Source: a virus (Duplodnaviria > Heunggongvirae > Uroviricota > Caudoviricetes). From it: a stretch of DNA of 64,000 nt. Shown in pieces: positions 1 through 64,000 of this stretch. The DNA lies in IMG/VR virus record IMGVR_UViG_2541047850_000005, positions 1-64,000 of that record, one strand, 5' to 3'. Within the stretch, counting starts at the first letter, position 1; the number at the start of each line of letters is the position of its first letter. The notes beneath the pieces are model-generated. The model did not search any database and was not told where the DNA came from. It saw only the letters and a program-made list of their open reading frames with translations. The translations under genes and the position numbers were made by a program.

Positions 1-771
1 ACCCTCGACAATATCAGAAAGATTTGTCGAGGGTTCGGACTTTCCCTATGTCTGAACGATTAAATATTAACAGCAATTAAATATTTTGTATATGTTATTC
101 TTCTGGTGGCACGACAAAATCATCGAGCTTATTCTTTTCGTCTCGAAGCAACTTGATTTCTTCTTCTGTTATACATTTGTCATAATCTGTTTGTTCAGAA
201 TGGCACAGTGTAACCGCGAATGGATAGCCGGTATAAGACAGTCCCCTAACAGGTTCTAGTTCACCGTTGTCTTTTTTCCTAAATTTGTAAAAGTCAGGAG
301 TGTCATAATTGGTGACGCTAACAAGAGCATATTTATCATTTTCTCTTGCATACACTTCACTAACACCTCTCGATTCGCCCAACTCTCTACTCACATATGT
401 CGAATCACTTGCAGCATCAAACACAGCCTGACCTAATGGAGTTTTTTTTAAATCATCTATTTTCTCTTTTTCCTTCCTGATTTTAGATTCGTTTTCCAGA
501 TAAAGTTTCACACCATTTTCTTTACATGCTAGATTTTGGCGTTCAAAACGTAATCGTTCTCTTGCCGAGTTGGTACTTTTATCCATTGCAACGAATACAA
601 TCGGGTTACGTTCACGAACATCAAAGATGTGTGCATTGAATGCGGTCGCACCTGTATAGGCGTTCAAGACGTTTTTACCATTCACCTCTCCACATACCAT
701 ATATGAATAGCTATTTGATCTTACCCACCAATAGTGGACACAGAACTAAGTGAGTAAACTCTCAGTTAGAG

Positions 772-1080
772 GTGACTCACATGACAAAAACAGTATCAAC
801 CAGTAAAAAACCCCGTAAACAGCATTCGCCTGAATTTCGCAGTGAAGCCCTGAAGCTTGCTGAACGCATCGGTGTTACTGCCGCAGCCCGTGAACTCAGC
901 CTGTATGAATCACTGCTCTACAACTGGCGCAGTAAACAGCAAAATCAGCAGACGTCTTCTGAACGTGAACTGGAGATGTCTACCGAGATTGCACGTCTCA
1001 AACGCCAGCTGGCAGAACGGGATGAAGAGCTGGCTATCCTCCAAAAGGCCGCGACATACTTCGCGAAGCGCCTGAAATGA
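772..1080 (+). CDS. insE: IS3 transposase OrfA (HTH DNA-binding subunit)
   Basis: 102-aa ORF, sequence matches remembered IS3 OrfA (..[34 protein letters not shown]..); leucine-zipper-like C-terminus. Confidence 0.9.
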
Positions 1081-1943
1081 AGTATGTCTTTATTGAAAAA
1101 CATCAGGCTGAGTTCAGCATCAAAGCAATGTGCCGCGTGCTCCGGGTGGCCCGCAGCGGCTGGTATACGTGGTGTCAGCGGCGGACAAGGATAAGCACGC
1201 GTCAGCAGTTCCGCCAACACTGCGACAGCGTTGTCCTCGCGGCTTTTACCCGGTCAAAACAGCGTTACGGTGCCCCACGCCTGACGGATGAACTGCGTGC
1301 TCAGGGTTACCCCTTTAACGTAAAAACCGTGGCGGCAAGCCTGCGCCGTCAGGGACTGAGGGCAAAGGCCTCCCGGAAGTTCAGCCCGGTCAGCTACCGC
1401 GCACACGGCCTGCCTGTGTCAGAAAATCTGTTGGAGCAGGATTTTTACGCCAGTGGCCCGAACCAGAAGTGGGCAGGAGACATCACGTACTTACATACAG
1501 ATGAAGGCTGGCTGTATCTGGCAGTGGTCATTGACCTGTGGTCACGTGCCGTTATTGGCTGGTCAATGTCGCCACGCATGACGGCGCAACTGGCCTGCGA
1601 TGCCCTACAGATGGCGCTGTGGCGGCGTAAGAGGCCCCGGAACGTTATCGTTCACACTGACCGTGGAGGCCAGTACTGTTCAGCAGATTATCAGGCGCAA
1701 CTGAAGCGGCATAATCTGCGTGGAAGTATGAGCGCAAAAGGTTGCTGCTACGATAATGCCTGCGTGGAAAGCTTCTTTCATTCGCTGAAAGTGGAATGTA
1801 TCCATGGAGAACACTTTATCAGCCGGGAAATAATGCGGGCAACGGTGTTTAATTATATCGAATGTGATTACAATCGGTGGCGGCGGCACAGTTGGTGTGG
1901 CGGCCTCAGTCCGGAACAATTTGAAAACCAGAACCTCGCTTAG
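1077..1943 (+). CDS. insF: IS3 transposase OrfB (DDE catalytic subunit)
   Basis: 288-aa ORF overlapping orfA stop (ATGA); DDE integrase-core motifs (..WAGDITYL.., ..HTDRGGQY.., ..DNACVESFF..). Confidence 0.9.
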
Positions 1944-2258
1944 ACCTGTGTCCATATTACGTGGGTAGGATCAATTTTCACCTAACTGAATAGCTCGCAT
2001 ATTCGTGAACCGACCAGCATCAGGATCTAGCAGTGTAGAGCGAATATCCTTTTCAACTAGATCTATGGCTCGCTCTTCATCAGAATCACAACCTGTTAAT
2101 AGTAAAGCCGCTATTAACAATGCTAATGAGTATTTTTTATTCACCCCATTCTTCATGAAACTTATTCCATAATCAATTTTTGGTGGAATGTACGGTTAGT
2201 CTGTCTACGCATCATAGAGATGTATATAATGACCAAAAAAGACTTAAAAAGGTAGACT

Positions 2259-2777
2259 ATGGTTAAAGACATCACCTACGGCATACCGGCTGAAGTCTGG
2301 CCGCGAGACTACGAACATGCTGAGCGCACCTTGCTCTTCTGGCGGAGTGCAAAATTTCCTGTAAGAGTCACTCTCGAAGACGGCCAAGTGTTTTGCATGT
2401 ATGTCTACGGGCTATTGAGCGCAAGAAATAAGCTGAACCTCACACCAGATCCGCTTAGCAACACAAATCGTATAAGGCTCCCTCTTGAGCGCATTAGCAC
2501 AATTGAGTCGGGCATAGAAGAGGTTGACACTTCATTCACAGGTCGACTAACGCTAAACAATGAACAGATGGTTAATCAGCCATCACGTCGTGACTTTTTT
2601 AAGATATGTCGTCAGGCTTACCAAAACGGCAAATCTATAAGGGTCTACATGGCAGACGGTCGCGAAATTGAGGGAACGTCAGATGGCGTTGACGCCTGTC
2701 TAGTCACACTTAAGTTGGAAGACGGTAGAAAAATACTTATTTTCTTCGATTGGGTTGAACGAATCCTTCCGTTTTAA
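2259..2777 (+). CDS. hypothetical protein (172 aa, internally repeated)
   Basis: ORF with upstream AT-rich promoter-like region; no recognised domain. Confidence 0.5.
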   Translation: MVKDITYGIPAEVWPRDYEHAERTLLFWRSAKFPVRVTLEDGQVFCMYVYGLLSARNKLNLTPDPLSNTNRIRLPLERISTIESGIEEVDTSFTGRLTLNNEQMVNQPSRRDFFKICRQAYQNGKSIRVYMADGREIEGTSDGVDACLVTLKLEDGRKILIFFDWVERILPF

Positions 2778-3075
2778 TTTCTATAAGGGTAATAATCGGC
2801 TAAGTCCGGTTATTATTTTACATGCCATTCGTTTAACACTCATTCAATTCTCCCCCGTATAAATATATAAGGTCAAAAGCCGGAATTTATTATTTATTTA
2901 GGGAACACCTTCGACGATCTAACTTTTATTTCTAGGACTTTCATCCCTGCAAAAAAACTTAAAAAAAACACTTGCAATCTTTTTTCGCGTATCGATAATT
3001 GAACGCATCAGGAACGAGTGCAAAACACTTTCTTTCTTGAGTTAAATTTTAATATTTATACTAAGGAATAAAATC

Positions 3076-3726
3076 ATGACTAACATTATCATTTCTAAAA
3101 AATCCATCATTGAAGCTGCTTCCATTGTATCCGATGAACTGCGCGAAAAAGCAGATCTGGCAACTCAAACATATAACGACCATTATAAAAATGGTACGCA
3201 CACTAAAGCAGACAAAGCAAATATGCAAGCTGCGACCACTAAACTTGCTTACTTCATCAACAACGTCGTAAACGCAGTAGAAGACGAAAAATTATGCTCT
3301 GTTTTCTACTATGCGATTAAAGCAAGTAAACAAGCGCCAGAAGTATTTTTCCGTGATGCTATGACTAATAGTTATTCACTGGAAAAACTGGTTTATCTGG
3401 TTAAATCCATTAAAGCTGGTAAATGTGTTTATTCCGTCGCTGATATGTCTGGATCTCGTGTATTCGCTTTAATCGATATGATTAACGACGAGATCGACAC
3501 GTTCACCAATGGCGCTGTTTTCGATTTAATGAATGAAGCTAAAAAAGCGTGTGAAATTAAATTGGACGCTGGCTATACTCAAGCCAACCAGTTGATCAAT
3601 CTTTGCGAACGTCTTGGACTTGTTGAAAAAGTCAAAGGAGCTGGGATCGCAAAAGCTGGTACTCAGCAATATCGCTTCATTAAAAATGATTTCTACAATT
3701 ATTTAGCTGATGCTTTCAAAGCGTAA
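3076..3726 (+). CDS. hypothetical protein (216 aa)
   Basis: ORF preceded by GGAAT-type RBS (aaggaataaaatcATG); AT-rich; followed by hairpin. Confidence 0.55.
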   Translation: MTNIIISKKSIIEAASIVSDELREKADLATQTYNDHYKNGTHTKADKANMQAATTKLAYFINNVVNAVEDEKLCSVFYYAIKASKQAPEVFFRDAMTNSYSLEKLVYLVKSIKAGKCVYSVADMSGSRVFALIDMINDEIDTFTNGAVFDLMNEAKKACEIKLDAGYTQANQLINLCERLGLVEKVKGAGIAKAGTQQYRFIKNDFYNYLADAFKA

Positions 3727-3773
3727 TTAATGGAATCAAGCGCCCATAGTGGGCGCTTTAAAGGAGCTTTAAA

Positions 3774-3977
3774 ATGATCAGCTATGACAAGATCCGCGCG
3801 GAATATCGCGCAAAGTATCGCGCTTATAAACTGGAATTAATCGATGATTTGATCGCGCAACGCGACCAATTAAATTTTACGTTTTCTGATTTGCTTAACA
3901 GCAAGCAAGATTGCAAGCGCAAACGTGAATACTTACGTTTAAGCGCATTAATCGGAAAACTTCAAAATTCTATTTAA
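3774..3977 (+). CDS. hypothetical small protein (67 aa)
   Basis: ORF with RBS aaaggagc upstream. Confidence 0.4.
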   Translation: MISYDKIRAEYRAKYRAYKLELIDDLIAQRDQLNFTFSDLLNSKQDCKRKREYLRLSALIGKLQNSI

Positions 3978-3998
3978 TTTTTTTTAAGGAGCTTAATC

Positions 3999-4229
3999 AT
4001 GTTTGTTCTTATCGCTGGCGTTAACGTCCATAATGAATATTATGTTAATCGCATCGCTGGGATCGCTGGTTACGCTGGGCGCGCAGTCGAGCTTATAGAT
4101 GAAACGACGCGCAAAATTGACTTATTGAGCGACCAGGAGCGAAAAAAAGCAGACGTGAACGACGCTGATATATTTTTAATGTTAAAAGCGTTTGTAGAAA
4201 TGGGGTTTAAAATCAGTTTACACAAATAA
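3999..4229 (+). CDS. hypothetical small protein (76 aa)
   Basis: ORF with RBS ttaaggagc upstream; followed by strong terminator. Confidence 0.4.
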   Translation: MFVLIAGVNVHNEYYVNRIAGIAGYAGRAVELIDETTRKIDLLSDQERKKADVNDADIFLMLKAFVEMGFKISLHK

Positions 4230-4233
4230 AATC

Positions 4234-4258
4234 GAGCGCCCACTATGGGCGCTTTTTT
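4234..4258 (+). terminator. rho-independent terminator (GAGCGCCCA-cta-TGGGCGCTT + T6)
   Basis: 8-bp GC-rich stem followed by TTTTTT; a near-identical hairpin occurs at ~3739..3759 and a second hairpin+T-run at ~4282..4306. Confidence 0.6.
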
Positions 4259-4844
4259 CGTTTCCAATACACCTACCATAACGCGCCAATGATGGCGCGT
4301 TTTTATTGTCTTTAACTCACTCCAACAACATAAAAATAAGCGCCAAAATAACGCCATAGACGCGATTTTATATCCTTGCCAGTACACACCCATTACTTAA
4401 CACATTAACGCGCTTAAAACGCGTTATATTGCGCTATAGAGTATGGTTAATCATTGGCTTTTAGTCTTGCTTTATGATCCGCGTTTATTTGTCGGCGCGG
4501 ATCGGCATTTTGTTTTGTTCCGTATCCGCTCGCGTATTATGTGCGCGTGATTTTTCACATAATCACACCACTTAATCACGTATGTGATTACGCTACGAAA
4601 GAAATCTGGATGTCTCAGGCGACGAAAGTCATAATAATTTTCCCCGCTCACCTGTCCGACAACCGCTGGTTGGATTCCACCAGCTTCCCGATGTTTTTTC
4701 TACATAAAGGCGAATGCAGCCGTTTCCCGAAAAAATCCTGGCCGTTTCCCGTCGGCTAATGAATACGTTCCTCGCCGTTTCTGAAAATTTCCCTACGGCA
4801 GCTGATGGATATAGAGAAAGGGCCGTTTCTGGCCCTCTTCTCAG

Positions 4845-5327
4845 TTACACGCCATCAAGGATGTGGATGCGGTTGCTTGCGTATACATTCAGCATAAAGT
4901 TAGCGCAAAACAGTTTCCATGTATCAACGCCAGCGGTATACGTAATGTTTTTGCATTTAATTGCATTGTTGGCGATCCGCATCCCCTGCGATACTGCTTC
5001 ATCGTCGGAAAATTTGAACGACGATTGAGTTTTAATCCAGACAGAAATCTGCGTAGCGAACTCAATCAGCTTGGACTGGCAGAATCGCCCGGAGCGCACC
5101 GGAAAGACGAACGTTCCGAATCCAGAATTTACCACATACGCTTTCTCAAATACCCGCGAGTAACGACGATTGCCAATGATGTCGCGTGCAATAATGCATT
5201 TTTCTTGTGCTGACAGTTCTACCGTCTCATTGTCGCGCCATGCACCAAGTACTCGTTTTTCAATGTCAGAGAACGTTACAGCGATATTGCCATGTGCGGG
5301 TGCGTTTACAGTAGCGATAAAATTCAT
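4845..5327 (-). CDS. hypothetical protein (160 aa)
   Basis: ATG at 5325..5327 with AAGGAA RBS; conserved AACAAATTGTTTTC motif upstream. Confidence 0.5.
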   Translation of the reverse strand: MNFIATVNAPAHGNIAVTFSDIEKRVLGAWRDNETVELSAQEKCIIARDIIGNRRYSRVFEKAYVVNSGFGTFVFPVRSGRFCQSKLIEFATQISVWIKTQSSFKFSDDEAVSQGMRIANNAIKCKNITYTAGVDTWKLFCANFMLNVYASNRIHILDGV

Positions 5328-5677
5328 GATTAATTCCTTATCGTAAATAACAAATTGTTTTCTTGTTGGCGTTAATTATCGTTGTACGAATAAGGCATCA
5401 AAGTGGAAAGTTGCGGTAGCCGGACGGGAACAGGTGGGTTTGTCGGTTGCCTGGAGGTAAGAGGTTGGTGTTTTTAGCCTGCGGGAAACAGGATGGTCAT
5501 TTAAGGCCACCAGCAGTGGTGGCCTTAATAATTATCGACCGATTACGCTAAGGATCTTTTCCTCAACTGATTTGTTGTTGCGACTAAACTGCCTTGCGTA
5601 TCTGATGACAGAAGAGGCGTTTTGCTTTCTGACTATCTCGGCTCTTTCCTTCAGGCGTTTCTTGAAATCGCCCATAT

Positions 5678-6052
5678 TTACCACCAGGCGCAGAAGGTCA
5701 GTCTGTTATTGTGAAAGTCGTGGTTCTTAATCAGCTCTTCCACAAGTTTTTTCAACTCCCCCACGTCATGCCAGTACCCTTCATCGTACTCCTGACTGCC
5801 GAAGAAAAAACCTTCACAGGTAGGTAAGTACTCTTCGCAGTTACTTTCGTTCATGTGCATCAAATGAGCTTTCAGAGCACAAATGTCATTCATCGTTAAT
5901 TCTAAAAGCTCACAATTTTTGACTTCACCTACGTTGCGTTCCATCCACCCAAAGAGAGCATTGAACTTACGGAAGTAAGCAACCTTCTTTCTGGATGCAT
6001 CGTTATTCAGATCGTTTTTTGGTTGCGTCTCAATGTAGATATCAAGTCCCAT
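5678..6052 (-). CDS. hypothetical protein (124 aa, Cys/His-containing)
   Basis: ATG start with AAGGAAACC RBS and upstream palindromic motif. Confidence 0.5.
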   Translation of the reverse strand: MGLDIYIETQPKNDLNNDASRKKVAYFRKFNALFGWMERNVGEVKNCELLELTMNDICALKAHLMHMNESNCEEYLPTCEGFFFGSQEYDEGYWHDVGELKKLVEELIKNHDFHNNRLTFCAWW

Positions 6053-6170
6053 GATGGTTTCCTTATCAAGTTGCTTTCAGTGAAAGCATTTTCACAAATC
6101 AGATAAGGCAGAAAACAAATTGTTATCGGGCATAAGAAAATGGCGCGGTTTACGCGCCATTCAAAGAGGA

Positions 6171-6566
6171 TTAAGCGAATACGCTTTCAGGGATTAAGGT
6201 GTCAGCAGGAATGCCGGAGGTAATGCGCAGACCATACTGACCAATCCAGGTAGTGTTAGTGTTCAGACTGGAAGCGAATACGGTGTTAACCATATTCATC
6301 ATGGTTTCAAACACCTCTTTATTCACCTTACGGAAGTAACTTTCAATTTTCAACAACAACGGGTCCGTTGCATCAAAAATGGACTGATATTGCGCCTCAT
6401 ATTCCCCGCCTGATGTATCTCCTTTACGCACAATAGTACTTGCCTGAACTTCAGTTCCAGTTTCGGTGTTGTACGTAACGACGGTGATTTTAGCTACATT
6501 CTTACCTTCGGCGCTTTCTGAAGCATAGTAGACATCAACTGTCAGGTTTTCTCGTTTAACGCTCAT
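6171..6566 (-). CDS. hypothetical protein (131 aa; start moved to internal ATG with GGAGAG RBS)
   Basis: ORF track 6171..6578; ATG at 6566 has a better Shine-Dalgarno. Confidence 0.5.
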   Translation of the reverse strand: MSVKRENLTVDVYYASESAEGKNVAKITVVTYNTETGTEVQASTIVRKGDTSGGEYEAQYQSIFDATDPLLLKIESYFRKVNKEVFETMMNMVNTVFASSLNTNTTWIGQYGLRITSGIPADTLIPESVFA

Positions 6567-6692
6567 ATCACTCTCCATAGTGTCTTGGTTATTTTTCTAT
6601 TTTATAGACATAGGTATGTACTTACAATACAAAAAAAACCCGTAAGGATGGCGGGGCTGTCGTACTGTCGACTAATTACCACTTGCACATTA

Positions 6693-7004
6693 TCAGGCTA
6701 TTGCCATCACTGATGCTCTCTGAATCTCTTGCTGGGCCACGCGGTTAACTTCCATCAAAGCCAGTTCGAGCTGATGTTCCGGCCACATTCTTTGAAATGC
6801 CATCCAGCCTTTTCCACGCTGGCGACGAACATTCATTACATAACGAGTAAAGGTGTTTTTATCGAAAGACACCGCTGTTTCACGGAACAGACGAATAGAG
6901 GTTCCATTGGCAACGATGTCCAGCAAAGTTAATTGAGCAACCAGCGCAGGCTTCTCTTTTCTCTTCTGGTCTTTGTCCAGACCAAGAACCAATGATTTTT
7001 TCAT
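6693..7004 (-). CDS. hypothetical protein (103 aa; ATG start MKKSLVLG)
   Basis: track ORF begins at a TTG; in-frame ATG at 7004 has GGAG RBS and the conserved motif just upstream. Confidence 0.5.
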   Translation of the reverse strand: MKKSLVLGLDKDQKRKEKPALVAQLTLLDIVANGTSIRLFRETAVSFDKNTFTRYVMNVRRQRGKGWMAFQRMWPEHQLELALMEVNRVAQQEIQRASVMAIA

Positions 7005-7157
7005 CACAACTCCGTAAACAACTTGTTTTCTCAATGTCGTAAATAATACCAGTAAGAAAACGGCTACAAAGCATATTGATCAGGTGCATGAGCGATATGC
7101 AGGTTCTTCCCTGCGGCTATAGAGAAATTAAGCCAGCAATGCTGGCTTTGGTTGGGA

Positions 7158-7487
7158 TTACGCGAATACCTCAAGAAACTCCTGAACGTCCCAATGCTGG
7201 ACGAGGTGAAGATAGACCTTAGAAATCACGTCATTTTCACTATCGCATGTGAAGTAGTACTTCTGGCTGCGGTTGTATGTGTCCACACAAAATTCGCTCA
7301 TATCCATAAAGTCAGCATCTTCACCCATGTCGCAAATCATCAAAGCAGGTGCGTCATCACGAGTCATCAGCTCCAGCACCCATATTGAATTAATCAGAGT
7401 GGAAGACCAACCTTCCAGCTCATAAAACTGGTCAAACTCTTTTTGAGTCAATTTCTTAATTTGGTTGATGTCGATATTTGCAAACAT
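7158..7487 (-). CDS. hypothetical acidic protein (109 aa; start MFANIDIN)
   Basis: in-frame ATG at 7487 preceded by AAGGAT RBS and the conserved motif. Confidence 0.5.
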   Translation of the reverse strand: MFANIDINQIKKLTQKEFDQFYELEGWSSTLINSIWVLELMTRDDAPALMICDMGEDADFMDMSEFCVDTYNRSQKYYFTCDSENDVISKVYLHLVQHWDVQEFLEVFA

Positions 7488-7626
7488 AAAGCAATCCTTA
7501 AACATGTTGTTTTCTGAATTACGTAAACAATACCAGTAAGAAAACGGCCACAAAGTATATCGTTACGGTGCTGCGCTGCCCCGGAGGTTAATAGCGACAA
7601 AAGCCACCGTGCTGGTGGCCTCACTC

Positions 7627-7845
7627 TTAATCTTGGTCGTCCGGGAACTCGCTGTGTACCGCGCCAACCAGCTCCCGCTTTTCATCTTCACTCAGCAGGT
7701 GCCAGATATCCTTCCCTTTGGGCGATTCCCCTTCTGCCGGGACGAACGACCACAACTTGCGGTACAACTCCGGCCCCACTGCATCCAGACACTCAGCCAG
7801 GGAATCCACGCCCCACACCTCAACCGTCACAGGCATCTTAATCAT
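7627..7845 (-). CDS. hypothetical small protein (72 aa)
   Basis: ORF with GAGGA RBS. Confidence 0.45.
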   Translation of the reverse strand: MIKMPVTVEVWGVDSLAECLDAVGPELYRKLWSFVPAEGESPKGKDIWHLLSEDEKRELVGAVHSEFPDDQD

Positions 7846-8439
7846 CTCTTCATCCTCACTTCGTTTCTATAACGTCTAAATATGCTGTTTACTTGTTGGT
7901 GTTATTATCGCAATAAGACAAAGGCGAAAAAGGATTTTATGTCGGGAAAGCCAGGCTGGGCAGTGAATATCCGGGAACGACACGAGAGCCAGTATTTACG
8001 ATATTCTGCTCTACGCACGCCGCGGGGCTGGTGGGCAGAATAATCCTCTCCCCGAAAACCTACTGAAATCGATTGTGACCCGCTGGCTGTCTGGCACAAT
8101 TACGCTGTATCTGGCATTCAGAGGGAATCCAGCGGTAAGCAAGTCAGCCTGCACGTGAGCGTCTCTCTTCTTCCCGCACATTACAGGTGGGTAGCTGCAA
8201 CTCTCTCTCGCTATACCGGTACGCCGCCGTTCCTGAACCGGCATCGAGCCTTTTCCCGAAATCCACACAGGCAACTCGACCGTTTCCCTGAAAATCCCCA
8301 GCCGTTTCTGTAGCGTATGCAACCTTTTCTCTGTATGGACCGAAGGCTGACCGTAGGGGTGTTACGGGGGATGATGGTAAGATGTTGAATAAATACGAAA
8401 AAGGAGGCGACACCCCTCCTTCCCTCCCCACTTATACAT

Positions 8440-9300
8440 ACCTTGCTTCTTCGCTATACATGTTGTGTTTTCTTCGTGTTTTATCTGTCTCAACCTCTCT
8501 ATAGGCGTTAATGCTTACTCCTTCCAGAACGTTCTATACGGCGACTATTTCTGTTGGTGAATTGGGTGTGTTGTTTTCTCTGTCGATGTATGTGGTTTCG
8601 TTCGTTTTGCGGTGGTTCTTCTATGGGGTGTTCTCGTCGTTTTGGTGATTGTTCTTCTCCGTGTATGGAGTAATGGCAGGTGGGCGATTCCTTTCGTTAT
8701 TGTGTTTGAGTTGTTTGTCTGGAGTGTGTGAAGGGCTTTTGTAGTTATTCGTGTATTGGGTAATGGCGTTTCCCGTGATTGTTATGTTTCGTGTCTTTTG
8801 GGATTGAGAGAAACCTTGCGGTTACAGGCTTCGTTGGGGTTTCAGCGGTTCAGGTGTTTCTTCGCTGTTTGGGTAATGGCGTGTCGTGGGTATCGCGCGT
8901 ATGAATGTTTTCGGATTGCCTGTGAAAGTTAGGTTGGTTATCCGGTAGCCTGGGAAGAAGAGGTGGGGTCTTTTCGGTAGCCTGCCATAAAGAGGTTGGT
9001 TGTTTTGGGTAATGGCATATGTGTTATTTGGTTGTTTTGTTATGCCTGAAAATAAGTTGTTTATATGGTTGTGTAACGCAACGGGAGCGATTTTGAGCGT
9101 GTGTTTTTGTTGGTAGTGTGTTGAGTCGTCTGTGGTGAAAATTGGACGCTGTGGAGCTGTCTGCTGCGTAGGTTTACGGGTATAAGAAGTGATGTGTGAA
9201 AACGTCAATTTTTTAGACCAAATCGGGAGAAAGCGTTGATGTTTCGTTGATCTGTTATTTAGTTGTTTTCTTATTGGTATAAACAACTGTAACCTATTGA
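8440..9300. repeat. strongly G+T-skewed non-coding tract with degenerate ~100-135 bp repeats (recurring GGGTAATGGC core)
   Basis: plus strand nearly devoid of C/A runs; GGGTAATGGC-like core recurs at ~8664, ~8762, ~8872, ~9008; CGGTAGCCTG repeated twice. Confidence 0.5.
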
Positions 9301-9414
9301 TATTTAAGGATGTGATTGCAGGCATGGAAGGGGAGTAGTGGCGATCAACGGATTCTTATAGAAAAGAATCAAATTGTGACCGCCATTATCAACGGTTTGA
9401 ATATGTTTGCAGAT

Positions 9415-9714
9415 TTACCAGTTCCAGCACTCAAGCCCTTCAACGACCGGCGCACCACAATCAAAATGTACAGAGTCAAAGCCTACATCAAGTACTTTCT
9501 GAATGTTAGCAATCGCGCCTTCGGATATACCATATCGACGCAAGTCGTCTTTCCAGACATCATCCTGTAACCCGGCGTGGACAATACAACCGCCATCAAT
9601 TTGTGAAACCCAATCCAGCTCATTGCTTGCGATCATGAATCGGCGAGCATCTTCCTCTGATGTATGAGATGAACTGATCAATGCCACCTGGTAGGCTTGG
9701 GTAATGTTCAACAT
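9415..9714 (-). CDS. hypothetical protein (99 aa; start MLNITQ)
   Basis: in-frame ATG with GGAG RBS; two copies of conserved motif upstream (9727..9790). Confidence 0.5.
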   Translation of the reverse strand: MLNITQAYQVALISSSHTSEEDARRFMIASNELDWVSQIDGGCIVHAGLQDDVWKDDLRRYGISEGAIANIQKVLDVGFDSVHFDCGAPVVEGLECWNW

Positions 9715-9823
9715 TTCAACCACTCCAAAACAAGTTGTTTTCTTATGTGGCTTATTATCTCTAACAACAAAAGGCAGAAAACAAATTGTTTTAGGTACTG
9801 TGTAAATCAGAAGGGATTGTGTC

Positions 9824-9854
9824 TATATGAAAATGCCCGGCGTGTTGCCGGGCA
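9824..9854 (-). terminator. rho-independent terminator downstream of metG
   Basis: hairpin ATGCCCGGC-N5-GCCGGGCAT followed by TTTT on the minus strand. Confidence 0.6.
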
Positions 9855-9875
9855 TTGCGAAGAGAGGTTGCTTAA

Positions 9876-11909
9876 TTACTTAACCTGGTGACCAGGTTTA
9901 GCACCAGCATCCGGGCTTAACAGGAAGATATCTTTCCCACCAGGACCAGCAGCCATCACCATGCCTTCTGAGATACCGAAACGCATTTTACGCGGAGCCA
10001 GGTTAGCCACCATAATGGTGTGACGACCAATCAGTGCCTGTGGGTCTGGATAAGCAGAACGAATGCCGGAGAAGACATTACGCTTTTCCCCACCGAGATC
10101 CAGTGTCAGACGCAGCAGTTTGTCAGAGCCTTCAACAAACTCCGCGTTTTCAATCAGCGCCACACGCAGGTCAACTTTGGCGAAGTCGTCAAAGGTGATG
10201 GTTTCCTGAATCGGGTCGTCAGCCAGTGGGCCAGTTACCGGTGCGGCTGTGGCTTTCACTTCTTCTTTGGATGCTTCCACCAGTGCTTCCACCTGTTTCA
10301 TATCGATGCGGTTATACAGCGCCTTGAACGGATTCACTTTGTGGCCCAGCAGCGGTTGCTGGATACCATCCCAGGTCAGTTCTGTATTGAGGAATGCTTC
10401 TGCGCGCTCGGTCAGTTTCGGCAGTACCGGTTTCAGGTAAGTCATCAGCACGCGGAACAGGTTAATGCCCATAGAGCAAATCGCCTGCAGATCGGCATCG
10501 CGACCTTCCTGCTTCGCCACCACCCACGGAGCCTGTTCATCGACATAGCGGTTAGCCAGGTCAGCCAGTGCCATGATTTCACGGATAGCTTTACCAAATT
10601 CGCGGCTTTCCCATGCTTCGCCAATCACTTCAGCGGCATCAGTAAAGGTTTTGTACAGTTGCGGGTCAGCCAGTTCGCTTGCCAGCACGCCGTCAAAACG
10701 CTTGTTGATAAAGCCTGCATTACGGGAGGCCAGGTTAACCACTTTGTTCACGATATCGGCATTCACTCGCTGAACGAAATCTTCCAGGTTGAGATCGATA
10801 TCATCAATGCGCGAAGAGAGTTTCGCAGTGTAGTAGTAACGCAGGCTGTCGGCGTCAAAATGATTCAGCCAGGTGCTGGCTTTAATGAACGTGCCGCGAG
10901 ACTTGGACATCTTCGCACCGTTCACCGTCACATAGCCATGAACAAACAGGTTGGTCGGCTTGCGGAAGTTGCTGCCTTCCAGCATGGCAGGCCAGAACAG
11001 GCTGTGGAAGTAAACGATATCTTTACCGATGAAGTGGTACAGCTCGGCGGTGGAGTCTTTCTTCCAGTATTCATCGAAGCTGGAGGTGTCGCCGCGTTTG
11101 TCGCACAGATTCTTGAAGGAACCCATGTAGCCAATCGGCGCGTCCAGCCAGACGTAGAAATATTTGCCCGGCGCGTTCGGAATTTCAAAACCGAAATAAG
11201 GGGCGTCGCGGGAGATATCCCACTGTTGCAGGCCAGATTCAAACCACTCCTGCATTTTATTTGCCACCTGCTCCTGCAACGCACCGCTGCGGGTCCATGC
11301 CTGCAGCATTTCGCTGAAAGAAGGCAGATCAAAGAAGAAGTGTTCGGAATCACGCATTACCGGCGTAGCACCAGAAACTACCGATTTCGGCTCGATCAGT
11401 TCAGTCGGGCTGTAAGTCGCGCCGCAGACTTCACAGTTATCGCCGTATTGATCTGGCGCTTTACATTTAGGGCAGGTGCCTTTTACAAAACGGTCCGGCA
11501 GGAACATGCCTTTTTCCGGGTCGTATAACTGAGAGATGGTGCGGTTTTTAATAAAACCGTTCTCTTTCAGGCGAGTATAAATAAGCTCGGACAACTGACG
11601 GTTCTCTTCGCTGTGCGTCGAGTGATAGTTGTCATAGCTGATGTTAAAGCCTGCAAAATCAGTCTGGTGTTCCTGACTCATTTCGCCAATCATCTGTTCC
11701 GGTGTGATACCAAGCTGCTGTGCTTTCAGCATGATCGGTGTGCCGTGGGCATCGTCGGCACAGATGAAATTAACCTCGTGGCCGCGCATTCGCTGGTAAC
11801 GAACCCAGACATCAGCCTGGATGTGCTCCAGCATATGGCCGAGGTGGATTGAGCCGTTAGCGTACGGCAGCGCGCACGTCACCAGAATTTTCTTCGCGAC
11901 TTGGGTCAT
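9876..11909 (-). CDS. metG: methionine--tRNA ligase
   Basis: 677-aa product starting [26 protein letters not shown] (HIGH motif), KMSKS motif, C-terminal tRNA-binding domain; track ORF extends upstream of the true ATG. Confidence 0.95.
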
Positions 11910-12066
11910 AGTAGGCATTACTTCTTTGTAGTGAAAAGGGGCTTGATAGTAACAAAATGGCCTTATGTCTGCCATGTGATAACAGCATTTCTCATAAATG
12001 ATTAAATGCCGTAGCTGGAGTACACTACAAGGCGACAATTGCGCAAATTAAAATAAAGGAGACGGG

Positions 12067-13167
12067 ATGAGCGAGTCCAAATCGCCGGATGCCCTGAGAG
12101 CAATGGTAGCCGGTACGCTGGCTAATTTTCAGCACCCAACCCTGAAACACAACCTGACTACGCTTAAAGCGTTACACCATGTTGCGTTGATGGATGACAC
12201 ACTGCATGTCGAACTAATCATGCCTTTCGTGTGGAATAAGCCTTTTGAAGACCTGAAAGAGCAATGTAGTGGTGATCTGCTCCGTATCACTGGCGCAAAG
12301 GCTATCGACTGGAAGCTGTCGTACAACATTGCCACGCTTAAGCGCGTCAAAAACCAACCAGGCATTAATGGCGTTAAGAACATTATCGCCGTCAGCTCAG
12401 GCAAGGGCGGCGTTGGTAAATCCTCCACGGCGGTAAACCTGGCACTGGCGTTGGCTGCTGAAGGTGCGAAAGTTGGTATTTTGGATGCCGATATCTACGG
12501 GCCATCAATTCCAACCATGCTTGGCGCGGAAAACCAACGTCCAACCTCACCGGACGGTACTCACATGGCACCGATTATGTCTCATGGACTGGCAACCAAT
12601 TCAATTGGTTATCTGGTAACTGACGACAATGCGATGGTGTGGCGTGGTCCGATGGCGAGCAAGGCGTTAATGCAGATGTTGCAGGAAACTCTATGGCCTG
12701 ATCTGGACTATCTCGTTCTCGATATGCCGCCGGGTACTGGTGATATTCAGCTGACGCTGGCGCAGAACATTCCTGTAACTGGTGCTGTTGTGGTAACTAC
12801 GCCGCAAGATATCGCGCTGATCGATGCGAAGAAAGGCATTGTGATGTTCGAAAAAGTCGAAGTGCCGGTACTGGGTATCGTCGAAAACATGAGTGTGCAT
12901 ATTTGCAGTAACTGCGGTCATCACGAGCCAATTTTTGGCACCGGTGGCGCACAGAAACTGGCCGAGAAATACAACACGCAGTTGTTAGGCCAAATGCCAC
13001 TTCATATCTCTCTTCGTGAAGATCTGGATAACGGAACACCAACCGTTATTAGTCGTCCAGATAGCGAATTTACGGCTATTTATCGTGACCTTGCAGATCG
13101 CGTTGCTGCCCAAATGTATTGGCAAGGTGAAGTAATACCTGGCGAAATCGCATTCCGCGCAGTGTGA
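12067..13167 (+). CDS. apbC: Fe-S cluster carrier ATPase ApbC/Mrp
   Basis: P-loop SSGKGGVGKSSTAVNLA, CxxC motif (HICSNCGH), divergent from metG as in enterobacteria. Confidence 0.9.
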   Translation: MSESKSPDALRAMVAGTLANFQHPTLKHNLTTLKALHHVALMDDTLHVELIMPFVWNKPFEDLKEQCSGDLLRITGAKAIDWKLSYNIATLKRVKNQPGINGVKNIIAVSSGKGGVGKSSTAVNLALALAAEGAKVGILDADIYGPSIPTMLGAENQRPTSPDGTHMAPIMSHGLATNSIGYLVTDDNAMVWRGPMASKALMQMLQETLWPDLDYLVLDMPPGTGDIQLTLAQNIPVTGAVVVTTPQDIALIDAKKGIVMFEKVEVPVLGIVENMSVHICSNCGHHEPIFGTGGAQKLAEKYNTQLLGQMPLHISLREDLDNGTPTVISRPDSEFTAIYRDLADRVAAQMYWQGEVIPGEIAFRAV

Positions 13168-13194
13168 TAAAAAGGTGGTGCAATGCACCACCTA
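13168..13194. terminator. hairpin terminator between convergent apbC and umuD-like gene
   Basis: AGGTGGTGCA-a-TGCACCACCT stem with A/T runs on both sides (bidirectional candidate). Confidence 0.5.
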
Positions 13195-13204
13195 AACAGT
13201 TCTC

Positions 13205-13594
13205 CTACATCACAGGACAATCATCAAACTCGCCACTTCTTGCGTCGTTGATAATGTGAGTGATCACACCAAACACGGCATTGCTGCCCGTGCATCCATC
13301 ATCATCCTTTGGCAATGCTTCCTTCTTACCAGTTCTTAAATCCTCCAGATGCTGACGTGGATACTTCCGGTATCTTTTTACGCGATATTCCCCATCCAGA
13401 GCACATACAAGAAGAGATCCATCAACAGGAGTGAGTGAGGAATCGACCACCAGCAATGCACCCTGCAATATTCCCTCACGATGATGGCTATCAGCTGCCC
13501 TCAAGAAGTAGGTCGCTGAAGGATGTCTAATTATCTGCTGATCAAGAGAAATACGGCTCTCAGCATAATCCGCCGCAGGAGAGGGGTACCCCAT
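13205..13594 (-). CDS. umuD: UmuD-like S24 peptidase (translesion-synthesis accessory, HumD/UmuD' type)
   Basis: 129 aa; alignment-by-eye to UmuD (..HPSATYF..A.DS....GI..G.LL.VD.....G.......DGE..VK..); Ser and Lys of the S24 dyad present; LexA box upstream; no umuC adjacent. Confidence 0.75.
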   Translation of the reverse strand: MGYPSPAADYAESRISLDQQIIRHPSATYFLRAADSHHREGILQGALLVVDSSLTPVDGSLLVCALDGEYRVKRYRKYPRQHLEDLRTGKKEALPKDDDGCTGSNAVFGVITHIINDARSGEFDDCPVM

Positions 13595-13612
13595 AGCGTT
13601 TTACCTCAAAAA

Positions 13613-13632
13613 TACTGTTTATCTGTACAGTA
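13613..13632 (-). promoter_or_regulatory. LexA (SOS) box TACTGTTTATCTGTACAGTA upstream of umuD-like gene
   Basis: perfect CTGT-N8-ACAG core ~20 bp upstream of the ATG at 13594. Confidence 0.7.
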
Positions 13633-13751
13633 TACATTAAAGAAGCACCTTTGGTGCATTAGAGAAATGCAAAACGATAATAGAGGCTAAATCGAGGTAG
13701 AAAACACATTGTTTAAGGCCACTAATTGTGGCCTTAATGGAGAGGGGATGC

Positions 13752-14276
13752 TTATTGGCTATGGCTAAAAATCAAATTAGACACTTCATGTGGTTGTAGC
13801 TCGTCAAGATCCGGTGCCACAAAACCTTTTCCGAAAGACTTCACAAGTGATTCACCAGCCGCATCATTGTCACCTATTACACGAAAGTCATACGGCAGCA
13901 TTGCCAGTTGACGACGTAATCCTGCTGAGAAAGTCGAACCTAACAGCGCCCACGAATTTCCGCCCGCGTTGTGCACTGCTGCACTTTTAAAAATCGACTC
14001 AGTTATCCATATCGGTCCATCTTTTAAAGGAAGATAGGTTCCCCATAGTAGCTGTCTGCCGTGCGCTCGTGTGAAATACCGGGCCATCTTCGGATTGCTG
14101 TGCTGCTTAGGAGCGCCTGGTCTGTATGTCTGATACCCGGCCAACATCCCATCAAACCTGTATAGAGGGAATGTAACAACTCCTTCGCTTTCATCGATCC
14201 ACTGTCTATATGGGTGTATATCATGGCGGTAGTTACGAGTCAGCAAATGAGCTTCCAGCTTTCCAAATTTGGTCAT
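13752..14276 (-). CDS. Toprim-domain protein (primase-like)
   Basis: ..PIWITESIFKSA.. and ..VIGDNDAAGE.. resemble Toprim Glu and DxD motifs; start set at internal ATG MTKFGK. Confidence 0.55.
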   Translation of the reverse strand: MTKFGKLEAHLLTRNYRHDIHPYRQWIDESEGVVTFPLYRFDGMLAGYQTYRPGAPKQHSNPKMARYFTRAHGRQLLWGTYLPLKDGPIWITESIFKSAAVHNAGGNSWALLGSTFSAGLRRQLAMLPYDFRVIGDNDAAGESLVKSFGKGFVAPDLDELQPHEVSNLIFSHSQ

Positions 14277-14289
14277 AACTTCGCATCCC

Positions 14290-15144
14290 TCATAACACTT
14301 CCCATTTATCACCATATTTCTCCATAGCTCTTAGCCAGTAAACATGGCCACTAGGCATAGTGATGTGAGGCTCGCCAAACTCTTCTCCATGCACATCAAA
14401 GATGTCCCCAACAGAGAATTGGGGGATTTCTGTGCCGTTTTCACCTATATGCGTAATTCGTATACGTTTCGGTTGAGATTCGCCCCCTTTGAGCGAGTTG
14501 TTCACGGCTCTTGCAATCTTCTCCCGCAATTGCTGCGTTCCGTGATACGAAACCGCAATATCCCGCAACTCGTTCACCAGTTCTCGAATTTGGTGATCTT
14601 TAAGCTCATTATTTGGGTGATGGGCAACAACTCTGGTTAATTCACCCTTGTCTTTTGCTCTTACGTATGCAGCTCTTGTGCATTCGACCCATGTATTACC
14701 GCCTACATTAACTTCGTAGATTAGGCTGGACTTATCTGTTAATTCGGCACAAATACGGGCCGTGGTCTGACAACTAGAGCATTCGCAGTGATCACGGAAA
14801 CCGTGATCTACTGGCTTCGGTTTCACATCATCAACTTTTTCTACCCTATTGGAATTTAAATACTTCGAAGCCTTGCTATGCCAATCGCTGGTTTTAGGAT
14901 CTTGTCCATCCATCAAACGCCAGGCTTCAGCGATTAACTCATAACTAGTGACTGTAGCTTCCTGCGCATCACCAATAAGTCGTGTAATCTCTCTTTCAAG
15001 CCGACCGCCTAATTCCGTTTTAGTGCAATGTTCTGACCAATCGCCAGCCTCAAGAAGCGCGAGAATGTTTAAAATATCGTCCAATAGAACGGTAGTATTT
15101 TCGACTTCCTTCTGAAGCTCTCCGGCTGCTGATTTATGCGTCAT
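14290..15144 (-). CDS. hypothetical protein (284 aa, Cys cluster HCECSSCQ; possible primase zinc-binding partner)
   Basis: ORF with ATG; immediately upstream of the Toprim gene. Confidence 0.5.
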   Translation of the reverse strand: MTHKSAAGELQKEVENTTVLLDDILNILALLEAGDWSEHCTKTELGGRLEREITRLIGDAQEATVTSYELIAEAWRLMDGQDPKTSDWHSKASKYLNSNRVEKVDDVKPKPVDHGFRDHCECSSCQTTARICAELTDKSSLIYEVNVGGNTWVECTRAAYVRAKDKGELTRVVAHHPNNELKDHQIRELVNELRDIAVSYHGTQQLREKIARAVNNSLKGGESQPKRIRITHIGENGTEIPQFSVGDIFDVHGEEFGEPHITMPSGHVYWLRAMEKYGDKWEVL

Positions 15145-15410
15145 TCGTCATCCTCATCCGACTCATCCTCATCACAGGTTGAGAGTAGTGGGTTAGTCAT
15201 TCGTCCTACTTGAGTGGCGTAGCCACGCCGACAGAGATTGCGCAGCACACTGTATATTTCGAACATCTCGGTTCGTTCCTCACCAACATCAAGCTCAGAT
15301 GCTATAGCGTGGCATTCAGTCGCGAGAGCCGATATTTTCTGAAATAACTCTGCTTTATTCACTCTTCGACTCCTGCGGAGGTTCTGGTAGCGGCATCCAG
15401 TGTGTGACAT
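15141..15410 (-). CDS. hypothetical small acidic protein (89 aa)
   Basis: ORF overlaps the 3' end of the upstream gene by ~56 nt; start uncertain. Confidence 0.3.
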   Translation of the reverse strand: MSHTGCRYQNLRRSRRVNKAELFQKISALATECHAIASELDVGEERTEMFEIYSVLRNLCRRGYATQVGRMTNPLLSTCDEDESDEDDE

Positions 15411-15963
15411 TGCTAATCAGACCATATTCATTCGTTTGAGGATGGTTGCCGTTATCGTCTCCGTATTTAAGACTCTCCATAAAGCCATAATGCCTATCAC
15501 CATTAACGCTCACAAAGCCGTAATAAGCAGGTATAACGCCGATCTCACACGTAACCAGCAAAGGAAAACTAGTTCTCCAATTTAGCTCGCCGATTACAGG
15601 CATCTGCTCACTACAGCTTATCCAACCATCAGGAGTAACCGGATAGTTGCGCATTGCGACCTTAAATGCCTCATAGAAGCAACCTTTCAGATTATTGAAC
15701 TGACGCCCGTTCAGAGGGCCATGTTCTGTCAACATGTTGTGTAATTTCCATGCCGCGTCGTTAACTTCGTTGGATGATCTGGGAGGCAACTTGCAAGTTT
15801 GGCTTACAGGTTCTGCACTATCAGCTTCGCGCCGCTTCTGTAGCTCTGCTGCCATCGCTCTCACGACTTCAACTGGTGCCCTTGCAGCAAACTCTATGTT
15901 GGTGATCAGCTCATTAAGATATTGCTCGCCTGGATACTGTTTCTTATCGGTTATAGTAGTCAT
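15355..15963 (-). CDS. DUF551-like phage protein (202 aa)
   Basis: C-terminal ..TPDGWIS..W.PLPEPP motif reminiscent of DUF551; start at internal ATG MTTITDKK abutting upstream stop. Confidence 0.5.
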   Translation of the reverse strand: MTTITDKKQYPGEQYLNELITNIEFAARAPVEVVRAMAAELQKRREADSAEPVSQTCKLPPRSSNEVNDAAWKLHNMLTEHGPLNGRQFNNLKGCFYEAFKVAMRNYPVTPDGWISCSEQMPVIGELNWRTSFPLLVTCEIGVIPAYYGFVSVNGDRHYGFMESLKYGDDNGNHPQTNEYGLISNVTHWMPLPEPPQESKSE

Positions 15964-15964
15964 A

Positions 15965-16402
15965 TCACTCTCCTTTTCCCTGAAGCATGGCAGCGTGGCA
16001 GGCATCCTCTACGCCCTTAACTGCATCTGCGCAGTAGTTATAGCGATTGCATTCCACTAACTTCTGCTTGAGATTTTCAATTGCTTGCGCGACATCAGCC
16101 TGTATTACGGGAACGAGGGGAGCGGCGTATACTTCAATTGTCCCATTATCAATAGGCCACTCCCCATCCTTGATGTAGTCACTTGTGCCGTCAACTTGCT
16201 GTTCTGCAATGTGGAATGCACCTATTGGTTTTGTCTCAAGTGAGGCCAGTGCAATTCGTGCCAGTTTTAGATCTCGTTCGACCATCTCAATAACAACTTT
16301 GCAGTCCGCACCTTCTTTACTAACACGTCCTTTCAAGTCTTCCAGATAACTAACGCTTTCGCGTGCATGGGAGATTAACTGTTCTTTGGTTAAGGTGGTC
16401 AT
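15965..16402 (-). CDS. hypothetical protein (145 aa)
   Basis: ATG overlapping upstream stop (translational coupling). Confidence 0.5.
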   Translation of the reverse strand: MTTLTKEQLISHARESVSYLEDLKGRVSKEGADCKVVIEMVERDLKLARIALASLETKPIGAFHIAEQQVDGTSDYIKDGEWPIDNGTIEVYAAPLVPVIQADVAQAIENLKQKLVECNRYNYCADAVKGVEDACHAAMLQGKGE

Positions 16403-16587
16403 TAGGCAGCTCTCTCAACAACAAGCAATTCGTCGTAGTCATAATCAGTTTCGGAACCATCCGTACCGAACAGAGTCACTTTGTCATCTTCCATCCAAAA
16501 AGATTTAACCGCACATTGTTGACCTTTAGATGTTATGAGCACATCACCAGGGATTACATCTTCAGCGCGAACTTCTAGTGTTCTCAT
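16402..16587 (-). CDS. hypothetical small protein (61 aa)
   Basis: ORF in operon context. Confidence 0.4.
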   Translation of the reverse strand: MRTLEVRAEDVIPGDVLITSKGQQCAVKSFWMEDDKVTLFGTDGSETDYDYDELLVVERAA

Positions 16588-17114
16588 CGTGCTGACCCCT
16601 CTTTGGTTAAAATGCCTGCTGCAATGCTGTTTATGATGCTGTCAGTGCATGGAGTAGAAAGCTGGGCATCTCCAGCAATTTTCATGACCTCAACATCCGC
16701 ATATCGAATACCGAGGTGTATCAGACCGGCTATACCTGACTTAAGTCGAACATTTTCCATAAACAGATCTTTTTCCCGCTGTTTAGCGGCTTCCAACTCC
16801 ATCGACAATTTTTCCAACTGCTCTTTATGCTTCTTGTATTCCTGATACGCGTGCCAAGACTGACCTTTGCGCACACTATCAGTGATATCAGCAACCTGCT
16901 CCGGTGTTAGCGTGGTCAGTGGCTGTGCTGGAAAAATCATCACCTTCCCGGCATCCCAATCAAAACCCGCCTGAATTGACTGAACCTCAACTGATGGTGT
17001 TGAACCGATGCGACCAGGCGAATGAACAACGATCGTTACATCCATATCGCGACGATGGCTGTGGTTGTTGGACAAAATACGATTCACCAACTCAGAAAAT
17101 TTGGAAAATTTCAT
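16584..17114 (-). CDS. hypothetical protein (176 aa; start MKFSKFSEL)
   Basis: track ORF extended upstream; ATG at 17114 abuts the stop of the upstream gene. Confidence 0.5.
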
Positions 17115-17434
17115 GCTGATCCCTCTTTTTCTCCCCGGATAATTCTGTTGCACACATCCACACACTCGTCGCAGATGAAAACGGCGTCCCCAGCAATTAA
17201 CTTTTTGACGGCGTACTGGGATTTGTTGCAGAAGCTGCAACAAAGTGTTCGCCTGACTGATAAGGATGGAGCGCCAGATGTCAGCCGCTCCATATCGTTC
17301 TTGCGACGCAATATCACACGGCTGAACTCAACCAGTTTCTCCGGGGATATCTCCTCCTCCGTAGCAAGCGCCTCTAATCGTTCGAGTATGTGGAAGGCTT
17401 TTTTCTGGGTAATTGCAGAATGCGATGTGGTCAT
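17111..17434 (-). CDS. protein with ClpX-type C4 zinc-binding domain (ZBD) homolog
   Basis: C-terminus ..[34 protein letters not shown].. closely parallels the ClpX N-terminal ZBD (CSFCGKSQ..KLIAGP..YICDECV..C); start at ATG with AAGGAGAG RBS. Confidence 0.65.
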
Positions 17435-17435
17435 C

Positions 17436-17966
17436 TCACTCTCCTTTGATGCGAATGCCAGCGGCGCGGGAATCATTCCATCGCTTTACTTCTTCACGAA
17501 TTACGTCAATGCATTCTTTCGAATCCATTAGGTAATCTTCATCAAAAAGACGTTCCTGTTCGTTTTCTATCGCAACAATGATTGCTTCAACTAACTTTTG
17601 TGCCTGAGAATCACTTTCTAACTCTGCTATGCGCTTACTTCCATCCGAGATAACGCCCTCGTAATACTCACGCTGCTCGTTGAGTTTTGATTTTGCCAAC
17701 TCCAGTTGTTTTGTTAGTTCCGCAATACGGCAAACATCGTTGATACGCGTTTCCTCTAATGCGTTGATCTCATCCAGTAGTGCCAGCACGGTTTCTGGTC
17801 CGGCCAGAAATTTGAAGGCGTTGAGGGCATCAATATCAACACCGCTATCTTTAAGTTCCTGTTCACTTAACAAGTCATCATCAGCTGGCAACATTAACAG
17901 GCGTTCCATTGCTGGAATTGCACGTTCCGCCACCTCACGCAGTGCCTGGTAATTAATTTCGCTCAC
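17436..17966 (-). CDS. hypothetical acidic coiled-coil protein (176 aa)
   Basis: ORF, operon context. Confidence 0.5.
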
Positions 17967-18207
17967 TGGCTGCCTCCTGCTTTTCTGCCTTCAACACCAT
18001 GCGAGAACCATCATCCAGCTCCCACACTATCTCACCACCTTCAGCCATGACCAGTTGCCACACCAATTGAGCAGCCTCATTGGTAACATCACGACCTGGA
18101 TCATTGCCAACGCGCATACGTCCACCTTCAACATCGCGCATTTTTGCCAGCATGATAGTTTTTGATAGCGGTGAAAAACCAAGCTGTAGTCGTGCTGAAT
18201 TACTCAC
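17953..18207 (-). CDS. hypothetical protein (84 aa)
   Basis: ORF, operon context. Confidence 0.4.
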   Translation of the reverse strand: MSNSARLQLGFSPLSKTIMLAKMRDVEGGRMRVGNDPGRDVTNEAAQLVWQLVMAEGGEIVWELDDGSRMVLKAEKQEAASERN

Positions 18208-18710
18208 TGGTTGCCTCCTTTGCGAAGCTGGTCGGCGAACAAACGTACACCAGACGCTTCACTGCGTAGAAACTTAACGGCATCATCAAAACCACCTCGT
18301 TCTGCGTCGTCTGCTCCGTTGTCGAGGTTATCTGCGTACATCTCTACCCCCTGCGCCCGTACTTCAGCCAGAAAAGCATCGGTGGCTGGAGTCTCCGTTA
18401 ATTCGCTAACCCAATTATCTCCGTGTTCCTCGGCACGCATCGCATCGAATGCTCGCTCAGATTCTTTCAGGGCTGCATTCTCCGCCGCTAATGCGTCTCT
18501 CTGCGCCCGCAACTTCTCAATTTCGGCAGCCATGTAGTAACCAACCATAGCGAAGACGGCAAAAGAGTTGTCTGCCTCATCAGGCGACACTGAGGCCATT
18601 AGCAGACCATCGTAATAATCGTGACTCCCATTGGTGATCGCCACCGCATAGGAGTCGTGGTTCTCACGCTTGTGAATGAGAACTACGGGGTTTTCGATTT
18701 TGTTACTCAT
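18204..18710 (-). CDS. hypothetical protein (168 aa)
   Basis: ATG preceded by GGAAAAACAC-type leader seen at many genes of the island. Confidence 0.5.
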   Translation of the reverse strand: MSNKIENPVVLIHKRENHDSYAVAITNGSHDYYDGLLMASVSPDEADNSFAVFAMVGYYMAAEIEKLRAQRDALAAENAALKESERAFDAMRAEEHGDNWVSELTETPATDAFLAEVRAQGVEMYADNLDNGADDAERGGFDDAVKFLRSEASGVRLFADQLRKGGNQ

Positions 18711-18848
18711 GTGTTTTTCTCTTCTTTGCTGTTACATAAGCACTACCAAGTGCTGGTTTATTTTCACAAATAAGAAAATGTAGAAAACAATTTATTTAAG
18801 GCCACAACTTATGGCCTTTATTTATTCATGCCGAAGGATTTGTAGCGT

Positions 18849-19229
18849 CTAATTGCCGTATAAAATGGGGTGAGGTGCTTGCCAGTAGGCTCCACCGGTC
18901 CATGTGAACCCCATGCGAATAAGAGTGTTTATTGCGGCTTTGGTAGACTCCGATTCGACACTGGCTTTACGAAACTCTTGAACCTCTTTCGCCAACCTGT
19001 ATGTAATTGTGCAGGGGACGATTGCAGCCCAGCCTTTCTCATGACTGTTAATGACCATCTGGATGTGACCATCCAGAATAGGTTGATTAGACATGTTATT
19101 GAAAATGTCTGCCTGTTTTTGAATGTGAAGAAAAAGCCTTGCCAGCTCCATTTGCTCACTACGAGACAAGGGATTATCAAGAGGGCTTTTTGCAAAAGCG
19201 GCTATACGCTGTGCGTCAATGCCAAACAT
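18849..19229 (-). CDS. hypothetical protein (126 aa)
   Basis: ORF, stop/start abutting next gene. Confidence 0.5.
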   Translation of the reverse strand: MFGIDAQRIAAFAKSPLDNPLSRSEQMELARLFLHIQKQADIFNNMSNQPILDGHIQMVINSHEKGWAAIVPCTITYRLAKEVQEFRKASVESESTKAAINTLIRMGFTWTGGAYWQAPHPILYGN

Positions 19230-19933
19230 CAGCGCACCTCACCATCTTTATGGCTGGAGTTAACTTCCGCCATTAAATGTCTGACGTAATCGACAAGAGA
19301 GCCACCTGGTGGAATCTGGCATTCCTCAACTAACTGGAAGTAGATATCCGCAGCATTACGTGTATTGCTACCCGCGCATATTCTTTCTTCCCGAAGTGCA
19401 TGAAGCTCGTTGATCAAACGGTCACACTCTCCGTTACGCTGATCCACAACAGCCTCAAGTTCTGCGACGCGTTCACCTGGCGTCTTACCTTCTTCGCGTT
19501 GGATGGTAACGACGAAATCGCCAATTGCAGGGACGTTGTAATCCAGCTCAAGGTAGTTTTTGGCACCGCTGCGGACGAACTCACCCGCGAACATGGTGGC
19601 GAACATCTCAGAGGCCATTGTGCTGTTGAAAAGTGACTCCAGATCTAACGGAGTCCCGGCAGCCAGAGCCTCTTTTGCTGTATCCATTGCATCCATGAAC
19701 CGATCAAACTCATTAGCGCGCTTTTCCAGGTCTTTCCATTGCTCGCTCCAACGTTTGGCAATGAAGTCTATGAATGTTTTCGCGGATTCATCAAAATCCC
19801 CCTCAAACTTAACGATGCCTTTATCAATAATGATCTGGCCTACCGCATCCTCTGCATAACCTTTCAATGTAAACTTGAAAGGAAAATCAGAATGGCCTGT
19901 GACGTTAAAATGCTCTAACTGGAGGTTGTTCAT
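19229..19933 (-). CDS. hypothetical protein (234 aa)
   Basis: ORF with ATG and A-rich leader. Confidence 0.5.
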   Translation of the reverse strand: MNNLQLEHFNVTGHSDFPFKFTLKGYAEDAVGQIIIDKGIVKFEGDFDESAKTFIDFIAKRWSEQWKDLEKRANEFDRFMDAMDTAKEALAAGTPLDLESLFNSTMASEMFATMFAGEFVRSGAKNYLELDYNVPAIGDFVVTIQREEGKTPGERVAELEAVVDQRNGECDRLINELHALREERICAGSNTRNAADIYFQLVEECQIPPGGSLVDYVRHLMAEVNSSHKDGEVR

Positions 19934-19994
19934 ATGTTTTTCTCTTATCGTTTAGTTATTACATTCTTACACAAATTAAGTAAGTATTTACCTA

Positions 19995-21680
19995 TCATTT
20001 AACGCGTTTGAAAACGTATACGCTGACTGTGATCCCTGTGTCTTCAAACTCGTTGGTAAACGACTTCCCTCTGGCATAAACGTAATTATCCATCGTCATC
20101 CAGTCCAGTATTGGCGCAGTGCCCGGCAATACTGCTACAAGACGCCCGCCGACTTTCAGATGCCCCAGCGCAGCCAGCGTGTGCTCTCTATGACGACCAA
20201 GCGAGTACGGCGGGTTCATAACGATTTTGTCGAACTGATAACCTGCGTTGTCCTCAGACCACTTTATGAAGTCGCAGCAAATCGTGTTCGTATACCCTTT
20301 TCCACGCAGGATATCAGCGAAGAGAGGTGCGATTTCTATACAGGTAACATCTTCCAGATCGGCGTTAATATAGGCCAGAAGATCCCCACGTCCGGCTTGA
20401 GGCTCCAGCAGCTTCTCACCAGGCTTCAATTCAGTGGCTCTGGCAACGTACTCAGCAATCAAGCGTGGGGTAGGGTAGAACTGGTGTGATTTTGTATCCG
20501 GTATTAAACCGGTAGCCACAATCGTATTTAGCGTATGGCCGATCTCATACTGGAACTGCCAGTGCTTTTTCTCCTGCACGCCGCCAATGAAGCTCAGTGT
20601 GCGCTCAAGCTCTTCCACCTGCGACTTCTGGAGAGCTGAATCAGAGAAGTACCATACGCCTTTGTCTTTGCTCAATCGCCCGTCACGAAGCGCAGTGCGA
20701 ACCGGCACGGAGATCGTCTTCTGGATTAACCCGAACTGCTTTGGTGCCCGTGTTTTTGGCGCAGTTCGGCATGGCGCGGGGATTGCAGCAGGCATACTGT
20801 AAGCCAGCACCTCATTCAACTTCCAGGCCACGTCAGGATGTATTTCAAAGTGAACGTTGCCGTTCTTGAACATCTTCACGCGCATCAGATTTCCATCGAC
20901 GTTCATCCAGTCACCGGTCTGGCAGTCGTTTGCCCTATACGCAGCTGATAGCACCTCAGCAGTGCGGTTGATGGTAATAAATTCTTTGTGCGCGAAGAAA
21001 TGAAGCAAGACACGCAGATCGTCGATGTAGTCCTCTTTGCGATAGTTCACGCTAACGCTGTCCCGCCAGAAATCAGAAATGCAGTCAGCGATTATCAGCC
21101 GCTCGCTGAAACCGTTTGTCTTATTTGTCTTGTGCGCAGGACTCAGCGCCTTAAACAAGCCATACACGCGCTCAGAGAGATATTTGTGCCTGTCATTCAG
21201 CAAATTAAGCATCGTGGGTATGACCGTTTCTGCTTTGAACTCCGGTACACCAACGAACTCTTTAACCTTCATCTGATAGCCGGTTCTGTCAGTTTTGATG
21301 ACTTCCTGCTTGCCCTCGATAAATTGCTCACGCCACTCGTCGCGACGGGAAGCTGGCATGATCAGCAGAACGTTAGTCATATCCGTGACCTTCCTCCAGT
21401 ACTCGGCCCAAATATTCTGTTTCACCCATTCCAGATCGACGTTATCCAGCCAGACTCGATTCAAACGTGAGCGATCTTCATCTGGTCGGTGGTTTAGTCG
21501 AAGCAGGCGATTAATCATGTTGTGGCGTTCATCGCCATAAACGAAGTCGTGTACCTGATACATGAAGGAGATCTCTTTCTCGCACTCGGCCACAATTTCG
21601 TGGATGACGTTCATTTCCTGTCGATAGTCGATAGCAGTGTTTGAGCTGGCATCGTCCATGATGGAAAGAGCTGTATTCAT
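19995..21680 (-). CDS. two-domain protein with C-terminal gamma-class N6-adenine DNA methyltransferase domain
   Basis: FYPTP (motif X-like), LEPQAGRGDL (SAM-binding GxG), NPPY catalytic motif in the last ~170 aa; ~400-aa N-terminal domain unassigned. Confidence 0.7.
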   Translation of the reverse strand: MNTALSIMDDASSNTAIDYRQEMNVIHEIVAECEKEISFMYQVHDFVYGDERHNMINRLLRLNHRPDEDRSRLNRVWLDNVDLEWVKQNIWAEYWRKVTDMTNVLLIMPASRRDEWREQFIEGKQEVIKTDRTGYQMKVKEFVGVPEFKAETVIPTMLNLLNDRHKYLSERVYGLFKALSPAHKTNKTNGFSERLIIADCISDFWRDSVSVNYRKEDYIDDLRVLLHFFAHKEFITINRTAEVLSAAYRANDCQTGDWMNVDGNLMRVKMFKNGNVHFEIHPDVAWKLNEVLAYSMPAAIPAPCRTAPKTRAPKQFGLIQKTISVPVRTALRDGRLSKDKGVWYFSDSALQKSQVEELERTLSFIGGVQEKKHWQFQYEIGHTLNTIVATGLIPDTKSHQFYPTPRLIAEYVARATELKPGEKLLEPQAGRGDLLAYINADLEDVTCIEIAPLFADILRGKGYTNTICCDFIKWSEDNAGYQFDKIVMNPPYSLGRHREHTLAALGHLKVGGRLVAVLPGTAPILDWMTMDNYVYARGKSFTNEFEDTGITVSVYVFKRVK

Positions 21681-21783
21681 AATTGCACCATTAAGAAATG
21701 ATTTGTTTAATGATGCAATTATTTCAAAAATAAAAAGGTGCTAAATAGAAATTAACAGGCAATACTTAAAATAAAGGCATTGA

Positions 21784-22458
21784 CTAATCATACTTGGATG
21801 TATTTATAACCAGGACTTTATTTGTATATAGTTTTTTTACATCCCATGTAACATTACTTGAATACCATTCACCATTATATATTTGGTTTCCCGTTGCGCC
21901 TGTCATTGTTACGTATACAGGTCTGTCGTAAGGTGTTCGTCTATAGTTATATACTCCAACCATTGCAGGCATTATCGCACACGGGTATCCCATATTTATG
22001 GTAAATTGAGGATTTGTAATAGTGATAATCTCTGCATCAAGGGGCATCATCTCACCGTGATATACCATTTTACCTGCGCTATTATACATGGCAATACCAT
22101 ATCCTGAATGTGGTAACACCATATCAGAAAAAGCATAAACTGTTATCGTTCCGGGGTTTCCTCCAACCTGATTCAGTCTGAGAACATTATACCCATCTCT
22201 AAATTCATGAACGAACATCATATTCGCCTTATTACTGCTTTTTATAAAGAAAAAACATGATTTGTTCGACGGTATTGAAGTCTTAAAAACAGAACCTTTA
22301 GACGTGGACATTGTCCCCCTATTAATCAAATTTTGCGGTGTAAATTCTGGACTCATCCACACATTACCATTTGACTGAGTAATTGACATCCCGAACATTA
22401 TTGTTATCCCCAATATGTATATATATAAGATCCAAGTCCCTTGTATAAATTTGACCAA
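21784..22458 (-). CDS. hypothetical Tyr/Asn/Thr-rich protein with N-terminal hydrophobic segment (AT-rich cargo gene; start uncertain, TTG or internal ATG)
   Basis: ORF in markedly AT-rich segment; overlaps upstream ORF in another frame. Confidence 0.4.
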   Translation of the reverse strand: MVKFIQGTWILYIYILGITIMFGMSITQSNGNVWMSPEFTPQNLINRGTMSTSKGSVFKTSIPSNKSCFFFIKSSNKANMMFVHEFRDGYNVLRLNQVGGNPGTITVYAFSDMVLPHSGYGIAMYNSAGKMVYHGEMMPLDAEIITITNPQFTINMGYPCAIMPAMVGVYNYRRTPYDRPVYVTMTGATGNQIYNGEWYSSNVTWDVKKLYTNKVLVINTSKYD

Positions 22459-22685
22459 CTTACTGTATTGCCGTTAATAGTGATAGTTGGTGTAGGTATA
22501 TTTACATGGTTATCGTTATTTAAAGGCATCAATGAGCACACAGCATGTAATGATTTGCCAGGTGGTGGATTTGGGTAAGTCTTAGAGCCTGACGTGGTTG
22601 TAAATCGATCAAGAAAAAAAATAGGAGTAAGGAAGCCGGTAACGTTAACTCCCTTATTATTGTAGATCCCTGTACCGTATGCCAT
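22404..22685 (-). CDS. hypothetical protein (93 aa), possibly the N-terminal part of a frameshifted gene with 21784..22458
   Basis: ATG start; 55-nt out-of-frame overlap with the next ORF. Confidence 0.35.
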   Translation of the reverse strand: MAYGTGIYNNKGVNVTGFLTPIFFLDRFTTTSGSKTYPNPPPGKSLHAVCSLMPLNNDNHVNIPTPTITINGNTVSWSNLYKGLGSYIYTYWG

Positions 22686-22739
22686 TTTTCATCCTTGTTT
22701 TTATCAACATAATATGGCCGATCATGCGGCCATATCAGA

Positions 22740-23309
22740 TCAATTAGAGCTTTGAAAGGCTTTGTGTGGCTGTGTTGCGAGGTTATGTCGATGGCTTAAC
22801 TCACGCATCATGTCTTCAAAGCGACTCTTTGTGTCGTCGAGTTGGTCAGCCATTGCTCCTAAAAGCTGACGAACTACCATCGGATCGTCGCTGTTTAGTG
22901 ATGGCATTTTATAACCCGCCTGAGAAGACATCAGATTGAATGCAGACATCAACATCGTTAGAGAGGATTTAAGCCCGGCAATTTCACGATCTTTGCTGGC
23001 AATAATCGTCTCACTTTTGTTACTGTCATGAGTTCCTTGAGTCTCGCTCACCATATCCAAAGTCGCCTGCAACTTATCAGCGCGCTCTTTTTCAGCAAGA
23101 TAATGAACACCGAAATGATGTGCTAAAGCTACAACCTGAGTTGGCTCTTCAAAGGTGGACTCAAAATTAAGTGCTGTAACCACTCTCTCAAAAATGGAAA
23201 CGTCTTCTATTCCTCGAAGAATGGCTAACATTTTGACCAGTTCATTAGCATCCATTTCTTCGAATAAGGCGTTTTGTTCATCAGCTATCGCTTTGCATTT
23301 CTTGCACAT
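22740..23309 (-). CDS. hypothetical protein (189 aa)
   Basis: ATG with GGAAAAACAC leader and conserved motif upstream. Confidence 0.5.
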   Translation of the reverse strand: MCKKCKAIADEQNALFEEMDANELVKMLAILRGIEDVSIFERVVTALNFESTFEEPTQVVALAHHFGVHYLAEKERADKLQATLDMVSETQGTHDSNKSETIIASKDREIAGLKSSLTMLMSAFNLMSSQAGYKMPSLNSDDPMVVRQLLGAMADQLDDTKSRFEDMMRELSHRHNLATQPHKAFQSSN

Positions 23310-23448
23310 GTGTTTTTCCTAATGCTTAAACAAGTTGTTTTCTTATTGGCTTTATTGTGATGTGGCATAAAAGGGGAGCAAGCTAAACGTAAAGGTGCAA
23401 ACTCTCTATTTCGGTCAACGAAACACAATGGCCATTTGACCCTTGTCA

Positions 23449-23607
23449 TTAACACGTTGCTTTACGGACTAGCGGATAAGCGAAGTAGATCGCCAGACCA
23501 ATGAGGACGCCATCAGAAATGACAGACATCATCTTTCCCGTAAAATCCACCAACACCGCCATCACCAGAAGAGCAATGACGGTCACAAGCCGGAATCTCT
23601 CAAGCAT
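23449..23607 (-). CDS. small hydrophobic protein (~52 aa, two predicted TM segments), not in ORF track
   Basis: ATG overlaps the TAA of the upstream TerB-like gene (TAATG); translation MLERFRLVTVIALLVMAVLVDFTGKMMSVISDGVLIGLAIYFAYPLVRKATC read by hand. Confidence 0.35.
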   Translation of the reverse strand: MLERFRLVTVIALLVMAVLVDFTGKMMSVISDGVLIGLAIYFAYPLVRKATC

Positions 23608-24032
23608 TAGAGATAAGCATCCAGTGACAACTGAAGCGCCTGGGCGATCTTTTTCAGCGCCTGCTCTTCTGGTTCATCAATGCCGTCTTGGTCGGCAATA
23701 TCAAGGCACAGACAAAGTACATCTACTGCATCATCAGTCCCGGCCACATCCGCCAGCTCACGTAAAGCCTGGGCATTAGCACGGCGCGGTGAGGCTTCGT
23801 ATTGAGCGCGGATATTGGCGCTCATCTGGGCAATCTCACCAGCAAAAGGAGAAAATGCAGGCAGAGCTGCAATTGTTTTCTCAAGAATGGAAATTTCTTT
23901 TGCATCGCATGTACCGTTGGCATAGGAGATCATGTACCCACCCCACACGGTGGCTTCAACCGCATCACGGTTCTCCATTTTTTTGACTTCGATAACTGCT
24001 TTACGAGTTTTCTTTTTGAAGAAACCTAACAT
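23607..24032 (-). CDS. TerB-like domain protein (141 aa)
   Basis: all-alpha composition with ..LCLCLDIADQDGIDEPEEQALKKIA.. resembling the TerB (tellurite-resistance B-like) motif. Confidence 0.45.
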   Translation of the reverse strand: MLGFFKKKTRKAVIEVKKMENRDAVEATVWGGYMISYANGTCDAKEISILEKTIAALPAFSPFAGEIAQMSANIRAQYEASPRRANAQALRELADVAGTDDAVDVLCLCLDIADQDGIDEPEEQALKKIAQALQLSLDAYL

Positions 24033-24125
24033 GTGTTTTCCTTTTGTTATTTGTCAAAACAAGTTGTTTTCTAGTTAAATAAATTGCTTACGCAAAGGCG
24101 GTCAATGCATATGCACTAACAACCG

Positions 24126-24314
24126 TCAGAAATAACCAAGTACCGAACCGACTGGAAAAATAAAAATCCCAACTACACGAGCCAAGGTCATGCCAGCCTG
24201 AAACTGGAGATCGCCAGAGCAAACAAGTTTTATAATGTTCGATACCCAACCGGCGGCCATGAGGGCAAGAATTGCCAGCCAAATTTTTCCAAAGTGATTT
24301 GAAAACCAGTTCAT
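24126..24314 (-). CDS. small membrane protein (62 aa)
   Basis: two hydrophobic segments; ATG overlaps stop of upstream 83-aa ORF (ATGA). Confidence 0.45.
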   Translation of the reverse strand: MNWFSNHFGKIWLAILALMAAGWVSNIIKLVCSGDLQFQAGMTLARVVGIFIFPVGSVLGYF

Positions 24315-24529
24315 ACAACCGCCTTAGTCACAGCATGATCCTGAGTAACTGGATGAACTTGAGGTATCGCATCCACCGTCATCCCATCCAGAGTGACAGG
24401 ACGCTCTGCTGGAGTGGTGGTAATTGTCGTCGACGGAGGTGTGGTGATGGATGAATCCGGCATCAAAAGGCTCTGGCCGGCTGGAACGGCTACCGTCGCC
24501 AGTGAAACTATAATGAGAACGTAGGCCAT
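24311..24529 (-). CDS. small secreted Pro/Thr-rich protein (start MAYVLIIVSLATVAVPA)
   Basis: signal-peptide-like N-terminus, AAGAGG RBS; alternative frame to 24324..24839. Confidence 0.35.
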   Translation of the reverse strand: MAYVLIIVSLATVAVPAGQSLLMPDSSITTPPSTTITTTPAERPVTLDGMTVDAIPQVHPVTQDHAVTKAVV

Positions 24530-24839
24530 TGGTTTCAGCCTCTTTCTTTGAAAATTTTCCATTCGAACTGTCCTTGTTGTTTTTCTCCTTCACTAAAGGC
24601 CGTGCATTTTTCGCTTGGTGTGAAGAACCAGAGGTAACAATCGCCCCCACGTTCGCAACAACTGACGCTTGCTTATCTAAACGTTCATTCAGCAACCGAA
24701 CGGTAGTCTCAAGTTCATCAAGACGTGACAGAACACGACCGCTAAATAATTCGGCCAAAATTTGACGTAGTGAACGAGGACGTTTAGTTGCAGAAGTGAA
24801 ATAGGTTTGACGTGCCATGTGGACTCCATCCAGTGTCAT
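24324..24839 (-). CDS. hypothetical protein (171 aa; C-terminal half low-complexity and possibly spurious)
   Basis: longest ORF in track; overlaps the 83-aa ORF in another frame, so only one of the two is likely real over 24324..24562. Confidence 0.3.
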   Translation of the reverse strand: MTLDGVHMARQTYFTSATKRPRSLRQILAELFSGRVLSRLDELETTVRLLNERLDKQASVVANVGAIVTSGSSHQAKNARPLVKEKNNKDSSNGKFSKKEAETNGLRSHYSFTGDGSRSSRPEPFDAGFIHHHTSVDDNYHHSSRASCHSGWDDGGCDTSSSSSYSGSCCD

Positions 24840-24963
24840 AAAGAGTTGCGGCTGGCGATTGCCAGCCGCCTTTCTCGTTCCATCCTGGAACTGTGTCTTA
24901 CCGACACATTGTCATCCTGACGCCGATAAGATACATGATTTATAATGATAGGTAAACACTTAC

Positions 24964-25557
24964 TTACTGCTTGTTATAAACAAAACCAATATCTTTCTTG
25001 TGAGGCATATCTGCTGCGGAAAAAGCTGCGATCTTCGCGAGTCGATCACATATTTCATTTTCACGATGCCCGGCGTGACCTTTAACCCACTTCCAGCGAA
25101 CATTATGTCGACTTGCGGCCTCATCCAGACGCTTCCACAGATCAACATTCTTTACCGGTTTTTTGTCAGAAGTCATCCATCCATTGCGTTTCCACCATTT
25201 CATCCACTGTGTCATGCCGTTTTTCAGATACTGGCTATCAGAGTGCAAAATAACGTTGCATGGATATTTCAAACGCTCCAGCCCGATAAGTGCCCCCATC
25301 ATCTCCATGCGGTTATTGGTGGTGCTATGAAAACCATCTGAGAACTCGCGTTCCTCACCACGATACTGAAGAACGATACCGTAACCGCCCGGGCCACCCG
25401 GATTTTTAAGGCAAGAGCCATCACTGAAGATTTTCACGGTTTTAAGCTGGGGATTGAACTCTACGACAGGCGTTGTGGGATTGGTACGGGGAGAATTTTT
25501 GTTTTTGGCTTTTTTGCGAGTTTTTGCTTGCGATCGGGCTGGTGTCTTCGTCGTCAT
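24964..25557 (-). CDS. rnhA: ribonuclease HI with basic N-terminal extension
   Basis: ..[18 protein letters not shown].., ..TTNNRMEMM.., ..HSDSQYL.., ..[15 protein letters not shown].. match RNase HI active-site motifs; start at internal ATG with GGAG RBS. Confidence 0.85.
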
Positions 25558-25611
25558 ATAAACTCCTGAATCAAGCGCCGCGCCGATTTTTTTTTCCTCG
25601 CGCGTGCGCAC

Positions 25612-26141
25612 ACGCGTGCGTGTTAATAATTATTAAAATAAACAAATTACTTCCCAGAACAGGTTTTTATAAACCTGAACTGAACGAACGAAGTGAGTGA
25701 AGTTCACCTCGAACGAAGTGAGAGGTTGTCTTTTCAGGTAATACTCTCCCAGGGAGGTGAGTATAAAATTCCTCACCAACCTGGTCGTTTCATAACCTGA
25801 AAAGTTATGGTCTAAGTCTACTGCCAGCTTAGACTTGGGAAGTTATGGATGACAGCACCCCAGAACCGAGATCTTCCCACACTTTATGAAGGGGAGTACT
25901 GGATTCAACCTCTCGAAACACCCCAGACTCGACAATCATAAAGTGACCCTTGTCTCTGCTCACTTTGGTTCCCCCTTCCCCGACACCTAAACGGCACCGG
26001 TTCTACGCTGGTAGTGAGCTTTTTAAACCTGACGCCAGTGACGCTTACCCCCACCCATCAGGTCGAGCCTCCAGTCTACGACTGGAAACAATCAGATCTT
26101 AGCACTTACAATTCACTTTATGAATAGTTTGTACTTATCTA
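25612..26141. other. ~530-bp ORF-free region with multiple inverted repeats and short direct repeats (candidate structured ncRNA or cis element)
   Basis: no ORF >=60 aa; palindrome GCGCGTGCGCACACGCGTGCG; hairpins CAGGTTT-ttata-AACCTG, GGTGAG-N10-CTCACC, AAGTCT-N12-AGACTT; direct repeat GAACGAAGTGAG x2. Confidence 0.4.
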
Positions 26142-26396
26142 TCATTGTGATTGATTATTTTCTCGACCATGTAGTTGAACATTCAAGGCAAACACCTCAT
26201 TGATCAACTCACCTAAAAGCTGTTCAACAAGTTCGCGATGCTCCCCAAGATGCAAGCACTTAATTGCCCATTCGTACAAGTTGAAAGCCTGCTCTCGATC
26301 TTTCATCATTTCACGAGCCTTAGCCAGAAAATCGCTCTCTACGAGCGCAACGACATTAGTCGGGTATGACATGTTGGTTTCCTTAAAGTGGTTCAT
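26142..26396 (-). CDS. hypothetical protein (84 aa)
   Basis: ORF with ATG, AAGGAAACC RBS. Confidence 0.4.
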   Translation of the reverse strand: MNHFKETNMSYPTNVVALVESDFLAKAREMMKDREQAFNLYEWAIKCLHLGEHRELVEQLLGELINEVFALNVQLHGRENNQSQ

Positions 26397-26556
26397 AAAA
26401 TCGATTTTAAAGCGTCTGGGAAGGGGGTCTAGTGGATTCTGTAGTGATGTTCAGGTCTGGGAGTCTCTGATACAAAACAGCCTGCTTCCGTATATTAATA
26501 ATTAATATGTAGTTATTTATATACAGAAGCAGGTTAATTACACTCGCCAGAACAAA

Positions 26557-27150
26557 CTAAGCAGCCTTCTTTGATGCTCTTTTTTTTCTGACCACATTCG
26601 CAGGATCATACCCTCCCAGACTTTTCATGACGTCCAAAGGGATCTTGCTTATAGAGTGCCCAGCGTCCTGACAGAATCCTCGAAAAACAACGAGCATACT
26701 GCCACCGGGGTTGATGTTTACTTCTACCTGACCCAAATTGACGTCAGGCTCGACAAACGCTACGCGGCCACCAGACAGAATAATCGTCTCATTCGCATAC
26801 TCTGTTGCACGCTCATACCACTTTGTATCGAGGGATTGAGGAATTAGCATCACTGTTGTAACTCCGCGAGCCTGCTCACGTATAGCCGCATCAATCCAGG
26901 GGGAGATTTTGGAGTAGGGTGGATTGAGGAAGGCAATTGTACCTGGCTGCCCCCATTCAGATTTCAAAGCATCGCGCTCAACGCCTATGAAAATAGGCAG
27001 CTTTGCATTGTCCTTGTTGCAGGCAACGTCAACATCAAATGTCACTCCAAGATAACGTTGAATGGCAGAAAACAGCCAATCAGGTGTTCTCCAGAGATCA
27101 CGAAGAGAGTTGTCGCGCTTTCGCTGTTTGATTTTTTCGGCTGCAATCAT
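26557..27150 (-). CDS. phage-type DNA N6-adenine methyltransferase (Dam-like)
   Basis: ..IAFLNPPYSKISPWI.. (NPPY catalytic motif) in a ~200-aa protein, typical of small phage Dam enzymes. Confidence 0.8.
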   Translation of the reverse strand: MIAAEKIKQRKRDNSLRDLWRTPDWLFSAIQRYLGVTFDVDVACNKDNAKLPIFIGVERDALKSEWGQPGTIAFLNPPYSKISPWIDAAIREQARGVTTVMLIPQSLDTKWYERATEYANETIILSGGRVAFVEPDVNLGQVEVNINPGGSMLVVFRGFCQDAGHSISKIPLDVMKSLGGYDPANVVRKKRASKKAA

Positions 27151-27214
27151 CTTTTTTCTCGATAGGTAAGTGATTACCTATTTTTGCATTTGATTTCATG
27201 TATGGCAATCAAAT

Positions 27215-27260
27215 AAAACGCGCCAGAAATGCGAACAAGAAGCTCTCTGGCGCGTTTTTG
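27215..27260 (-). terminator. rho-independent terminator (CGCGCCAG..CTGGCGCG with T-runs on both strands)
   Basis: 8-bp GC stem, T-tract on the minus strand downstream of 27334..28143; a second hairpin CTGGGTA..TACCCAG follows. Confidence 0.5.
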
Positions 27261-27333
27261 TGGTGCTGGGTATGGGTTATGCTTACCCAGCACTATAAAG
27301 CTCTCTATGGGCTTTATTTTCAGTAGGGGAACG

Positions 27334-28143
27334 TCATCCAATAGTGTACTCCGCGACAAACTTCTTAACGATCGGTGATTCTTCGTTCAATGTTAGATTT
27401 CCACCGTCTCTAACAGCAATTCCTGTAGCTGGAAATACAGCCATCATTTGCCCAGCCTGAGTTGACGCAGTGTTAAGCGGATACGGTTTTTCTGGATTGC
27501 TCATTAAAGCAATCTTAATACTATTACTTGTAGCCTTCTTTTCTGTGAGAAGGTGTCTCATGGAAATTACCGTGTAAACACTAATATCTGGACCTCCGCT
27601 AAACCAATTAAGAAGATTTAATATCTTATCCTTCGCTTTGACAGGCGCGTTTTCGTAAGCGTCTAAGAAAATATCTTTTTCTAAGCCTGCTTTATTGAAA
27701 AACGAATCATCTTTATCACTTAAAGTAAAACGAGGACCTCTTGCAACACGAGCTTTTTTATTTGTATTGCTATCATTTGACTGTTGAACTTTTAATTCAT
27801 CATTAACCTCAACACACTCTTCAACCTCAATAAATCCCAATTGTTCTGGCTCGTTTTCGGCAGCTTCAACACTTTCAGCGTTAATTACGTTTATAGGCTC
27901 ATGCGCTAACTCCAACTCATTTAAAGCAGAGCTGAAATCACCTGCTTTTTCTTCATTGAACAGTTCTTCGGCAACATCATCAGAACTCATGGCTACGCCA
28001 GCATCGAGGCCGAGAAGCAGATCGTCAATATCATCAGTATTTTCAACCTGTGCAGCTTTTTTTACTGGTTCATCAAGTGATTGCAACATGGCTGTCAGCT
28101 CATCCAGATCATCATTTGTCATTACATTTTCAACCGAACTCAT
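27334..28143 (-). CDS. hypothetical highly acidic protein (269 aa)
   Basis: ORF with ATG; N-terminal two-thirds very D/E-rich. Confidence 0.5.
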   Translation of the reverse strand: MSSVENVMTNDDLDELTAMLQSLDEPVKKAAQVENTDDIDDLLLGLDAGVAMSSDDVAEELFNEEKAGDFSSALNELELAHEPINVINAESVEAAENEPEQLGFIEVEECVEVNDELKVQQSNDSNTNKKARVARGPRFTLSDKDDSFFNKAGLEKDIFLDAYENAPVKAKDKILNLLNWFSGGPDISVYTVISMRHLLTEKKATSNSIKIALMSNPEKPYPLNTASTQAGQMMAVFPATGIAVRDGGNLTLNEESPIVKKFVAEYTIG

Positions 28144-28263
28144 GTAAGTCTCCTTCTGTTTAGTTGCATTTGCGTTTCGATGGCTACATTTTGACTAAAC
28201 CTATCAGGCGGAAAAGTATTAAATACAGGCAGGAAATGATTGAAAGGCGACTGTTCTTTAAAA

Positions 28264-28300
28264 GAAAGCCTGCTTCAAACTCTCTTTAAAGCAGGCTTTT
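28264..28300 (-). terminator. hairpin terminator (AAGCCTGCTT..AAGCAGGCTT + T-run)
   Basis: 10-bp stem followed by T-rich tract on both strands. Confidence 0.5.
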
Positions 28301-28303
28301 GTT

Positions 28304-28861
28304 TTACACAATTTCAGAGGGTAATTTAAAAAATCCGTATTTATTACGTGCCTTAAAGAAGCATTGCATCATTAAGTTTGTGTCATATAAGGCACTATGT
28401 GCTTTGGCATGATCGTATATAAAGCCAAGAGAGAAGGCCAATTCTTCAAGGCGAGGACGTTTACCGTCTTCTGTGGCCCACAATCCCGATAACATAGTAT
28501 CTATAACGGGAACGTCTGGCAGTCTTACTCCATACCCTGAAAACTCGTGTCGAATAAATGGTATATCAAACGCTTCGCCGTTATGAGCAATCCACGCACT
28601 ACATGCCCCCATATAAGCGCCAATTTCGCTGGCATGATTTGACAACAAAGGTTCAGCTGCGAGCTGTTCTAATGAAATGCCATGAACGGCTTGAGCTTTC
28701 GGATCTATGTTTCTGCGAGGGTTAAAACGCATCTCCAGACTATCAATATGTCTCTGTGTCTCCAGTTCATAGCGGGTAATTGCGATTTCAATAATTTTAT
28801 GACCAGCAAGGAAATCCAGTCCCGTAGACTCGATATCGATGCCTGCAACAATCGTTGTCAT
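28304..28861 (-). CDS. DEDD-family 3'-5' exonuclease (DnaQ/epsilon-like)
   Basis: Exo I GIDIESTGL, Exo II HNGEAFDIPF, Exo III H..YD motifs. Confidence 0.8.
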   Translation of the reverse strand: MTTIVAGIDIESTGLDFLAGHKIIEIAITRYELETQRHIDSLEMRFNPRRNIDPKAQAVHGISLEQLAAEPLLSNHASEIGAYMGACSAWIAHNGEAFDIPFIRHEFSGYGVRLPDVPVIDTMLSGLWATEDGKRPRLEELAFSLGFIYDHAKAHSALYDTNLMMQCFFKARNKYGFFKLPSEIV

Positions 28862-28870
28862 CAGAACTCC

Positions 28871-29290
28871 TTACAACTTCTTAGCGCCCTTAAGTAGTGC
28901 GCTACGTACAAATTGAGCCGCTTTTTTCAAAGTTTCTTGACTGGTTTCACAGACAATCGGATTTTTCCACTTACCTGACGCAGTGTTGAGAATATTGATT
29001 TGGTTGCTATCCAGACAAACAGAGATATAAAGCACCGTGCCACCAGCCAGCATCAAATGCATAGGAAACAGAGGCTTTTTACTGTCTTCACTGAACTGAG
29101 ACATGGCGATGTTAATGGCTTCACCTACTTGTGCGCCAACAAGCCCCTGCGCAGTTTCGAATATGGCACGAATAGCCAGACGAGCCTCTCGATCGCTCAT
29201 AAGCGACCGGGAATGTTCGTCCGCTACACGAATCAAAGCCTCTGTTGTTTTCCGATCCAGTTCATCTTCAAGCAACATTTCACTAAACAT
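28871..29290 (-). CDS. hypothetical protein (139 aa)
   Basis: ORF in operon with exonuclease. Confidence 0.5.
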   Translation of the reverse strand: MFSEMLLEDELDRKTTEALIRVADEHSRSLMSDREARLAIRAIFETAQGLVGAQVGEAINIAMSQFSEDSKKPLFPMHLMLAGGTVLYISVCLDSNQINILNTASGKWKNPIVCETSQETLKKAAQFVRSALLKGAKKL

Positions 29291-29351
29291 TTTTTATCCT
29301 TAACCCATTTTGAGAGTTTTATTGTCGCAATGTCGAAGAGGCGAACAATTT

Positions 29352-29996
29352 CTAATGAACGGTCACTCGGCCACAGAACCGGTTTTCTATCTTTTCTACA
29401 GCGTTATCTAGCACTCTCATCACTGATCTGGCTCTTGCTTCAACCGTGCGATATCGGTTGGAAACGACGAAGGTTTGCAGATCCCCCCTTTGCGGATGCA
29501 GGTGAATTTTTGTCAGTTCCCCGCACATCAACGCATCAATACGAGCGACATACAGACGGTCTAATGATGCTCGTTGTGATCGCAAGTAATCTCGCTCTGA
29601 GAGAGCGACTCCCGGGCGTAGGCCAGCAATGGCGTTAAAGTTTGAAATAGCAGTTTTGTGGCAAAACTTTTCGATATCGAGGGCTAACTCAATACATCGA
29701 TCTTCATTGGTATGGCCGACCAAATCCAACGTGTAGGCCATAACATCAGCAGGTGTGCGATCGATAACAAAGCCTTCAACACCACGCGTAAGTAGCTCTA
29801 TATGCTTTGCTATTTCCATTTGAATCTGAAGCCGCTCATATAGAGGCATAGACTCACCTACTCGAACACCGAGTCGGCTCATCAAACTTCCGACACCAGC
29901 ATCCACGTAAGGGATTCCGTAATGTTTGTCGATATATTTTGCCAGGGTTGTTTTCCCACTGCCCTGAGCACCAGTGATCCCAATCCGGTAATCCAT
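29352..29996 (-). CDS. P-loop nucleotide kinase (dNMP kinase-like)
   Basis: Walker A GITGAQGSGKTT at N-terminus, 214 aa; sits in nucleotide-metabolism operon. Confidence 0.7.
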   Translation of the reverse strand: MDYRIGITGAQGSGKTTLAKYIDKHYGIPYVDAGVGSLMSRLGVRVGESMPLYERLQIQMEIAKHIELLTRGVEGFVIDRTPADVMAYTLDLVGHTNEDRCIELALDIEKFCHKTAISNFNAIAGLRPGVALSERDYLRSQRASLDRLYVARIDALMCGELTKIHLHPQRGDLQTFVVSNRYRTVEARARSVMRVLDNAVEKIENRFCGRVTVH

Positions 29997-30472
29997 TACG
30001 ACCTTCTGTATACGATCTGCGAAAAGCCAGGCTCTTCCTCGCTGGCTCGTTGGGTAAAAACTGTTTCAACAGGCACAAAGCCTAAATTACGCATCATGCT
30101 TGCCGGGAAGAATGCATCGGCGTTTGGCACATCAACGCCGATGTGGGAGAGCCAAATCTCTTCAACATGCGGCATGAATAGCGAGTAAATTTGTTCCCCG
30201 CCAATCACCCACACAGGCTCTGGTAATCGCAACACATCATCCACACCAGCAGGGTAGAATCCATTTGGTACAAAGCCATGAGAGCGCGTCAAAACGAGGT
30301 TATGACGCTCTGGAAGAGGGCGTTTGAGACTTTCCATCGTTTTACGCCCCATAACGACAGTGGCGTTTTTGGTGAGTCTCTTAAATAGCTTCAGATCGGT
30401 AGAACAACGCCAGGGCAGTTCGTTCGCTATGCCGATCTCATAGTTACGGCCAACAGCAGCTATCATCTTCAT
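29996..30472 (-). CDS. dihydrofolate reductase
   Basis: MIAAVGRNYEIG..LPW.. N-terminal DHFR signature, 158 aa; adjacent to thymidylate synthase. Confidence 0.85.
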   Translation of the reverse strand: MKMIAAVGRNYEIGIANELPWRCSTDLKLFKRLTKNATVVMGRKTMESLKRPLPERHNLVLTRSHGFVPNGFYPAGVDDVLRLPEPVWVIGGEQIYSLFMPHVEEIWLSHIGVDVPNADAFFPASMMRNLGFVPVETVFTQRASEEEPGFSQIVYRRS

Positions 30473-30870
30473 TTGCTCACCTCATAGATGACCGGTCTAT
30501 GATGAGAGTCAGCTAAAGCGGCACGGAGTCGAGGATCGTGCACCAGCGCAGCGATAAGCAGATCGCCTTTATGCTCCGCTAATGTGCGCTTAATATGCTT
30601 CTCATAACTGGTGCCATTCGGTACGAGATGAAGCCAGTCGTAATCAACGCCAAAATCTTTCAGCCATCGTTTAGTGGGCGCTTCAAGAGTTTCAGAGCGG
30701 CTACTGATAAGCACCACTTCAGCCCCTGAGCGAGCAAAACCACGCAACATACGGCTGGTGGGGAAAATGAGTTCATCACCGGCAATGAGCTGGTCTGCAT
30801 CCGTGTCAGGTACAGATTTACGATGGCTGGTATTTGCCAGCACACCTTCAATTTCGCATAAGACATACAT
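30469..30870 (-). CDS. hypothetical protein (133 aa; start MYVLCEIEGV), possible degenerate HAD-like fold
   Basis: track ORF overlaps thyA stop; internal ATG with AAGAGG RBS chosen. Confidence 0.45.
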   Translation of the reverse strand: MYVLCEIEGVLANTSHRKSVPDTDADQLIAGDELIFPTSRMLRGFARSGAEVVLISSRSETLEAPTKRWLKDFGVDYDWLHLVPNGTSYEKHIKRTLAEHKGDLLIAALVHDPRLRAALADSHHRPVIYEVSK

Positions 30871-30883
30871 ACCTCTTGCCATA

Positions 30884-31987
30884 TCACACCGCCACTGGAA
30901 CCTTGATCCACGGTAGAGGGTCATAGCCAAGAATCAGAATATCGTCCCATTTGAAATCATCCAGCTCAGACCATTCATGAGGGAAAATAACGACCGGATC
31001 TGAATGCTCTGGAGCCTGTCGTTTCATTAGCTCACACACACCTTCCATGTGGTTGTTGTACAAATGCACGTCAAAGCCAAAATGCACAAATGCACCGGCC
31101 ATGTGACCCGTAATCTTCGCGAGAAAATGAGTGAGAATGCCATAGCCAGCAATATTGAATGGCATACCAACAAAAGTGTCTACGCTACGCTGTACGAGGC
31201 AGGAGTTGAGGATGCGTTTGGGGATTCCAAGTTCATCCAGTTCAGTTTCAGTAACACTGCCGTCCATCTCCAGATCGTATAGCATCTTGGTGTAGATAGA
31301 CTCATAACCGAGGCGACTGTGTTGAAGACCAATGTCAGTTGCCATCGTTAAACGGGTTTCAAAATCAAGCTCACGACTCCACAAAGAGAAGACAAAGTGG
31401 CAAGGTGGCAGTTTCATATCCTCAAGCTCGCCTACGTTCCATGCGTTAAGCATGATGCGACGATCGGTAGGGTTCGTGCGCAGTGTGTCGACAATACGCT
31501 GTAGCTGATCGATTTCACGGGACAGCACTACGCGATCTTCACTGATACCCAGGTATCCCTCGACTTTGTACCCGCGTTCACGGAAAGTAGCGATCTTGCT
31601 CAGATATTCACTATGGCTCACGATGCGGGTATCTTCCCATCGACGCCACTGCTTACCGTAAACCGGCCCCAAATCGCCATTCTCATCGGCCCATGCATCC
31701 CAAATCTTAACGCCGTTATCCTTAAGAAATTGGATGTTGCCCGTGCCTTTCAGATACCACTCAAGTTCGACAAGCAGTGGTTTAAGATTTACCGCCTTTC
31801 CAGAAATAAGCGGCACAGTCCCACCAGTAAGCATGTAGTAAGAGGGAACGTAGCAGGTGCTTAAAGTACCAGTGCCTGTGCGATCATCAGTCTGCACGCC
31901 GCTTTTAAGCACCGTCTCAATAACTTTTGCATACGATGCGTTTGTTACCTGACCGTTCGTATGCTCACGATTCAAAAGGAGTGACAT
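30884..31987 (-). CDS. thyA: thymidylate synthase (ThyA family) with ~80-aa internal insertion
   Basis: DDRTGTGT, GDLGPVYGKQWRRW, DRRIMLNAWNVGEL, PPCH (catalytic Cys), QRS.D..VGMPFNIA; 367 aa versus ~264 for bacterial ThyA. Confidence 0.9.
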   Translation of the reverse strand: MSLLLNREHTNGQVTNASYAKVIETVLKSGVQTDDRTGTGTLSTCYVPSYYMLTGGTVPLISGKAVNLKPLLVELEWYLKGTGNIQFLKDNGVKIWDAWADENGDLGPVYGKQWRRWEDTRIVSHSEYLSKIATFRERGYKVEGYLGISEDRVVLSREIDQLQRIVDTLRTNPTDRRIMLNAWNVGELEDMKLPPCHFVFSLWSRELDFETRLTMATDIGLQHSRLGYESIYTKMLYDLEMDGSVTETELDELGIPKRILNSCLVQRSVDTFVGMPFNIAGYGILTHFLAKITGHMAGAFVHFGFDVHLYNNHMEGVCELMKRQAPEHSDPVVIFPHEWSELDDFKWDDILILGYDPLPWIKVPVAV

Positions 31988-32069
31988 AAAACCTCACGAA
32001 GATAAGTAATCAATTATTTATCACGTGAGTTTACATTCATTGATAACACAAGACCAGATAGATAAAAAA

Positions 32070-32105
32070 TGGTGGCCATAGGCCACCAAAAAGAATAGTC
32101 GCTCC
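32070..32105 (-). terminator. rho-independent terminator (TGGTGGCC-ata-GGCCACCA + T6)
   Basis: hairpin followed by TTTTTT on the minus strand downstream of 32155..33024. Confidence 0.5.
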
Positions 32106-32154
32106 AGAGTTTTATACGCAAATCAAATATACATTAGTAGATAATCACCTACAA

Positions 32155-33024
32155 TTATTTTTTGATCATTCCGTACATTGCTGAGGCTTTAGCTTGCTCA
32201 ACAAAGGAGGATAAATCGACATCACTATAGGTTGGAGACTTCAGAATCTTTCCATCGGAAATTCGAAAACCGATCATCTTATCGGTGCCATCAGCATGGC
32301 GGAATCCCAGATCTGAAGAGTCGTATTTGCAGTTGGCCACAGCCTGGCGACGTTCCTCGACATCAGCAGGCCATAATTTTGTCATGTTAGACCGATGAAT
32401 TTCGCCAACCAGCTCGACTACATTGATACCGAGGAAATCAGCCAGTCGATAGGTCATCATGCACGCCACATAGATTTTGTTCATGACACGGCGCAGTTCC
32501 TGAATCAGCTCAGAATCCTTAACAGTCTTGTTCTCAAGTTTATCTGCCAGCTCTTCGAGCATACATGACGCCTCACGAGCTTCCTGAAATGGCATTGCCA
32601 TATCATCGAAAACAGTGTTACCGGGCACAAAAATTGTCTGCATAAAGCGATCAATGCTCTGTTCCTGCGTGTAATAGGTCATGCCGGTAGAAATACCACC
32701 TTTGATGGCGACCATCGTACCAACACCAACGTATAAAAAGTCGGCCATTGCATCCAGCAGTTGCTCAATATCCCCATTCATTGCAGCTGGAATACCTTCC
32801 ACTACAGCTTCTTCATGAATCAGGCTTGCACGGAGACGAAGCAGCTCTGGTGTCGGCATAACGCGTCTCGGATGCTGGAAGAGTTCATGAAACTGATCGA
32901 CCATCTTGTAAATACTTTCAGTAGCTACACCATGACCTTCATGCAACTCATATGGTTCTGGCTTAAATCCAATGAGACGATCGGTGGCAAGTTTCAGGTG
33001 GTCAGTCAGTTTGGTAAAGTTCAT
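32155..33024 (-). CDS. hypothetical protein, possibly all-alpha NTP pyrophosphohydrolase (MazG/HisE-like)
   Basis: 289 aa from ATG MNFTKLTDH (AAGGAAC RBS); ..LIHEEAVVEGIP..DIEQLLDAMADFLY.. resembles the EExxE..D motif; weak. Confidence 0.45.
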   Translation of the reverse strand: MNFTKLTDHLKLATDRLIGFKPEPYELHEGHGVATESIYKMVDQFHELFQHPRRVMPTPELLRLRASLIHEEAVVEGIPAAMNGDIEQLLDAMADFLYVGVGTMVAIKGGISTGMTYYTQEQSIDRFMQTIFVPGNTVFDDMAMPFQEAREASCMLEELADKLENKTVKDSELIQELRRVMNKIYVACMMTYRLADFLGINVVELVGEIHRSNMTKLWPADVEERRQAVANCKYDSSDLGFRHADGTDKMIGFRISDGKILKSPTYSDVDLSSFVEQAKASAMYGMIKK

Positions 33025-33101
33025 GCTAGTTTTGTTCCTTCTTAATTCTTGTGATCCATTGTGGCCCAGCGTTGCCAGGCCACATAATGCTTTGTATCGG
33101 T

Positions 33102-34244
33102 TTACAGGTCTGCAAACTGGCTTAGAGAAGCCTTGTCCACGGTAGAATCGATCTGACCTACCAGATATGTGCTTTGCTCTGCCTCTTGTGGTGCAATTTG
33201 CAGTGTGTCGGTTAACAACCACTTGTTCATCCAGACCAGCGGATCGGTGGTAACCTCTGGAAATAAAGCCTTCAGGCCAAGACGATTCATAGCCAGATTG
33301 GTGCGGTATTTTACATAGGTCTTCAAAATATCCGCGTTTAAACCAATCATCGAACCGTCTTTGAAGAGATACTCGGCCCAGTTCATTTCTTGTTCGGCGA
33401 CTGATTTCATGGTGTCGTAAATGACGTTTTCTTCATCAGCAGCAATCTCTTTCCACAATAAACCTTCGCGACCGGTACGCATGAAGCGGATCATGCGTTC
33501 AGTTCCTTCGCAATGCAGAGCTTCATCACGGGCAATAAAGCGCATAATTTTGGTGTTACCCTCAAGCAACTTCCGTTCGCCAAAGGCAAACGTACATGCA
33601 AAACTTACATAGAAACGGATCGCCTCAAGCGCATTAATGGACACCAACGTGCGGAAAAGCTGACGGTGCAAAGGGTATGGCTCCCAGCCATATTCATTTA
33701 CGTACAGACGTTCAAACTCCTTCTCACCTAACGACTGGCGCTCGCAGGTCATCCCATAAAGCCTGTCATATTCAGCAGAGATACTGATCGCTCGGTTGAT
33801 GATTTCTTCATCCGTAACAATACCGTCAAAAACAATGCTCGGATCGTCCACCATGCCACGAATAATGTGGGTGTAGCTGCGGCTATGGATAGTCTCAGAG
33901 AAAGACCATGTTTCAACCCACGTTTCCAGTTCAGGAATAGAGATAAGCGGCAGCAGCGTTGCATTTGGGCTACGTCCCTGAACTGAATCGAGTAACGTTT
34001 GATAACGGAGATTGCTCAGAAAAATGTGACGTTCGTGGTCCCGCAGCTTCGTGTTGAAGTCGATACGATCGCTCGAAATATCAACTTCTTCCGGCCGCCA
34101 GAAGAAAGACAATTGACGTTCAATCAACTTTTCAAAATCACGGTATTTTTGCTGATCGTAACGTGCCACGTTGACAGATTGTCCGAGGAACATAGGCTCT
34201 TTGGTTGCATCATTAGCACCCAAACGGAACGTTGAATATGACAT
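33102..34244 (-). CDS. nrdB: ribonucleotide reductase class Ia small subunit
   Basis: ferritin-like di-iron motifs (..[15 protein letters not shown].., ..DEALHCEG..), C-terminal tail for R1 binding; start at ATG MSYSTF. Confidence 0.9.
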
Positions 34245-34349
34245 GTGTTTTTCCTTTTGCTTTTTGATGTGTTTAAACAAGTTGTTATCCTATTTGTTTA
34301 AACAAGGCTTACAAATCAAAGAGAAGGTGGGGATACACCCCACCATATG

Positions 34350-36665
34350 TCAGATTTTGCAGGCTCCGTCGCACTCATCTTCTGGCTCGACGGCTACAGC
34401 TTGCGTCAGTGGATTCTGCGGTTCGTCGTCATCACGCTTTCCTGCCCCATCTCTGGTGTTGTGGTAGTAAAGCGTTTTAACTCCCATCTTGTAGGCGAGA
34501 AGCAAATCTGACAGTAGCGTCATCATTGGGACTTTATCGTCTTCAAAGCGAGAAGGGTCATAGTTGGTATTGGCCGAAATAGCCTGGTCAAAGAACTTCT
34601 GGATGATCGCCACCTTTGTCAGATAGCCGCGGTTGTCCGGCATATCCCACAGGTATTCATACTGTTCCTTCAGTTTTTCAAACTCAGGCACGACCATCTT
34701 AACGATGCCGTCCTTAGAAGATTTCACCGACACCGGTCCACGAGGCGGTTCGATGCCGTTTGTGGAATTAGTGATCTGGCTGGAAGTCTCGCATGGCATT
34801 TGTGCCGTCAGTGTGGAGTTGCGAAGACCGTATTTTGCAATACGTTCACGCAGTTCTTCCCACGGCATCTTTAACTCAAAGTTGGTTTCGCCACTTTCGT
34901 CTAATGAAGAACGATAGTGGTCGATCGGCAACTGACCAATTGCGTACTTGGTCTGCTCAAACCAGTCACACTCACCTTTTGCTTCAGCAAGTCGGCAGCT
35001 GGCATCAAGAAGGTAATACTGGATAGCTTCGAACGTTTCATGCACCAGTTTATTGCCAGCGGTATCAGAATAACGAACGCCATTCTTTGCCAGGTAATAA
35101 GCAAAGTTGGTTACACCGATTCCCAGGCTACGACGAGCTTTGGCAGGCACTTCAGCTGCCTCCATCGGATAGTCTTGATAATCCAGTAACGAATCCAGTG
35201 CAGCAACGGCATAGAACGCCACCTCTTTAAGAGACTCCAGTGAACGGATGGCTCCGAGGTTAAAAGCGGATAAAGTGCAAAGCGCGATCTCACCGTTCGG
35301 GTCGTCGGTAAATGCCAGTGGACGAGTGGGTAGAGTGATCTCCATGCACAGGTTTGACTGGCGAACAGGTGCAAGAGCAGGAATGAAAGCGCCATGCTCA
35401 TTAATATGATCGACGTTCGCAATATAAATTCGGCCAGTGGACGCTCGTTCCTGCATCAGAGATGAAAACAGCTCAATGGCAGGCACTGACTTCTTGCGAA
35501 TTGAATCATCGGCTTCGTATTTATGGTACAGCTTTTCAAACAGATCTTGGTCTGTGAAAAAGGCTTCGTACATATCAGGCACATCATGCGGGCTGAACAG
35601 AGTGATGTTCTCGCTTCTGACGAGTCGACGGTACATCAGACGGTTACTCATGACGCCGTAATCAAGATGGCGAACGCGGTTTTCATCGATACCACGGTTA
35701 TTTTTCACCACCAGCAGACTTTCAACTTCAAGATGCCAGATCGGGTAAAACGCTGTTGCTGCGCCACCACGAACACCACCTTGCGAGCAAGATTTAACAG
35801 CAGTCTGGAAATGCTTCAGGAATGGAATAACTCCGGTATGGGTGGCTTCACCATTGCGGATCTCACTGCCCAGCGCACGGATACGGCCAAAACCAATACC
35901 AATTCCAGCACGACGTGAAACGTAGTCGATAATTGCGGCTGAAGCTGCACTAATACCTTTCAGACTATCGCCAGACTCAATCAGCACACAACTGGAGAAC
36001 TGACGGGTTGGAGTACGGACGCCGACCATGATTGGTGTGGGCAGAGACAGTTTGAACGTACTTGTAACGTCATAGAAACCTTTGACCATCTCCATACGTG
36101 TTTTGCCAGCGCAGTCGTCTTCCCAATTCTGGAACAGACACATGCCCACCAGCATATAGATATGTTGCGGCCCCTCATGAATCTCACCAGTAACACGGTT
36201 TTGAACGAGGTATTTGCTTTGCAACTGCGCCGTAGCTGCATAGCCAAAAAGATCGTCACGTTTCGGCTTAATGTAATTGCCGAGTTCTTCGATCTCTTCA
36301 AACGAATAATGTGTCAGCAAATCCTTGTCATAAACGCCCTTGTTAACGTTCTTGACAATGTGTTGGTAGAAGTTCGGATAGTCGTAACGACCGAAGGCAT
36401 CTTTGCGGATTTTAAAAATGTTCAGGCGGGCAGCCACCTGCGAGTAATTTGGTGCATCTGGTGAGATCAAATCAGCGGCAGATTTAACCAAAGCCTCATG
36501 CAACTGGCTGGTGGTAATCCCATCAAAAATGCTGGCCGCAGCTCCCATTGCTACAGCGGATGCGCTTACACCACGAATGCCTTCTACGCCATACATTACG
36601 ACGCGGTTGTATTTTTCTTCGGATAACGGCTCTGTTTGGCCGTTACGTTTTACGATGCTTATCAT
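34350..36665 (-). CDS. nrdA: ribonucleotide reductase class Ia large subunit
   Basis: N-terminal ATP-cone (VKRNGQTEPL..), catalytic-site Cys motifs, C-terminal CxxC (..ECDGACKI); 771 aa. Confidence 0.95.
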   Translation of the reverse strand: MISIVKRNGQTEPLSEEKYNRVVMYGVEGIRGVSASAVAMGAAASIFDGITTSQLHEALVKSAADLISPDAPNYSQVAARLNIFKIRKDAFGRYDYPNFYQHIVKNVNKGVYDKDLLTHYSFEEIEELGNYIKPKRDDLFGYAATAQLQSKYLVQNRVTGEIHEGPQHIYMLVGMCLFQNWEDDCAGKTRMEMVKGFYDVTSTFKLSLPTPIMVGVRTPTRQFSSCVLIESGDSLKGISAASAAIIDYVSRRAGIGIGFGRIRALGSEIRNGEATHTGVIPFLKHFQTAVKSCSQGGVRGGAATAFYPIWHLEVESLLVVKNNRGIDENRVRHLDYGVMSNRLMYRRLVRSENITLFSPHDVPDMYEAFFTDQDLFEKLYHKYEADDSIRKKSVPAIELFSSLMQERASTGRIYIANVDHINEHGAFIPALAPVRQSNLCMEITLPTRPLAFTDDPNGEIALCTLSAFNLGAIRSLESLKEVAFYAVAALDSLLDYQDYPMEAAEVPAKARRSLGIGVTNFAYYLAKNGVRYSDTAGNKLVHETFEAIQYYLLDASCRLAEAKGECDWFEQTKYAIGQLPIDHYRSSLDESGETNFELKMPWEELRERIAKYGLRNSTLTAQMPCETSSQITNSTNGIEPPRGPVSVKSSKDGIVKMVVPEFEKLKEQYEYLWDMPDNRGYLTKVAIIQKFFDQAISANTNYDPSRFEDDKVPMMTLLSDLLLAYKMGVKTLYYHNTRDGAGKRDDDEPQNPLTQAVAVEPEDECDGACKI

Positions 36666-36738
36666 GTATCACCAAATAAAGAGGGCCACTAAATATAGTG
36701 GCCCATGTTAATAGATAAGCACCTACCTATCAATGAAA

Positions 36739-37308
36739 TCAAATGAGAGACTTAAGAACATCGCGCACCTGGCGGAACTGATCTGTTTGCATACCGGTAT
36801 GGATGGCAGCCACCGCATCAGCCAAATGTTCGTTTTTGTTCACGAGAACATCCTGTCCAGATTGCTTACGACGCAGCCACGGTGCTTTAGGGTGTTTTTT
36901 CGTAGCCCACTGGATAATCTCTTCTTTCGATGTAGTAAGTTTATTGCCGACAAAATGCTTGATTTCGTTTGGAGTAACCTGGATCAATGGCTTATCCACA
37001 CACGCAAGTACACCGATACAAATACCGTAAGACGTCTGCGAACGAGAGTTTTGGCTCCCAACCGGTAGCTCACAAAAAACCATATTTGCCTTATCAATGA
37101 TTGGCTTCGCAACACGCCATATTTCACTGGCTCGGCGCAGATCGTCACTGTTCACACGAACGGTCTTTTTGTTACTCCCCGCTTTAGTCTCAACAAGAGT
37201 AAGGCCGTGAATCTCAAGTTCGTCCGTCTCAAGGTCTAAAGTGCCCACAGCAAGCCCAAAGTTGCTCATTGAGGGATCAACACCAACTACGCTGATTTTT
37301 TTACTCAT
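36739..37308 (-). CDS. RuvC-fold Holliday junction resolvase-like protein
   Basis: N-terminus ..ISVVGVDPSMSNFGLAV.. resembles the first acidic motif of RuvC/YqgF-type resolvases; 189 aa. Confidence 0.55.
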   Translation of the reverse strand: MSKKISVVGVDPSMSNFGLAVGTLDLETDELEIHGLTLVETKAGSNKKTVRVNSDDLRRASEIWRVAKPIIDKANMVFCELPVGSQNSRSQTSYGICIGVLACVDKPLIQVTPNEIKHFVGNKLTTSKEEIIQWATKKHPKAPWLRRKQSGQDVLVNKNEHLADAVAAIHTGMQTDQFRQVRDVLKSLI

Positions 37309-37317
37309 ATAGTCTCC

Positions 37318-38076
37318 TTACCATGTTCCCCATATAGGGTTTTCCAATAATCTCGCCTCCAACGAATTGGCTACTATTGCCGTTTGCAACGTTGGTTGGG
37401 GATAGTTTGCAAAGTCTGAATACTCATTTTCCTGCGTGACACGTTTATCTGCGGCATGTTTATCTGCGGCATGTTTTACACCACTTGCTATGAAATGACG
37501 CATGATGCCCAACAGCCTCCGACTGTCTGCACTATCGTTTGCTAAAACATGAGGGAGCTGAAGTTCGATTTCTACCATTTCTCCATACTTACCAACAAAC
37601 TGTAGTTTGTCCGCACTGTACTTTTTATCCCTCCTTTGGATAAGGAAACCAATAAAAGCATCACCTGGCGATGCCAAACTATCCACCCGCTTATTGGCAA
37701 GTCGAATAAGGTTCGTGAAAGCCATACAGTGATGCGCACCCATTCCCCCAAAGAACCCTTCGCTATTAATGTTAAGATCTTCAGTTTCATGGGATGCAAT
37801 AAACCCAGGCCCGACGTTGGGAAGATATCCCCCCTCAACAAAAGGATTAATCAGGATCGGCGCAATACATCCAGGTGGTAGTGATTTCAAACTTTGCATC
37901 AATGGCGTCTCGGATATTAGACCAAGCAACGCGGCGAATTGTACTCCGTCAATATTGTTGCTGCCCCACAGAATACGTGGAGCCGCACCATTGGAAGTAT
38001 GCCCATTGATCAGTTTTATCGACTGCATCACTGCAAATACCTGCAAAAACTGCGAGCGGCTTAATTTAAACGACAT
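37318..38076 (-). CDS. hypothetical protein (252 aa)
   Basis: ORF coupled to sbcC-like gene. Confidence 0.5.
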   Translation of the reverse strand: MSFKLSRSQFLQVFAVMQSIKLINGHTSNGAAPRILWGSNNIDGVQFAALLGLISETPLMQSLKSLPPGCIAPILINPFVEGGYLPNVGPGFIASHETEDLNINSEGFFGGMGAHHCMAFTNLIRLANKRVDSLASPGDAFIGFLIQRRDKKYSADKLQFVGKYGEMVEIELQLPHVLANDSADSRRLLGIMRHFIASGVKHAADKHAADKRVTQENEYSDFANYPQPTLQTAIVANSLEARLLENPIWGTW

Positions 38077-39982
38077 AGCTGCGCCCCTCTTTAACTTCCA
38101 GCGTAATAGTTTCCCGGAACCATGACTTCATCTCTTTATGGGAGATAATCAGCACAGTACCTCGCTCGCGAGCTTTGGACTCCAGAATACCCATGAGGCG
38201 TTCAAGACCGGCTGTATCGAGTGCATCGTCAATTTCGTCGCCGATAAACAAATCGATGTTTTTACTCGCCCGGTTACTAACCAGATCCTGCAATGCCAAA
38301 GAACACGCAATGCGAACCTTCCGCTTCTCACCACCAGAGAGGGTCTGGAACGACTTACTTGAACCTTTCTTCTGCACACTAATGTTGAATTTGTCGCGAT
38401 ACTCACCTTTTTTGGTGACATCCATCGTCGACCACTCAGCAGTAATATTCCCGTCAGACAACGTATTGAGATACTCGGCAGTGCGTGTATTCAGGAAAGG
38501 CGTAACAGACGTCAAAATATGAGAACGCACCCCGGCAGGAGAGTAGACCTGACGAGCTTTTTCCAATAGCAACGTTTGTTCCTGAATAGCCTTCAACTCA
38601 TCTTTTAAGGACTTGAAGGTAGACTTACTGGATACCAGGTTATCTTCGTGTCTGGCGATAAGAGCAATAAACGGATTAATCTCTTTTGATATACGATCGA
38701 CCTCAGTACGAGCACGAGTCACAAGAGACTCAATAGCAACAACCTCCTTCTCACGATGACGCAAAGATGAGAGTTGTTTCGTAAGCTCTTCAATCCGGGC
38801 AATGATAGCCGTTACATCAGGTGTCGTTTTAACAAGGGCAGACTCAATGCTTAACGCTTTCTCAAGATTCGTTTTGTGTTTAGCCATTGCCTCTGCAAGT
38901 GTCTTCGCCTGACCAATTTCCTGACGTGCTTGTTCAATGAAATTCTCCTTCACCGTTGATAGATCTTCTTCGCAGTAGGCTTTGCCACAAGTAGGGCATG
39001 GTGATCCCACTTTAGTACCAACCTCTTCTGCTTTGGTCTTAAAATTACGCGCGCGGCTCATTGCATCAGCCTGACTATTTTCTGTAGCTTTGATGCTTGC
39101 CCGAATATCAGTTATCGCACCACGAACTTTGAGCAACTTGGCGTCATGTTCTTCTTTTGAGGCTAACTTTTTGCGCTCACTTTCGATTGCCTTCTCGGTA
39201 TCACGGATCTGTTCGGGAAGAGTGCGGATCTCAAGTTCAACTTCCGTTAACTCAACTTCGGCACTGGCCAGCCCAGCCAGGGCATCGTCATAACGTTTAG
39301 AACGCTCTTGCTCCCATGATTCAGAGGAGGCTTTCGCTGACTCAATTTCTGACTGTGTTGCCTCAATGGTCGAGATTGTCGACTCCAATTTGGTTTTAAC
39401 CACATCCATACGTGCGGCAGCTGCATTAGCTCGCTCACGAGCAATAGCGTAGGCGCGTGTCAGTCTGTCAACGCCAGCGGCTTCTTCTACGATGGTTTTG
39501 AGGTTTTTGTCGGACATTCCAGGTAAATCTGGCATAGCTTCTTGGCTCGCATAGATGGAAGCCATGAAAACCTCTTTAGATGCACCGATCAGACGCTCGA
39601 CGAACTCTTGCGTCAGCGCATCTTTGCCTTTCGTCATATCGCCGTCTTCACCACGAACGATAAGCCGATTTTTGAACTCTTTGTGTTTACGGTGACGAAT
39701 GATCGCATATCTCTTGCCTTCATCCTCGATGGTTACTGCAACACGACAGTTCTTTTCATGGTCGGTAGACAACACATCGTCACCCTTCACACCATGAGCT
39801 GTTTCGCCATAAAGACACCACATCAGGCTATTCATTAGCGTTGACTTTCCAGAGCCATTACTTGATGCGGAACTATCATCACTATTAACACCCTGAATGA
39901 GCACTAAACCACGCTGATCTAACTCGACCTCCGCGCTGGCGATAGCCATAAAATTCTCAACCTGGAGCTTTAAAAACTTCAT
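38066..39982 (-). CDS. sbcC: SbcC/Rad50-like ATPase (T4 gp46-like recombination nuclease subunit)
   Basis: Walker A ..SNGSGKST.., zinc hook CPTCGK in central coiled coil, signature LSGGEK, Walker B LFIGDEIDD, H-loop ISH. Confidence 0.85.
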   Translation of the reverse strand: MKFLKLQVENFMAIASAEVELDQRGLVLIQGVNSDDSSASSNGSGKSTLMNSLMWCLYGETAHGVKGDDVLSTDHEKNCRVAVTIEDEGKRYAIIRHRKHKEFKNRLIVRGEDGDMTKGKDALTQEFVERLIGASKEVFMASIYASQEAMPDLPGMSDKNLKTIVEEAAGVDRLTRAYAIARERANAAAARMDVVKTKLESTISTIEATQSEIESAKASSESWEQERSKRYDDALAGLASAEVELTEVELEIRTLPEQIRDTEKAIESERKKLASKEEHDAKLLKVRGAITDIRASIKATENSQADAMSRARNFKTKAEEVGTKVGSPCPTCGKAYCEEDLSTVKENFIEQARQEIGQAKTLAEAMAKHKTNLEKALSIESALVKTTPDVTAIIARIEELTKQLSSLRHREKEVVAIESLVTRARTEVDRISKEINPFIALIARHEDNLVSSKSTFKSLKDELKAIQEQTLLLEKARQVYSPAGVRSHILTSVTPFLNTRTAEYLNTLSDGNITAEWSTMDVTKKGEYRDKFNISVQKKGSSKSFQTLSGGEKRKVRIACSLALQDLVSNRASKNIDLFIGDEIDDALDTAGLERLMGILESKARERGTVLIISHKEMKSWFRETITLEVKEGRSYVV

Positions 39983-40211
39983 ATAACACCTTTGATACCG
40001 TGTGTTAGCTTTTGACCTTCTTTCAATCTGAACTCCGTATGCGCCGGGAAGGATCTGCGCCTCAATACGCCTTTTCTGGTTAACCTTCCAAGATAAAACG
40101 CTACGGGATTTCCTTGTGGCGGGTAGGGCTTGTGAAACATCACCGTCTGGCCTCGTTCAAGTCTTTTCATCGTGATGGCAAAGTCTCGAAAGCTCCCATA
40201 ACGACTTTGCC

Positions 40212-41297
40212 TCACACAGCCTCCGAACTCTCCGCTTCGGTGAGGATTTCCTGACACAAAATATCCAACTTGCTCAGATCAAATCCGCCGTCAGTATCGT
40301 GGACAATCTTGCAATAAGCAGATACCGACTCTCCCAGGCTATCGATTTTGCTGGTTTCCGTTGTGCTTACTGTCCCTTCCATCATTGATGACTTACGGAT
40401 GAAGTTGCACACGACACCTTTTGCACCCATTGTTTTGAGGATGTTCTGGTACTTAATGCCTTCTTCATCGTTCTCAATTACGGCGCGGAAACGCACGTAG
40501 TTGCCGCGAATTTGGTCATCGGCAACATAATCTTCTAGGTTAATGAATTTAGGCGCACTGGTTTCGTAGTGACTGAAACTGCCGTCCGGGTTTACGATCA
40601 TGTAACCAGCCAGAGATCCAACATCTCCCCAATTTTGATGGGTCAGCGCACCGACACTGATAACTCCAGGAATGACCTCTTTGTGGTTGTGGTAATGCCC
40701 ACTAAGCACGAGACGAAAGCCGATATCCTTTAACTCCTGCGCATCGATACCGACGTCAGGCATTGTTGGAATGGCTTTGTTAATGGATGTATGGATAACA
40801 ACGTCATGATTATCACCTTCTACGCTCTTACGTAATGCTTTCAGATCGCTGATAAGCTCCGCATGATTGTTACGCCAGCTAATCAGGTGGACAGTCACAT
40901 CACCAATTTTTATTGAGTGTGGGCGTTTGCCACATACGATTACCACGCCGATAGAACTCAGCGATGCTGCTGCGTTGGCGCTATATACTGAATCGTTGGT
41001 TTCAAGATCGTGATTACCGGCCAGCATTACTACTGTCAGATCAAGCTCGTTGATAATCCACTTGTACGTTTCAGTTACGTAATGCAAAACAGAAGGGGAC
41101 ACAGTTCCTCGGACGTGAAATGTATCACCGGCAACCAACATGTACTTACAACCGGCCTTCTTCATGGCGATGGCTGCTTCTTTCGTTGCTTCCAACTGTA
41201 TTTCAAGTCTGGAGTTAAGCCCCTCAGCGTTCGTCGTGGAGAACGCATCCCATTTGTGGTAGTGGCAGTCAGAAATGACGCCGTATGGCAAAGTCAT
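40212..41297 (-). CDS. sbcD: SbcD/Mre11-like nuclease (T4 gp47-like)
   Basis: calcineurin-like phosphoesterase motifs (..ISDCHYH.., ..AGDTFH.., ..GNHD..). Confidence 0.85.
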   Translation of the reverse strand: MTLPYGVISDCHYHKWDAFSTTNAEGLNSRLEIQLEATKEAAIAMKKAGCKYMLVAGDTFHVRGTVSPSVLHYVTETYKWIINELDLTVVMLAGNHDLETNDSVYSANAAASLSSIGVVIVCGKRPHSIKIGDVTVHLISWRNNHAELISDLKALRKSVEGDNHDVVIHTSINKAIPTMPDVGIDAQELKDIGFRLVLSGHYHNHKEVIPGVISVGALTHQNWGDVGSLAGYMIVNPDGSFSHYETSAPKFINLEDYVADDQIRGNYVRFRAVIENDEEGIKYQNILKTMGAKGVVCNFIRKSSMMEGTVSTTETSKIDSLGESVSAYCKIVHDTDGGFDLSKLDILCQEILTEAESSEAV

Positions 41298-41551
41298 GTG
41301 TTTTTCCTTTGTGGTTATTTTGATACAAATTTTAAGAGCAATGAGAAGGTAAACAACTATGCATAACGGTATGTTAGGAATGAAACGAGCGTCTTAATAT
41401 ACAAAATTTATAAGTAAGTATATACCTATTTGTTGTGACGCAACTTTGCTTGTCTGTATGACTAAAAATAAGACAGGATCACTGTAGAACGCTATGAGAG
41501 CTATTTTGAGGGGGCGTAGATTCTATCTACGCCAATATACGATCTGGAGGG

Positions 41552-42196
41552 TTACAGCGCGTCAGTGGGCTTTTTACGCGCTGCGTTTATGCTTATGACG
41601 CCAGCTTTTGGACGTGGGTCAACAAGGTTAAGCTCTTCTTCACTGTGGTATTCGAGGTCGAACTCACGTTTTACATGTCTGATGTAGATTGCGGTGAGCA
41701 GGCTATCTTTGGTCAGAAAGTGTCCGTAGGATTTGCGGATCACTTCTTTTACCTTCTCGATTTTCTCACCACCCATACAGAGATGATTAAATCGGCTGTG
41801 TTTCCGCAACATTTCGTCTACTGGGCCTGAGTAAACCTTGTCCACTTTCCCAAAACGGATGATTTTCCCTGTGTCTGCGGATACGAGGCAAATCAGCTTG
41901 TCTGGTGATAAACGATCTCGCCACGTCACACCTGAACGGAGTGTGTTGAAGTAGGGGGCATCCAATCCGATGATCGGTTTACGAAATGCGAGCAATGGAA
42001 CGTACCTGATGCAACTGTTTAAATGAAAATTCACACCAGCCTTATCAAGTTTTATTCTGGTTTCGTAGATCGGGCACTTCGCCGCTATACCGCAGATGTC
42101 ACAAAGCAACTTCTGCTTGTTCAGGTTGGAATTTGATTCGATAGTGTAGGAGCCGTCTTCAAGACGACGAACCCAGCGCGTGCGTTTTAGATCCAT
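41552..42196 (-). CDS. hypothetical protein (214 aa)
   Basis: ORF; divergent from repA origin region. Confidence 0.5.
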   Translation of the reverse strand: MDLKRTRWVRRLEDGSYTIESNSNLNKQKLLCDICGIAAKCPIYETRIKLDKAGVNFHLNSCIRYVPLLAFRKPIIGLDAPYFNTLRSGVTWRDRLSPDKLICLVSADTGKIIRFGKVDKVYSGPVDEMLRKHSRFNHLCMGGEKIEKVKEVIRKSYGHFLTKDSLLTAIYIRHVKREFDLEYHSEEELNLVDPRPKAGVISINAARKKPTDAL

Positions 42197-42282
42197 ATGT
42201 CATTTTTCTGTGATTGTTAGCCGAGGCAACGATAACCCACCAGGTGCGCCGAAGGTAGTAAATGCCTGTTTTAATTATTCAC

Positions 42283-42356
42283 ATATCCACAGGATAGATC
42301 CTAATAAAGAGATCCATAGATAGATCCTTGTATAGATCAAATAAGATCCCCGATCG
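42283..42356. promoter_or_regulatory. origin-like element: DnaA-box-like TATCCACA plus cluster of six GATC (Dam) sites
   Basis: ATATCCACA at ~42283..42291; GATC at ~42297, 42311, 42323, 42335, 42345, 42352 within ~60 bp, immediately upstream of iterons. Confidence 0.5.
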
Positions 42357-42395
42357 CTGTAAGCCGCGCCACGACTGGTCTGAAGCCATGTTCAT

Positions 42396-42497
42396 GTATG
42401 CTGTCAGCGGTAATTGATAGTCTGTCAGCGGTTCACCGTATGCTGCCAACTGTTTTTGGTATTCTGTCAGCGGCAAATCAAGTATGCTGTCAGCGGT
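42396..42497. repeat. iteron cluster upstream of repA (about 4 copies of TATGCTGTCAGCGGT-like 15-mer)
   Basis: direct repeats at ~42398, 42421, 42461, 42483. Confidence 0.8.
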
Positions 42498-42517
42498 TGA
42501 ATGACAAAGGTGTCCAC

Positions 42518-43612
42518 ATGTCCACAAAAAATAAAAAAGGTAAAAATAACAAAGAAGTAGAAGATAACATCGACAACTTTGAAGAAGGTTCCCTTGAATT
42601 GTACACAGGGGAACTTGTCCCTAATAGCAACAATACAGTCCAACCAATTGCGTTGATGCGACTGGGGTTGTTCGTCCCCACGCTTAAGGGAACAAAATAC
42701 AGTAAACGTAACAAGCCAAATGAGATCGATGCTTCAAAGGAGCTTGTCCAGCTCGAAGTAGCCCGTTCTGAAGGCTATTCCGATATCAAGATAACCGGTC
42801 CTCGTCTCGACATGGATCATGATTTCAAAACGTGGGTGGGCGTTGTGCGTTCGCTGGCAGAATACGGCGAACCTAATGGTCGTGTCGAGTTAAGCATCAC
42901 GAAATTTGCGAAGTTTTGTGGCTATCCATCGTCACAGATCCGCAAAACACTCCGCGACCGGCTTACAAACAGTCTTTTGAAGATCATGCGTACAACTCTG
43001 TCTTTCCAGAGAACGTATGAAGAAAAGAACGTCGACGGCTCTAACAAGATCTCGCTTCTGATGGTGCACCTCATCAATAGCGTGGACTACAACGAGCAGA
43101 AAGATACGGTGGTGTTCTATGCAGAACCGAAGCTGGCCGAACTATATCGCTTTGACCATAAGGTTCTTTTGCAGTTAAAGGTTATCAATAAGCTACCACG
43201 CAAAGAAACAGCACAGGCTCTGTACACCTTCATCGAAAGTCTTCCAACCAAGCCTGCGCCGGTATCGCTTGCTCGATTGCGTGCGCGACTCAATTTGAGT
43301 AGCAGGAATGTCAGCTCGCAGAATCAGACTATACGTAACGGCTTAAAAGCTCTCCAAGATTTGGGCTATCTCGAATACAGCGAGATTAAGCGTGGGCGGT
43401 CGATCTATATCCAGATTCACAGCCGCAATCCAAAACTCAAAGTCGCACCGCCAAAACCTGAAGACATCGAACCCAAAAAACCAGATGAGAAAGCTGGGGA
43501 AATTGATGCCAAACAGAACATTATCAACAAGATAACCGAACTTTCGCAGAATTTGACGCCTGAAAATATCAAGATGATTGAGATCCTTTCCAATAGTCTC
43601 AAACTGCTTTGA
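42518..43612 (+). CDS. repA: iteron-type plasmid replication initiator (RepA/RepE-like)
   Basis: 364-aa basic protein flanked on both sides by iteron arrays; start set at ATG MSTKNKKGK (track ORF runs through the upstream iterons). Confidence 0.7.
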   Translation: MSTKNKKGKNNKEVEDNIDNFEEGSLELYTGELVPNSNNTVQPIALMRLGLFVPTLKGTKYSKRNKPNEIDASKELVQLEVARSEGYSDIKITGPRLDMDHDFKTWVGVVRSLAEYGEPNGRVELSITKFAKFCGYPSSQIRKTLRDRLTNSLLKIMRTTLSFQRTYEEKNVDGSNKISLLMVHLINSVDYNEQKDTVVFYAEPKLAELYRFDHKVLLQLKVINKLPRKETAQALYTFIESLPTKPAPVSLARLRARLNLSSRNVSSQNQTIRNGLKALQDLGYLEYSEIKRGRSIYIQIHSRNPKLKVAPPKPEDIEPKKPDEKAGEIDAKQNIINKITELSQNLTPENIKMIEILSNSLKLL

Positions 43613-44143
43613 TATGCTGTCAGCGGTGAAATGTATGCTATCAGCGGCTATTTTTCTGAAAAGTATGCTGTGAACGGTTAAAGATATGCTACCAGCGGTA
43701 TAGTGAGATAAACGTATGCTGTGAGCGGTAAATCATCTATCACCACTCAATGCTCTTTTATACCTCCCCAGTGGTTACTAACCTCGAAGAGTGCATTCCA
43801 TATAGGTTTGCGCTCACTAACATTCTATTCCCATTGCGCTGATTACTTGTAGTGAAAGGTATTTATTGCCTGCTGCTCCCTGATAGAACGTATGCTGTCA
43901 GCGGTGTTTTATTGAGGAATTTTTGTTTGGATATGCTATCAGCGGTAATTAATGGCATATGTCAGACCTTCGTATGCTGCCAGCGGTAATTTTGTTCTGG
44001 TTATACCCATACCGGTACACATTATTCATGCAATGTCTTAAGTATGCTGTCAGCGGTAAAAAATCGAGTAAAGTATGCTGTGAGCGGTGAGATAGACTCT
44101 CGATATGCTATCAGCGGCAGTTGATTGTGTATGCTGTCAGCGG
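43613..44143. repeat. iteron array downstream of repA (about 12 copies, incA-like copy-control locus)
   Basis: TATGCT(G/A)(T/C)(C/G)A(G/A)CGG(T/C) repeats at ~43613, 43634, 43663, 43684, 43715, 43891, 43932, 43973, 44043, 44073, 44104, 44129. Confidence 0.85.
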
Positions 44144-44191
44144 TGACGACTATGAAATATGACTGCGGAACGTGCCGCAGTCAGTTTGCAT

Positions 44192-44404
44192 TTAGTGTAT
44201 TTTCTTCAACAGACCCCAAAGTGTTCCGGCTTTTGTAGTCAGTTTTCCTGTTTCTGGATCGTACATACGCCATTCACGCCGCTGGTGGACGATATACCCA
44301 TCTTCACGTTCCAGACGCTCAAGAATGCCAGGCTGCTTGAAACCCTTAGCACGCCAGTATCCGCTTGTTTTCTCGATTTCCAGACCTGCCAGTGTTAATG
44401 CCAT
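44192..44404 (-). CDS. hypothetical basic protein (70 aa)
   Basis: ATG overlapping stop of upstream gene (TAATG). Confidence 0.4.
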   Translation of the reverse strand: MALTLAGLEIEKTSGYWRAKGFKQPGILERLEREDGYIVHQRREWRMYDPETGKLTTKAGTLWGLLKKIH

Positions 44405-44739
44405 TATCCAACCTCCTTGCAGTCATCGAAAAGGTAGCTTTGCTGAGAAGCGTGAACGCCATAGAAGCCCTTGTATTTGTTGTATACGAAGTGGTCTTCT
44501 CCGACGCCGGTTAATTTGCCATTACGGTTTGTGAGATATGGGGATGACAATACTCGATCGTCACGCACAACATAGAACTGGTCGCCGCTGTCTACGACCA
44601 TCGCTCCATATGGTGCTTTTATGACGTCGGTAAGAGCGCCATTCTTAACGTCGGCTACAGACATTTCACACTGATAAACAGTGGTGTCGGTCACAACGAT
44701 CGAGGAAAGGAACAACAGAGCGAATGGGATGGCCTTCAT
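44404..44739 (-). CDS. hypothetical secreted protein (111 aa, signal peptide)
   Basis: N-terminal MKAIPFALLFLSSIVVT hydrophobic signal; AAGAGG RBS. Confidence 0.5.
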   Translation of the reverse strand: MKAIPFALLFLSSIVVTDTTVYQCEMSVADVKNGALTDVIKAPYGAMVVDSGDQFYVVRDDRVLSSPYLTNRNGKLTGVGEDHFVYNKYKGFYGVHASQQSYLFDDCKEVG

Positions 44740-44954
44740 GCTGCCACCTCTTTGATTACATCAAATGCTGAATTAAATACGAGCACGATAGCCAAAGCGT
44801 TTATGACTACGTCGTTCACCGGGGAAAAGACTTTACGAATGACACCGGTGAAAATGCAGTCGATGACAAAAGCTATTGAAACGATGAGTAACAAGTATTC
44901 AATAAAAATCTTAATGATAGGTAGATACTAACTTATATAAATTTTACTGTAAAC

Positions 44955-45230
44955 TCACTCAAAAGTGCTGATGCTTAAAATACGCTCAAGATGTGCGGCA
45001 TCTTCATCACTGATTTGTTGAGTCTCTTCTACGTACCAACAGTTGCCGTTATGCCAACAAACACCATCATCATCAACCATCACTGAATCAGCGTCATGAC
45101 CTGTATATTCAACGAGAATACGCTGGATCAGCGCGTCAGTTTCTTCGTCGTTAAGACCATCGGCTTTGACCATAAAAAGCGGAAACACGTCATAGACAGT
45201 GCTGGTAACGATTCGAACTAAAACTCTCAT
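44955..45230 (-). CDS. hypothetical acidic protein (91 aa)
   Basis: ATG with GGAAAAACAC leader. Confidence 0.45.
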   Translation of the reverse strand: MRVLVRIVTSTVYDVFPLFMVKADGLNDEETDALIQRILVEYTGHDADSVMVDDDGVCWHNGNCWYVEETQQISDEDAAHLERILSISTFE

Positions 45231-45285
45231 GTGTTTTTCCTTTTGTGGTTAGTGTTTACTTATTTTGTTAGTTATGAATAGGCGA

Positions 45286-45711
45286 TCAATCTTCTTGTTT
45301 AGGGAAAAACTGTTCAATAACTCTGTCAACGGCTGTGTCTATATGGAGTAGATGCCACACAACCATATCTTTGCTTCCCATGCCTTGTGTGAATATCACG
45401 TCATACTTACGCCATGCGCAGTGGAACCAATATGCTGAGTCATCAATTGGTAAATCCTCTCCCGCCTCTTTGAAGTATTTCAGCAGCATTGCCTGCTCTG
45501 CCGTTGGCGTTGGGCCTATTTCCTGAGCGTACATACGGATGAATCGCTGCCAGTCTGTCTCGTCGGGGGTTGGATCTGGTGGGGTCATTTCTGAGATAGC
45601 GTTTCGTAGCTGATGCGCCCAATCAGGTTCAGGAAAGCCTTTTGCTACTTCATCATCAATAACATCCAGAGCCACGTTTGCGGCATCGTAGAGTTTCTTA
45701 ATAGCTGTCAT
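45286..45711 (-). CDS. hypothetical protein (141 aa)
   Basis: ATG with conserved motif upstream. Confidence 0.5.
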   Translation of the reverse strand: MTAIKKLYDAANVALDVIDDEVAKGFPEPDWAHQLRNAISEMTPPDPTPDETDWQRFIRMYAQEIGPTPTAEQAMLLKYFKEAGEDLPIDDSAYWFHCAWRKYDVIFTQGMGSKDMVVWHLLHIDTAVDRVIEQFFPKQED

Positions 45712-45803
45712 GTTTTCTTATCCTTTTAAACAAATTGTTTTCTTAATAAGATAATTGCGATAAAAAAGGCGTCCAACTGGACGCCTGATCTTCTCAAAGA
45801 GAG

Positions 45804-46634
45804 TTATTTCACTGTAATGAAAGGAGTGTTAGCCCCTTGAGTCATGTACTGCGGTAACTGGCCATTCCATTTATTGATGGCTTCCAGCTCCATAACGTTC
45901 GGGTTTTGACGCAGAGCTTCACCGCGCAGACGAATGGCGTCTGCTTCTGCTTGCGCACGAGCACGGATAGCATCAGCTTCACCATTAGCCTGTTCACGTA
46001 GCATATTCGCCTCAGCTTTACGTTGTTCAACTTCCTGCTGACGTTGCAGAGTACGCTGGTTAGCCGTTACTTTGGCGTTGATAGATTCAATGACGGTTTT
46101 TGGGTAATCAGGCTTTCCAACCCATGACAGGCTCAGTACCTCAATACCAACCGGAGACATCTCTTTCTGAATATCTTTCAGTGCGTTGTCCAGCAATTGT
46201 GCCTTACCACCGTCGATAAATGAGTCAGTGGTCATACGGCTGGCCAAACGGTTTAGAGAGTCGGCAATTTTCTGACGCAGATCTGATTCGGTGATATCGT
46301 CTACGCCTTTGCGATAGGTCTGGAACACCGTCGTTACCTTGTCACGATTAACCAGATACGCAACGCCAATTTTGTGACCAATAGCAGTACCGTCACTCAT
46401 CTGGAATGTGAACGGCTCGTCGTAGGTCTTCATTTGTTTGAAGGTCGGGAATACGTAAAGTTCGGTGTTAAGACCTGTCCATTGGCGACCAACGCCAACT
46501 ACTTCACCAATCCCTTTGTCTTCACCTAATTTGTTTACTTTGATGCCAACGTATCCAGGCTCCACGCGATCACAGCCAGTAAGACCCATTGTGCAAACAG
46601 CGGCCACGATCACTGCCAGTAAACCTTTCTTCAT
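45804..46634 (-). CDS. SPFH/band-7 (prohibitin/HflC-like) lipoprotein
   Basis: lipobox signal MKKGLLAVIVAAVCTMGLTGC, SPFH-like core followed by A/E/R/Q-rich coiled coil. Confidence 0.7.
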   Translation of the reverse strand: MKKGLLAVIVAAVCTMGLTGCDRVEPGYVGIKVNKLGEDKGIGEVVGVGRQWTGLNTELYVFPTFKQMKTYDEPFTFQMSDGTAIGHKIGVAYLVNRDKVTTVFQTYRKGVDDITESDLRQKIADSLNRLASRMTTDSFIDGGKAQLLDNALKDIQKEMSPVGIEVLSLSWVGKPDYPKTVIESINAKVTANQRTLQRQQEVEQRKAEANMLREQANGEADAIRARAQAEADAIRLRGEALRQNPNVMELEAINKWNGQLPQYMTQGANTPFITVK

Positions 46635-46637
46635 TAC

Positions 46638-46838
46638 TTACTTCTCCTTCGAATTGATGAGTGACTTTAGAAACTTACGACCTGCAATAAACCCGATCAC
46701 AGGAGCGCCAAAAGCAACGATGATTCCAAGCATTACGGCAATGTCGCTTTTAGTAGAGATCAGCGACGGAACCAGCAAACAGTAGATGAAAACTACAGAT
46801 AGACCTGTAACTACTGCCATAAGATAGAGTTTGATCAT
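46638..46838 (-). CDS. small two-TM membrane protein (66 aa), partner of SPFH gene
   Basis: two hydrophobic segments; stop 3 nt before SPFH start (coupled). Confidence 0.5.
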   Translation of the reverse strand: MIKLYLMAVVTGLSVVFIYCLLVPSLISTKSDIAVMLGIIVAFGAPVIGFIAGRKFLKSLINSKEK

Positions 46839-46930
46839 GTGTTTTCCTATGTGGTTGTTATGCGAAAATAATAAGTAAGTGCTTATGTATTTTCAAGAGA
46901 TAAAAAAGGCGTCCTGTGGACGCCTTGTGT

Positions 46931-49270
46931 TTACTCTTCTACTGACTCGGTGGGGTTGTCTTTTGCTCTTCGGTCGTCGATTGCCTGCAAAGCCGCAATG
47001 ATTTCAGCCAGTGGCTTCTCCCGATACATCTCGACGATCTGCGATTTGGTGTATTTCTTGTCACCAATTTCAACTCGCCCGCTGGCGTTCTTTGGCAGGT
47101 ATCCTTCTTCCAGCATGTACTCGACGAGCGATTCGATAACGTCGAGGCCACGAGTAGGATCGAAGTAGAATTTCCAGGTGCATTTGCCATACGGTGGTGC
47201 AACTTTGTTTTTGATGCATTCTGCGCCTACGTCCTGGCCGATCTTCTCTTTACCATCCTTCATCACCGATGCACCAAGACGGATACGTACAGAAGCGTAG
47301 AACTTCGGTGAATCTCCACCTGGCGACGTAGTAGGGTCGCCAAACATTACACCGATTTTTGTGCGAACCTGATTCAAGAAGATGATGCAGGCGTTGTATT
47401 TGCGTGCCCACAAAGCCAGAGTAGGGAAGTTCGCACTTGTCGCACGAGCCAGTGCCGTATTGTCGTTCATGTTTAGCTGATCTTTGTCTTTGGCAGTGCC
47501 TTCAGCCATCTTTTCGAACTTCTCGGCTTTGGAGTTCGGAACCATAGACGCAAGTGAGTCAGCCACGATACAGATAGGTGCTGATTCAGGAATAAGCTCT
47601 TCATCACGTACCAATTTAAGAATTGTGCCGATCAACTCTACAGAGTCTTCGAAGGTATCAGGCTGCTTGTATACCCACTGACCGTCATCCTCATCTGCGT
47701 TCAGGCCATTGGCTACAGCCAGGCCAACGTCAAAACTGTTTTCATGATCGAGGAATACCGCCAGACCATCTTGTTTTTGAGCGGAGATCATCGCTGCTGT
47801 TGCAAGGAATGTGTTGTGGCTGATAATCCCGTTAGACCAGAAAGAGTGTGTTTCCGGCATCGCTACGTCGAACGTTGGTGCTTCACCTTCCTCAATAGCC
47901 ACGACTTCGTCGTAGAATAAGTTAGAGCCAATTACCGCTGCCAGTTGTGCAAACAGATGCTCGTTAAAACGATTCTTTCTGCCAATGAAGGAGACATAGA
48001 TTTCTCGCAGTTTGTCTATTCCGACACGATCGCCGCGGCCAATAACGTGGTCTACCAGAGCGTAGTCTTCACGGGTGGTCTTGGTGAGCGACTCGTAGAG
48101 TGATTTCACTAAGCCGCTGATGTGCGGAACATAGCCTGAGTAAGTGCGGTCAAAACCAATGTCCCGTTTGGTTGCCACTGATAAACGTGCCGGAGATTCG
48201 AAACCAATCGTTGACAGAAAAAGGTCGTAATTAGAGCCACTGAATGACAGCCGGTAATATGTATTTTCATAACCCGCGACGTGTTTTTCAGAGATAGTTG
48301 ACGTAATCCCCAGATTCAGGAGCATGAGGCGAATTTGCTGTAGCAGCAGCCCACTCGCGCTCACAACCTCAATGCAGCGACCACCATTGACGTGGCATTC
48401 CAGCTCAAAGTAGCCGCGAAGGAATGCAATTTGAGCCTCGCTATTGGCGCGACGCACACTCAACGGAACCTGCTTGCCAGCAGCTTTCTCATACTCCAGA
48501 CCATATTCTTTAAAAAGCAGCGAACGCACCTCTTTGCTAAACAGCACATGGTCTTCCGAGCCGTTATGTTTTCTCGTAACTGGCATCTTGTCTGATACCA
48601 GCGAAATGAGGCGGTAGTACTCATCCTTGATGAATGGATCTGTGTTAGAAAAATGCACAGAATTTTCAGAGGCCACGTATCCGTCAGCAATTAAATAGCC
48701 CATCAGTTTTGCGATATTGGCATCCAAGTGCTGATCGCCGAATTGATGTGTGCCAACCATTGAAGGAATCGTGTCGCCTACACTGATTTTTTCAGCATAC
48801 CGCCAGACGATATTGCCTAAGTCGTCAACCACACGAATTGGGTGACGGAACGTAGCCTCGATGTAACCCCCTGATGCCAGCTTAATGCGCTTGAATTTGC
48901 GACGGTTGTTCCATGTCAGGTGTGAGGTTTTCTCTATCACGCCATTTTCATTGATGAGTCCAACGTTATGCTCTACATCGCGAGTAGTGCATGTTGCTTT
49001 GTGCCCCTCAATCTCAAACAGTTCTTTCACTGTTACCATTCCACGCTCCGTCAGCAGCATGGTGTCTGCGGTAACACATTTCCCCGCACTTGGAGGACCG
49101 AATACTTCGACGATACGACCACATGGGAAACCGCCATCGTAACGACCGGAAATCGCTTTGTTTAACGGAGGAAAGCCTGTGTCAATCCAATGAGTTACTT
49201 TCTGAATTTCGTCGTTGCTACCGATTTTCTTTTTCAGAGCAAGTGCCAGTGCGGATTTTCCTTTTGCCAT
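46931..49270 (-). CDS. recA: RecA-family recombinase interrupted by a 422-aa intein
   Basis: exteins align by eye with E. coli RecA (RIVEVFGPPSAGK|T.., ..IIFLNQVRTKIGVMFGDPTTSPGGDSPKFYASVRIRL..); extein total ~357 aa. Confidence 0.85.
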   Translation of the reverse strand: MAKGKSALALALKKKIGSNDEIQKVTHWIDTGFPPLNKAISGRYDGGFPCGRIVEVFGPPSAGKCVTADTMLLTERGMVTVKELFEIEGHKATCTTRDVEHNVGLINENGVIEKTSHLTWNNRRKFKRIKLASGGYIEATFRHPIRVVDDLGNIVWRYAEKISVGDTIPSMVGTHQFGDQHLDANIAKLMGYLIADGYVASENSVHFSNTDPFIKDEYYRLISLVSDKMPVTRKHNGSEDHVLFSKEVRSLLFKEYGLEYEKAAGKQVPLSVRRANSEAQIAFLRGYFELECHVNGGRCIEVVSASGLLLQQIRLMLLNLGITSTISEKHVAGYENTYYRLSFSGSNYDLFLSTIGFESPARLSVATKRDIGFDRTYSGYVPHISGLVKSLYESLTKTTREDYALVDHVIGRGDRVGIDKLREIYVSFIGRKNRFNEHLFAQLAAVIGSNLFYDEVVAIEEGEAPTFDVAMPETHSFWSNGIISHNTFLATAAMISAQKQDGLAVFLDHENSFDVGLAVANGLNADEDDGQWVYKQPDTFEDSVELIGTILKLVRDEELIPESAPICIVADSLASMVPNSKAEKFEKMAEGTAKDKDQLNMNDNTALARATSANFPTLALWARKYNACIIFLNQVRTKIGVMFGDPTTSPGGDSPKFYASVRIRLGASVMKDGKEKIGQDVGAECIKNKVAPPYGKCTWKFYFDPTRGLDVIESLVEYMLEEGYLPKNASGRVEIGDKKYTKSQIVEMYREKPLAEIIAALQAIDDRRAKDNPTESVEE
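47813..49078 (-). other. intein with LAGLIDADG homing-endonuclease domain inserted in the RecA P-loop (between K64 and T+1)
   Basis: starts with Cys (CVTADTML), ends ..IISHN followed by Thr; LAGLIDADG-like motifs LMGYLIADGYV and AFLRGYFELECH. Confidence 0.75.
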
Positions 49271-49272
49271 GA

Positions 49273-49545
49273 TCAGGCTCCTTTTGTTTCGTTGATTCGT
49301 TTTAAAGCGGCGGATTCGTCGAATACAATCGCATCGTGGTTAAGGTGTCTGGATACACGAGCGAGGATTTTTACGACCTGCTCGCTGACTAATCCAAACT
49401 CGCGATCTGTCGCTTTCATTCCGGCAGCGTCTAGAATTGACGGCAGTGCGATGACAGCGTACTCACCGTGATAAAAGACAATCTCTTTTGCCAGTTGGGT
49501 AGGGGTGGTTGTAGCGCCATTAATAATCGATTTAAGCATTAGCAA
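49273..49545 (-). CDS. hypothetical protein (90 aa)
   Basis: ORF between FEN and recA genes. Confidence 0.4.
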   Translation of the reverse strand: MLMLKSIINGATTTPTQLAKEIVFYHGEYAVIALPSILDAAGMKATDREFGLVSEQVVKILARVSRHLNHDAIVFDESAALKRINETKGA

Positions 49546-50534
49546 TACCTTTCGAATGGAAGAACAAACACTTCAAGGTCTTCAAGGAACGAACGGAAAT
49601 TCAGCTCGTAGCACAGTTGCTCGAATGCTTTCACGTCACGATTGCCTTTGATTGTTTCGATTTCGGTAGGCGGAAACTTCGTCTCAATCAGGTTCATTAG
49701 CGTGATGTTTCTCTTGAACGCTTCGAGCATTCGACAGCCTGTTTTCTCGTTGAAGGCATTCTTCGCTAGTTTGTTGAAGGCGGTCTTATGACGCCCTTTA
49801 TTAACCACGATTGAGCCGTCGTTGATGCCGCGTACCATCGTTGCGACACTTCCCCATTCATGCAGTAGCTCTTTCGCACCGCCAGCACCAATGCCACCAA
49901 CACCGCTAATGTTGTCCGATTTATCGCCTTGTAATGCTTTTGCTTCCAAAAATGCGCGAGGAGTAGCGAATCCTGTCAGCTCCGCAAATTGCTCAAAATT
50001 AACCTGCTTGTTTTTGGCGTCTTCGCGCAGGCTTACCCAGCTTACGTTTTCGCGAACTAACTGAAGCCAGTCGCTATCGCCTGTTAACAGATAGATGTGT
50101 TCAACGATTGGCTGCGGTGCAATGCTGGCTACCAGCAGCCCGGCCAGATCATCCGCTTCTGCATCTTTTGCAATGAGTTGGGTAACTCCAAGCGCGGTCA
50201 TCATTTTGAGGATGTATGGCTTCTGGATAGCAAAGCCTTCCTTCATCTTTTTCATATCAGGATCGTCGTCGCGATTTGCTTTGTAGTCCGGGTAAAAGTC
50301 GCGACGCTTGTCACTAAATCCATCCCAAAGAATCATAGGTCGGGCATGGAGGATGGAGGCATAACGACGGACGTTCTTAACAAAGCCGAAAGCAGCCTGT
50401 ACTTCCATTTCGCCGTTGTGCAATTTGTCAGATTGTTGGTGGTAATAACCCAGGCTATTGCCATCTACGAAGAGATAATTCTCCGGTACATTCCTTCCAA
50501 AAAGTAAGGCGTCCGTAGACGCCTTACTGGTCAC
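49539..50534 (-). CDS. 5'-3' exonuclease / flap endonuclease (T4 RNase H / Pol I 5'-exo family)
   Basis: ..LFVDGNSLGYY.., ..GDSD.., ..GDKSDNISGVGGIGAGGA.. (helix-hairpin-helix region); apparent GTG start. Confidence 0.8.
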   Translation of the reverse strand: MTSKASTDALLFGRNVPENYLFVDGNSLGYYHQQSDKLHNGEMEVQAAFGFVKNVRRYASILHARPMILWDGFSDKRRDFYPDYKANRDDDPDMKKMKEGFAIQKPYILKMMTALGVTQLIAKDAEADDLAGLLVASIAPQPIVEHIYLLTGDSDWLQLVRENVSWVSLREDAKNKQVNFEQFAELTGFATPRAFLEAKALQGDKSDNISGVGGIGAGGAKELLHEWGSVATMVRGINDGSIVVNKGRHKTAFNKLAKNAFNEKTGCRMLEAFKRNITLMNLIETKFPPTEIETIKGNRDVKAFEQLCYELNFRSFLEDLEVFVLPFERYC

Positions 50535-50543
50535 GTAATGGGA

Positions 50544-51572
50544 TTAAAGAGAGTCCAGCTCTCTCAGTAGGTCATCCAGACCTTCATCTTCCGTCGCAGA
50601 TGCGGCTGCTACAGATGTCGCTGCGACTGCTTCAGACTCTTTGACTGATACTGCAACGGCAGCGGAACTTGCTTCTGGTTTAAATTCAGTTTCAACGGCA
50701 CGGAGGATTTCTTCATCAACCAGACTGGTTGGTTCAGAAGCTGGGGTGTGAGCGGTAGCTACAGCAGTCGCACCCTCCGTATGACCAGTGACAGAGCCAA
50801 ATCCAGGCAGTGCCGCAGCCGATGTTTTCGCGGTTGAGGAAATTGCTGGTGCAGATGCTGCGGCAGTTGGTGCAGCGATGCCAATCAGACGACCCATAGT
50901 GCGAACTGTCGACAGAAGACGAGTTTCATCAGCCTGATTTGCGTATGCGATCAGATCATGCTGGGTGTTCCAGAATTTATCTTCGATATCGCCTTTGTAG
51001 ACTTTACGCTTAGGCGAGACGTCATATTTGGTATCGCGACCAGAGCCAGTACGTTTAATCAGGAATGCGTAGCCTTCCTCTTTGCTCAGTGGATTACCGA
51101 TATCATCAGCGATGTCTTCGGTGATTGCTTTGCAGATATCATCGAATACAGTAGACGGCAGCTCGATTAACTGGCATTTCTCAGCATCTGCGAAATCCTC
51201 ACGAGCAGAAAGAATGCCGTTGACCAGGTAGCGAGGAGTGGCACGCATTTGACCGATGCGTTCTTCCATTGCTTTGTTACCCTTGTGACGAGCGCGACCT
51301 TCCATCACCATTTCGCATAGCTGACAAGCGCGACCGTGAGTATGTTGCTCACAAATATAAGCGTTGGTTGCTTCTTTACCTTCCTCGTTCTGATACTTAA
51401 CGTAGTGCATACCGAAAGTCTGGAAGAACTTACCGTTTGGGTCGTCTTTATTCGGGAAGATGCGGATATAGTTGACGCCGTCTTTTAAGCGAGTCAGATC
51501 AACGTTGTTACCACGTTTGGCGGCAATGTCTTCACGAGTTTTGTTAAGCAAATCAAGTAATGTCTTAGACAT
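50544..51572 (-). CDS. single-stranded DNA-binding protein, T4 gp32-like
   Basis: ..IRIFPNKDD.. and His-Cys-Cys-Cys spacing (MHYVK..ICEQHTHGRACQLCE) reminiscent of gp32 zinc site; long Ala/Ser-rich linker and acidic C-terminal tail. Confidence 0.6.
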   Translation of the reverse strand: MSKTLLDLLNKTREDIAAKRGNNVDLTRLKDGVNYIRIFPNKDDPNGKFFQTFGMHYVKYQNEEGKEATNAYICEQHTHGRACQLCEMVMEGRARHKGNKAMEERIGQMRATPRYLVNGILSAREDFADAEKCQLIELPSTVFDDICKAITEDIADDIGNPLSKEEGYAFLIKRTGSGRDTKYDVSPKRKVYKGDIEDKFWNTQHDLIAYANQADETRLLSTVRTMGRLIGIAAPTAAASAPAISSTAKTSAAALPGFGSVTGHTEGATAVATAHTPASEPTSLVDEEILRAVETEFKPEASSAAVAVSVKESEAVAATSVAAASATEDEGLDDLLRELDSL

Positions 51573-51689
51573 GTGTTTCTCCTTGTTGTGATTTGGCCGA
51601 TGGCGCTATGCGCGTTGGGCTTTCGTTCATTCGTGGCTCTTTCGAGCTGTTTAATGATAGATCAGTGCTTACTTATTATCTATCAAAAA

Positions 51690-52121
51690 TCAACGGGGAG
51701 TAATAAAGCGTTCAGAGCCTAATCGCTCTAATTCAACGATGGCCATCTTTGACGCCTGAACGATCATGTCTCGGCGATGCGAAAAGGCGGCGACAGCATG
51801 TTTGTATATGTCTGCGATGTGCCGTGCTTCATCCAACTTCTGCCGTTTAGACAGATACTGTGGGTTTGTTTTAACCTTAGCGTCCAGTACAGATTCGTTG
51901 AACTTAATGCCGTTCATACTCAAGTTCTTACGCTCTGTGTCGTATAGCTTTGCTTCAACAGCTTCAAGGTTAAGTTTTGCTTCTGCGACACTTCTTTCTG
52001 CATGGGCGAGTTTTGAGCCATATTCCATCAACAGGCGGGGTTGTCTACGCCAGACTTCCTCCAGATTGTCTCGGTCAAACTCGAGATCAGACATTATTTT
52101 CTCGTAAATATCGGTGATCAT
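51690..52121 (-). CDS. hypothetical coiled-coil protein (143 aa)
   Basis: ORF immediately downstream of the polymerase gene. Confidence 0.5.
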   Translation of the reverse strand: MITDIYEKIMSDLEFDRDNLEEVWRRQPRLLMEYGSKLAHAERSVAEAKLNLEAVEAKLYDTERKNLSMNGIKFNESVLDAKVKTNPQYLSKRQKLDEARHIADIYKHAVAAFSHRRDMIVQASKMAIVELERLGSERFITPR

Positions 52122-52246
52122 GTGCTTTCCTTTTTACTTATCATCTTATATTGATTATATCATTGTGATGATAAGGCAAGGAGTTCGAGGATAGGGGATA
52201 TGAGGGGATAAGAGAAAACATGGCCATAGAGGCCATGTTTATTGGA

Positions 52247-55200
52247 TCACGACTTAATAGTTTCTGCTACGTCGGCTAATATCGCTTCTAGTCGTTCTCC
52301 CTCTTCAGGTCTGAAGTAAAGAATGTTGGGGTTAAACCCGTAAAAGACAGTAACGTCAAGGTCTGGAAGATACTCCTTCCTGCCGACCAAATCGGATGGC
52401 TTGTTTTTGTTGTTAAACAATGCCGTTGCCCGGCTGCCACACGTCAGCACATAGGTCGGACGCACCAGATTGATCTCTTCACGTATAAAGTCGGTGAACT
52501 GGCCGATCTCGTCTTTGGTGTAGTCTTTTTCTTTGTCTTTAACCTTCTTGCAAACGCCTGTGACATAGAGATCGCCCATGCGTAAATCTCCAGCCGTCAA
52601 TAGCTTGGCCTTAAAGTCGTCGTATCCGTTCTCCATAAAGTAACCTGTTCGAGCATCATTGCCGTTCGCATTGTCCAGAATGATCATGATTTTCGGCTTA
52701 ATACCAATGCTGGGGCGGATTAGTTCATCACCTAAGCCCATTTCAGCCGCCATCCGTGTCATGAGCACGTTAATCTCAGCCGAACGTTTGGGGTTCATCT
52801 CAAACGGACGTGAGGCTTTAACTGCGTCTATGACAAGATTTCCCATCAATTCCGCTTGGTCGCGGAGACGTTCTGGATCAGTTGCTGGCAGACTACCTGG
52901 CTCGATGGATGCAAACGCACCTACTTTTCGCAGTGATTCGCGCACTCGACTATTACAGGCACGTTTCTCGACAGCTTCTTCGAATTGCGCCAGTGACTCG
53001 AATTTGCCGCCAACTTTTTCTCGCGCTCTCATGATGGCTTGGCAGCCATTCTCAGAACACCCCTTCACAGCAGAGAAGGGTGCATACAGAACCTGGCTGC
53101 CATCTTCAAGCGTGCGGATCTCGATTCGGTTAGATGACACGTTAACGTCTGGTGGCAATACGCGAATACCATAGGTCAGCGCATCTTTAACCAGCCCTTG
53201 GTGTTTATCTTCGCCAAGAATAGTGAGAGCAGCAGCGAAAAACTCTGCGGGATAATGAGTTTTCAACCACATAGATTGATAACTGATTAAGGAGTAAGCA
53301 ACAGAGTGTGATTTGTTGAACTGGTAGGCACCATTTTTTTCGAATGCGGTCCAGATCTCCTTCGCTTTCATCTCTGATAGGCCAGGATGTGACGCTGTAA
53401 CGCGTACTGCGTTTATAGGTAGTTTTGCGCCGTGCTCAAGTGCCTCTTCGACAGTTTTCAGAGTTCCGTCTTCGCATTTAAAATGTTCCGCACGGTGAAT
53501 GCGCTGTGTAGTGCCATCTTCCAGCTCAACGTCTATCCAGCCAGCTTGAGCCTGAACGATGAACTTCTCGCCCATGCTCTTCATTTTTTCCATGTTCTTC
53601 TTACCGATTGCGGAACGCACACCGTCAGCTTCAGCCATTGTGAAGCCGGCAAGCAATCGAGTCGCGTTCATCGTCTGTTCCTGATAGAGAATCACGCCAT
53701 TTGTTTCCGCGGTAAGTTCATCAAGAACGGGGTGTAATGATTCCGGCGTCATAAAGCCTTTGGCGACAGAAACATAGTCATCCAACATGCCTGATTGAAT
53801 TGGCCCCGGCCGGAAGAGCGCAGTTGTAGCGACGACCGTTTTAAAGCTCATTGGCTCAATTCCACCACCTAAATCTTTAAGCAGCTTGCGCATTGGGCCT
53901 GATTCAAGCTGGAAAACACCTTGAGTGTACCCAGCAGCAAAACCATCCAGTACCTTGCGATCTTCAAGAGAAATGGCATCAAGATTGATATCCTCACCTG
54001 TGTTCTCTTTAATGTAGCGTTTTGCACTATCGAGCAAATCGAGAGTCGCCAGGCCAAGTACATCCAGCTTAATTAGGCCCATAGCCTCGCAGTAACGCTT
54101 GTCAAATGCGATACAACGCGCGTCACCACGGCGTTCAACCGGTGTACGTTCTGTCAAGGGAACACCTGCTACGATCATCCCTGCCGCATGTCTGCCAAAG
54201 CCACGCATAATGCTTTGTAACTTACAGGCTGCATTGAATGCATCAGGATATTTTGTCGCGTATTTGTCGAGACTTGCTAGTTGTTCGCGCAGCTCTTCCA
54301 ATGGAAGGCTATCATCCTCGACGTTCTTCAGTTCTTTTGATACCGCCATATCCGCAGCATCGACACCGTAAATACGCGCAGTGTCACGCAGCGCAGAAGC
54401 AGCGCCCAGATAGGTGAAGTTCGGAATACCGGCAACGTAATCTTCGCCATAGCGTTCATTCAGATACTCGATCACCTCATGACGACGTGCCTGACTGAAG
54501 TCTAAATCAGCATCCGGCAAGTCGAGACGCTCAGGGTTGATGAAACGCTCAAACAGAAGACCGTGACGGATTGGGTCGACGTTGGTTATGCCTATGCACC
54601 ACGCCACCAGAGAACCGGCAGAGGAACCACGACCAGGCCCAACGGGAATGCCAGTTTCACGACTATGATTCATCAGATCGCGCACCATCAGGAAGTAACC
54701 ACAGAATCCCAGGCGAGTCAGCGTGTCCATTTCGTACTTTAGCCGCTCAACATAAACCCTGTTCTCAGAAGCAGGTGGTGTGTATCCAAACTCTTTTGTG
54801 GTAAGACGTTTACGCAGCCCTGCAACAGCCAGTTTCATCAGCGTTGCAGGTTCGTCGTCTGCCATCTTGGGCAGTGCTGGTGGCAATTCATGCCAGCGCC
54901 ATGTGCAGGCATCGATAATGGTATCCTGCGTTGTTGAGGCCATTGCAGCTGTTACCGGCACATCCATGCGAACGGAGAAGGCTTTAAGCGACTCAAGGAG
55001 ATGGCGGCGACCATTGACGGCGTTATCTCGCTGGTGGGGGATACGCAGACGATGCGGCTGGTCGATTTTTATGTTGTTCGTAACCATGTGCGCAATGTCT
55101 TTAATGTCTGCATCGTCGATCGATTCGTAATAAGCGGGATAGAACGCTACTGGCTCTATTTTCAGTGCGCTGGCTACTTTCATCGCTCGGACGTTAATCT

Positions 55201-55765
55201 GGTCGTAGAATGGGGTAGGGTGCGGATAAACCACGCTATAGAAGTTGTCTTTTCCACCCGCTGTAATCAGTGTGCTTATGATTTTTGCAAAATCGTTGCG
55301 TTGGAACACGCTACCGATGTCGGAAGTGAGCAGGATGATGTTGCCTTTGGCATATGTAGAAACCAACTGTTCGAGCGAGAGACGCGGTACAAAGTAGAAC
55401 TGTTCTCGTGTGTTGGCCACCGTCATTAGTTCGCAGATGTCGCGATATCCTTGCTCATTTTTAATTAGAGCGGTAAACGAGTAGTTACGTCCCCGCTCTA
55501 ATGATTCCATACATCTCATAGATTCTTTAGCAAGTTTAGCACGGTGCTCGTATGTGGGATCATCAACAATGTTTAGTTTCACACCACAAATAACCGCCAT
55601 GTCGTCACCAGCGGCACGTTGTAGTGGAATAACGCTCGCAATATTCATGCTATCTGCTGAAATTACAGCGGTGTAGCCAGCTTCTCTGGCAATCTTCACC
55701 GCGTTTTCTGCTTTTAAAGCCGACTCCCCAAGTGAGAAGTCAGTTCGAACCATCAGTGCCTTCAT
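52247..55765 (-). CDS. dnaE: DNA polymerase III alpha-like (DnaE-type, C-family) replicative polymerase
   Basis: 1172 aa; N-terminal PHP-domain-like region, large multi-domain architecture typical of DnaE; the island encodes its own DnaQ-like exonuclease. Confidence 0.85.
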   Translation of the reverse strand: MKALMVRTDFSLGESALKAENAVKIAREAGYTAVISADSMNIASVIPLQRAAGDDMAVICGVKLNIVDDPTYEHRAKLAKESMRCMESLERGRNYSFTALIKNEQGYRDICELMTVANTREQFYFVPRLSLEQLVSTYAKGNIILLTSDIGSVFQRNDFAKIISTLITAGGKDNFYSVVYPHPTPFYDQINVRAMKVASALKIEPVAFYPAYYESIDDADIKDIAHMVTNNIKIDQPHRLRIPHQRDNAVNGRRHLLESLKAFSVRMDVPVTAAMASTTQDTIIDACTWRWHELPPALPKMADDEPATLMKLAVAGLRKRLTTKEFGYTPPASENRVYVERLKYEMDTLTRLGFCGYFLMVRDLMNHSRETGIPVGPGRGSSAGSLVAWCIGITNVDPIRHGLLFERFINPERLDLPDADLDFSQARRHEVIEYLNERYGEDYVAGIPNFTYLGAASALRDTARIYGVDAADMAVSKELKNVEDDSLPLEELREQLASLDKYATKYPDAFNAACKLQSIMRGFGRHAAGMIVAGVPLTERTPVERRGDARCIAFDKRYCEAMGLIKLDVLGLATLDLLDSAKRYIKENTGEDINLDAISLEDRKVLDGFAAGYTQGVFQLESGPMRKLLKDLGGGIEPMSFKTVVATTALFRPGPIQSGMLDDYVSVAKGFMTPESLHPVLDELTAETNGVILYQEQTMNATRLLAGFTMAEADGVRSAIGKKNMEKMKSMGEKFIVQAQAGWIDVELEDGTTQRIHRAEHFKCEDGTLKTVEEALEHGAKLPINAVRVTASHPGLSEMKAKEIWTAFEKNGAYQFNKSHSVAYSLISYQSMWLKTHYPAEFFAAALTILGEDKHQGLVKDALTYGIRVLPPDVNVSSNRIEIRTLEDGSQVLYAPFSAVKGCSENGCQAIMRAREKVGGKFESLAQFEEAVEKRACNSRVRESLRKVGAFASIEPGSLPATDPERLRDQAELMGNLVIDAVKASRPFEMNPKRSAEINVLMTRMAAEMGLGDELIRPSIGIKPKIMIILDNANGNDARTGYFMENGYDDFKAKLLTAGDLRMGDLYVTGVCKKVKDKEKDYTKDEIGQFTDFIREEINLVRPTYVLTCGSRATALFNNKNKPSDLVGRKEYLPDLDVTVFYGFNPNILYFRPEEGERLEAILADVAETIKS

Positions 55766-55945
55766 GTGTTTTTACCTTTCTGGTTTTTTTGATTTTGTCA
55801 TTTGGGAAGCCTACGAACTTCCCATGCATCGAAATCGCAACTTCTTTTGCTGATTGGTGACAATAAGGCTTGTCTGGACACACCAGACAAGCCTTACCAG
55901 TTTCAGAAGCAGCGATAAGAGAGCCGAAACATCCTTTACGCACGA

Positions 55946-57181
55946 TCAACCAAATATTTTTTGAACAACTTCACGAGCCGCTTGTGCAGAAGCTGAAGGG
56001 AGTTTGTTAATGAAAGAACGCTCAATACCTGTCACAAAATCGCCTCGCATCATTCCAATCTTGGCCGACAACAAAAGCTCACGAGGCCCAATCGGTTGGC
56101 TGATATTGTGTTCTTCGTATCCATCGCGAACGATACCGGCAAACTTAACCATCTTTTCAGCGTATTCATCCACGATGCCGGCATTTATCAACATGTTGAT
56201 CTCTGCCTCTTTGCTCATGTATTTCACATTCGAAACGATGCCAAAACGCGAAAAGTTAGCGGCGTTCTGGATGTTTGTACCCTGGTACAAGCCGGTTTCA
56301 TCACCAGATCCGTTCGTGTTGCCAGTGCCAATGAAAGCAAACCGTTCATGCGGAGTAATGCGACGCCATTCTGGAGTCGCCTCTTTGATGACCAACGCTT
56401 CACCTTCCAGCACTGGCTGATACACGCCAAGAATCTGTGGAAACGCAAAGTCGTATTCATCCGCGAGGTAAACCCAGCCATGCTTCATTGCGAGCGCAAG
56501 CAAACCAGGCTCGAAATACGTAGAGCCATCACGCGCCAGAATTTGTCCCGTAACATGAGCCTCTTCCATTGATGCTGTATGTTGGGCACGGATTAACGGA
56601 CGATTGAGCAAAGCACATAGTTGTGTAGGCAATGAAGATTTGCCTGTTCCTGCATGACCCCACAAATAGCCTGGTATGCCAAGTTCAAGCATCATGAAAA
56701 TGTCTTTGATCAGTTCGAAGTCGCCATATACGTATCCCTTCTTCACTTCTGGAACGAACTCTGGAAACGGCGTATTGACGTTGACGCTAACCATGAGCGG
56801 CGTCCCACGTTTTGTTCCGAGTTCTTTCACCGTTACATTTAGCATTTCGTGAGCTGCGACCAGATCTGTCTTGTACTCAACTGTGCCTGTATAGCCTGGG
56901 CTATTGGTCACGCCAGATGATTTGGCCATTTCGCTTTTTTGCTCGGCACGTTTAGCTTGAATTGCATCAAGTGCCTTTTTCGATAGCGTTGGCTCATCTG
57001 GAAACTGCGTTGTGTACATTTTCAGTACGGTGTCAGGATCGGCATCTTTTACTGACTCAGGAATGCCCTCGCAATTACCATTGGCTACATGGGACTTAAA
57101 ATAGTGAAATGATTTTCCGCACCACTTGCAAACAAGGTAATCAGAAGGATTTTTTTCATTTTGCAGTGCAGTAGTAGTCAT
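55946..57181 (-). CDS. CobS-like MoxR-family AAA+ ATPase with N-terminal Cys/His zinc-ribbon-like segment
   Basis: Walker A ..GHAGTGKSS.., Walker B ..VYLADEYD..; N-terminal CKWCGK..H..C. Confidence 0.7.
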   Translation of the reverse strand: MTTTALQNEKNPSDYLVCKWCGKSFHYFKSHVANGNCEGIPESVKDADPDTVLKMYTTQFPDEPTLSKKALDAIQAKRAEQKSEMAKSSGVTNSPGYTGTVEYKTDLVAAHEMLNVTVKELGTKRGTPLMVSVNVNTPFPEFVPEVKKGYVYGDFELIKDIFMMLELGIPGYLWGHAGTGKSSLPTQLCALLNRPLIRAQHTASMEEAHVTGQILARDGSTYFEPGLLALAMKHGWVYLADEYDFAFPQILGVYQPVLEGEALVIKEATPEWRRITPHERFAFIGTGNTNGSGDETGLYQGTNIQNAANFSRFGIVSNVKYMSKEAEINMLINAGIVDEYAEKMVKFAGIVRDGYEEHNISQPIGPRELLLSAKIGMMRGDFVTGIERSFINKLPSASAQAAREVVQKIFG

Positions 57182-57276
57182 GCGTTTTTCCTTTGTTTTC
57201 TAATGAGCTTTCAACTTCTTATATAAATATACCATCAAATATCGTAAGTGATTACTTATCATTAAGGCTATTCTAA

Positions 57277-59385
57277 TCACTTCAAAATGATACGAGATAG
57301 TTCAGTAACTACAGATGAACCAAGACTATCAACGCTCGTTACCAGGGCATGGTTTGCGTAAAATCTCTCCGGTGCGTCAGTCATGATGCCAATTGCCATC
57401 AAATCAATGTCAGTCTGCGTTTCAATTTGCTTCGCAACCGAACGCAAATGAGCGTCAAAACCTCTCCCAACAGCCAACGGCTCGCCATCATTCAGAACAA
57501 GCATGATCTTCCTGTCCTCCATGCGACCGGAAAATAACGATGCAAGGCTGGCTATGCTTTCACCATCCACGTTATTAAGAAGTGGGAATGTGTAGCCTAC
57601 GCACCCCATACGTGAGCGAACTTCGCGAGAATTTACCTTTTCATTCCAATTTTTGATGATAGGTAGCATTAAAGATTCAAAGCGAGAGAACTCATACTTG
57701 ACAGCCTTAAGTTCTCCTGCCGCCATATGACTACCAAATGTAGTGAAGCCGGTGATAATGTTGGGAACATTTATTCGATCAAGGGCATCGGCGATGGTAT
57801 ATGCACTTGCAAGAGCCAATTGTATCGTTATACCACTCATTGAACCTGATAAATCAATCACTTGTTGAACACAGGCGTTAACGGCTTTAGATTCTTCTTT
57901 TTTACGAAACACGCGATCATCATTCATTGCTAATCTGTAGATACTAGAACCATGAATGCGCCCCCGACGCTGGCCCGGTATAAACTGAACTCTGTTTCTG
58001 CTTGCTATTGCTCGCTCCAGGTCTTTTGCCAGCGTCGACGAAACACCTGACGAAAGATGCTTTTCAATATATTTGTCGAAGAGCTGGTTGCCTTCAGGAA
58101 CGATGCGATAGCGGCTGATTGGATATCCTCCTAAATCAATATCGGAGAATGTTTTAATAAGCCGTTTGATATGGGCTTCTGCCTGATCAATCGAGCCGAT
58201 GAAGTCGTATGAGCGATTGTATGGCCTGTATTCACTTTTCGAGCTTTCTGTTAACTCGCTTTTAATCGTTTCGGATAGAGCATCTTCTGTCATGCCTCCG
58301 ACTTCATCTTCTATGCTATCCAGCTCCTCTAAAGCCTCTTCCAGACTCATTTTTGACGTAGTTGGAATATCTGAAGAGCCGTCTTCTGTCGTTTTTCTTT
58401 TTTCGTGGTCAGCGGTTAATGATTCTGACGCCGCGTTATCAGAAGCATCAGAATCTGATACCTCTTTATCATTTTCTGTATCATCGAATATTGTTTCTGA
58501 TGATTCAGAATTATCTGAATCATCACTGTCGTTATTATCATGTTTGTGCTTACTATGTGATTCTGATTTGATAGATTTGTGATTATCTAACAATGAGGGT
58601 GTCTCATGATCTTCGTTGTCTTCATTGTTTTCTCCAGAGGCATCCGTCTGGTCAGCGTCTGAAGGATCGGAAGTTTTTCCCGGAGCTGACTCCTTACCTT
58701 TGCTTTCACTTTCAGTGTCTTTGAGGATCTTAGCTATGGTCGCAGCCACCTTTACACAATCCTCGGTGCAAGACATGTTACGCACGGCCACATCGATACC
58801 ATGTTCTTTTAATAATGAAATTGGTTTCTCAATGACAGGCCAATATTCATCCATGAAATCTACGAACGGTGCTTGGCCATCCCAGGCTCTTACAACCGGA
58901 CAGAGAAAGAAGTTTAGAAAAAGCGCGCGCTGATCTTTGCCACAATAAGCAATAGCCTCTGAAGCCTTTGGTTTAAAGACTTTTTCGATTATAAGGCGCT
59001 GAGTTGCCATCAGATTACGTCTTGTTCCGTTAAAGACCTGACCCATTTTTCGCTCGATGAACACGTCTTCTAAGGCATTCCATAGCGACCAGGAAGGAAC
59101 GCGTCCTTTTTCTTTCATTTTGTTGGACACACGAATATCGGTAAACAAAATGTGAGCAACCTCATGATCGAGAAATCCGCGCACAGCATTCATCAATGCC
59201 GGTGTTGCGTTATCCGGGATTGATGGGATGTTTACGAGAATTGGCTCTCCATCATCATTATAGCGTACATAAGCGTCGTCCCCTCGTTCTGCAACAGGGA
59301 TGTTTTTACCTGAAAGGAGAGCGACTACTCGTTTTACACTGTCACGGAAGTCCTGAACCTCTTTGATGGAACGTTTTTTAGACAT
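57277..59385 (-). CDS. CobT-like protein with C-terminal von Willebrand factor A (vWA) domain and acidic low-complexity central region
   Basis: MIDAS-like motif ..VIDLSGSMSG.., D/E/S-rich linker, 702 aa; adjacent to the MoxR-like ATPase. Confidence 0.7.
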   Translation of the reverse strand: MSKKRSIKEVQDFRDSVKRVVALLSGKNIPVAERGDDAYVRYNDDGEPILVNIPSIPDNATPALMNAVRGFLDHEVAHILFTDIRVSNKMKEKGRVPSWSLWNALEDVFIERKMGQVFNGTRRNLMATQRLIIEKVFKPKASEAIAYCGKDQRALFLNFFLCPVVRAWDGQAPFVDFMDEYWPVIEKPISLLKEHGIDVAVRNMSCTEDCVKVAATIAKILKDTESESKGKESAPGKTSDPSDADQTDASGENNEDNEDHETPSLLDNHKSIKSESHSKHKHDNNDSDDSDNSESSETIFDDTENDKEVSDSDASDNAASESLTADHEKRKTTEDGSSDIPTTSKMSLEEALEELDSIEDEVGGMTEDALSETIKSELTESSKSEYRPYNRSYDFIGSIDQAEAHIKRLIKTFSDIDLGGYPISRYRIVPEGNQLFDKYIEKHLSSGVSSTLAKDLERAIASRNRVQFIPGQRRGRIHGSSIYRLAMNDDRVFRKKEESKAVNACVQQVIDLSGSMSGITIQLALASAYTIADALDRINVPNIITGFTTFGSHMAAGELKAVKYEFSRFESLMLPIIKNWNEKVNSREVRSRMGCVGYTFPLLNNVDGESIASLASLFSGRMEDRKIMLVLNDGEPLAVGRGFDAHLRSVAKQIETQTDIDLMAIGIMTDAPERFYANHALVTSVDSLGSSVVTELSRIILK

Positions 59386-59943
59386 GGCTAATCCTTTGTT
59401 ATGAAAACAAATTATTTACTAGTATGTTTAATGTAGCACTGCGCGAACAGGGAACTAAGCCATTCGCGCAGGTAGCAGAGGGGTTAACAGGTTCTGACGG
59501 CTAAAGAGCCAGAGCCGGTATTGATAAGCGTGAAGCGTTTGTTATTAAGTAGGAATATAAAGGCTGTTGCGTCATGCATACCAACCTGAATCTGCTCATT
59601 TGGTAATTCGGTGAGAATGTCAGCTACACATTCATCAGCTAATTTTTCAACGTGTCCGATCTCAAGAGTGATTAGGCTGGAAATAGTTGTTTTCATTCAA
59701 TCAATCCATTCTAACTTAAAATATGGTAGGGAGTACTATTAAATCTTATATCATAATTGAACTTATCTATATCATATCTGAGTTAGTTTTGTTACATGTT
59801 ATTAGTCGTTTTTCTCCATTAATGAATGCTGATTGGTTAATATTTGTGCCTGTAGAAAAAATGATTATATCTTTACAACCCTAACCTTTGATGTAATATC
59901 GGTAAGCACTTACCAGAGAGTTTAACGCGCAAAGGTCGCAATA

Positions 59944-60330
59944 ATGTCTGACAAAAACATTGAATTTATAGAAAGTCGCTATGCTGCTTTTATCGCAGGG
60001 CTGATTGAATCCTCACCTATGAGTCAGGCCCAAATAGCCAGACTTATTGGTTATAAAAATGCCAACAACCTTTCTTTAATTAAAAGTGGTAAAATTCCTT
60101 TGCCTATCGATAAGGTTCGTCCGCTGGCGTTGGCGCTGGGTATTGAGCCAAGTCGTCTTATGATGATGGTGCTGGAAGAACGCCAACCTGAACTCGCAGC
60201 ATTTTTATACAAAGAAGGCACCGCTCCTCTTAACGAGGACGAAAAACAGGTTCTTGCTGCATATAACGAGCGATTCGGTAAAGAGAAAGGCGCATCACAA
60301 AAGGTTGTTGAGGCCATAAAGTCTCTATGA
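59944..60330 (+). CDS. HTH (XRE/Cro-CI-like) DNA-binding protein
   Basis: ..SQAQIARLIGYKNANNLSLIKSGK.. helix-turn-helix; convergent with and overlapping the integrase 3' end. Confidence 0.65.
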   Translation: MSDKNIEFIESRYAAFIAGLIESSPMSQAQIARLIGYKNANNLSLIKSGKIPLPIDKVRPLALALGIEPSRLMMMVLEERQPELAAFLYKEGTAPLNEDEKQVLAAYNERFGKEKGASQKVVEAIKSL

Positions 60331-61428
60331 AAAATTTAGACGAATAAGCTCTGTTGATAGACGATCTCCCTTGAATTTGTGGTCAATTTCGTCTAAATCC
60401 GGTTGCTCTACGATTGATGCGATGTACGTTGAGAAACTTTCTAAGGCGTCTCGCATCTCGTCCATATAATCGTGCCGGTCGTAGACCCGATCTATCCCCT
60501 CAAGACTGTGGTTCATGATTTTGCGTGATACCTCCTGGCTTATGCCTAATGCTGGGAAGTAACTACGCGCAGTACGACGCAAATCTCGGGGTGTAAATGG
60601 CGCAAGCTCCATCAGTTCTGGTCGTTCCAGAATACGACGTAATGCCTGGGCTATTGCCACTTTAGACATAGGAAGGTCTTTCCCGATTTTTTTATTCGAA
60701 GGCACGAGCCACTGGCTGTCTTTACCGTATTCGAACAACTCTTCAATGCATGTGCGCATTAATGTGCTTAAAGGCAGCGAATGCTCACGTGCTGACTTGT
60801 TTCTCTTGCCTTGATTCCAAACTCCACGCTTAAGATTGAACTCACTTTTTTTAGCCCTCAGTACTTCGTCAGGTCGTCTTGCTGATACAAGACACAGCCT
60901 GGCCGCCCATTTTGTACCAGCGCACACATTGAAGTAGTCCCATATATTCCAGAACACCCATACCTCTGCGTCGGTCAGCTTCCGCTCGCGAGGTGTGGGC
61001 TTTGCGCCACCGGCAACTTTGTTTAGTGACATATCGTTTAACGGTGACACGTCTATCATCCCCTGGAAGGCGCACCAGCTAAGGAACTGCTTCATCAGAG
61101 AGAAAACGCGGCGGCCCATAACAATTTTGCCATCCAGTATTAGTGGGTTGACCAGTTGGTTCACCATGAACCTATTAATGTCACTTACTTTTACATCGGC
61201 AATGTGCGGCAAAACATGTATCAAAATACAATGAACAGCGATCTCTGGCCGACGTCTGGTTATCAGCAGAGATAAGCGAGTGAATAACATGAATGCGTCC
61301 GAGAATTTCATATCATTGCTAACCTGCGAGATCATAACGGCCTGCATTTGAGATGCTCTTTCGAGATACTCAATCGCCTCTTTTGAGGTGTTCTCAGCAG
61401 CGCGTGCTCTGTCAAAGCTATTTTTCAT
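60325..61428 (-). CDS. int: tyrosine recombinase / phage-type integrase
   Basis: C-terminal catalytic region ..FTPRDLRRTARSYF..RKIMNHSLEGIDRVYDRHDYMDE.. (R..H-x-x-R..H/Y pattern of tyrosine recombinases). Confidence 0.8.
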   Translation of the reverse strand: MKNSFDRARAAENTSKEAIEYLERASQMQAVMISQVSNDMKFSDAFMLFTRLSLLITRRRPEIAVHCILIHVLPHIADVKVSDINRFMVNQLVNPLILDGKIVMGRRVFSLMKQFLSWCAFQGMIDVSPLNDMSLNKVAGGAKPTPRERKLTDAEVWVFWNIWDYFNVCAGTKWAARLCLVSARRPDEVLRAKKSEFNLKRGVWNQGKRNKSAREHSLPLSTLMRTCIEELFEYGKDSQWLVPSNKKIGKDLPMSKVAIAQALRRILERPELMELAPFTPRDLRRTARSYFPALGISQEVSRKIMNHSLEGIDRVYDRHDYMDEMRDALESFSTYIASIVEQPDLDEIDHKFKGDRLSTELIRLNFS

Positions 61429-61444
61429 ATGACAATCACCGAGT

Positions 61445-61464
61445 TACGCCGATTTACTGTATAA
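61445..61464 (-). promoter_or_regulatory. LexA (SOS) box TACTGTATAAGTAAACAGTA upstream of the integrase gene
   Basis: CTGT-N8-ACAG core, 17-36 bp upstream of the int ATG. Confidence 0.6.
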
Positions 61465-61522
61465 GTAAACAGTATATTAGGCATAGATTCTTATAGGATC
61501 AAGAGTAAAAGTAACTCATTTT

Positions 61523-61563
61523 CAGTAATGATTCCATACATAGTAGGTATGGAATCATTACTG
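61523..61563. repeat. perfect 16-bp inverted repeat CAGTAATGATTCCATA-N9-TATGGAATCATTACTG
   Basis: read directly; located ~100 bp outside the integrase start, candidate recombination or protein-binding site. Confidence 0.5.
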
Positions 61564-61892
61564 CATTTTCAGCCAATTCTGTAGCGCCTACGACTACGCT
61601 AACGAAGCGTTCGGGGTAACAGTTCCTCCCATCGTTAACTTGGTGAATATGTACTATTATCTACTAACTTAATAGGGCAATGTGATAAGGGGCATCAATT
61701 TGTATAGTCTGCATTCACTGCCCTTATAGCCAGGCGTGATAGTGGAAAAACGGTCAGGATCAAATCATCTTGGATGACAAAAAAACTATTGCAAAAAATA
61801 ATAACTAGTATTTTCCACTTTCTGAGTATGTGTGGGTTTTTAATAAATACTGTCTATATATTATACCAAAAAATATAAATATTTAGATAATA

Positions 61893-61917
61893 AATAAAAA
61901 GCCACAATGCGGTGTGG
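61893..61917 (-). terminator. rho-independent terminator downstream of AraC-family gene
   Basis: GCCACA-ccgcat-TGTGGC hairpin followed by TTTTT on the minus strand. Confidence 0.55.
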
Positions 61918-61960
61918 CAAGATCTGAAGGGGTATATCAGAGGGCTGGTTTAATTGTGGG

Positions 61961-62743
61961 TTATTTTGAGATATATAAAGTTTTGTGTGGCTGTTTATTT
62001 TTCAGGTAAAATTGTTTAGGTGTCATATTGAAGTACCTCTTAAACACTGAGATAAAGTATGCTTCACTTGTATATCCTAAACACTTGGCGACAAAACCAA
62101 CTTTCCCAGTGTTGTGTTCTAATAGTTGTAACGCGTTTTTCATTTTAGTATCTAAAGTTAACTGTGTAAAAGTATAATTTTCCTCTTTTAGTCTTCTCCT
62201 CAATGAGGATTCTGAAGTATAAAGAGCGGAAGCCATTTCGCCTATACGCCATTGTTGAGTTAAGTTTTTTTCTAAGATGGATGATACTTTTTCTGAAATC
62301 AAAATTACTGGCATTGACTGCTTAAAGAAGTTTGTAAGTTCATAGGTGTCTATGCGGCTGAATAAAAATAACAGTATGCTAACGCGTCTAAAACCTGATT
62401 TTTCATTTTTAAGTTGTCTAAAGGCTAACTCTTCTTCCGTGTTCAGACTTGGTCCGATAATTAATGGTGGTTTGTTGTTGGTCGGGTGTATATTAACGCA
62501 GGAGAGAAATTTCACAATAATTCCAATATCCTCATCTTGAATAGTATAAATTTCGTCAGCAGAAACACGTCCGCTCAAACCAACAATTTTACTCTTTTTG
62601 CTAATAATGAAAAATGTATTTTTTAAAAGTTCTATCTCTTGATGCTCATTCAAATAAATTTTTATTGATTGATGTTTGACATAAACTAAGGTGTATTTAT
62701 TAAATATCATGTTTTTAAATGGCAACATGGTATTTTCCATCAC
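61961..62743 (-). CDS. AraC/XylS-family transcriptional regulator
   Basis: C-terminal double HTH signature (..IGEMASALYTSESSLRRRLKEE.. and ..VGFVAKCLGYTSEAYFISVFKRYFNMTPKQF..). Confidence 0.8.
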   Translation of the reverse strand: MMENTMLPFKNMIFNKYTLVYVKHQSIKIYLNEHQEIELLKNTFFIISKKSKIVGLSGRVSADEIYTIQDEDIGIIVKFLSCVNIHPTNNKPPLIIGPSLNTEEELAFRQLKNEKSGFRRVSILLFLFSRIDTYELTNFFKQSMPVILISEKVSSILEKNLTQQWRIGEMASALYTSESSLRRRLKEENYTFTQLTLDTKMKNALQLLEHNTGKVGFVAKCLGYTSEAYFISVFKRYFNMTPKQFYLKNKQPHKTLYISK

Positions 62744-62799
62744 GCAAATTTTTATATTACCACACCATGATTATGATGTGGTACATACTATATGAATAT

Positions 62800-64000
62800 C
62801 TATTCGCAAACTAGGGAGAGTCGACTTATCTTGCTTTGGTTTGCTTTTAATTCAAATCGTGCGGAGCATTGGCTTTCTTTATTGTCTCCCCATTGGACAT
62901 GCATTTCACCTCTGTCAGGCATACCACTCATCCATACCTGCCCATCGTTCGAAACAATGCTTGTTACACTGATATCTCCGGCTTCTCCTTTTAACGAGGC
63001 AATAGCGCCAAAAGGAACGAAATTACCATTTTTTCTAATCAAAGTAATAAGTGCCTTATGTCCAGATACTACATTAAATTTGGCGTGAACTAACGCCCCA
63101 CGGGAAGGTACTACCGTTAAATCAGATTTAATTATTTCAGTTTCTTCATTAACCTTGTTTACGTCTAGAGATATTCCATTTTTTCTATAGGGTGAAAGGT
63201 AAGGAACCACAGCATATCCATTGAAATCTGTGCTAATACCAATACCTCTTTTTACTTTGATGTCTTCTACGCCATTAGTGTCGATCAATGCATTAGCTCC
63301 GTCAAGAGATAACGGCTGAGACAATACAATCCCTTTTTTGTGTACAACTACTCCACCGCTAATGCCAAATTGTAATTGTTTTGAGTTATGTTGATGTGAC
63401 ACTGTTGATTGTATCTCTCCCTTGGAGGATTTATATCTCAGCGTTGCATTACCTGAACTGGAGTCACGACTACCGCTATGATAACCTTCCATGAAACTAT
63501 AATATAATTGCTGGTCTATAAAATAACCACTCACACCTGCTTGTGTATTTGTGCTATTTCCTGAATTGTATACATTTGTTGTCAATGATGCATTACTATA
63601 GTTCGAAAAAGAACTAAAAGGTACTGAAACTGAAAGATAAACAGATTTATCTATATCTTCATATTGTGGTTGTTTATTATAGTTTAATGACAAGGATGTA
63701 AATACCTTTTTTACAGGAAACGAATACGATAGCCGAAATTGGCGACTATCTTTAGCATTTCTATAAGTAGTCCAGTCTGAGGATAAGGTCAATTGGTTAG
63801 TATTGCCAATACTTTGTTGCAACTGAGTGGTAATTCTATTTATTTTATTAAATTTGGAATTATTACCAATCTTCATCTGTTGATAATCATTAAAAGAATA
63901 GAAGTTCTGTGAATTATAAAGTTGCTCTGTCAAATTCAAATAAGTACCTGTAGACTCAAATCCTTTCGCAAACATTAGTCGAGTTACAGAACCATTTTCA
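62800..64000 (-). CDS. fimbrial usher protein, C-terminal portion (gene continues beyond window end)
   Basis: C-terminal usher signature ..VPFGAIASLKGEAGDISVTSIVSNDGQVWMSGMPDRGEMHVQWGDNKESQCSARFEL..; the track ORF is open to the window edge. Confidence 0.8.
   Translation of the reverse strand, partial: ENGSVTRLMFAKGFESTGTYLNLTEQLYNSQNFYSFNDYQQMKIGNNSKFNKINRITTQLQQSIGNTNQLTLSSDWTTYRNAKDSRQFRLSYSFPVKKVFTSLSLNYNKQPQYEDIDKSVYLSVSVPFSSFSNYSNASLTTNVYNSGNSTNTQAGVSGYFIDQQLYYSFMEGYHSGSRDSSSGNATLRYKSSKGEIQSTVSHQHNSKQLQFGISGGVVVHKKGIVLSQPLSLDGANALIDTNGVEDIKVKRGIGISTDFNGYAVVPYLSPYRKNGISLDVNKVNEETEIIKSDLTVVPSRGALVHAKFNVVSGHKALITLIRKNGNFVPFGAIASLKGEAGDISVTSIVSNDGQVWMSGMPDRGEMHVQWGDNKESQCSARFELKANQSKISRLSLVCE

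What the first reader, a model, noticed from the sequence alone, without database searches (positions are those of the whole stretch)
4845..9714. Cluster of co-oriented small genes of unknown function downstream of metG (possible anti-defence or leading-region-like cargo)
Seven to eight short minus-strand ORFs (72-160 aa), each with its own copy of the conserved motif and RBS, have no domain I can recognise. The pattern of many small, individually promoted genes next to a G+T-skewed tract resembles the early/leading regions of phages and plasmids, where anti-restriction and other anti-defence proteins are concentrated.
Basis: inference. Interest (0 to 1): 0.5.

Follow-up and report, generated by a model that had tools for sequence, protein, structure and literature searches.

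The report
Small-gene cassette array in a phage-plasmid
The flagged stretch is the variable tail of the early-gene arm of an SSU5/pHCM2-type phage-plasmid, holding eight real small genes of unknown function, most in their own promoter-operator-terminator cassettes, around a conserved 1.5 kb non-coding element; an anti-defence role is possible but has no direct support.

Summary
The window is not a chromosome. It is an SSU5/pHCM2-like phage-plasmid, 99.8% identical to Escherichia phage PhiR41_1, and metG is carried by the element.

Eight small minus-strand ORFs (47-160 aa) are real genes: seven have strong PHROG families, and dN/dS is 0.05-0.41 wherever dS was measurable. The two ORFs at 8011-8431 and 8822-9325 are spurious. 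They lie in a conserved ~1.5 kb non-coding element with a promoter-like site, a ~750-nt C+A-rich tract and 22-bp iterons.

Most genes are autonomous cassettes: terminator hairpin, 17-bp palindrome GAAAACAA-N-TTGTTTTC, extended -10 promoter, RBS, ORF. The palindrome also marks seven more promoters along the ~55 kb early arm, so it defines a regulon. Cassettes are gained, lost and swapped at these shared modules.

In a published lysogen transcriptome the genes are near background. None matches Pfam (except DUF5983), NCBIfam, PADLOC or PDB. Two confident AlphaFold models have no structural neighbour.

The "conjugative leading region" reading is rejected, because 97% of carrier plasmids are non-mobilizable. 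"Phage early accessory region" is supported. "Anti-defence" is untested.

The parts
9415..9714 (-). o99: 99-aa acidic protein, DUF5983 family (YeeW-like; unknown function)
   Evidence: Pfam PF19419 scores 42.6 bits against a cut-off of 27. phrog_5003 at 2e-49. Present in 8 of 9 compared elements.
9726..9793 (-). Two-operator promoter of o99. Palindrome 9777-9793 is centred about -42, the extended -10 GATAAT is at 9754-9759, and palindrome 9726-9742 lies at about +5 to +21, directly before the RBS.
   Evidence: The same 51-bp centre-to-centre arrangement occurs in SSU5, Cyrano, Enterobacter and K. oxytoca relatives.
7850..9410 (-). Conserved ~1.5 kb non-coding element. It contains a promoter-like TTGACG-18-TATACC (9208-9179), an internal palindrome (9048-9064), a C+A-rich tract (~9170-8450), a hairpin (8424-8398) and iteron array A1.
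   Evidence: It is 68-74% identical across SSU5, Klebsiella and Enterobacter elements, with no conserved frame. PGAP calls no gene in the corresponding stretch of a 95.5%-identical plasmid. No Rfam hit. It matches 835 plasmids, none from Yersinia. As RNA it is weakly structured: -123 kcal/mol over 786 nt, z -1.5.
8226..8336 (-). Iteron array A1: five copies of TTYCRG-GRAAMGG-CYGG spaced 21, 22, 31 and 22 bp here (22, 22, 22, 31 and 22 bp in the six-copy arrays of relatives).
   Evidence: Conserved in E. coli, Salmonella, Klebsiella, Enterobacter and K. oxytoca.
7627..7845 (-). o72: 72-aa acidic protein. Its promoter module is at ~7876-7925, with GATAAT at 7904-7909 and a degenerate palindrome at 7876-7892.
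   Evidence: phrog_6757 at 2e-44. dN/dS 0.09-0.19. The palindrome is intact in relatives. The whole cassette is absent from Cyrano, with the junction inside the palindrome.
7158..7487 (-). o109: 109-aa very acidic protein (pI 4.1), found only in the E. coli lineage. Operator at 7498-7514; extended -10 TGgTATTGT at 7527-7535.
   Evidence: phrog_7645 at 4e-75..
6693..7004 (-). o103: 103-aa basic protein (pI 10.5), core gene. Operator at 7014-7030; extended -10 TGgTATTAT at 7043-7051.
   Evidence: phrog_5125 at 2e-63. Present in all lineages except pMT1.
6171..6566 (-). o131: 131-aa acidic protein, core gene, with its own TTGTAA-17-TAAAAT promoter (6627-6599) and no palindrome.
5678..6052 (-). 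o124: 124-aa protein from a very large uncharacterised family (MGLD..YWRK.N..H.W..LLPT..GFFFGS.EYD..Y..AWW). Operator at 6111-6127, -10 GAAAAT at 6088-6093, and a degenerate second palindrome at 6061-6077.
   Evidence: 2,422 cluster representatives at E<=1e-3. No Pfam or PDB match, even with a 67-sequence profile. phrog_7971.
5532..5675 (-). o47: 47-aa basic ORF that starts 2 nt after the o124 stop. It is followed by a strong hairpin containing a Chi sequence.
   Evidence: Its Cyrano homologue CYRAN_109 is 6-fold above background in the lysogen.
4845..5327 (-). o160: 160-aa basic protein, the most conserved gene of the array. Operator at 5346-5362, GATAAT at 5375-5380, and a conserved ACCTCTT..CAGGCWACCG unit at ~5414-5480.
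4719..4836 (-). Iteron array A2: four copies of the same GRAAMGG iteron directly after o160. The first copy lies in the o160 terminator hairpin.
   Evidence: Conserved in all lineages, including Y. pestis pMT1.

Best explanation
The region is the hyperplastic (variable) end of the early, DNA-metabolism arm of an SSU5/pHCM2-type phage-plasmid.

Architecture. It holds eight genuine small genes. Most are built as self-contained cassettes:
- an upstream terminator hairpin;
- one or two copies of a 17-bp palindromic operator, GAAAACAA-N-TTGTTTTC;
- an extended -10 promoter (TGnGATAAT or TGgTATTRT) placed so the operator covers about +5 to +21, with a second inverted copy centred near -42 in two-operator promoters;
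- a Shine-Dalgarno sequence immediately after the operator;
- the ORF, then its own terminator.

Regulation. The same operator sits at seven or more other promoters along the ~55 kb leftward arm. The cassettes therefore belong to one element-wide regulon. That regulon is off while the element is a plasmid and is presumably switched on after induction or infection.

Evolution. Because the regulatory modules are near-identical, they act as recombination anchors, and cassettes are inserted, deleted and replaced individually.

Products. The proteins are small, soluble and mostly acidic or basic, with no known relatives. Their most likely role is as accessory early proteins that bind host or competitor components, for host take-over, anti-defence or exclusion. 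The specific activities are unknown.

Shown versus inferred. Shown here: gene reality, cassette anatomy, motif enrichment, mosaic exchange, and absence of known homologues. Taken from the literature: low expression in the lysogen. Inferred: operator function, early-lytic timing, and the protein role.
For: Identity of the element:
- 99.8% to phage PhiR41_1; matches phage Cyrano and 245 E. coli plasmids.
- Terminase, portal and tape-measure genes and repA lie on the same replicon.

Genes are real:
- PHROG hits and dN/dS 0.05-0.41 where dS was measurable.

Cassette anatomy:
- Hairpins follow every transcription unit.
- The conserved module is ...TGCGATAAT-N11-12-GAAAACAAnTTGTTTA-AGGAG-N5-8-ATG, seen in seven elements including a K. 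oxytoca relative whose o160 is only 33% identical.
- The composite GATAAT-N9-14-AAAACAA occurs 2 times against 0.02 expected.

Regulon:
- 24 matches against 1.4 expected.
- All good sites lie upstream of minus-strand genes between 5.3 and 59.4 kb.

Mosaicism, window versus Cyrano:
- dS is 0-0.02 for o160, o103 and o99, but 0.68 for o131 and 0.24 for o124.
- Indels are cassette-sized (+760, -340, +460 nt) with junctions at the modules; one lies inside the palindrome.
- Gene content differs between lineages.

Silent in the lysogen (LF82/Cyrano FPKM):
- Most cluster genes are 5-25, against 96 for the repressor. Only CYRAN_109 and CYRAN_102 exceed 5-fold over background.
- Cyrano is induced 39-fold by ciprofloxacin.

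Dispensable for plasmid life:
- Y. pestis pMT1 keeps only c4 and o160.
Against: - No transcription start sites, and no expression data after induction or infection, exist for these genes. Early-lytic timing is an inference from position, the shared motif and silence in lysogeny.
- The protein that binds the palindrome was not identified. The intergenic region next to the XRE-type repressor lacks the motif.
- The palindrome could act as an activator site, or as an RNA element in the 5' UTR, rather than as a repressor operator.
- o131 lacks the motif, and o47 is expressed in the lysogen, so the array is not uniformly regulated.
- The array is bracketed by two iteron arrays and follows a peculiar non-coding element. 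This may mean the genes serve a replication or other DNA-level function rather than host interaction.
Confidence: 0.65

Rival explanations
1. Anti-defence island. One or more of the small proteins inhibit host restriction or other immune systems when the phage-plasmid DNA enters a new cell.
For: - The proteins are small, several are acidic (pI 4.1-5.0), each has its own promoter, and they sit in an early arm.
- Cassette content is variable, as expected for arms-race genes.
- SSU5-group elements carry almost no recognised anti-defence genes, so unrecognised ones are plausible.
- The array lies 8-11 kb from the conventional genome end, just upstream of the terminase genes. If packaging runs from there toward the head genes, this end would be injected first. 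That is inference only.
Against: - No match to any library or solved structure.
- o160 and o131 have confident models with no ArdA, ArdB or Ocr-like neighbour, or any other.
- The core genes are highly conserved: o160 is 100% identical across many E. coli elements and dN/dS is low. There is no sign of diversifying selection.
- No functional data exist.
Confidence: 0.25
2. Replication or DNA-handling module. The non-coding element (promoter, C+A-rich tract, 22-bp iterons) is a lytic origin or other DNA-level control site. Some array proteins, such as the basic o160 or o103, would bind the two flanking iteron arrays.
For: - Two same-orientation arrays of a 22-bp iteron bracket the genes and are conserved in all lineages.
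- A conserved promoter-like site reads into the strand-asymmetric tract. The composition is kept even where the sequence is not alignable.
- The element is absent from pMT1, which lives as a plasmid.
- The element encodes its own dnaE, toprim protein, helicase and RNase H.
Against: - No DnaA boxes and no AT-rich unwinding element.
- No initiator-sized gene is adjacent; repA lies about 35 kb away with no such iterons.
- The proteins are too small and show no DNA-binding domain signature.
- The variable cassette content fits accessory genes better.
Confidence: 0.15
3. Lysogenic-conversion cargo (classical morons, toxin-antitoxin or exclusion genes) expressed from the resident plasmid for the benefit of the host.
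For: - The promoter-gene-terminator architecture fits.
- o47 (CYRAN_109) and the Cyrano-specific CYRAN_102 cassette are about 6-fold above background in the lysogen.
- A Klebsiella SSU5-like plasmid lowers plating of lytic phages 10-100-fold; the responsible gene is unknown.
- DUF5983 neighbours CbtA toxins in chromosomal islands.
Against: - Six of the eight homologues sit at 0.6-2.7 times background in the lysogen.
- No TA or defence model matches.
- No cbtA or cbeA gene lies next to the DUF5983 gene here.
Confidence: 0.1
4. Conjugative-plasmid leading region, or chance ORFs.
For: The ORFs are co-oriented, small, and lie near a strand-skewed tract.
Against: - 777 of 804 carrier plasmids are non-mobilizable.
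- The replicon encodes a complete siphovirus.
- The ORFs have PHROG families and are under purifying selection.
Confidence: 0.02

Closest known systems
Hyperplastic regions with PeSL 'mobile regulatory cassettes' of T4-type phages (Arbiol et al. 2010, PMC2839356)
   Same: Both have runs of small non-essential ORFs of unknown function. Each ORF is flanked by a conserved unit of a stem-loop terminator plus a sigma-70-type early promoter. Differences between close relatives are cassette-sized indels and replacements whose junctions lie in those units.
   Different: Here the unit also carries a 17-bp palindromic operator, sometimes two spaced 51 bp apart. That ties the cassettes to an element-wide regulon that is off in the plasmid state. 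The host element is a temperate siphovirus phage-plasmid rather than a virulent myovirus. PeSL mini-circles were not and could not be examined.
Morons of lambdoid prophages (promoter-gene-terminator units); named from established knowledge
   Same: Both are autonomous transcription units inserted between other genes, and their content varies between relatives.
   Different: Morons are defined by expression from the repressed prophage. Most of these cassettes are near background in the lysogen, and they share one operator.
Dispersed C1-operator regulon of phage-plasmid P1; from established knowledge, not tested here
   Same: Both are phage-plasmids in which one short operator sequence recurs upstream of many scattered lytic-cycle operons.
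   Different: The P1 operator is asymmetric and its repressor (C1) is known. Here the site is a perfect palindrome, its binder is unidentified, and the sites are especially dense (one per gene) in the small-gene array.
Leading-region anti-defence islands of conjugative plasmids, and pre-early or early regions of phages T5 and T7
   Same: All have many short, individually promoted, co-oriented genes. The array possibly lies near the DNA end that enters first, but that is inference only.
   Different: There is no oriT or relaxase context, and 97% of carriers are non-mobilizable. No ardA, klcA, psiB, ssb or ocr homologue is present, and no fold match was found for the two proteins modelled.
DUF5983 / YeeW-like proteins next to CbtA-CbeA in CP4-44-type islands
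   Same: o99 passes the Pfam gathering threshold.
   Different: No cbtA or cbeA gene lies nearby. Here the gene sits behind a two-operator phage promoter, just after metG.

Membership tests
Conjugative-plasmid leading region (anti-defence island) | Lies next to oriT on a conjugative or mobilizable plasmid and enters the recipient first | tested here: not met
   777 of 804 plasmids with the o160 gene are typed non-mobilizable. The replicon carries terminase, portal, capsid and tail genes.
Conjugative-plasmid leading region (anti-defence island) | Contains known leading-region genes (ssb, psiB, ardA, klcA and similar) | tested here: not met
   No Pfam or NCBIfam hits except DUF5983.
Conjugative-plasmid leading region (anti-defence island) | Single-strand promoters (Frpo/ssi hairpins) | not tested
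   Not examined. The promoters seen are ordinary double-strand extended -10 types.
Known anti-restriction / anti-defence protein families (ArdA, ArdB/KlcA, Ocr and others) | Sequence homology to a described family | tested here: not met
   Pfam, NCBIfam, PHROGs (all 'unknown function') and PDB sequence searches were negative. A published DefenseFinder v1.3.0 (defence and anti-defence) screen of 1,227 SSU5 contigs found only Rad, in a minority.
Known anti-restriction / anti-defence protein families (ArdA, ArdB/KlcA, Ocr and others) | Fold similarity to a solved anti-defence protein | tested here: not met
Known anti-restriction / anti-defence protein families (ArdA, ArdB/KlcA, Ocr and others) | Inhibits a defence system in vivo | not testable with these tools
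   Requires experiments.
PeSL-type mobile regulatory cassettes / hyperplastic region | Small ORFs of unknown function, each flanked by a conserved promoter plus stem-loop terminator unit | tested here: met
   Hairpins after metG, o72, o109, o103, o131, o47 and o160. Conserved promoter modules upstream. Promoter and terminator activity itself was not measured.
PeSL-type mobile regulatory cassettes / hyperplastic region | Indels and replacements between close relatives have junctions in the regulatory units | tested here: met
   Window versus Cyrano: +760 nt at 9415, -340 nt at 7904-7544 (junction inside the palindrome), +460 nt at 5530. dS ranges from 0 to 0.68 between adjacent cassettes.
Moron | Expressed from the repressed prophage | tested here: not met
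   In the LF82 lysogen transcriptome, six of eight homologues are at 0.6-2.7 times background. Only the o47 homologue reaches 6-fold.
Dispersed-operator lytic regulon (P1 C1-type) | One operator sequence recurs at many promoters of lytic-cycle operons | tested here: met
   24 matches against 1.4 expected, at 13 or more promoter-proximal positions between 5.3 and 59.4 kb, all on the gene strand. Conserved in relatives.
Dispersed-operator lytic regulon (P1 C1-type) | An identified repressor binds the operator | tested here: inconclusive
   The intergenic region next to the XRE-type repressor (59944-60330) lacks the palindrome. The FljA-family protein (2259-2777) is a candidate only by proximity.
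DUF5983 (PF19419) | Passes the Pfam gathering score | tested here: met
   o99 scores 42.6 bits against a cut-off of 27, E 7.6e-11.
Iteron-type replication origin | Array of direct repeats about 20-22 bp apart | tested here: met
   Arrays A1 (5-6 copies) and A2 (3-4 copies) have a predominantly 22-bp period.
Iteron-type replication origin | Adjacent initiator gene, DnaA boxes and an AT-rich unwinding element | tested here: not met
   repA is about 35 kb away. There are no DnaA boxes or windows of at least 80% AT in the element.

The most novel reading that the evidence does not exclude
The array and its 1.5 kb non-coding partner might form one early 'take-over' unit of SSU5-type phage-plasmids. 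On entry or induction, a conserved promoter would fire a ~750-nt, almost structure-free C+A-rich RNA. That RNA could act as a decoy or loading platform, for example for Rho or Hfq, or as the trigger of a transcription-activated lytic origin marked by the 22-bp iterons. The operator-controlled cassettes would meanwhile deliver new-fold proteins, including new anti-defence or host-hijacking factors. None of this is excluded by the data, and none of it is shown.
Probability: 0.1. Interest if true: 0.75.

Novelty: new variant of a known kind. Interest (0 to 1): 0.4.

Why it matters
SSU5/pHCM2-type phage-plasmids are common in clinical Enterobacteriaceae. More than 800 sequenced plasmids carry this locus, including relatives in S. 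Typhi, Shigella sonnei, Klebsiella and Y. pestis pMT1, and these elements carry resistance genes.

- Almost nothing is known about their regulation. The shared palindromic operator gives a concrete handle on the lytic regulon.
- The cassette array is a defined, compact set of eight candidate host-interaction genes to screen. Two have confident models with no structural neighbour in PDB (one also searched against BFVD), and one belongs to a family of more than 2,400 clusters with no annotation.
- Known anti-defence genes are nearly absent from this group, so this is a sensible place to look for new ones.

As it stands, the finding is a well-organised but typical block of phage 'dark matter'.

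Tried and rejected
**Searches that found nothing**
- Pfam, NCBIfam and PADLOC on all ten ORFs: nothing except DUF5983.
- PHROGs: families found, all of unknown function.
- PDB sequence searches for seven proteins and one 67-sequence profile: nothing.
- Rfam, at gathering and permissive thresholds: nothing.

**Searches that were too shallow**
- The word-indexed homologue searches for o131 and o99 returned only 13 and 11 close relatives. DUF5983 could therefore not be modelled with a deep alignment.

**Ideas rejected**
- ORFs 8011-8431 and 8822-9325 as genes. Their frames break in close relatives.
- A chromosomal island downstream of host metG.
- A conjugative leading region.
- The non-coding element as the plasmid origin or centromere. 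repA is elsewhere, and the element is absent from the Yersinia plasmids that carry o160, pMT1 included.
- The palindrome as the operator of the XRE repressor. It is absent from that repressor's own control region.
- The palindrome as a stable RNA hairpin. The stem is almost all A-U, variant sites show no compensatory changes, and copies also lie at about -42. This is an argument, not a test.
- Homology of the element's 5' part in large Klebsiella plasmids near psiA as a functional clue. These are truncated phage-plasmid fragments next to DUF262 and type I R-M genes.
- GATC depletion as a conserved feature. It is strong in this window (O/E 0.16-0.33) but weak in relatives.
- Chi enrichment as specific to the tract. 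It holds across the whole window.

- A 2026 preprint on phage-plasmid heteroresistance could not be opened.

Full report
**What the window is**

The 5.2 kb around the finding is 99.8% identical to Escherichia phage PhiR41_1 and 92-98% identical to phages CMS-2020a and Cyrano. It matches 245 E. coli plasmids and no chromosome, plus 752 plasmids of Klebsiella, Escherichia, Enterobacter, Yersinia, Salmonella and others.

Annotated relatives carry tape-measure, capsid, portal and terminase genes. They also carry repA, dnaE, nrdAB, thyA and recA. The window is therefore an SSU5/pHCM2-type phage-plasmid, and metG and apbC are part of the element, as annotated in its relatives.

The finding lies at the far end of a ~55 kb run of minus-strand genes for DNA metabolism and replication. 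It faces a convergent plus-strand group: a 216-aa ORF, two small ORFs, and an FljA-family protein at 2259-2777 (Pfam Flag1_repress, 1e-68).

**Checking the observation**

Ten minus-strand ORFs of 47-167 aa fall in 4845-9714.

- Seven have strong PHROG families, all labelled unknown function.
- The 47-aa ORF has no PHROG family. It is conserved in E. coli relatives and starts 2 nt after the 124-aa gene's stop.
- dN/dS against orthologues in SSU5, Klebsiella and Cyrano is 0.05-0.41 wherever dS was measurable. It could not be computed for o103 in any comparison, and for DUF5983 only against Cyrano (0.27), because dS was saturated or zero. The eight are taken as real genes.

The ORFs at 8011-8431 and 8822-9325 are not genes. 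They have no family, their frames are broken in relatives that are 90-99% identical at the DNA level, and PGAP annotates no gene in the corresponding stretch of a 95.5%-identical plasmid.

That stretch (7850-9410) is nevertheless 68-74% identical to SSU5, Klebsiella and Enterobacter elements. It is a conserved non-coding element that contains the G+T-skewed tract. On the minus strand the tract is A 0.40, C 0.30, G 0.13, T 0.17.

**The motif and the cassette anatomy**

It has 24 matches with up to 2 mismatches, against 1.4 expected, and no shuffle reaches 24.

Good sites lie upstream of minus-strand genes at 5346, 6111, 7014, 7498, 9726 and 9777 within the finding. Further sites are at 13700, 18783, 23326, 24055, 34273, 45726 and 59403.

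Seven related elements, including a K. oxytoca plasmid whose o160 is only 33% identical, give this consensus:

[hairpin]-TTAAACAAnTTGTTTTCTrCCTTTTnTTATyTG-(a/t)GATAAT-aacrCCAAyAA-GAAAACAAnTTGTTTA-AGGAG-N5-8-ATG

This reads as an extended -10 promoter (TGnGATAAT, or TGgTATTRT for o103 and o109). One palindrome starts 11-12 nt after the -10 element, at roughly +5 to +21 and abutting the Shine-Dalgarno sequence. In two-operator promoters an inverted copy lies 51 bp upstream, centre to centre.

Every transcription unit ends in a hairpin.

Exceptions:
- o131 has no palindrome but has a TTGTAA-17-TAAAAT promoter.
- The o72 copy is degenerate in this window.
- o47 rides on o124.

The palindrome is more likely a DNA operator than an RNA hairpin. 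The stem would be almost all A-U, variant sites show no compensating changes, and copies also sit upstream of the -10 element. That is an argument, not a test.

**Who binds it**

This was not resolved. The XRE-type repressor (59944-60330, next to the integrase) has different repeats in its own control region and no palindrome there.

The FljA-family protein is nearby. FljA-type proteins block translation of fliC mRNA, so this one could equally be a lysogenic-conversion factor acting on host flagellin.

**Expression**

The published LF82 transcriptome of the resident Cyrano phage-plasmid gives these homologue values in FPKM:

| Gene | FPKM |
|---|---|
| o99 | 7.5 |
| o109 | 12.8 |
| o103 | 12.2 |
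| o131 | 17.0 |
| o124 | 5.7 |
| c4 | 6.7 |
| o160 | 25.5 |
| Repressor (CYRAN_45) | 96 |

Background is about 9.6. Only CYRAN_109 (the o47 homologue, 58) and the Cyrano-specific cassette CYRAN_102 (57) pass the authors' 5-fold cut-off. The ORFs called inside the non-coding element are at 5 and 14. Cyrano virion production rises 39-fold with ciprofloxacin.

The array is therefore essentially off in the plasmid state. Expression after induction has not been measured by anyone, as far as the held literature shows.

**Mosaic evolution**

Gene content differs between lineages.
- Core genes: o99, o131, o103, o72 and o160.
- Variable genes: o124 and o47. o109 is restricted to E. coli.
- A 93-116-aa cassette (c4) present in six relatives is missing here.

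Between this window and Cyrano, synonymous divergence jumps from 0-0.02 (o160, o103, o99) to 0.24 (o124) and 0.68 (o131).

The three indels are cassette-sized, with ends at the regulatory modules:
- +760 nt right after o99;
- -340 nt removing o72, with the junction inside the palindrome;
- +460 nt after the o47 terminator.

This is the pattern described for PeSL 'mobile regulatory cassettes' in the hyperplastic regions of T4-type phages, with an operator added.

**What the proteins are**

Nothing known.
- Pfam finds only DUF5983 for o99. That family sits next to CbtA toxins in CP4-44-type islands, and its function is unknown.
- NCBIfam and PADLOC find nothing.
- PDB sequence searches find nothing.

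o124 belongs to a very large uncharacterised family: 2,422 representatives at E<=1e-3. A 67-sequence profile has no Pfam or PDB match.

A published DefenseFinder v1.3.0 (defence and anti-defence) screen of 1,227 SSU5-group contigs found only Rad, in 16-22% of Escherichia and Shigella contigs. The core genes here are therefore not known anti-defence genes.

**Interpretation**

The best-supported reading is a hyperplastic block of early accessory cassettes under an element-wide operator.

The conjugative 'leading region' analogy fails: 777 of 804 carriers are non-mobilizable.

The anti-defence idea remains open.
- For it: the proteins are small and often acidic, the genes are individually promoted and variable, and the group has few known anti-defence genes.
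- Also for it, by inference only: the array lies 8-11 kb from the conventional genome end, just upstream of the terminase genes, possibly the end injected first.
- Against it: the core genes are strongly conserved, and nothing resembles a known inhibitor.

**The non-coding element**

Its features, in order on the minus strand:
- two CGTTGAT repeats;
- a half-palindrome plus ATCAACG..TCAACG;
- a conserved TTGACG-18-TATACC;
- an internal full palindrome;
- about 750 nt of C+A-rich sequence carrying repeated GCCATTACCCA and ACCnACCTCTT-N-CAGGCTACCG units, the latter also found ~138 nt upstream of o160 in every lineage;
- a hairpin at 8424-8398;
- an array of five or six 22-bp-period iterons (TTYCRG-GRAAMGG-CYGG).

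A second array of three or four copies of the same iteron follows o160, so the two arrays bracket the genes.

The K. oxytoca relative keeps this order and the C+A-rich composition although the sequence is not alignable. That points to selection on composition, that is, on an unstructured strand. As RNA the tract folds weakly: -0.16 kcal/mol per nt, z -1.5.

The element is missing from all Yersinia plasmids, although 55 of them keep o160. It is therefore not needed for plasmid maintenance. It has no DnaA boxes, no AT-rich block and no Rfam match.

A lytic origin or an RNA-level function are both conceivable. Neither is shown.

**Verdict**

The gene count and 'each has the motif' need correcting, and the genomic context was misjudged.

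This is a phage early accessory region, not a plasmid leading region, and an anti-defence role is unproven.

Interest is moderate. The block is typical phage dark matter, though in a clinically widespread element, with an unusually clean regulatory architecture and an unexplained conserved non-coding partner.

Noticed in passing
window 7850-9410 (minus strand): A conserved ~1.5 kb non-coding element sits inside the finding. It has a promoter-like TTGACG-18-TATACC, a ~750-nt C+A-rich G-poor tract predicted to be nearly unstructured, and repeated GCCATTACCCA and ACCTCTT..CAGGCTACCG units. A distant K. oxytoca relative keeps the composition and order without alignable sequence. The element is present in 835 plasmids and absent from Yersinia pMT1.
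   Followed up: partly
window 8226-8336 and 4719-4836: Two same-orientation arrays of a 22-bp-period iteron (core GRAAMGG; 5 and 4 copies) bracket the small-gene array. They are conserved in all lineages examined. The binder is unknown, and they are not near repA.
   Followed up: partly
window 2259-2777 (+): A phage-plasmid gene of the FljA family (repressor of phase-1 flagellin; Pfam 1e-68) is conserved across SSU5-type elements. FljA-type proteins block fliC mRNA translation, so this could silence host flagellin during lysogeny, or it could be a regulator of the element.
   Followed up: partly
whole window; copies at 4677(-), 5507(-), 7611(+), 8027(+) near the cluster: The Chi sequence GCTGGTGG occurs 13 times in 64 kb against 1.4 expected. 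Two copies sit inside terminator hairpins of the cassettes (after o47 and o72). The K. oxytoca relative has an inverted Chi pair at the equivalent place.
   Followed up: partly
window 772-1943, with flanking ORFs 95-700 and 1971-2156 (minus strand): An IS3-family element (orfA and orfB) appears to split a lipoprotein gene that is a single 801-nt CDS in PhiR41_1. The 61-aa piece carries the lipobox LTGC.
   Followed up: no
window 9876-11909 (-) and 12067-13167 (+): The phage-plasmid carries its own full-length methionyl-tRNA synthetase (metG) and an ApbC/Mrp Fe-S carrier gene. ApbC (CYRAN_99) is 9-fold above background in the LF82 lysogen.
   Followed up: no
window 5532-5675 (-): The homologue of the 47-aa basic ORF is about 10-fold more abundant in the lysogen than the gene it is coupled to (58 against 5.7 FPKM). 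This suggests an internal promoter or a stable 3' fragment ending in the strong Chi-containing hairpin.
   Followed up: no
window 4500-9500: GATC is about 3-6-fold depleted here (O/E 0.16-0.33, the lowest in the window; median 1.1), while other palindromes are not. The depletion is only slight in relatives (2.6-3.6 against 3.6-4.1 per kb), so it is probably not functional.
   Followed up: yes
L013 (K. quasipneumoniae pKP20-558-2) 4900-5230; L014 (K. pneumoniae pF10AN_1) 5000-5800: Truncated copies of the 5' part of the non-coding element occur in large IncFIB/IncHI1B Klebsiella plasmids, next to a DUF262 gene, type I R-M genes and (in L013) psiA. They look like relics of phage-plasmid and plasmid recombination.
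   Followed up: partly
window 59484-60330: This is the probable immunity region. An XRE-type 128-aa repressor lies next to the integrase, with a 70-aa divergent ORF. The intergenic region has ATGATATA-type direct repeats rather than the palindrome. The palindrome at 59403 precedes the first large gene (702 aa) of the leftward arm.
   Followed up: partly

Follow-up and report, generated by a model that had tools for sequence, protein, structure and literature searches.

Among the closest described likenesses to the system considered here is phage P1, a plasmid-prophage in which the short C1 operator, the 17-bp asymmetric sequence ATTGCTCTAATAAATTT, occurs at many promoters over about 100 kb, overlapping the promoter core or sitting just downstream of it, with two copies at some promoters. 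Three further systems bear comparison in part: the lac-type geometry, in which an operator centred near +11 is accompanied by an auxiliary operator on the same helical face; the fliC leader of Salmonella, via which FljA is reported to block translation and destabilise the mRNA; and the 434/P22-type XRE operators, which are short A/T-rich palindromes with ACAA and TTGT half-sites around a less conserved, A/T-constrained centre. The palindrome of the SSU5-like phage-plasmids described below shares with the P1 operators the plasmid-prophage setting, the dispersal over many promoters, the placement at or just past the promoter core and the doubling at some promoters; it differs in being a perfect palindrome found at two strictly phased positions. 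By inspection it is a symmetric palindrome of 13–19 bp whose sequence is unrelated to ATTGCTCTAATAAATTT; it therefore falls outside the P1 C1 sequence family and the likeness is functional only. Nor was a homologue of C1 noticed in the phage-plasmid. By analogy, the best reading of the evidence is a dispersed-operator system that would work like P1 C1.

The window, the whole 64-kb stretch of DNA analysed, is a single SSU5-like phage-plasmid with 99.6% identity to Escherichia phage PhiR41_1, and its MetRS and Mrp/ApbC-like genes are cargo of the phage-plasmid itself. The idea of two chromosomal islands flanking housekeeping genes was therefore rejected. An earlier note, made from the sequence alone, had proposed that the two flanks of metG-apbC share an origin or regulator: that inference stands, while its premise, that conserved host housekeeping genes lie between them, falls.

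The conserved core of the motif is the 13-base palindrome AAACAAnTTGTTT, with the full form AGAAAACAAnTTGTTTTCT; the 17-mer GAAAACAAnTTGTTTTC is seldom complete, and the core is extended by a left AGA in one class of sites or by a right TCT in the other. Scanned as AAACAANTTGTTT with at most one mismatch, it yields 14 matches in the window against 0.62 expected, a number reached by none of 100 dinucleotide shuffles. All 13 copies that the note had listed were found again, with offsets of 0–4 nt, and one at 9050 was added; their placement upstream of the ribosome-binding sites of minus-strand genes or just past terminator hairpins had been correctly described. The 64-kb window holds 6 exact copies and 14 with at most one mismatch, as against 0 and 1 in 130 kb of enterobacterial chromosome taken as a control. 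The complete genome of PhiR41_1 carries 18 copies, 17 of which lie in the 11% that is intergenic (p = 1e-15), at 18–114 nt upstream of gene starts. The motif is genome-wide in the phage-plasmid: beyond the window, further copies precede parA, the replicative helicase gene and the terminase operon. The gene-start leader GGAAAAACACATG, likewise noticed earlier, is real, with eight matches at up to one mismatch (0.15 expected), each of them on the minus strand at the start of a gene; it is a common Shine-Dalgarno-spacer-ATG translation-initiation region, distinct from the palindrome.

Two classes of copies can be recognized from their relation to the putative −10 hexamer. In class A the centre lies downstream of the −10 (9–10 of the 14 copies in the window), and in class B upstream of it, overlapping the −35 region (about one third of the copies). 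When scanned for a simple promoter consensus, the motif sites yielded no canonical −35/−10 pairs, and promoters were therefore inferred from −10 hexamers, assigned by consensus, together with family resemblance. The putative operator copies in the window and the genes of two candidate regulators are as follows (d, spacing between −10 and centre in nt):

5348..5360, minus strand: class A; −10 GATAAT at 5375-5380; gene 4845-5327 (−), 160 aa, start 27 nt from the centre
6113..6125, minus strand: class B, overlapping the −35 region, 8 nt past a terminator hairpin; TG-extended −10 GAAAAT at 6088-6093, 26 nt from the centre; gene 5678-6052 (−)
7016..7028, minus strand: class A; −10 TATTAT with TGn at 7043-7048, d=21; gene start ATG at 7004-7006
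7500..7512, minus strand: class A; −10 TATTGT at 7527-7532, d=21; gene 7158-7487 (−)
9050..9062, minus strand: extra copy, AAACAACTTATTT, without clear class A or B geometry
9728..9740, minus strand: class A, in a dual-operator promoter; −10 GATAAT at 9754-9759, d=20; gene 9415-9714 (−), DUF5983-like
9779..9791, minus strand: class B, 26 nt upstream of the −10 at 9754-9759 that it has in common with the 9728 copy; centre 51 bp from the 9728 centre; downstream of the metG terminator
13702..13714, minus strand: class B, abutting the hairpin AAGGCCACaattaGTGGCCTT; −10 TATTAT at 13677-13682, d=26; gene 13205-13594 (−), UmuD-like
18785..18797, minus strand: class B, abutting a GGCC hairpin; −10 (TGT)GAAAAT at 18760-18765, d=26; gene 18204-18710 (−), Eae-like
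23328..23340, minus strand: class A; −10 CACAAT at 23354-23359, d=20; gene 22740-23309 (−)
24057..24069, minus strand: class-A-like; weak −10 AGCAAT/ATTTAT; gene 23607-24032 (−), TciA-like
34275..34287, minus strand: nrdA-nrdB intergenic copy, no good −10; gene nrdB, ATG at 34242-34244; kept in SSU5
45728..45740, minus strand: class-A-like, directly past the terminator GGCGTCCAGTTGGACGCCTTTTTT, whose stem holds a −35-like TTGGAC; gene 45286-45711 (−)
59405..59417, minus strand: class A; −10 TACATT at 59430-59435, d=19; gene 57277-59385 (−), CobT-like
2259..2777, plus strand: gene of a FljA-family protein, candidate RNA-level trans factor (Pfam Flag1_repress, E=1e-68)
59944..60330, plus strand: gene of an XRE-type HTH protein of 128 aa, candidate trans factor, adjoining the integrase gene

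The 59405 site is kept in pFra, pHCM2 and Cronobacter and Klebsiella relatives, and the 9050 copy, together with its upstream sequence cgctcccgttgcgtta, in SSU5, Nissabacter and Cyrano. The 9050 region is coding according to the annotation of PhiR41_1 and Cyrano, which is itself doubtful.

The spacing to the putative −10 is constant. The −10 ends 20–21 nt before the centre in 15 of 43 sites, against a background of 5.4% (p = 3e-9; class A), and starts exactly 26 nt after it in 7 of the 43, against 2.8% (p = 2e-4; class B). The distance from centre to ATG, unlike that to the −10, is not constant, ranging from 15 to 114 nt (in the window, 15–37 nt for nine copies and 67–114 nt for four). The class A centre would fall at about +13/+14 and that of class B at about −38, two positions separated by five helical turns. 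Both are occupied in some promoters; such dual-operator promoters, their centres 51 bp apart, are kept in PhiR41_1, SSU5 and Cyrano. In its primary site at about +13 and a second site removed by integral helical turns (51–52 bp), this arrangement parallels the lac-type geometry; it departs from it in that the auxiliary phage site is not far off on either side but overlaps the −35 region, and in that neither a LacI-family protein nor a LacI-type half-site is present in the phage-plasmid. The class A position also has its counterpart in the P1 record AF234172, where the operator Ossb lies directly after the −10 of P2ssb. P1-type late promoters, which are Lpa-dependent and have the 9-bp inverted repeat AAGTnACTT at about −22, upstream of a −10, were considered and rejected, the boxes read from AF234172 differing in both sequence and position. 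A second palindrome class of the SSU5-like phages, TAAGT..ACTTA, does fit the P1-type late-promoter box.

Selection need not explain all of the constant spacing, which could be owed in part to a mobile promoter cassette from which these promoters descend. In class B, the right arm and the TCT that follows it fall on a −35-like TTTTCT present in all cassette promoters, AAACAA sits at the place expected for a proximal UP subsite, and conservation extends over the whole cassette, with its spacer CCTTTT and discriminator AAcgCCAAyAAGA. The suggestion that the motif is a promoter element is partly true, because in this one class the right arm doubles as a −35-like hexamer. These same observations might be read as meaning that the sequence is intrinsic to the promoter and serves no dedicated protein, acting as a UP-proximal and −35-like element in class B and as an initial-transcribed or 5'-leader element in class A, with the cassette spreading by duplication and recombination. 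We regard this as improbable: it is hard to account for one exact palindrome at two unrelated promoter positions, the left arm of class B and the entire class A site are without a known promoter role, and the conservation of the palindrome exceeds that of its flanks, namely 0.93–1.0 versus 0.68–0.95 within orthologous groups.

The distribution of the motif is that of a family-specific element. In a palindrome count made without bias it ranks top in PhiR41_1, SSU5 and a K. quasipneumoniae plasmid, and no other palindrome is as enriched in any of the enterobacterial relatives examined; SSU5 carries 20 copies, and a 20-kb Nissabacter locus is also multi-copy. About twenty promoters of similar build carry the palindrome in the SSU5-type phage-plasmid and in relatives such as S. 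Typhi pHCM2 and Y. pestis pFra, whereas a syntenic Acinetobacter relative lacks it. A scan of viral contigs returned multi-copy matches only from SSU5-like contigs, with single matches in 17 unrelated ones. A site for a host transcription factor was rejected, as the motif is rare in the 130 kb of host-type chromosome and single-copy outside the SSU5-like family; to our knowledge, no known E. coli transcription-factor site matches it. In 102 SSU5-like viral contigs, the number of different downstream or upstream contexts to which the operator is joined is at least 67 for class A and at least 39 for class B. Within the sites, AACA/TGTT is near-invariant, the centre is always A/T, and no compensatory double changes of the arms occur among the variant sites, a pattern that would be expected of a DNA site read by a protein. 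Class A sites are more strongly conserved in their left arm than in their right, an asymmetry not expected if a dimer read a purely symmetric site.

The symmetry of the motif and the terminator-like hairpins that several copies abut could be taken to indicate an RNA hairpin, serving as a processing site, a 5' stabiliser or part of a terminator, and the complete 19-mer does fold at −5.1 kcal/mol. Against this, the folding energy of the 13-mer is 0, the folds of five natural leaders are no better than those of shuffles (z −0.1 to +0.9), the arms pair up to a 1-nt centre unusable as a hairpin loop, mismatches break the pairing and are never compensated, and no Rfam family was found to match the motif. 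With no stability, covariation or Rfam match, such a role was rejected and appears most improbable; the RNA-processing site entertained in the earlier note thus finds no support, and of its three options it is the operator for an element-encoded dimeric regulator that the evidence favours.

Accordant with that operator option, the palindrome is probably the operator of a phage repressor that silences the linked genes in the plasmid state. It would be a double-stranded-DNA operator within a stereotyped promoter cassette of the sigma-70 type, placed before early, accessory, replication and partition genes of the SSU5-like phage-plasmids, where the class A copy would cover the start of the transcribed region and the right arm of the class B copy would supply the −35-like TTTTCT. 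A dimeric, or dimer-of-dimers, phage-encoded DNA-binding protein may bind these sites and exclude or trap RNA polymerase, and about 18–20 dispersed transcription units would thereby be kept off in the plasmid-prophage state, by the same logic as with the dispersed C1 operators of P1.

The RNA-seq of the Cyrano lysogen is consistent with a repressive sign: the motif-linked first genes have values of 5.7–25, and parA 50, against a background of 9.8 (PMC9928086), and this near-background expression of first genes is seen despite good −10 hexamers at their promoters. Such silence is weak evidence for the palindrome, because most phage genes are silent in lysogens anyway, and CYRAN_98, a UmuD-like gene of class B, is well expressed at 148 (PMC9928086), with parA at a moderate level. 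The expression of this class B gene is one of several points that might suggest the opposite sign, i.e., a positive-control or antitermination site that recruits an activator in a class-II-like manner at −38, or loads a processivity factor, and so turns on weak −35-less promoters. The promoters do lack a canonical −35, −38 is near the positions of class-II activators, and at the terminase operon, outside the window, two upstream copies at about +13 and +38 are followed by an intrinsic terminator, resembling the lambda PR'-tR' arrangement. Nevertheless, a centre at +13 is a classic repressor position and unusual for an activator, most motif-linked genes are silent in the lysogen while the candidate regulators are expressed, and no Q-like or N-like protein was identified; positive control is improbable.

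As for the protein that would read the site, the candidates are the XRE-type HTH protein, a possible RHH protein of 92 aa encoded outside the window and the FljA-family protein; none of them has the motif at its own promoter. About 800–960 PLSDB plasmids carry one or other of two candidate regulator genes. The HTH protein (59944-60330) is the counterpart of CYRAN_45, a 'putative repressor' expressed in the Cyrano lysogen (PMC9928086). With 434/P22-type systems the phage-plasmid has in common this XRE-type HTH and the general build of the site, including ACAA/TTGT half-sites and the A/T-constrained, less conserved centre. Unlike them, the half-sites are arranged as ACAA-N1-TTGT rather than ACAA-N6-TTGT, and the sites are not grouped in a cI-cro switch; that intergenic region has another palindrome, GGTAAGTGCTTACC, beside the HTH start at about 59903-59916, which is kept as far as Acinetobacter relatives. 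SSU5 is without an HTH homologue but retains all motif sites, and the Acinetobacter relative, which has neither the motif nor the FljA-like gene, does possess an HTH homologue.

The FljA-family protein (2259-2777) is a full-length match to Pfam PF03614 (Flag1_repress; E=1.3e-68), and its gene is kept in about 830 SSU5-like plasmids. It is predicted to adopt a tandem Hfq/Sm-like fold, which would imply control at the RNA level. In such a scheme, the motif, at about +7 to +19 of the leader, would be recognised on the mRNA by this protein, which would block translation and destabilise the message as a RegA-like global repressor of early genes; this could coexist with control at the DNA level. The fliC leader of Salmonella and Citrobacter contains the exact motif core CAAGTTGT (8 nt) with its centre 24 nt from the ATG, inside the class A range; the FljA-like gene is expressed in the Cyrano lysogen (PMC9928086); and both it and the motif are found in the enterobacterial SSU5-like elements and are missing together in the syntenic Acinetobacter relative. 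However, 47 other genes share that presence/absence profile, the identity between the phage protein and true FljA is only about 36%, and the full motif is not in fliC: the leader scores −3.4 with the full matrix versus 16–24 for phage sites, a value equalled by 2.8% of random 62-nt windows, and the E. coli fliC leader is without the core. The motif thus matches the FljA target of the fliC leader only weakly. Moreover, the phage sites are locked to the −10, not to the Shine-Dalgarno sequence or ATG; the class B copies, about a third, are equally conserved and strictly phased and lie upstream of the −10, so outside the regulated transcript; and a perfect two-fold symmetry has no obvious meaning in an unstructured RNA without hairpin stability or covariation. 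Covariation of the motif with regulator divergence proved uninformative, as no change in the motif is seen between E. coli and Nissabacter, though the Nissabacter FljA-like protein is 59% identical; a seemingly divergent Klebsiella copy is a frameshift artefact. Control of the leaders at the RNA level is on these grounds unlikely, and the same tentative standing applies to the FljA-family protein as the global regulator reading the motif, at the RNA and possibly the DNA level.

Clinical Enterobacterales commonly harbour SSU5-like phage-plasmids, a group to which S. Typhi pHCM2 and Y. pestis pFra/pMT1 belong and of which some members carry resistance genes; no description of their regulatory circuit was found in the searchable literature. 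If the FljA-based reading were true, some twenty early units of these elements would be under an Hfq-like, sequence-specific leader repressor, the Salmonella phase-variation repressor FljA would be a domesticated descendant of a phage regulator, and SSU5-like plasmids could cross-regulate host flagellin. With the palindrome as a probable DNA operator, it can be seen as the first concrete cis-element of the SSU5-like circuit, one that delimits a regulon, with about 20 promoters in each genome and no fewer than 100 different cassettes in the family as a whole, and that offers both a precise architecture for mutation and a short bait for the master regulator. It would also distinguish the cargo genes that the phage controls from those that escape its control, such as the apbC-like and toxin-antitoxin genes, which are expressed in lysogens.

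The palindrome with which this analysis is concerned lies in a single mobile element. A 20-kb query (positions 5000-25000 of the window) matches Escherichia phage PhiR41_1 (108 kb) at 99.6% identity and is similar in patches to phage Cyrano, Salmonella phage SSU5 and phage-plasmids of Klebsiella. The complete PhiR41_1 record, with its annotation, served as the reference; with both window ends mapped onto it, the window spans the record's origin, save for an IS element inserted close to the start of the window. The genes called metG and apbC are phage genes, for a MetRS and an Mrp/ApbC-like protein, that are also found in Cyrano (CYRAN_100 and CYRAN_99), and therefore the premise of the earlier note, namely two accessory islands split by host housekeeping genes, is wrong. 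The IS insertion interrupts a counterpart of the lipoprotein gene CYRAN_115, oriented divergently to the FljA-like gene. The features concerned are:

~770-1950: IS3-family element (rve integrase core, HTH_21) with ORFs 772-1080 and 1077-1943 (+), not in PhiR41_1
1971-2156 (−): 61-aa stub of the CYRAN_115-like gene left after the insertion
2259-2777 (+): FljA-like protein, Flag1_repress family, predicted tandem Hfq/Sm-like fold
9876-12038 (−): MetRS
12067-13167 (+): Mrp/ApbC-like protein

With up to one mismatch allowed, the window has 14 copies of the 13-base motif AAACAANTTGTTT, where 0.62 would be expected, and none of the shuffles reached that number; the copies include all 13 reported earlier and one more at 9050. 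Host-type DNA, where the earlier note had proposed to look for it, has no exact and a single one-mismatch copy in 130 kb of enterobacterial chromosome. The complete phage PhiR41_1 has 18 copies at the same stringency, 17 of them in the intergenic DNA that makes up 11% of its genome (p = 1e-15), where they are on the coding strand, 18-114 nt before the start of a gene; copies beyond the window precede parA, the DnaB-like helicase gene and the terminase operon, the last of these with two copies. The region of the 9050 copy, 8950-9100 (−), is called coding in PhiR41_1 (a 128-aa ORF, pI 11.4) and in Cyrano (CYRAN_103), and holds, in this order, cgctcccgttgcgtta, the motif and CA-rich repeats, aacaaaacaaccaaataacaca...cccaaaacaaccaacc; it looks more like conserved non-coding regulatory DNA than coding sequence. 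The leader GGAAAAACACATG, said to be shared by many gene starts, is real as well (8 matches against 0.15 expected by chance), and is a common SD, A-rich spacer and ATG region, a feature separate from the palindrome.

Gene starts with the GGAAAAACACATG leader
18708-18720 (−)
23307-23319 (−)
34242-34254 (−)
41295-41307 (−)
45228-45240 (−)
51570-51582 (−)
55763-55775 (−)
57179-57191 (−)

Read in gene orientation, with consensus-like hexamers taken as predicted −10 elements, the copies fall into two classes. In class A, the order is a −10-like hexamer (among them GATAAT, TATTAT, CACAAT and TATAAT), a conserved stretch of 13-14 nt (AAcgCCAAyAAGA), the palindrome, the SD and the start codon; the palindrome centre is 20-21 nt from the last −10 base and would therefore lie at about +13/+14. 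In class B, where a terminator or GC hairpin usually comes first, the palindrome extends as TTGTTTTCTnCCTTTT, and the −10 hexamer begins exactly 26 nt past its centre, which thus would fall at about −38; the right arm overlaps a −35-like TTTTCT that, with a 16-nt spacer, is common to all these promoters. Both spacings are far from chance: across three genomes, that of class A is seen at 15 of 43 sites against a background of 5.4% (p = 3e-9) and that of class B at 7 of 43 against 2.8% (p = 2e-4). Unlike the −10 spacing, the distance from the centre to the start codon varies from 15 to 114 nt. The −38 and +14 positions are separated by 51-52 bp, i.e., five helical turns, and the promoter of the gene at 9415-9714 carries both classes (copies at 9779 and 9728), an arrangement kept in SSU5 and Cyrano.

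Two promoters carry further elements. Upstream of the small-terminase gene (PhiR41_1 45640-45753, beyond the window; SSU5 20-133), a weak −10 (CCTAAT) is followed by two motif copies, spaced by 25 bp, and an intrinsic terminator, AGAGCGCATGGACGCGCTCT plus GTGTGTTTT, directly before the RBS. This layout of leader and terminator is akin to lambda PR'-tR', an analogy that suggests the late operon may be under antitermination control. At the cobT promoter (~59437-59472, −), a conserved inverted repeat with 12-bp arms, CCTGCGCGAAtggcttagttccCTGTTCGCGCAG (CTGTACGAACAG...CTGTTCGTACAG in relatives), occupies the expected −35 place; kept in pFra, pHCM2 and the Cronobacter and Klebsiella plasmids, this repeat could act as a terminator or as the site of an additional regulator.

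The motif is a strongly non-random, family-wide cis-regulatory element, and the evidence favours a site read in DNA over one read in RNA. Its position is tied to the −10, not the ribosome-binding site, and one third of the copies are upstream of the −10, which excludes them from the regulated transcript. Only one central base separates the complementary arms, a layout of no use to a hairpin; AACA/TGTT are the near-invariant bases, while the central pair is variable but always A/T. No compensatory changes were found among two-mismatch sites, natural leaders folded no better than shuffled ones, structure prediction gave none for the 13-mer, and an Rfam search of the window gave no match. In class A the left arm is more conserved than the right, which counts against a simple symmetric site and may result from the overlapping start-site region. 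On balance, we regard the motif as probably the DNA operator of a predicted phage repressor. Its chief rival, and the more novel reading, is control at the RNA level by the Hfq-like homologue of FljA, which appears unlikely. FljA-type proteins are described as translational repressors of fliC mRNA (PMC2652032). An RNA-binding fold is compatible with class A but incompatible with class B. The Salmonella and Citrobacter fliC leader does have the motif core, CAAGTTGT, 24 nt from the ATG; on the full matrix it scores −3.4 against 16-24 for the phage sites, a value equalled by 2.8% of random windows, and the core is absent from the E. coli fliC leader. Only if this rival were true would the FljA/fliC system be a possible relative of the motif.

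Among candidate binders of a DNA operator, a 128-aa XRE-type HTH protein (59944-60330) adjoins the integrase; its gene is as widespread as the FljA-like gene, and its counterpart CYRAN_45, a "putative repressor", is expressed in the Cyrano lysogen. Yet SSU5 keeps all motif sites without it, and the gene's own intergenic region has a different conserved palindrome, GGTAAGTGCTTACC. A presence profile restricted to the enterobacterial clade is common to 48 genes, including that for a 92-aa basic protein (PhiR41_1 40460-40738; CYRAN_117) 1.7 kb outside the window start and expressed in the Cyrano lysogen at 12-fold over background. Its N-terminus resembles a ribbon-helix-helix, a fold that structure prediction and comparisons did not establish.

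In the published transcriptome of the Cyrano lysogen (PMC9928086, table S1), the first genes after motif copies lie close to the background value of the phage (9.8), with the exception of a well-expressed UmuD-like class-B gene (148), and the expressed motif-free genes include toxin-antitoxin pairs, repA, the apbC-like gene and the HTH regulator.

Expression of motif-linked first genes in the Cyrano lysogen
cobT: 7.8
CYRAN_101: 7.5
CYRAN_105: 12.8
CYRAN_106: 12.2
CYRAN_108: 5.7
CYRAN_110: 6.7
CYRAN_111: 25.5
helicase: 21
parA: 50

This fits repression in the prophage state, weakly, because most phage genes are silent in that state. The Mrp/ApbC-like gene is on the strand opposite to nearly all other genes and has no motif copy; its Cyrano counterpart is expressed (92 against 9.8), which makes it a moron outside the operator-controlled regime. 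The adjoining MetRS gene is weakly expressed (16).

The presence of the motif in related elements, on which the earlier note had staked its reading, is borne out by SSU5, with 20 copies in both architectures at orthologous places, e.g., parA, helicase, nrdB, cobT and the terminase pair; the motif is also found in a Nissabacter phage-plasmid and a K. quasipneumoniae plasmid. When all palindromes are counted without bias, it comes out first in PhiR41_1, SSU5 and the Klebsiella plasmid. The palindrome is more conserved than its flanks within orthologous groups. The cobT copy is kept in Y. pestis pFra, S. Typhi pHCM2 and Cronobacter and Klebsiella plasmids, although the intergenic DNA around it diverges. 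A 17-base version, scanned against 2.9 million viral contigs, gave at least 119 loci; among the matches listed, 102 are SSU5-like, usually multi-copy, and 17 are unrelated, mostly single, with two copies at ≤1 mismatch in two of them. The listed loci hold at least 172 distinct contexts of class A and 86 of class B, with at least 67 and 39 different flanking genes, respectively, attached to the operator. Therefore, the promoter-operator cassette is the control plug that the SSU5-like family uses as standard for its variable cargo.

A second enriched palindrome class, TAAGT(N0-8)ACTTA / GGTAAGTGCTTACC, often precedes TATATA/GATATT by ~10 nt in the regions of replication and late genes.

Sites of the second palindrome class
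Window: 57245-57258, ~59903-59916
PhiR41_1: 42347, 53738, 78689, 101183
SSU5: 9068, 15590, 21938, 38179, 41774, 45125, 55700, 72362

Its half-sites, AAGT/ACTT, are those of the P1 late-promoter −22 box (CAAGTTACT + 4 nt + −10), and the class might represent a late or middle promoter box of the P1 type, or else the operator of the HTH repressor. A related palindrome, TAGTAAGnnCTTACTA, ranks top in a syntenic Acinetobacter phage-plasmid, where an HTH homologue is present and the FljA-like gene and motif 1 are absent. In this element, the A. baumannii plasmid pCFSAN093707 (L150 15101-15766), a sigma-70-family sigma factor gene sits between the MoxR/CobS-like gene and dnaE, whereas the enterobacterial SSU5-like elements have none at that place; hence, the transcription strategies of the two clades may differ.

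The closest functional analogue is the P1 C1 immunity regulon, wherein many promoters of a plasmid-prophage likewise carry one dispersed operator, sometimes as two copies; however, the C1 operator differs in sequence and symmetry, which places the motif outside that family. The +13 position and a second in-phase site parallel lac-type repression. For phage-plasmids that are clinically widespread and mechanistically unstudied, the motif provides a bait sequence as well as a defined regulon.

What the first reader, a model, noticed from the sequence alone, without database searches (positions are those of the whole stretch)
8440..9300. ~850-bp G+T-skewed non-coding tract with degenerate repeats
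The plus strand here is almost exclusively G and T (so the minus-strand transcript would be A/C-rich), with a GGGTAATGGC core recurring four times at ~100-135 bp spacing and CGGTAGCCTG duplicated. The only ORF in the track (8822..9325) is a low-complexity artefact of the skew. Such asymmetry is unusual for enterobacterial intergenic DNA and suggests a long structured or protein-binding RNA leader, a single-strand origin/promoter region, or a degenerate repeat array.
Basis: seen in the sequence. Interest (0 to 1): 0.5.

Follow-up and report, generated by a model that had tools for sequence, protein, structure and literature searches.

The report
Conserved C/A-rich untranslated tract, phage-plasmid
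A roughly 1-kb stretch with no gene and a very lopsided base composition is conserved in hundreds of SSU5-type phage-plasmids of gut bacteria, sits just downstream of their swappable cargo genes, and most likely acts as a stop zone for transcription running out of that cargo, though this has not been tested.

Summary
G+T is 0.74 over 8546-9145, 7 SD above the window mean. GRGTAATGGC occurs 4 times and CGGTAGCCTG twice, only here.

The window is an SSU5/pHCM2-type phage-plasmid, 99.8% identical to Escherichia phage PhiR41_1. The tract is gene-free in RefSeq annotation. It is conserved at about 70% identity, skew included, in 835 plasmids from at least 8 enterobacterial genera.

No reading frame is conserved on either strand. 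No Rfam family matches. Neither strand folds better than shuffled sequence. The plasmid origin (repA with iterons) lies 34 kb away.

All neighbouring genes are on the minus strand. Read that way, the tract is about 900 nt of unstructured RNA with C far above G (A 39, C 30, G 13, U 17%). Two conserved hairpins bracket it, and both need G·U pairs, so they work only in that sense.

Homology between lineages ends at 9394-9403, where variable cargo begins. In published RNA-seq of E. coli LF82 (phage-plasmid Cyrano), the tract sits at the detection floor. The co-oriented gene just upstream is 10-80 times higher, and no intrinsic terminator lies between them.

Best reading (about 0.4): an oversized Rho-loading termination and insulator zone carrying regulator-binding repeats. 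Rivals: a lytic-phase non-coding RNA, or a DNA-level site. It is undescribed in the papers I could search.

The parts
9339..9385 (-). Entry hairpin at the upstream (right) edge of the conserved element. The outer stem is UGGCGGUCA/UGAUCGCCA (9 bp, one G·U pair). The inner stem differs between lineages.
   Evidence: RNA fold of 9290-9400 (minus sense) gives -24.6 kcal/mol, z -4.4. The outer stem is invariant in 21 of 22 distinct homologues. The inner stem is re-formed by different sequences in the E. coli, SSU5 and Klebsiella types. No U-run follows it, so it is not an intrinsic terminator.
9296..9338 (-). C-rich, nearly G-free run directly after the entry hairpin. It is the best rut-like segment.
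   Evidence: On the minus sense, C is 34-52% and G 0-17% in every lineage, although the sequence itself differs between the E. coli, SSU5 and Klebsiella types. Composition is conserved where sequence is not.
9179..9279 (-). The most conserved block. It holds a promoter-like pair: TTGACG at 9208-9203, a 17/18-nt spacer, then TTATAC/TATACC at 9185-9179, with an A-tract just upstream. It also holds two RTCAACG direct repeats (9250-9233) and half of the operator-like palindrome (9279-9255).
   Evidence: Both hexamers are invariant in 28 homologues. The spacer varies in sequence but has a fixed length. The tool's sigma-70 scan does not call it, because the -10 lacks either A2 or T6. The region downstream of it is at the RNA-seq floor in LF82 lysogens, so if it is a promoter it is off in lysogeny.
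8526..9178 (-). A/C-rich, G-poor, unstructured body of the tract. This is the G+T-rich plus strand that the finding describes.
   Evidence: G+T is 0.74. It forms the bulk of the longest C>G stretch in the window on either strand: 8526-9409, 884 nt with C-G >= 0.15 per 100 nt, against at most 320 nt elsewhere. No conserved ORF. No fold signal. No 3-nt or 10.5-nt periodicity. The skew is kept in all homologues.
9049..9063 (.). Copy of the scattered palindrome AAAACAANTTGTTTT (operator-like), inside the tract.
   Evidence: There are 14 sites in the window against 0.7 expected, mostly just upstream of small minus-strand genes. This copy has 2 mismatches here and 1 in SSU5, and its column block is conserved.
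8943..9006 (+). Tandem 32-bp units CGGTAGCCTG-N5-AAGAGGTGGGTCTTTT, 2.2 copies.
   Evidence: Copy number is 1-3 in homologues, and a mosaic junction lies here in L051. The same unit occurs 3 times at 5416-5493, upstream of another gene. Local alignment scores 58 against 27 +/- 4 for shuffles.
8655..8682 (+). Repeat motif copy 1: TTCTCCGTGTATGGAGTAATGGCAGGTG.
8745..8772 (+). Repeat motif copy 2: ...GTGTATTGGGTAATGGCG...
8858..8885 (+). Repeat motif copy 3: ...GCTGTTTGGGTAATGGCG...
9001..9028 (+). Repeat motif copy 4: ...TTTTGGGTAATGGCA...
   Evidence: Homologues carry 3-6 copies at 41-142-nt spacing.
8398..8424 (-). Exit hairpin at the downstream (left) end: GGGAAGGAGG-GGUGUCG-CCUCCUUUUU. In the E. 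coli lineage a U-rich tail follows it.
   Evidence: It is flagged terminator-like on the minus strand in the window and in Cyrano, but not in SSU5 or a Klebsiella relative. The stem is kept in nearly all homologues (27 of 28), with compensatory changes and many G·U pairs that could not pair on the plus sense.
8200..8350 (+). Adjacent array of CCAGCCKTTTCCC(T)GAAAA repeats. It lies outside the finding, and whether it belongs to the same element is uncertain.
   Evidence: There are 3-7 copies at 21/22/31/43-bp spacing in homologues. The same motif recurs at 4720-4830.

Best explanation
The tract is the body of a conserved, roughly 1-kb untranslated element (about 9400 to 8395, read on the minus strand) of SSU5-type phage-plasmids. 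It lies immediately downstream of the variable cargo (moron) island, in the same orientation as the cargo genes.

Proposed mechanism. RNA polymerase leaving the last cargo gene transcribes a conserved hairpin. It then transcribes about 900 nt of ribosome-free, unstructured RNA with C far above G. Such RNA is the preferred loading substrate of the termination factor Rho. Rho loads, catches the polymerase and releases the transcript. Cargo genes expressed in lysogeny are thereby kept from reading into the conserved block of small phage genes downstream. On this reading the element is a one-directional, Rho-type terminator or insulator.

The repeats embedded in it (the GTAATGGC motif, the 32-bp units, one operator-like palindrome, the GTTGAC repeats) are most likely binding sites for phage regulators. 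These could modulate read-through, or a promoter inside the element, during lytic growth.

Shown: the anatomy, the conservation, the absence of coding and of structure, the position at the cargo boundary, and the low RNA level in one lysogen.

Inferred: Rho dependence, the insulator role, and the role of the repeats.
For: 1. Composition. The minus sense of 9341-8440 is A 39, C 30, G 13, U 17% here. It is A 32-39, C 27-32, G 13-18, U 15-19% in all 24 distinct homologues. The C>G run of 884 nt is the longest in the window on either strand. It is also opposite to the rest of the genome, where the coding strand has G>C.

2. Untranslated. No frame is conserved on either strand. No PHROG matches the ORFs that some annotators call there.

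3. Unstructured.

4. Composition conserved where sequence is not. The 43 nt after the entry hairpin differ between lineages but are 34-52% C and 0-17% G in all of them.

5. Sense. All flanking genes are on the minus strand in every annotated relative. The entry and exit hairpins contain G·U pairs, so they exist only in the minus sense.

6. Position. Homology between lineages stops at 9394-9403, and the genes beyond differ.

7. Expression. In LF82/Cyrano RNA-seq (S1 Table of PMC9928086), CYRAN_103 corresponds to window 8929-9285. Its log2(fpkm+5) is 2.32-4.27 in 10 samples, where 2.32 is the floor. The co-oriented gene CYRAN_102 ends 111 nt upstream of CYRAN_103 and reads 5.6-9.2. The pattern scan finds no intrinsic terminator between them.

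8. Not needed for plasmid replication. repA and its iterons lie at about 42.4-44.1 kb. The first 50 kb of the defective relative pMT1, which include the syntenic junction, contain no such tract.
Against: - A rut site needs about 80 nt, and this element has about ten times that.
- Sequence, not only composition, is conserved: about 70% between genera, like the neighbouring genes at 65-89%. Specific repeats are kept as well. A pure Rho-loading role does not require either.
- YC dinucleotides are not enriched beyond what composition gives (92 against 102 +/- 6 in shuffles).
- The substitution spectrum shows no clear excess of composition-preserving changes.
- A strongly conserved promoter-like element lies inside the element. 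That is odd for a mere terminator.
- The RNA-seq evidence comes from one strain and from gene-level counts whose strandedness is not stated. It covers only the right third of the tract. Low RNA could also reflect instability.
- Rho dependence was not tested, and cannot be tested here.
Confidence: 0.4

Rival explanations
1. It is a lytic-phase non-coding RNA. The conserved promoter-like element (TTGACG 9208-9203 with TTATAC/TATACC 9185-9179) is repressed in lysogeny. After induction it drives an unstructured C/A-rich RNA of about 775 nt that ends at the exit hairpin. The RNA would display 4-6 copies of GCCAUUACYC... and 2-3 copies of ACCCACCUCUU-N5-CAGGCUACCG in single-stranded form. It would act as a sponge or decoy for an RNA-binding factor: Rho itself, a phage protein, or a GU-rich sRNA such as GcvB.
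For: - The hexamers are invariant while the spacer varies in sequence but not in length, across 28 homologues, and an A-tract lies upstream.
- A sense-specific hairpin stands at the end.
- Operator-like palindrome copies flank and lie inside the unit, which fits repression in lysogens.
- Silence in lysogens is compatible with this reading.
- Repeated motifs in an unstructured context resemble sponge RNAs.
Against: - There is no transcript evidence at all.
- The -10 is weak and is not called by the scan.
- Hfq-type (ARN)n, AAnAAnAA and GcvB-target motifs are not enriched over composition shuffles. GcvB R1 duplex energies are no better than for shuffles.
- GGA motifs are few.
- The 32-bp unit also occurs in a spacer upstream of another gene, which points to DNA binding rather than RNA binding.
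- An untranslated C-rich RNA would itself be terminated early by Rho.
Confidence: 0.2
2. It is a DNA-level cis element. It would be an array of binding sites for phage proteins: an enhancer or part of the unknown lytic replication origin, a priming zone for the phage toprim primase on the G+T-rich strand, or a preferred recombination zone next to the cargo island.
For: - Same-orientation repeats vary in copy number.
- The 32-bp unit and the CCKTTTCCC repeats recur in other non-coding spacers.
- The adjacent CCKTTTCCC array shows spacings in multiples of about 10.5-11 bp.
- The element encodes its own DnaE, DnaB-like helicase, toprim protein, RNase HI and ligase, but no lytic origin is annotated in the record examined or mentioned in the papers I could search.
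- The tract is absent from the first 50 kb of the defective relative pMT1, which include the syntenic junction.
- It is silent in lysogens.
- Mosaic and deletion junctions fall in the repeats.
Against: - Double-strand binding does not explain a 900-nt strand asymmetry.
- There is no AT-rich unwinding element (GC 0.42-0.52 across the tract).
- No initiator gene is adjacent. The neighbours are PHROGs of unknown function.
- The GTAATGGC copies are irregularly spaced at 41-142 bp, with no helical periodicity.
- There are no ssDNA hairpins.
- There is no Chi site inside the tract, although Chi is tenfold enriched in the window.
- Minus-sense transcription would give C-rich RNA, which disfavours R-loops.
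Confidence: 0.2
3. It has no function of its own. It would be a decaying tandem-repeat or promoter-module remnant that hitch-hikes between conserved genes, its skew being a by-product of repeat composition or of mutation bias.
For: - Parts resemble degenerate copies of promoter or operator modules found elsewhere.
- Copy number is unstable.
- The substitution spectrum is not clearly composition-preserving.
Against: - It is present with the same skew in 835 plasmids of at least 8 genera.
- It is as conserved as the neighbouring genes, and more conserved than the adjacent spacers 8100-8200 and 8440-8520.
- It is more widely distributed than one flanking gene tested: the 7158-7553 protein is confined to Escherichia and Shigella.
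- The two bracketing hairpins are maintained by compensatory changes.
Confidence: 0.1
4. The plus strand encodes a series of small hydrophobic peptides, each starting at the ATG of the TAATGGC motif, in the manner of type I toxins.
For: Each motif supplies an ATG-GC start. Plus-sense ORFs of 10-63 aa follow, and some are similar between lineages, for example MAGALFSSFT and MAVGRF(C/S)CSPHMK.
Against: - Variable columns are spread almost evenly over codon positions ([39, 44, 51] of 63 codons, and similar for the others). ORF lengths change between close relatives.
- The SD-like GGAG lies only 2 nt from the ATG.
- PGAP calls nothing there, and the SSU5_108 ORF matches no PHROG.
- There is no 3-nt periodicity.
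Confidence: 0.03

Closest known systems
Rho-dependent terminators and rut sites, e.g. lambda tR1 with nutR (boxB hairpin flanked by rutA and rutB); the comparison is from textbook knowledge
   Same: The RNA is untranslated, C-rich, G-poor and unstructured, and lies downstream of an expressed gene in the same orientation. A conserved hairpin stands at the entry and a second hairpin (a possible pause site) at the exit. RNA level drops without an intrinsic terminator.
   Different: It is about ten times longer than known rut regions. It carries conserved multi-copy sequence motifs and a promoter-like element. No boxA or boxB match was found; the boxA-like CGCUCAAA at about 9090 matches only the first four bases of the core. 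Rho dependence is untested.
Long 5' leaders subject to Rho-dependent premature termination (rpoS, mgtA/mgtCBR, rho leaders); from literature knowledge
   Same: It is a long untranslated region in which Rho access could be regulated.
   Different: A hairpin separates it from the next genes, and in the E. coli lineage that hairpin is terminator-like. Those genes also have their own promoter and operator modules. The tract follows genes rather than preceding a single regulated gene.
Protein- or sRNA-sponge RNAs (CsrB/RsmZ, CrcZ, prophage AgvB anti-GcvB); from literature knowledge
   Same: It has multiple copies of a short motif in a long non-coding sequence. The C/A-rich composition resembles GcvB targets and CrcZ.
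   Different: No GGA, AAnAAnAA or ARN motif is enriched, and no specific GcvB complementarity is seen. It is not expressed in lysogens. No Rfam family matches. Its motifs sit in unpaired sequence, whereas CsrB presents its motifs in hairpin loops.
Iteron-type replication origins (RepFIB, P1 oriR, lambda ori; the P4 ori plus crr arrangement)
   Same: It has direct repeats in one orientation. The neighbouring CCKTTTCCC array has about 22-bp phasing, and a second cluster lies 3.5 kb away.
   Different: The real RepFIB origin of this element is at about 42.4-44.1 kb, with different iterons. The GTAATGGC repeats are irregularly spaced. There is no AT-rich element, no adjacent initiator gene, and the strand skew is left unexplained.
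RfaH ops element (GGCGGTAGnnTG); consensus recalled from the literature
   Same: CGGTAGCCTG matches ops positions 3-8 and 11-12, and it is duplicated and conserved.
   Different: It lies on the plus strand, which is the template strand for the minus-strand genes, whereas ops acts on the non-template strand. G1 and G2 are missing. SSU5 copy A reads CTGTAGCCTG. No plus-strand operon follows it.

Membership tests
Rho-dependent terminator (rut region) | At least about 80 nt of C-rich, G-poor RNA | tested here: met
   Minus sense: C 30-33%, G 12-13% over 620-900 nt. C-G is >= 0.15 per 100 nt continuously from 9409 to 8526, the longest such run in the window.
Rho-dependent terminator (rut region) | RNA free of stable secondary structure and of translating ribosomes | tested here: met
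   MFE is -125 kcal/mol per 796 nt, z -1.3. The consensus structure has 53 pairs in 906 columns. No ORF is conserved in any frame.
Rho-dependent terminator (rut region) | Transcript level falls across the site without an intrinsic terminator | tested here: inconclusive
   In published LF82/Cyrano data, CYRAN_102 reads 5.6-9.2 and CYRAN_103 reads 2.3-4.3 in log2(fpkm+5). No terminator-like site lies between them. This is one strain, with gene-level counts whose strandedness is not stated.
Rho-dependent terminator (rut region) | Termination depends on Rho (bicyclomycin, rho or nusG mutants; Rho ATPase activation by the RNA) | not testable with these tools
   It needs wet-lab work or new RNA-seq.
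Intrinsic (Rho-independent) terminator, exit hairpin 8424-8398 | GC-rich hairpin followed directly by a U-run | tested here: inconclusive
   Met in the window and in Cyrano. The hairpin is conserved, but the U-run criterion is not met in SSU5 or in a Klebsiella relative.
Known structured RNA family (Rfam) | Match to a covariance model | tested here: not met
   There are 0 matches at E <= 1 in 5000-13000 on both strands.
Sponge RNA of CsrB, CrcZ or AgvB type | Enrichment of the factor's motif (GGA in loops; AAnAAnAA or ARN; GcvB-complementary CACAACA) and expression | tested here: not met
   Motif counts are at or below those of composition shuffles. GcvB R1 duplex statistics are no better than for shuffles. 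The tract is at the RNA-seq floor in lysogens. Lytic-phase expression is untested.
Iteron-containing replication origin | Regularly phased iterons beside an initiator gene, plus an AT-rich unwinding element | tested here: not met
   GTAATGGC copies are at 41-142-bp spacing with no 10.5-bp periodicity. The neighbouring genes have unknown function. GC is 0.42-0.52 across the tract. The real repA origin is elsewhere. The adjacent 8200-8350 array is phased but lies outside the tract.
Single-strand initiation site or single-strand promoter (ssi, Frpo) | Extensive imperfect hairpin formed by one DNA strand | tested here: not met
   ssDNA folds are -34.5 and -26.2 kcal/mol per 621 nt, z -1.1 and -1.2.
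RfaH ops / JUMPStart | GGCGGTAGnnTG on the non-template strand in the leader of a long operon | tested here: not met
   Eight of ten specified positions match, but the site is on the plus strand. That is the template strand for all local genes, and no plus-strand operon follows.
Protein-coding gene or small-ORF array | A conserved frame with third-position bias, and indels in multiples of three | tested here: not met
   Gap lengths mod 3 are 61/97/28. Frames shift between relatives. Codon-position variability is flat. No PHROG matches.
Sigma-70 promoter (9208-9179, minus strand) | -35 and -10 hexamers at 16-18-bp spacing, and an active transcription start | tested here: inconclusive
   TTGACG, then 17/18 nt, then TTATAC/TATACC. 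The hexamers are invariant and the spacer is variable but of fixed length. It fails the scan's -10 rule. No RNA is seen downstream of it in lysogens.

The most novel reading that the evidence does not exclude
The tract is transcribed from its own repressor-controlled promoter only after induction. It would yield an unstructured C/A-rich long non-coding RNA of about 0.8 kb. The RNA would act as a decoy that ties up Rho, or another single-strand RNA-binding host factor, through its repeated motifs. The result would be genome-wide anti-termination during lytic growth of SSU5-type phage-plasmids: an RNA counterpart of the protein Rho inhibitor Psu of P4.
Probability: 0.1. Interest if true: 0.8.

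Novelty: new variant of a known kind. Interest (0 to 1): 0.55.

Why it matters
SSU5/pHCM2-type phage-plasmids are common. This element is in 243 of 5,426 complete E. coli genomes (4.5%) and in 835 PLSDB plasmids of Klebsiella, Escherichia, Enterobacter, Salmonella, Citrobacter and Cronobacter. They carry cargo such as dfrA51, metG and toxin-antitoxin genes.

Almost nothing has been published about how they are regulated. This is their largest conserved non-coding element, and none of the papers I could search mentions it.

If it is a Rho-type insulator, it would explain how these elements can swap and express cargo genes at one hotspot without switching on neighbouring phage genes. It would also be a compact, orientation-specific transcription stop module with possible use in engineering.

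If instead it is a lytic RNA or an origin, it would identify a missing piece of the phage-plasmid life cycle. Either way, deletions, reporters and bicyclomycin RNA-seq in existing strains (LF82/Cyrano, MG1655/PhiR41_1) can test it directly.

Tried and rejected
- Rfam at E <= 1: nothing.
- Protein coding on either strand: rejected.
- Structured RNA or ssDNA hairpins: rejected.
- Plasmid origin: it lies elsewhere.
- GcvB-sponge and Hfq/CrcZ-type motif enrichment: not above composition.
- Helical or codon periodicity: none.
- Composition-preserving substitution bias: not clear.
- A long-range stem pairing CUUAUAC (9187-9181) with GUAUAAG (8437-8431): it is only 6-8 bp. One lineage shows a compensatory change and another breaks the pair. 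The 5' arm overlaps the putative -10. I left it as a curiosity.
- RfaH ops resemblance: wrong strand.
- Chi cluster in the tract: none inside it.
- Transcript-like contigs for the artefactual ORF in public assemblies: only genomic contigs were returned.
- Genome-contig scan: only one true hit, Buttiauxella gaviniae.
- The preprint on PhiR41_1 (10.64898/2026.08.19.745698) could not be opened.
- Literature searches for pHCM2 or SSU5 with sRNA, transcriptome or intergenic terms: nothing on this region.
- Pfam and PHROGs on the neighbouring small genes: all of unknown function.
Full report
**Where the window comes from.** The region 8400-9350 matches only plasmids among 5,426 complete E. coli genomes. 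It is found in 243 genomes, with 0 chromosomal places, at 95-99% identity in most. It is 99.8% identical to Escherichia phage PhiR41_1 and 96.6% to phage Cyrano of E. coli LF82. It is about 70% identical to Salmonella phage SSU5 and to Klebsiella phage-plasmids. In PLSDB, 835 plasmids match: Klebsiella 427, Escherichia 224, Enterobacter 90, Salmonella 49, Citrobacter 25, Cronobacter 9 and others. Most are about 105-120 kb, non-mobilizable and typed IncFIB. The window is therefore an SSU5/pHCM2-type phage-plasmid. It carries metG and apbC as cargo just to the right of the finding.

**The observation.** G+T is 0.70 over 8440-9300 and 0.74 over 8546-9145. The window mean is 0.503 with sd 0.033, and the next best value is 0.59. 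GRGTAATGGC occurs four times (8668, 8758, 8871, 9007) against 0.24 expected. CGGTAGCCTG occurs twice against 0.06 expected. All copies are in the tract and on one strand. One is a 24-28-nt motif, TTCTCCGYRTATKGRGTAATGGCR. The other is a 32-bp tandem unit. The conserved, skewed element also extends from about 8395 to 9400.

**Conservation.** I collected 42 full-length homologues from annotated records and IMG/VR, of which 28 are non-redundant at 97%. All but the partly divergent L021 keep the skew, with G+T 0.63-0.68 over the central 650 nt; L021, homologous only over 8836-9394, reads 0.59. The tract aligns with few gaps. Its majority-base conservation is 0.7-0.9. That is higher than the neighbouring spacers 8100-8200 and 8440-8520. 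It is similar to the neighbouring genes, at 70% against 65-89% between the window and SSU5. It is also more widespread than one flanking gene. The protein of 7158-7553 is confined to Escherichia and Shigella, and the genes to the right differ in every lineage. Homology between lineages ends at 9394-9403 in every comparison. The tract therefore sits exactly at the edge of a variable cargo island.

**What it is not.**
- It is not coding. Long open frames on the minus strand simply reflect the lack of T and G. Their positions and phases differ among homologues, including close E. coli relatives. Gap lengths mod 3 are 61/97/28.
- On the plus strand each TAATGGC motif offers an ATG followed by a 10-63-aa ORF. 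However, variable columns are spread evenly over codon positions and ORF lengths change. There is no 3-nt periodicity.
- PGAP annotates nothing here. The ORFs that other annotators call match no PHROG.
- It is not a known RNA family.
- It is not structured. The minus RNA has z -1.3 and the plus RNA z +2.2. The ssDNA folds have z about -1.1 and -1.2. The consensus fold of 13 diverse sequences has 53 pairs in 906 columns.
- It is not the plasmid origin. repA, flanked by at least 13 GTATGCTGTCAGCGGT iterons, lies at about 42.4-44.1 kb.
- It is not required for plasmid replication. In the defective relative pMT1 of Yersinia pestis, gene order around the syntenic position suggests a large deletion. 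No skewed tract occurs in the first 50 kb of that plasmid, which include the syntenic junction.

**Anatomy, read on the minus strand.** This is the sense of all neighbouring genes.
1. Entry hairpin, 9385-9339. It has an invariant 9-bp outer stem and an inner stem re-formed by different sequences in different lineages (z -4.4 here). No U-run follows it.
2. A C-rich, almost G-free run, 9338-9296. Its sequence differs between lineages but its composition does not: C 34-52%, G 0-17%.
3. The most conserved block, 9279-9179. It contains GTTGAC-type repeats in both orientations. It also contains a promoter-like pair: TTGACG, then 17/18 nt, then TTATAC/TATACC. The hexamers are invariant and the spacer is variable but of fixed length. 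The simple sigma-70 scan does not accept it.
4. The A/C-rich body. It carries one copy of the palindrome AAAACAANTTGTTTT, 2-3 copies of the 32-bp unit and 3-6 copies of the GTAATGGC motif. Spacing is irregular and copy number varies.
5. Exit hairpin, 8424-8398. It is kept with compensatory changes in nearly all homologues (27 of 28). It is terminator-like only in the E. coli lineage.

Both hairpins rely on G·U pairs, which would be A·C mismatches on the other strand. The functional sense is therefore the minus one. The minus-sense C>G excess runs for 884 nt. The longest such run elsewhere in the window, on either strand, is about 320 nt. It is opposite to the G>C bias of the coding strand in the rest of the element.

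**Links to the rest of the genome.**
- The palindrome occurs 14 times in the window against 0.7 expected, mostly just upstream of small minus-strand genes. It is probably the operator of the phage repressor.
- The 32-bp unit recurs three times at 5416-5493, in the spacer upstream of gene 4845-5327. Local alignment scores 58 against 27 +/- 4 for shuffles.
- The CCKTTTCCC repeats next to the tract (8200-8350, spaced 21/22/31/43 bp) recur at 4720-4830.

The tract is therefore wired into the element's regulatory vocabulary. This suggests that at least some of its repeats are DNA-binding sites.

**Expression.** The only relevant published data I found are from E. coli LF82, whose plasmid Cyrano carries the tract (PMC9928086). 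In their S1 Table, CYRAN_103 (Cyrano 94381-94737) corresponds to window 8929-9285. That covers the promoter-like element and the first 250 nt of the body. Its log2(fpkm+5) is 2.32-4.27 in ten samples from five conditions, and 2.32 is the floor. CYRAN_102 is the co-oriented gene that ends 111 nt upstream of CYRAN_103. It reads 5.6-9.2 and is listed as a moron expressed in lysogeny. CYRAN_104 (window 8035-8439) reads 2.6-4.7. The scan finds no intrinsic terminator between CYRAN_102 and the tract. The strandedness of the counting is not stated. Even so, in lysogens the tract yields no stable RNA, and transcription leaving the upstream moron does not accumulate across it.

**Interpretation.** The reading that explains most of this is a Rho-type termination or insulator zone. 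Three properties are the hallmarks of Rho loading: the RNA is ribosome-free, unstructured, and has C far above G. Its position fits a barrier between cargo expressed in lysogeny and the conserved phage genes: it lies directly downstream of the swappable cargo island, in the cargo's orientation. The sense-specific hairpins fit too. So does the conservation of composition where sequence has diverged, and so does the RNA drop in LF82. The nearest textbook analogue is lambda nutR/tR1, where a hairpin sits within rut sequences.

I put this at about 0.4, for four reasons:
- The element is about ten times longer than a rut site needs to be.
- Its sequence and repeats are conserved, not just its composition.
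- YC dinucleotides and the substitution spectrum show no extra signal.
- It contains a conserved promoter-like element.

Rho dependence itself is untested.

**Rivals.**
- A lytic-phase non-coding RNA made from the internal promoter, acting as a sponge or decoy (0.2). Tests for Hfq, CrcZ or CsrA motifs and for GcvB complementarity gave nothing beyond composition. There is no transcript evidence.
- A DNA-level site, such as a lytic-origin component, a priming zone or a recombination zone (0.2). This fits the repeats and the neighbouring phased array. It does not explain the asymmetry, and there is no AT-rich element and no adjacent initiator.
- A functionless remnant (0.1). This is hard to square with the breadth and degree of conservation.
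- Small plus-strand peptides (0.03).

**Novelty and value.** I found no description of this element in the papers searched. If the main reading is right, it is a new, unusually large and repeat-bearing variant of a known kind of signal. It would matter for understanding how a very common family of phage-plasmids tolerates and expresses cargo. The decisive experiments are simple: bicyclomycin RNA-seq, orientation-specific reporter polarity, transcription-start mapping after induction, origin mapping, and a clean deletion. Strains for them already exist.

Noticed in passing
window 5347, 6112, 7015, 7499, 9049, 9727, 9778, 13701, 18784, 23327, 24056, 34274, 45727, 59404: The palindrome AAAACAANTTGTTTT occurs 14 times against 0.7 expected. 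Most copies lie 5-25 nt upstream of the SD or start of small minus-strand genes, often with a GATAAT or TGnTATTAT -10 just upstream. It is probably the scattered operator of the phage-plasmid repressor, in the manner of P1.
   Followed up: partly
window 4677-55037 (13 sites): Chi (GCTGGTGG) occurs 13 times in 64 kb against 1.4 expected, in both orientations. That is a host-like density. Two plus-strand copies (7611, 8027) lie just left of the tract and none lies inside it.
   Followed up: no
window 42390-44145: This is a RepFIB-type replicon. repA is flanked on both sides by at least 13 copies of GTATGCTGTCAGCGGT at 21-70-bp spacing. It is the true plasmid origin.
   Followed up: partly
window 8200-8350 and 4720-4830: There are two clusters of CCKTTTCCC(T)GAAAA repeats, 3.5 kb apart. 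Spacings are multiples of about 10.5-11 bp (3-7 copies in homologues). They bracket the block of small genes. They could be regulator sites or an origin-like pair of the P4 ori/crr kind.
   Followed up: partly
window 5416-5493: Three copies of the tract's 30-32-bp unit (GTAGCCTG-N5-AAGAGGTGGGT) lie between a bidirectional terminator hairpin (5500-5530) and the promoter or operator of gene 4845-5327.
   Followed up: partly
window 9876-12038 and the gene to its right: Full-length, host-like metG (methionyl-tRNA synthetase) and apbC/mrp are carried as cargo of the phage-plasmid. In LF82/Cyrano the metG copy is barely expressed, while apbC and the S24 peptidase gene are morons.
   Followed up: no
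L051 (IMGVR_UViG_2671180357_000002) 2215-3000; L039 1893-1972; L014 2069-2892; L008 1389-2110: Rearrangements fall inside the tract. L051 is E. coli-type to the right of about 8990 and SSU5-type to the left, with the junction in the 32-bp repeats. L014 has three 32-bp units. L008 lacks two segments between repeats. In L039 the cargo junction removes the 5' arm of the entry hairpin.
   Followed up: partly
L004 (K. pneumoniae pQDE2-C, 214 kb) 6001-6466, and similar hits H67-H72: Large Klebsiella plasmids of 158-261 kb carry only the right part of the element (window 8943-9403). In pQDE2-C, the one examined, it lies next to IS5. It looks like a remnant of recombination with a Klebsiella phage-plasmid.
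   Followed up: partly
window 8431-8437 (+) and 9181-9187 (-): CTTATAC occurs in inverted orientation at both ends of the tract. It could pair as a 6-8-bp closing stem. One lineage shows a C-G to U-A double change and another breaks the pair. The right copy overlaps the putative -10. Unexplained.
   Followed up: partly
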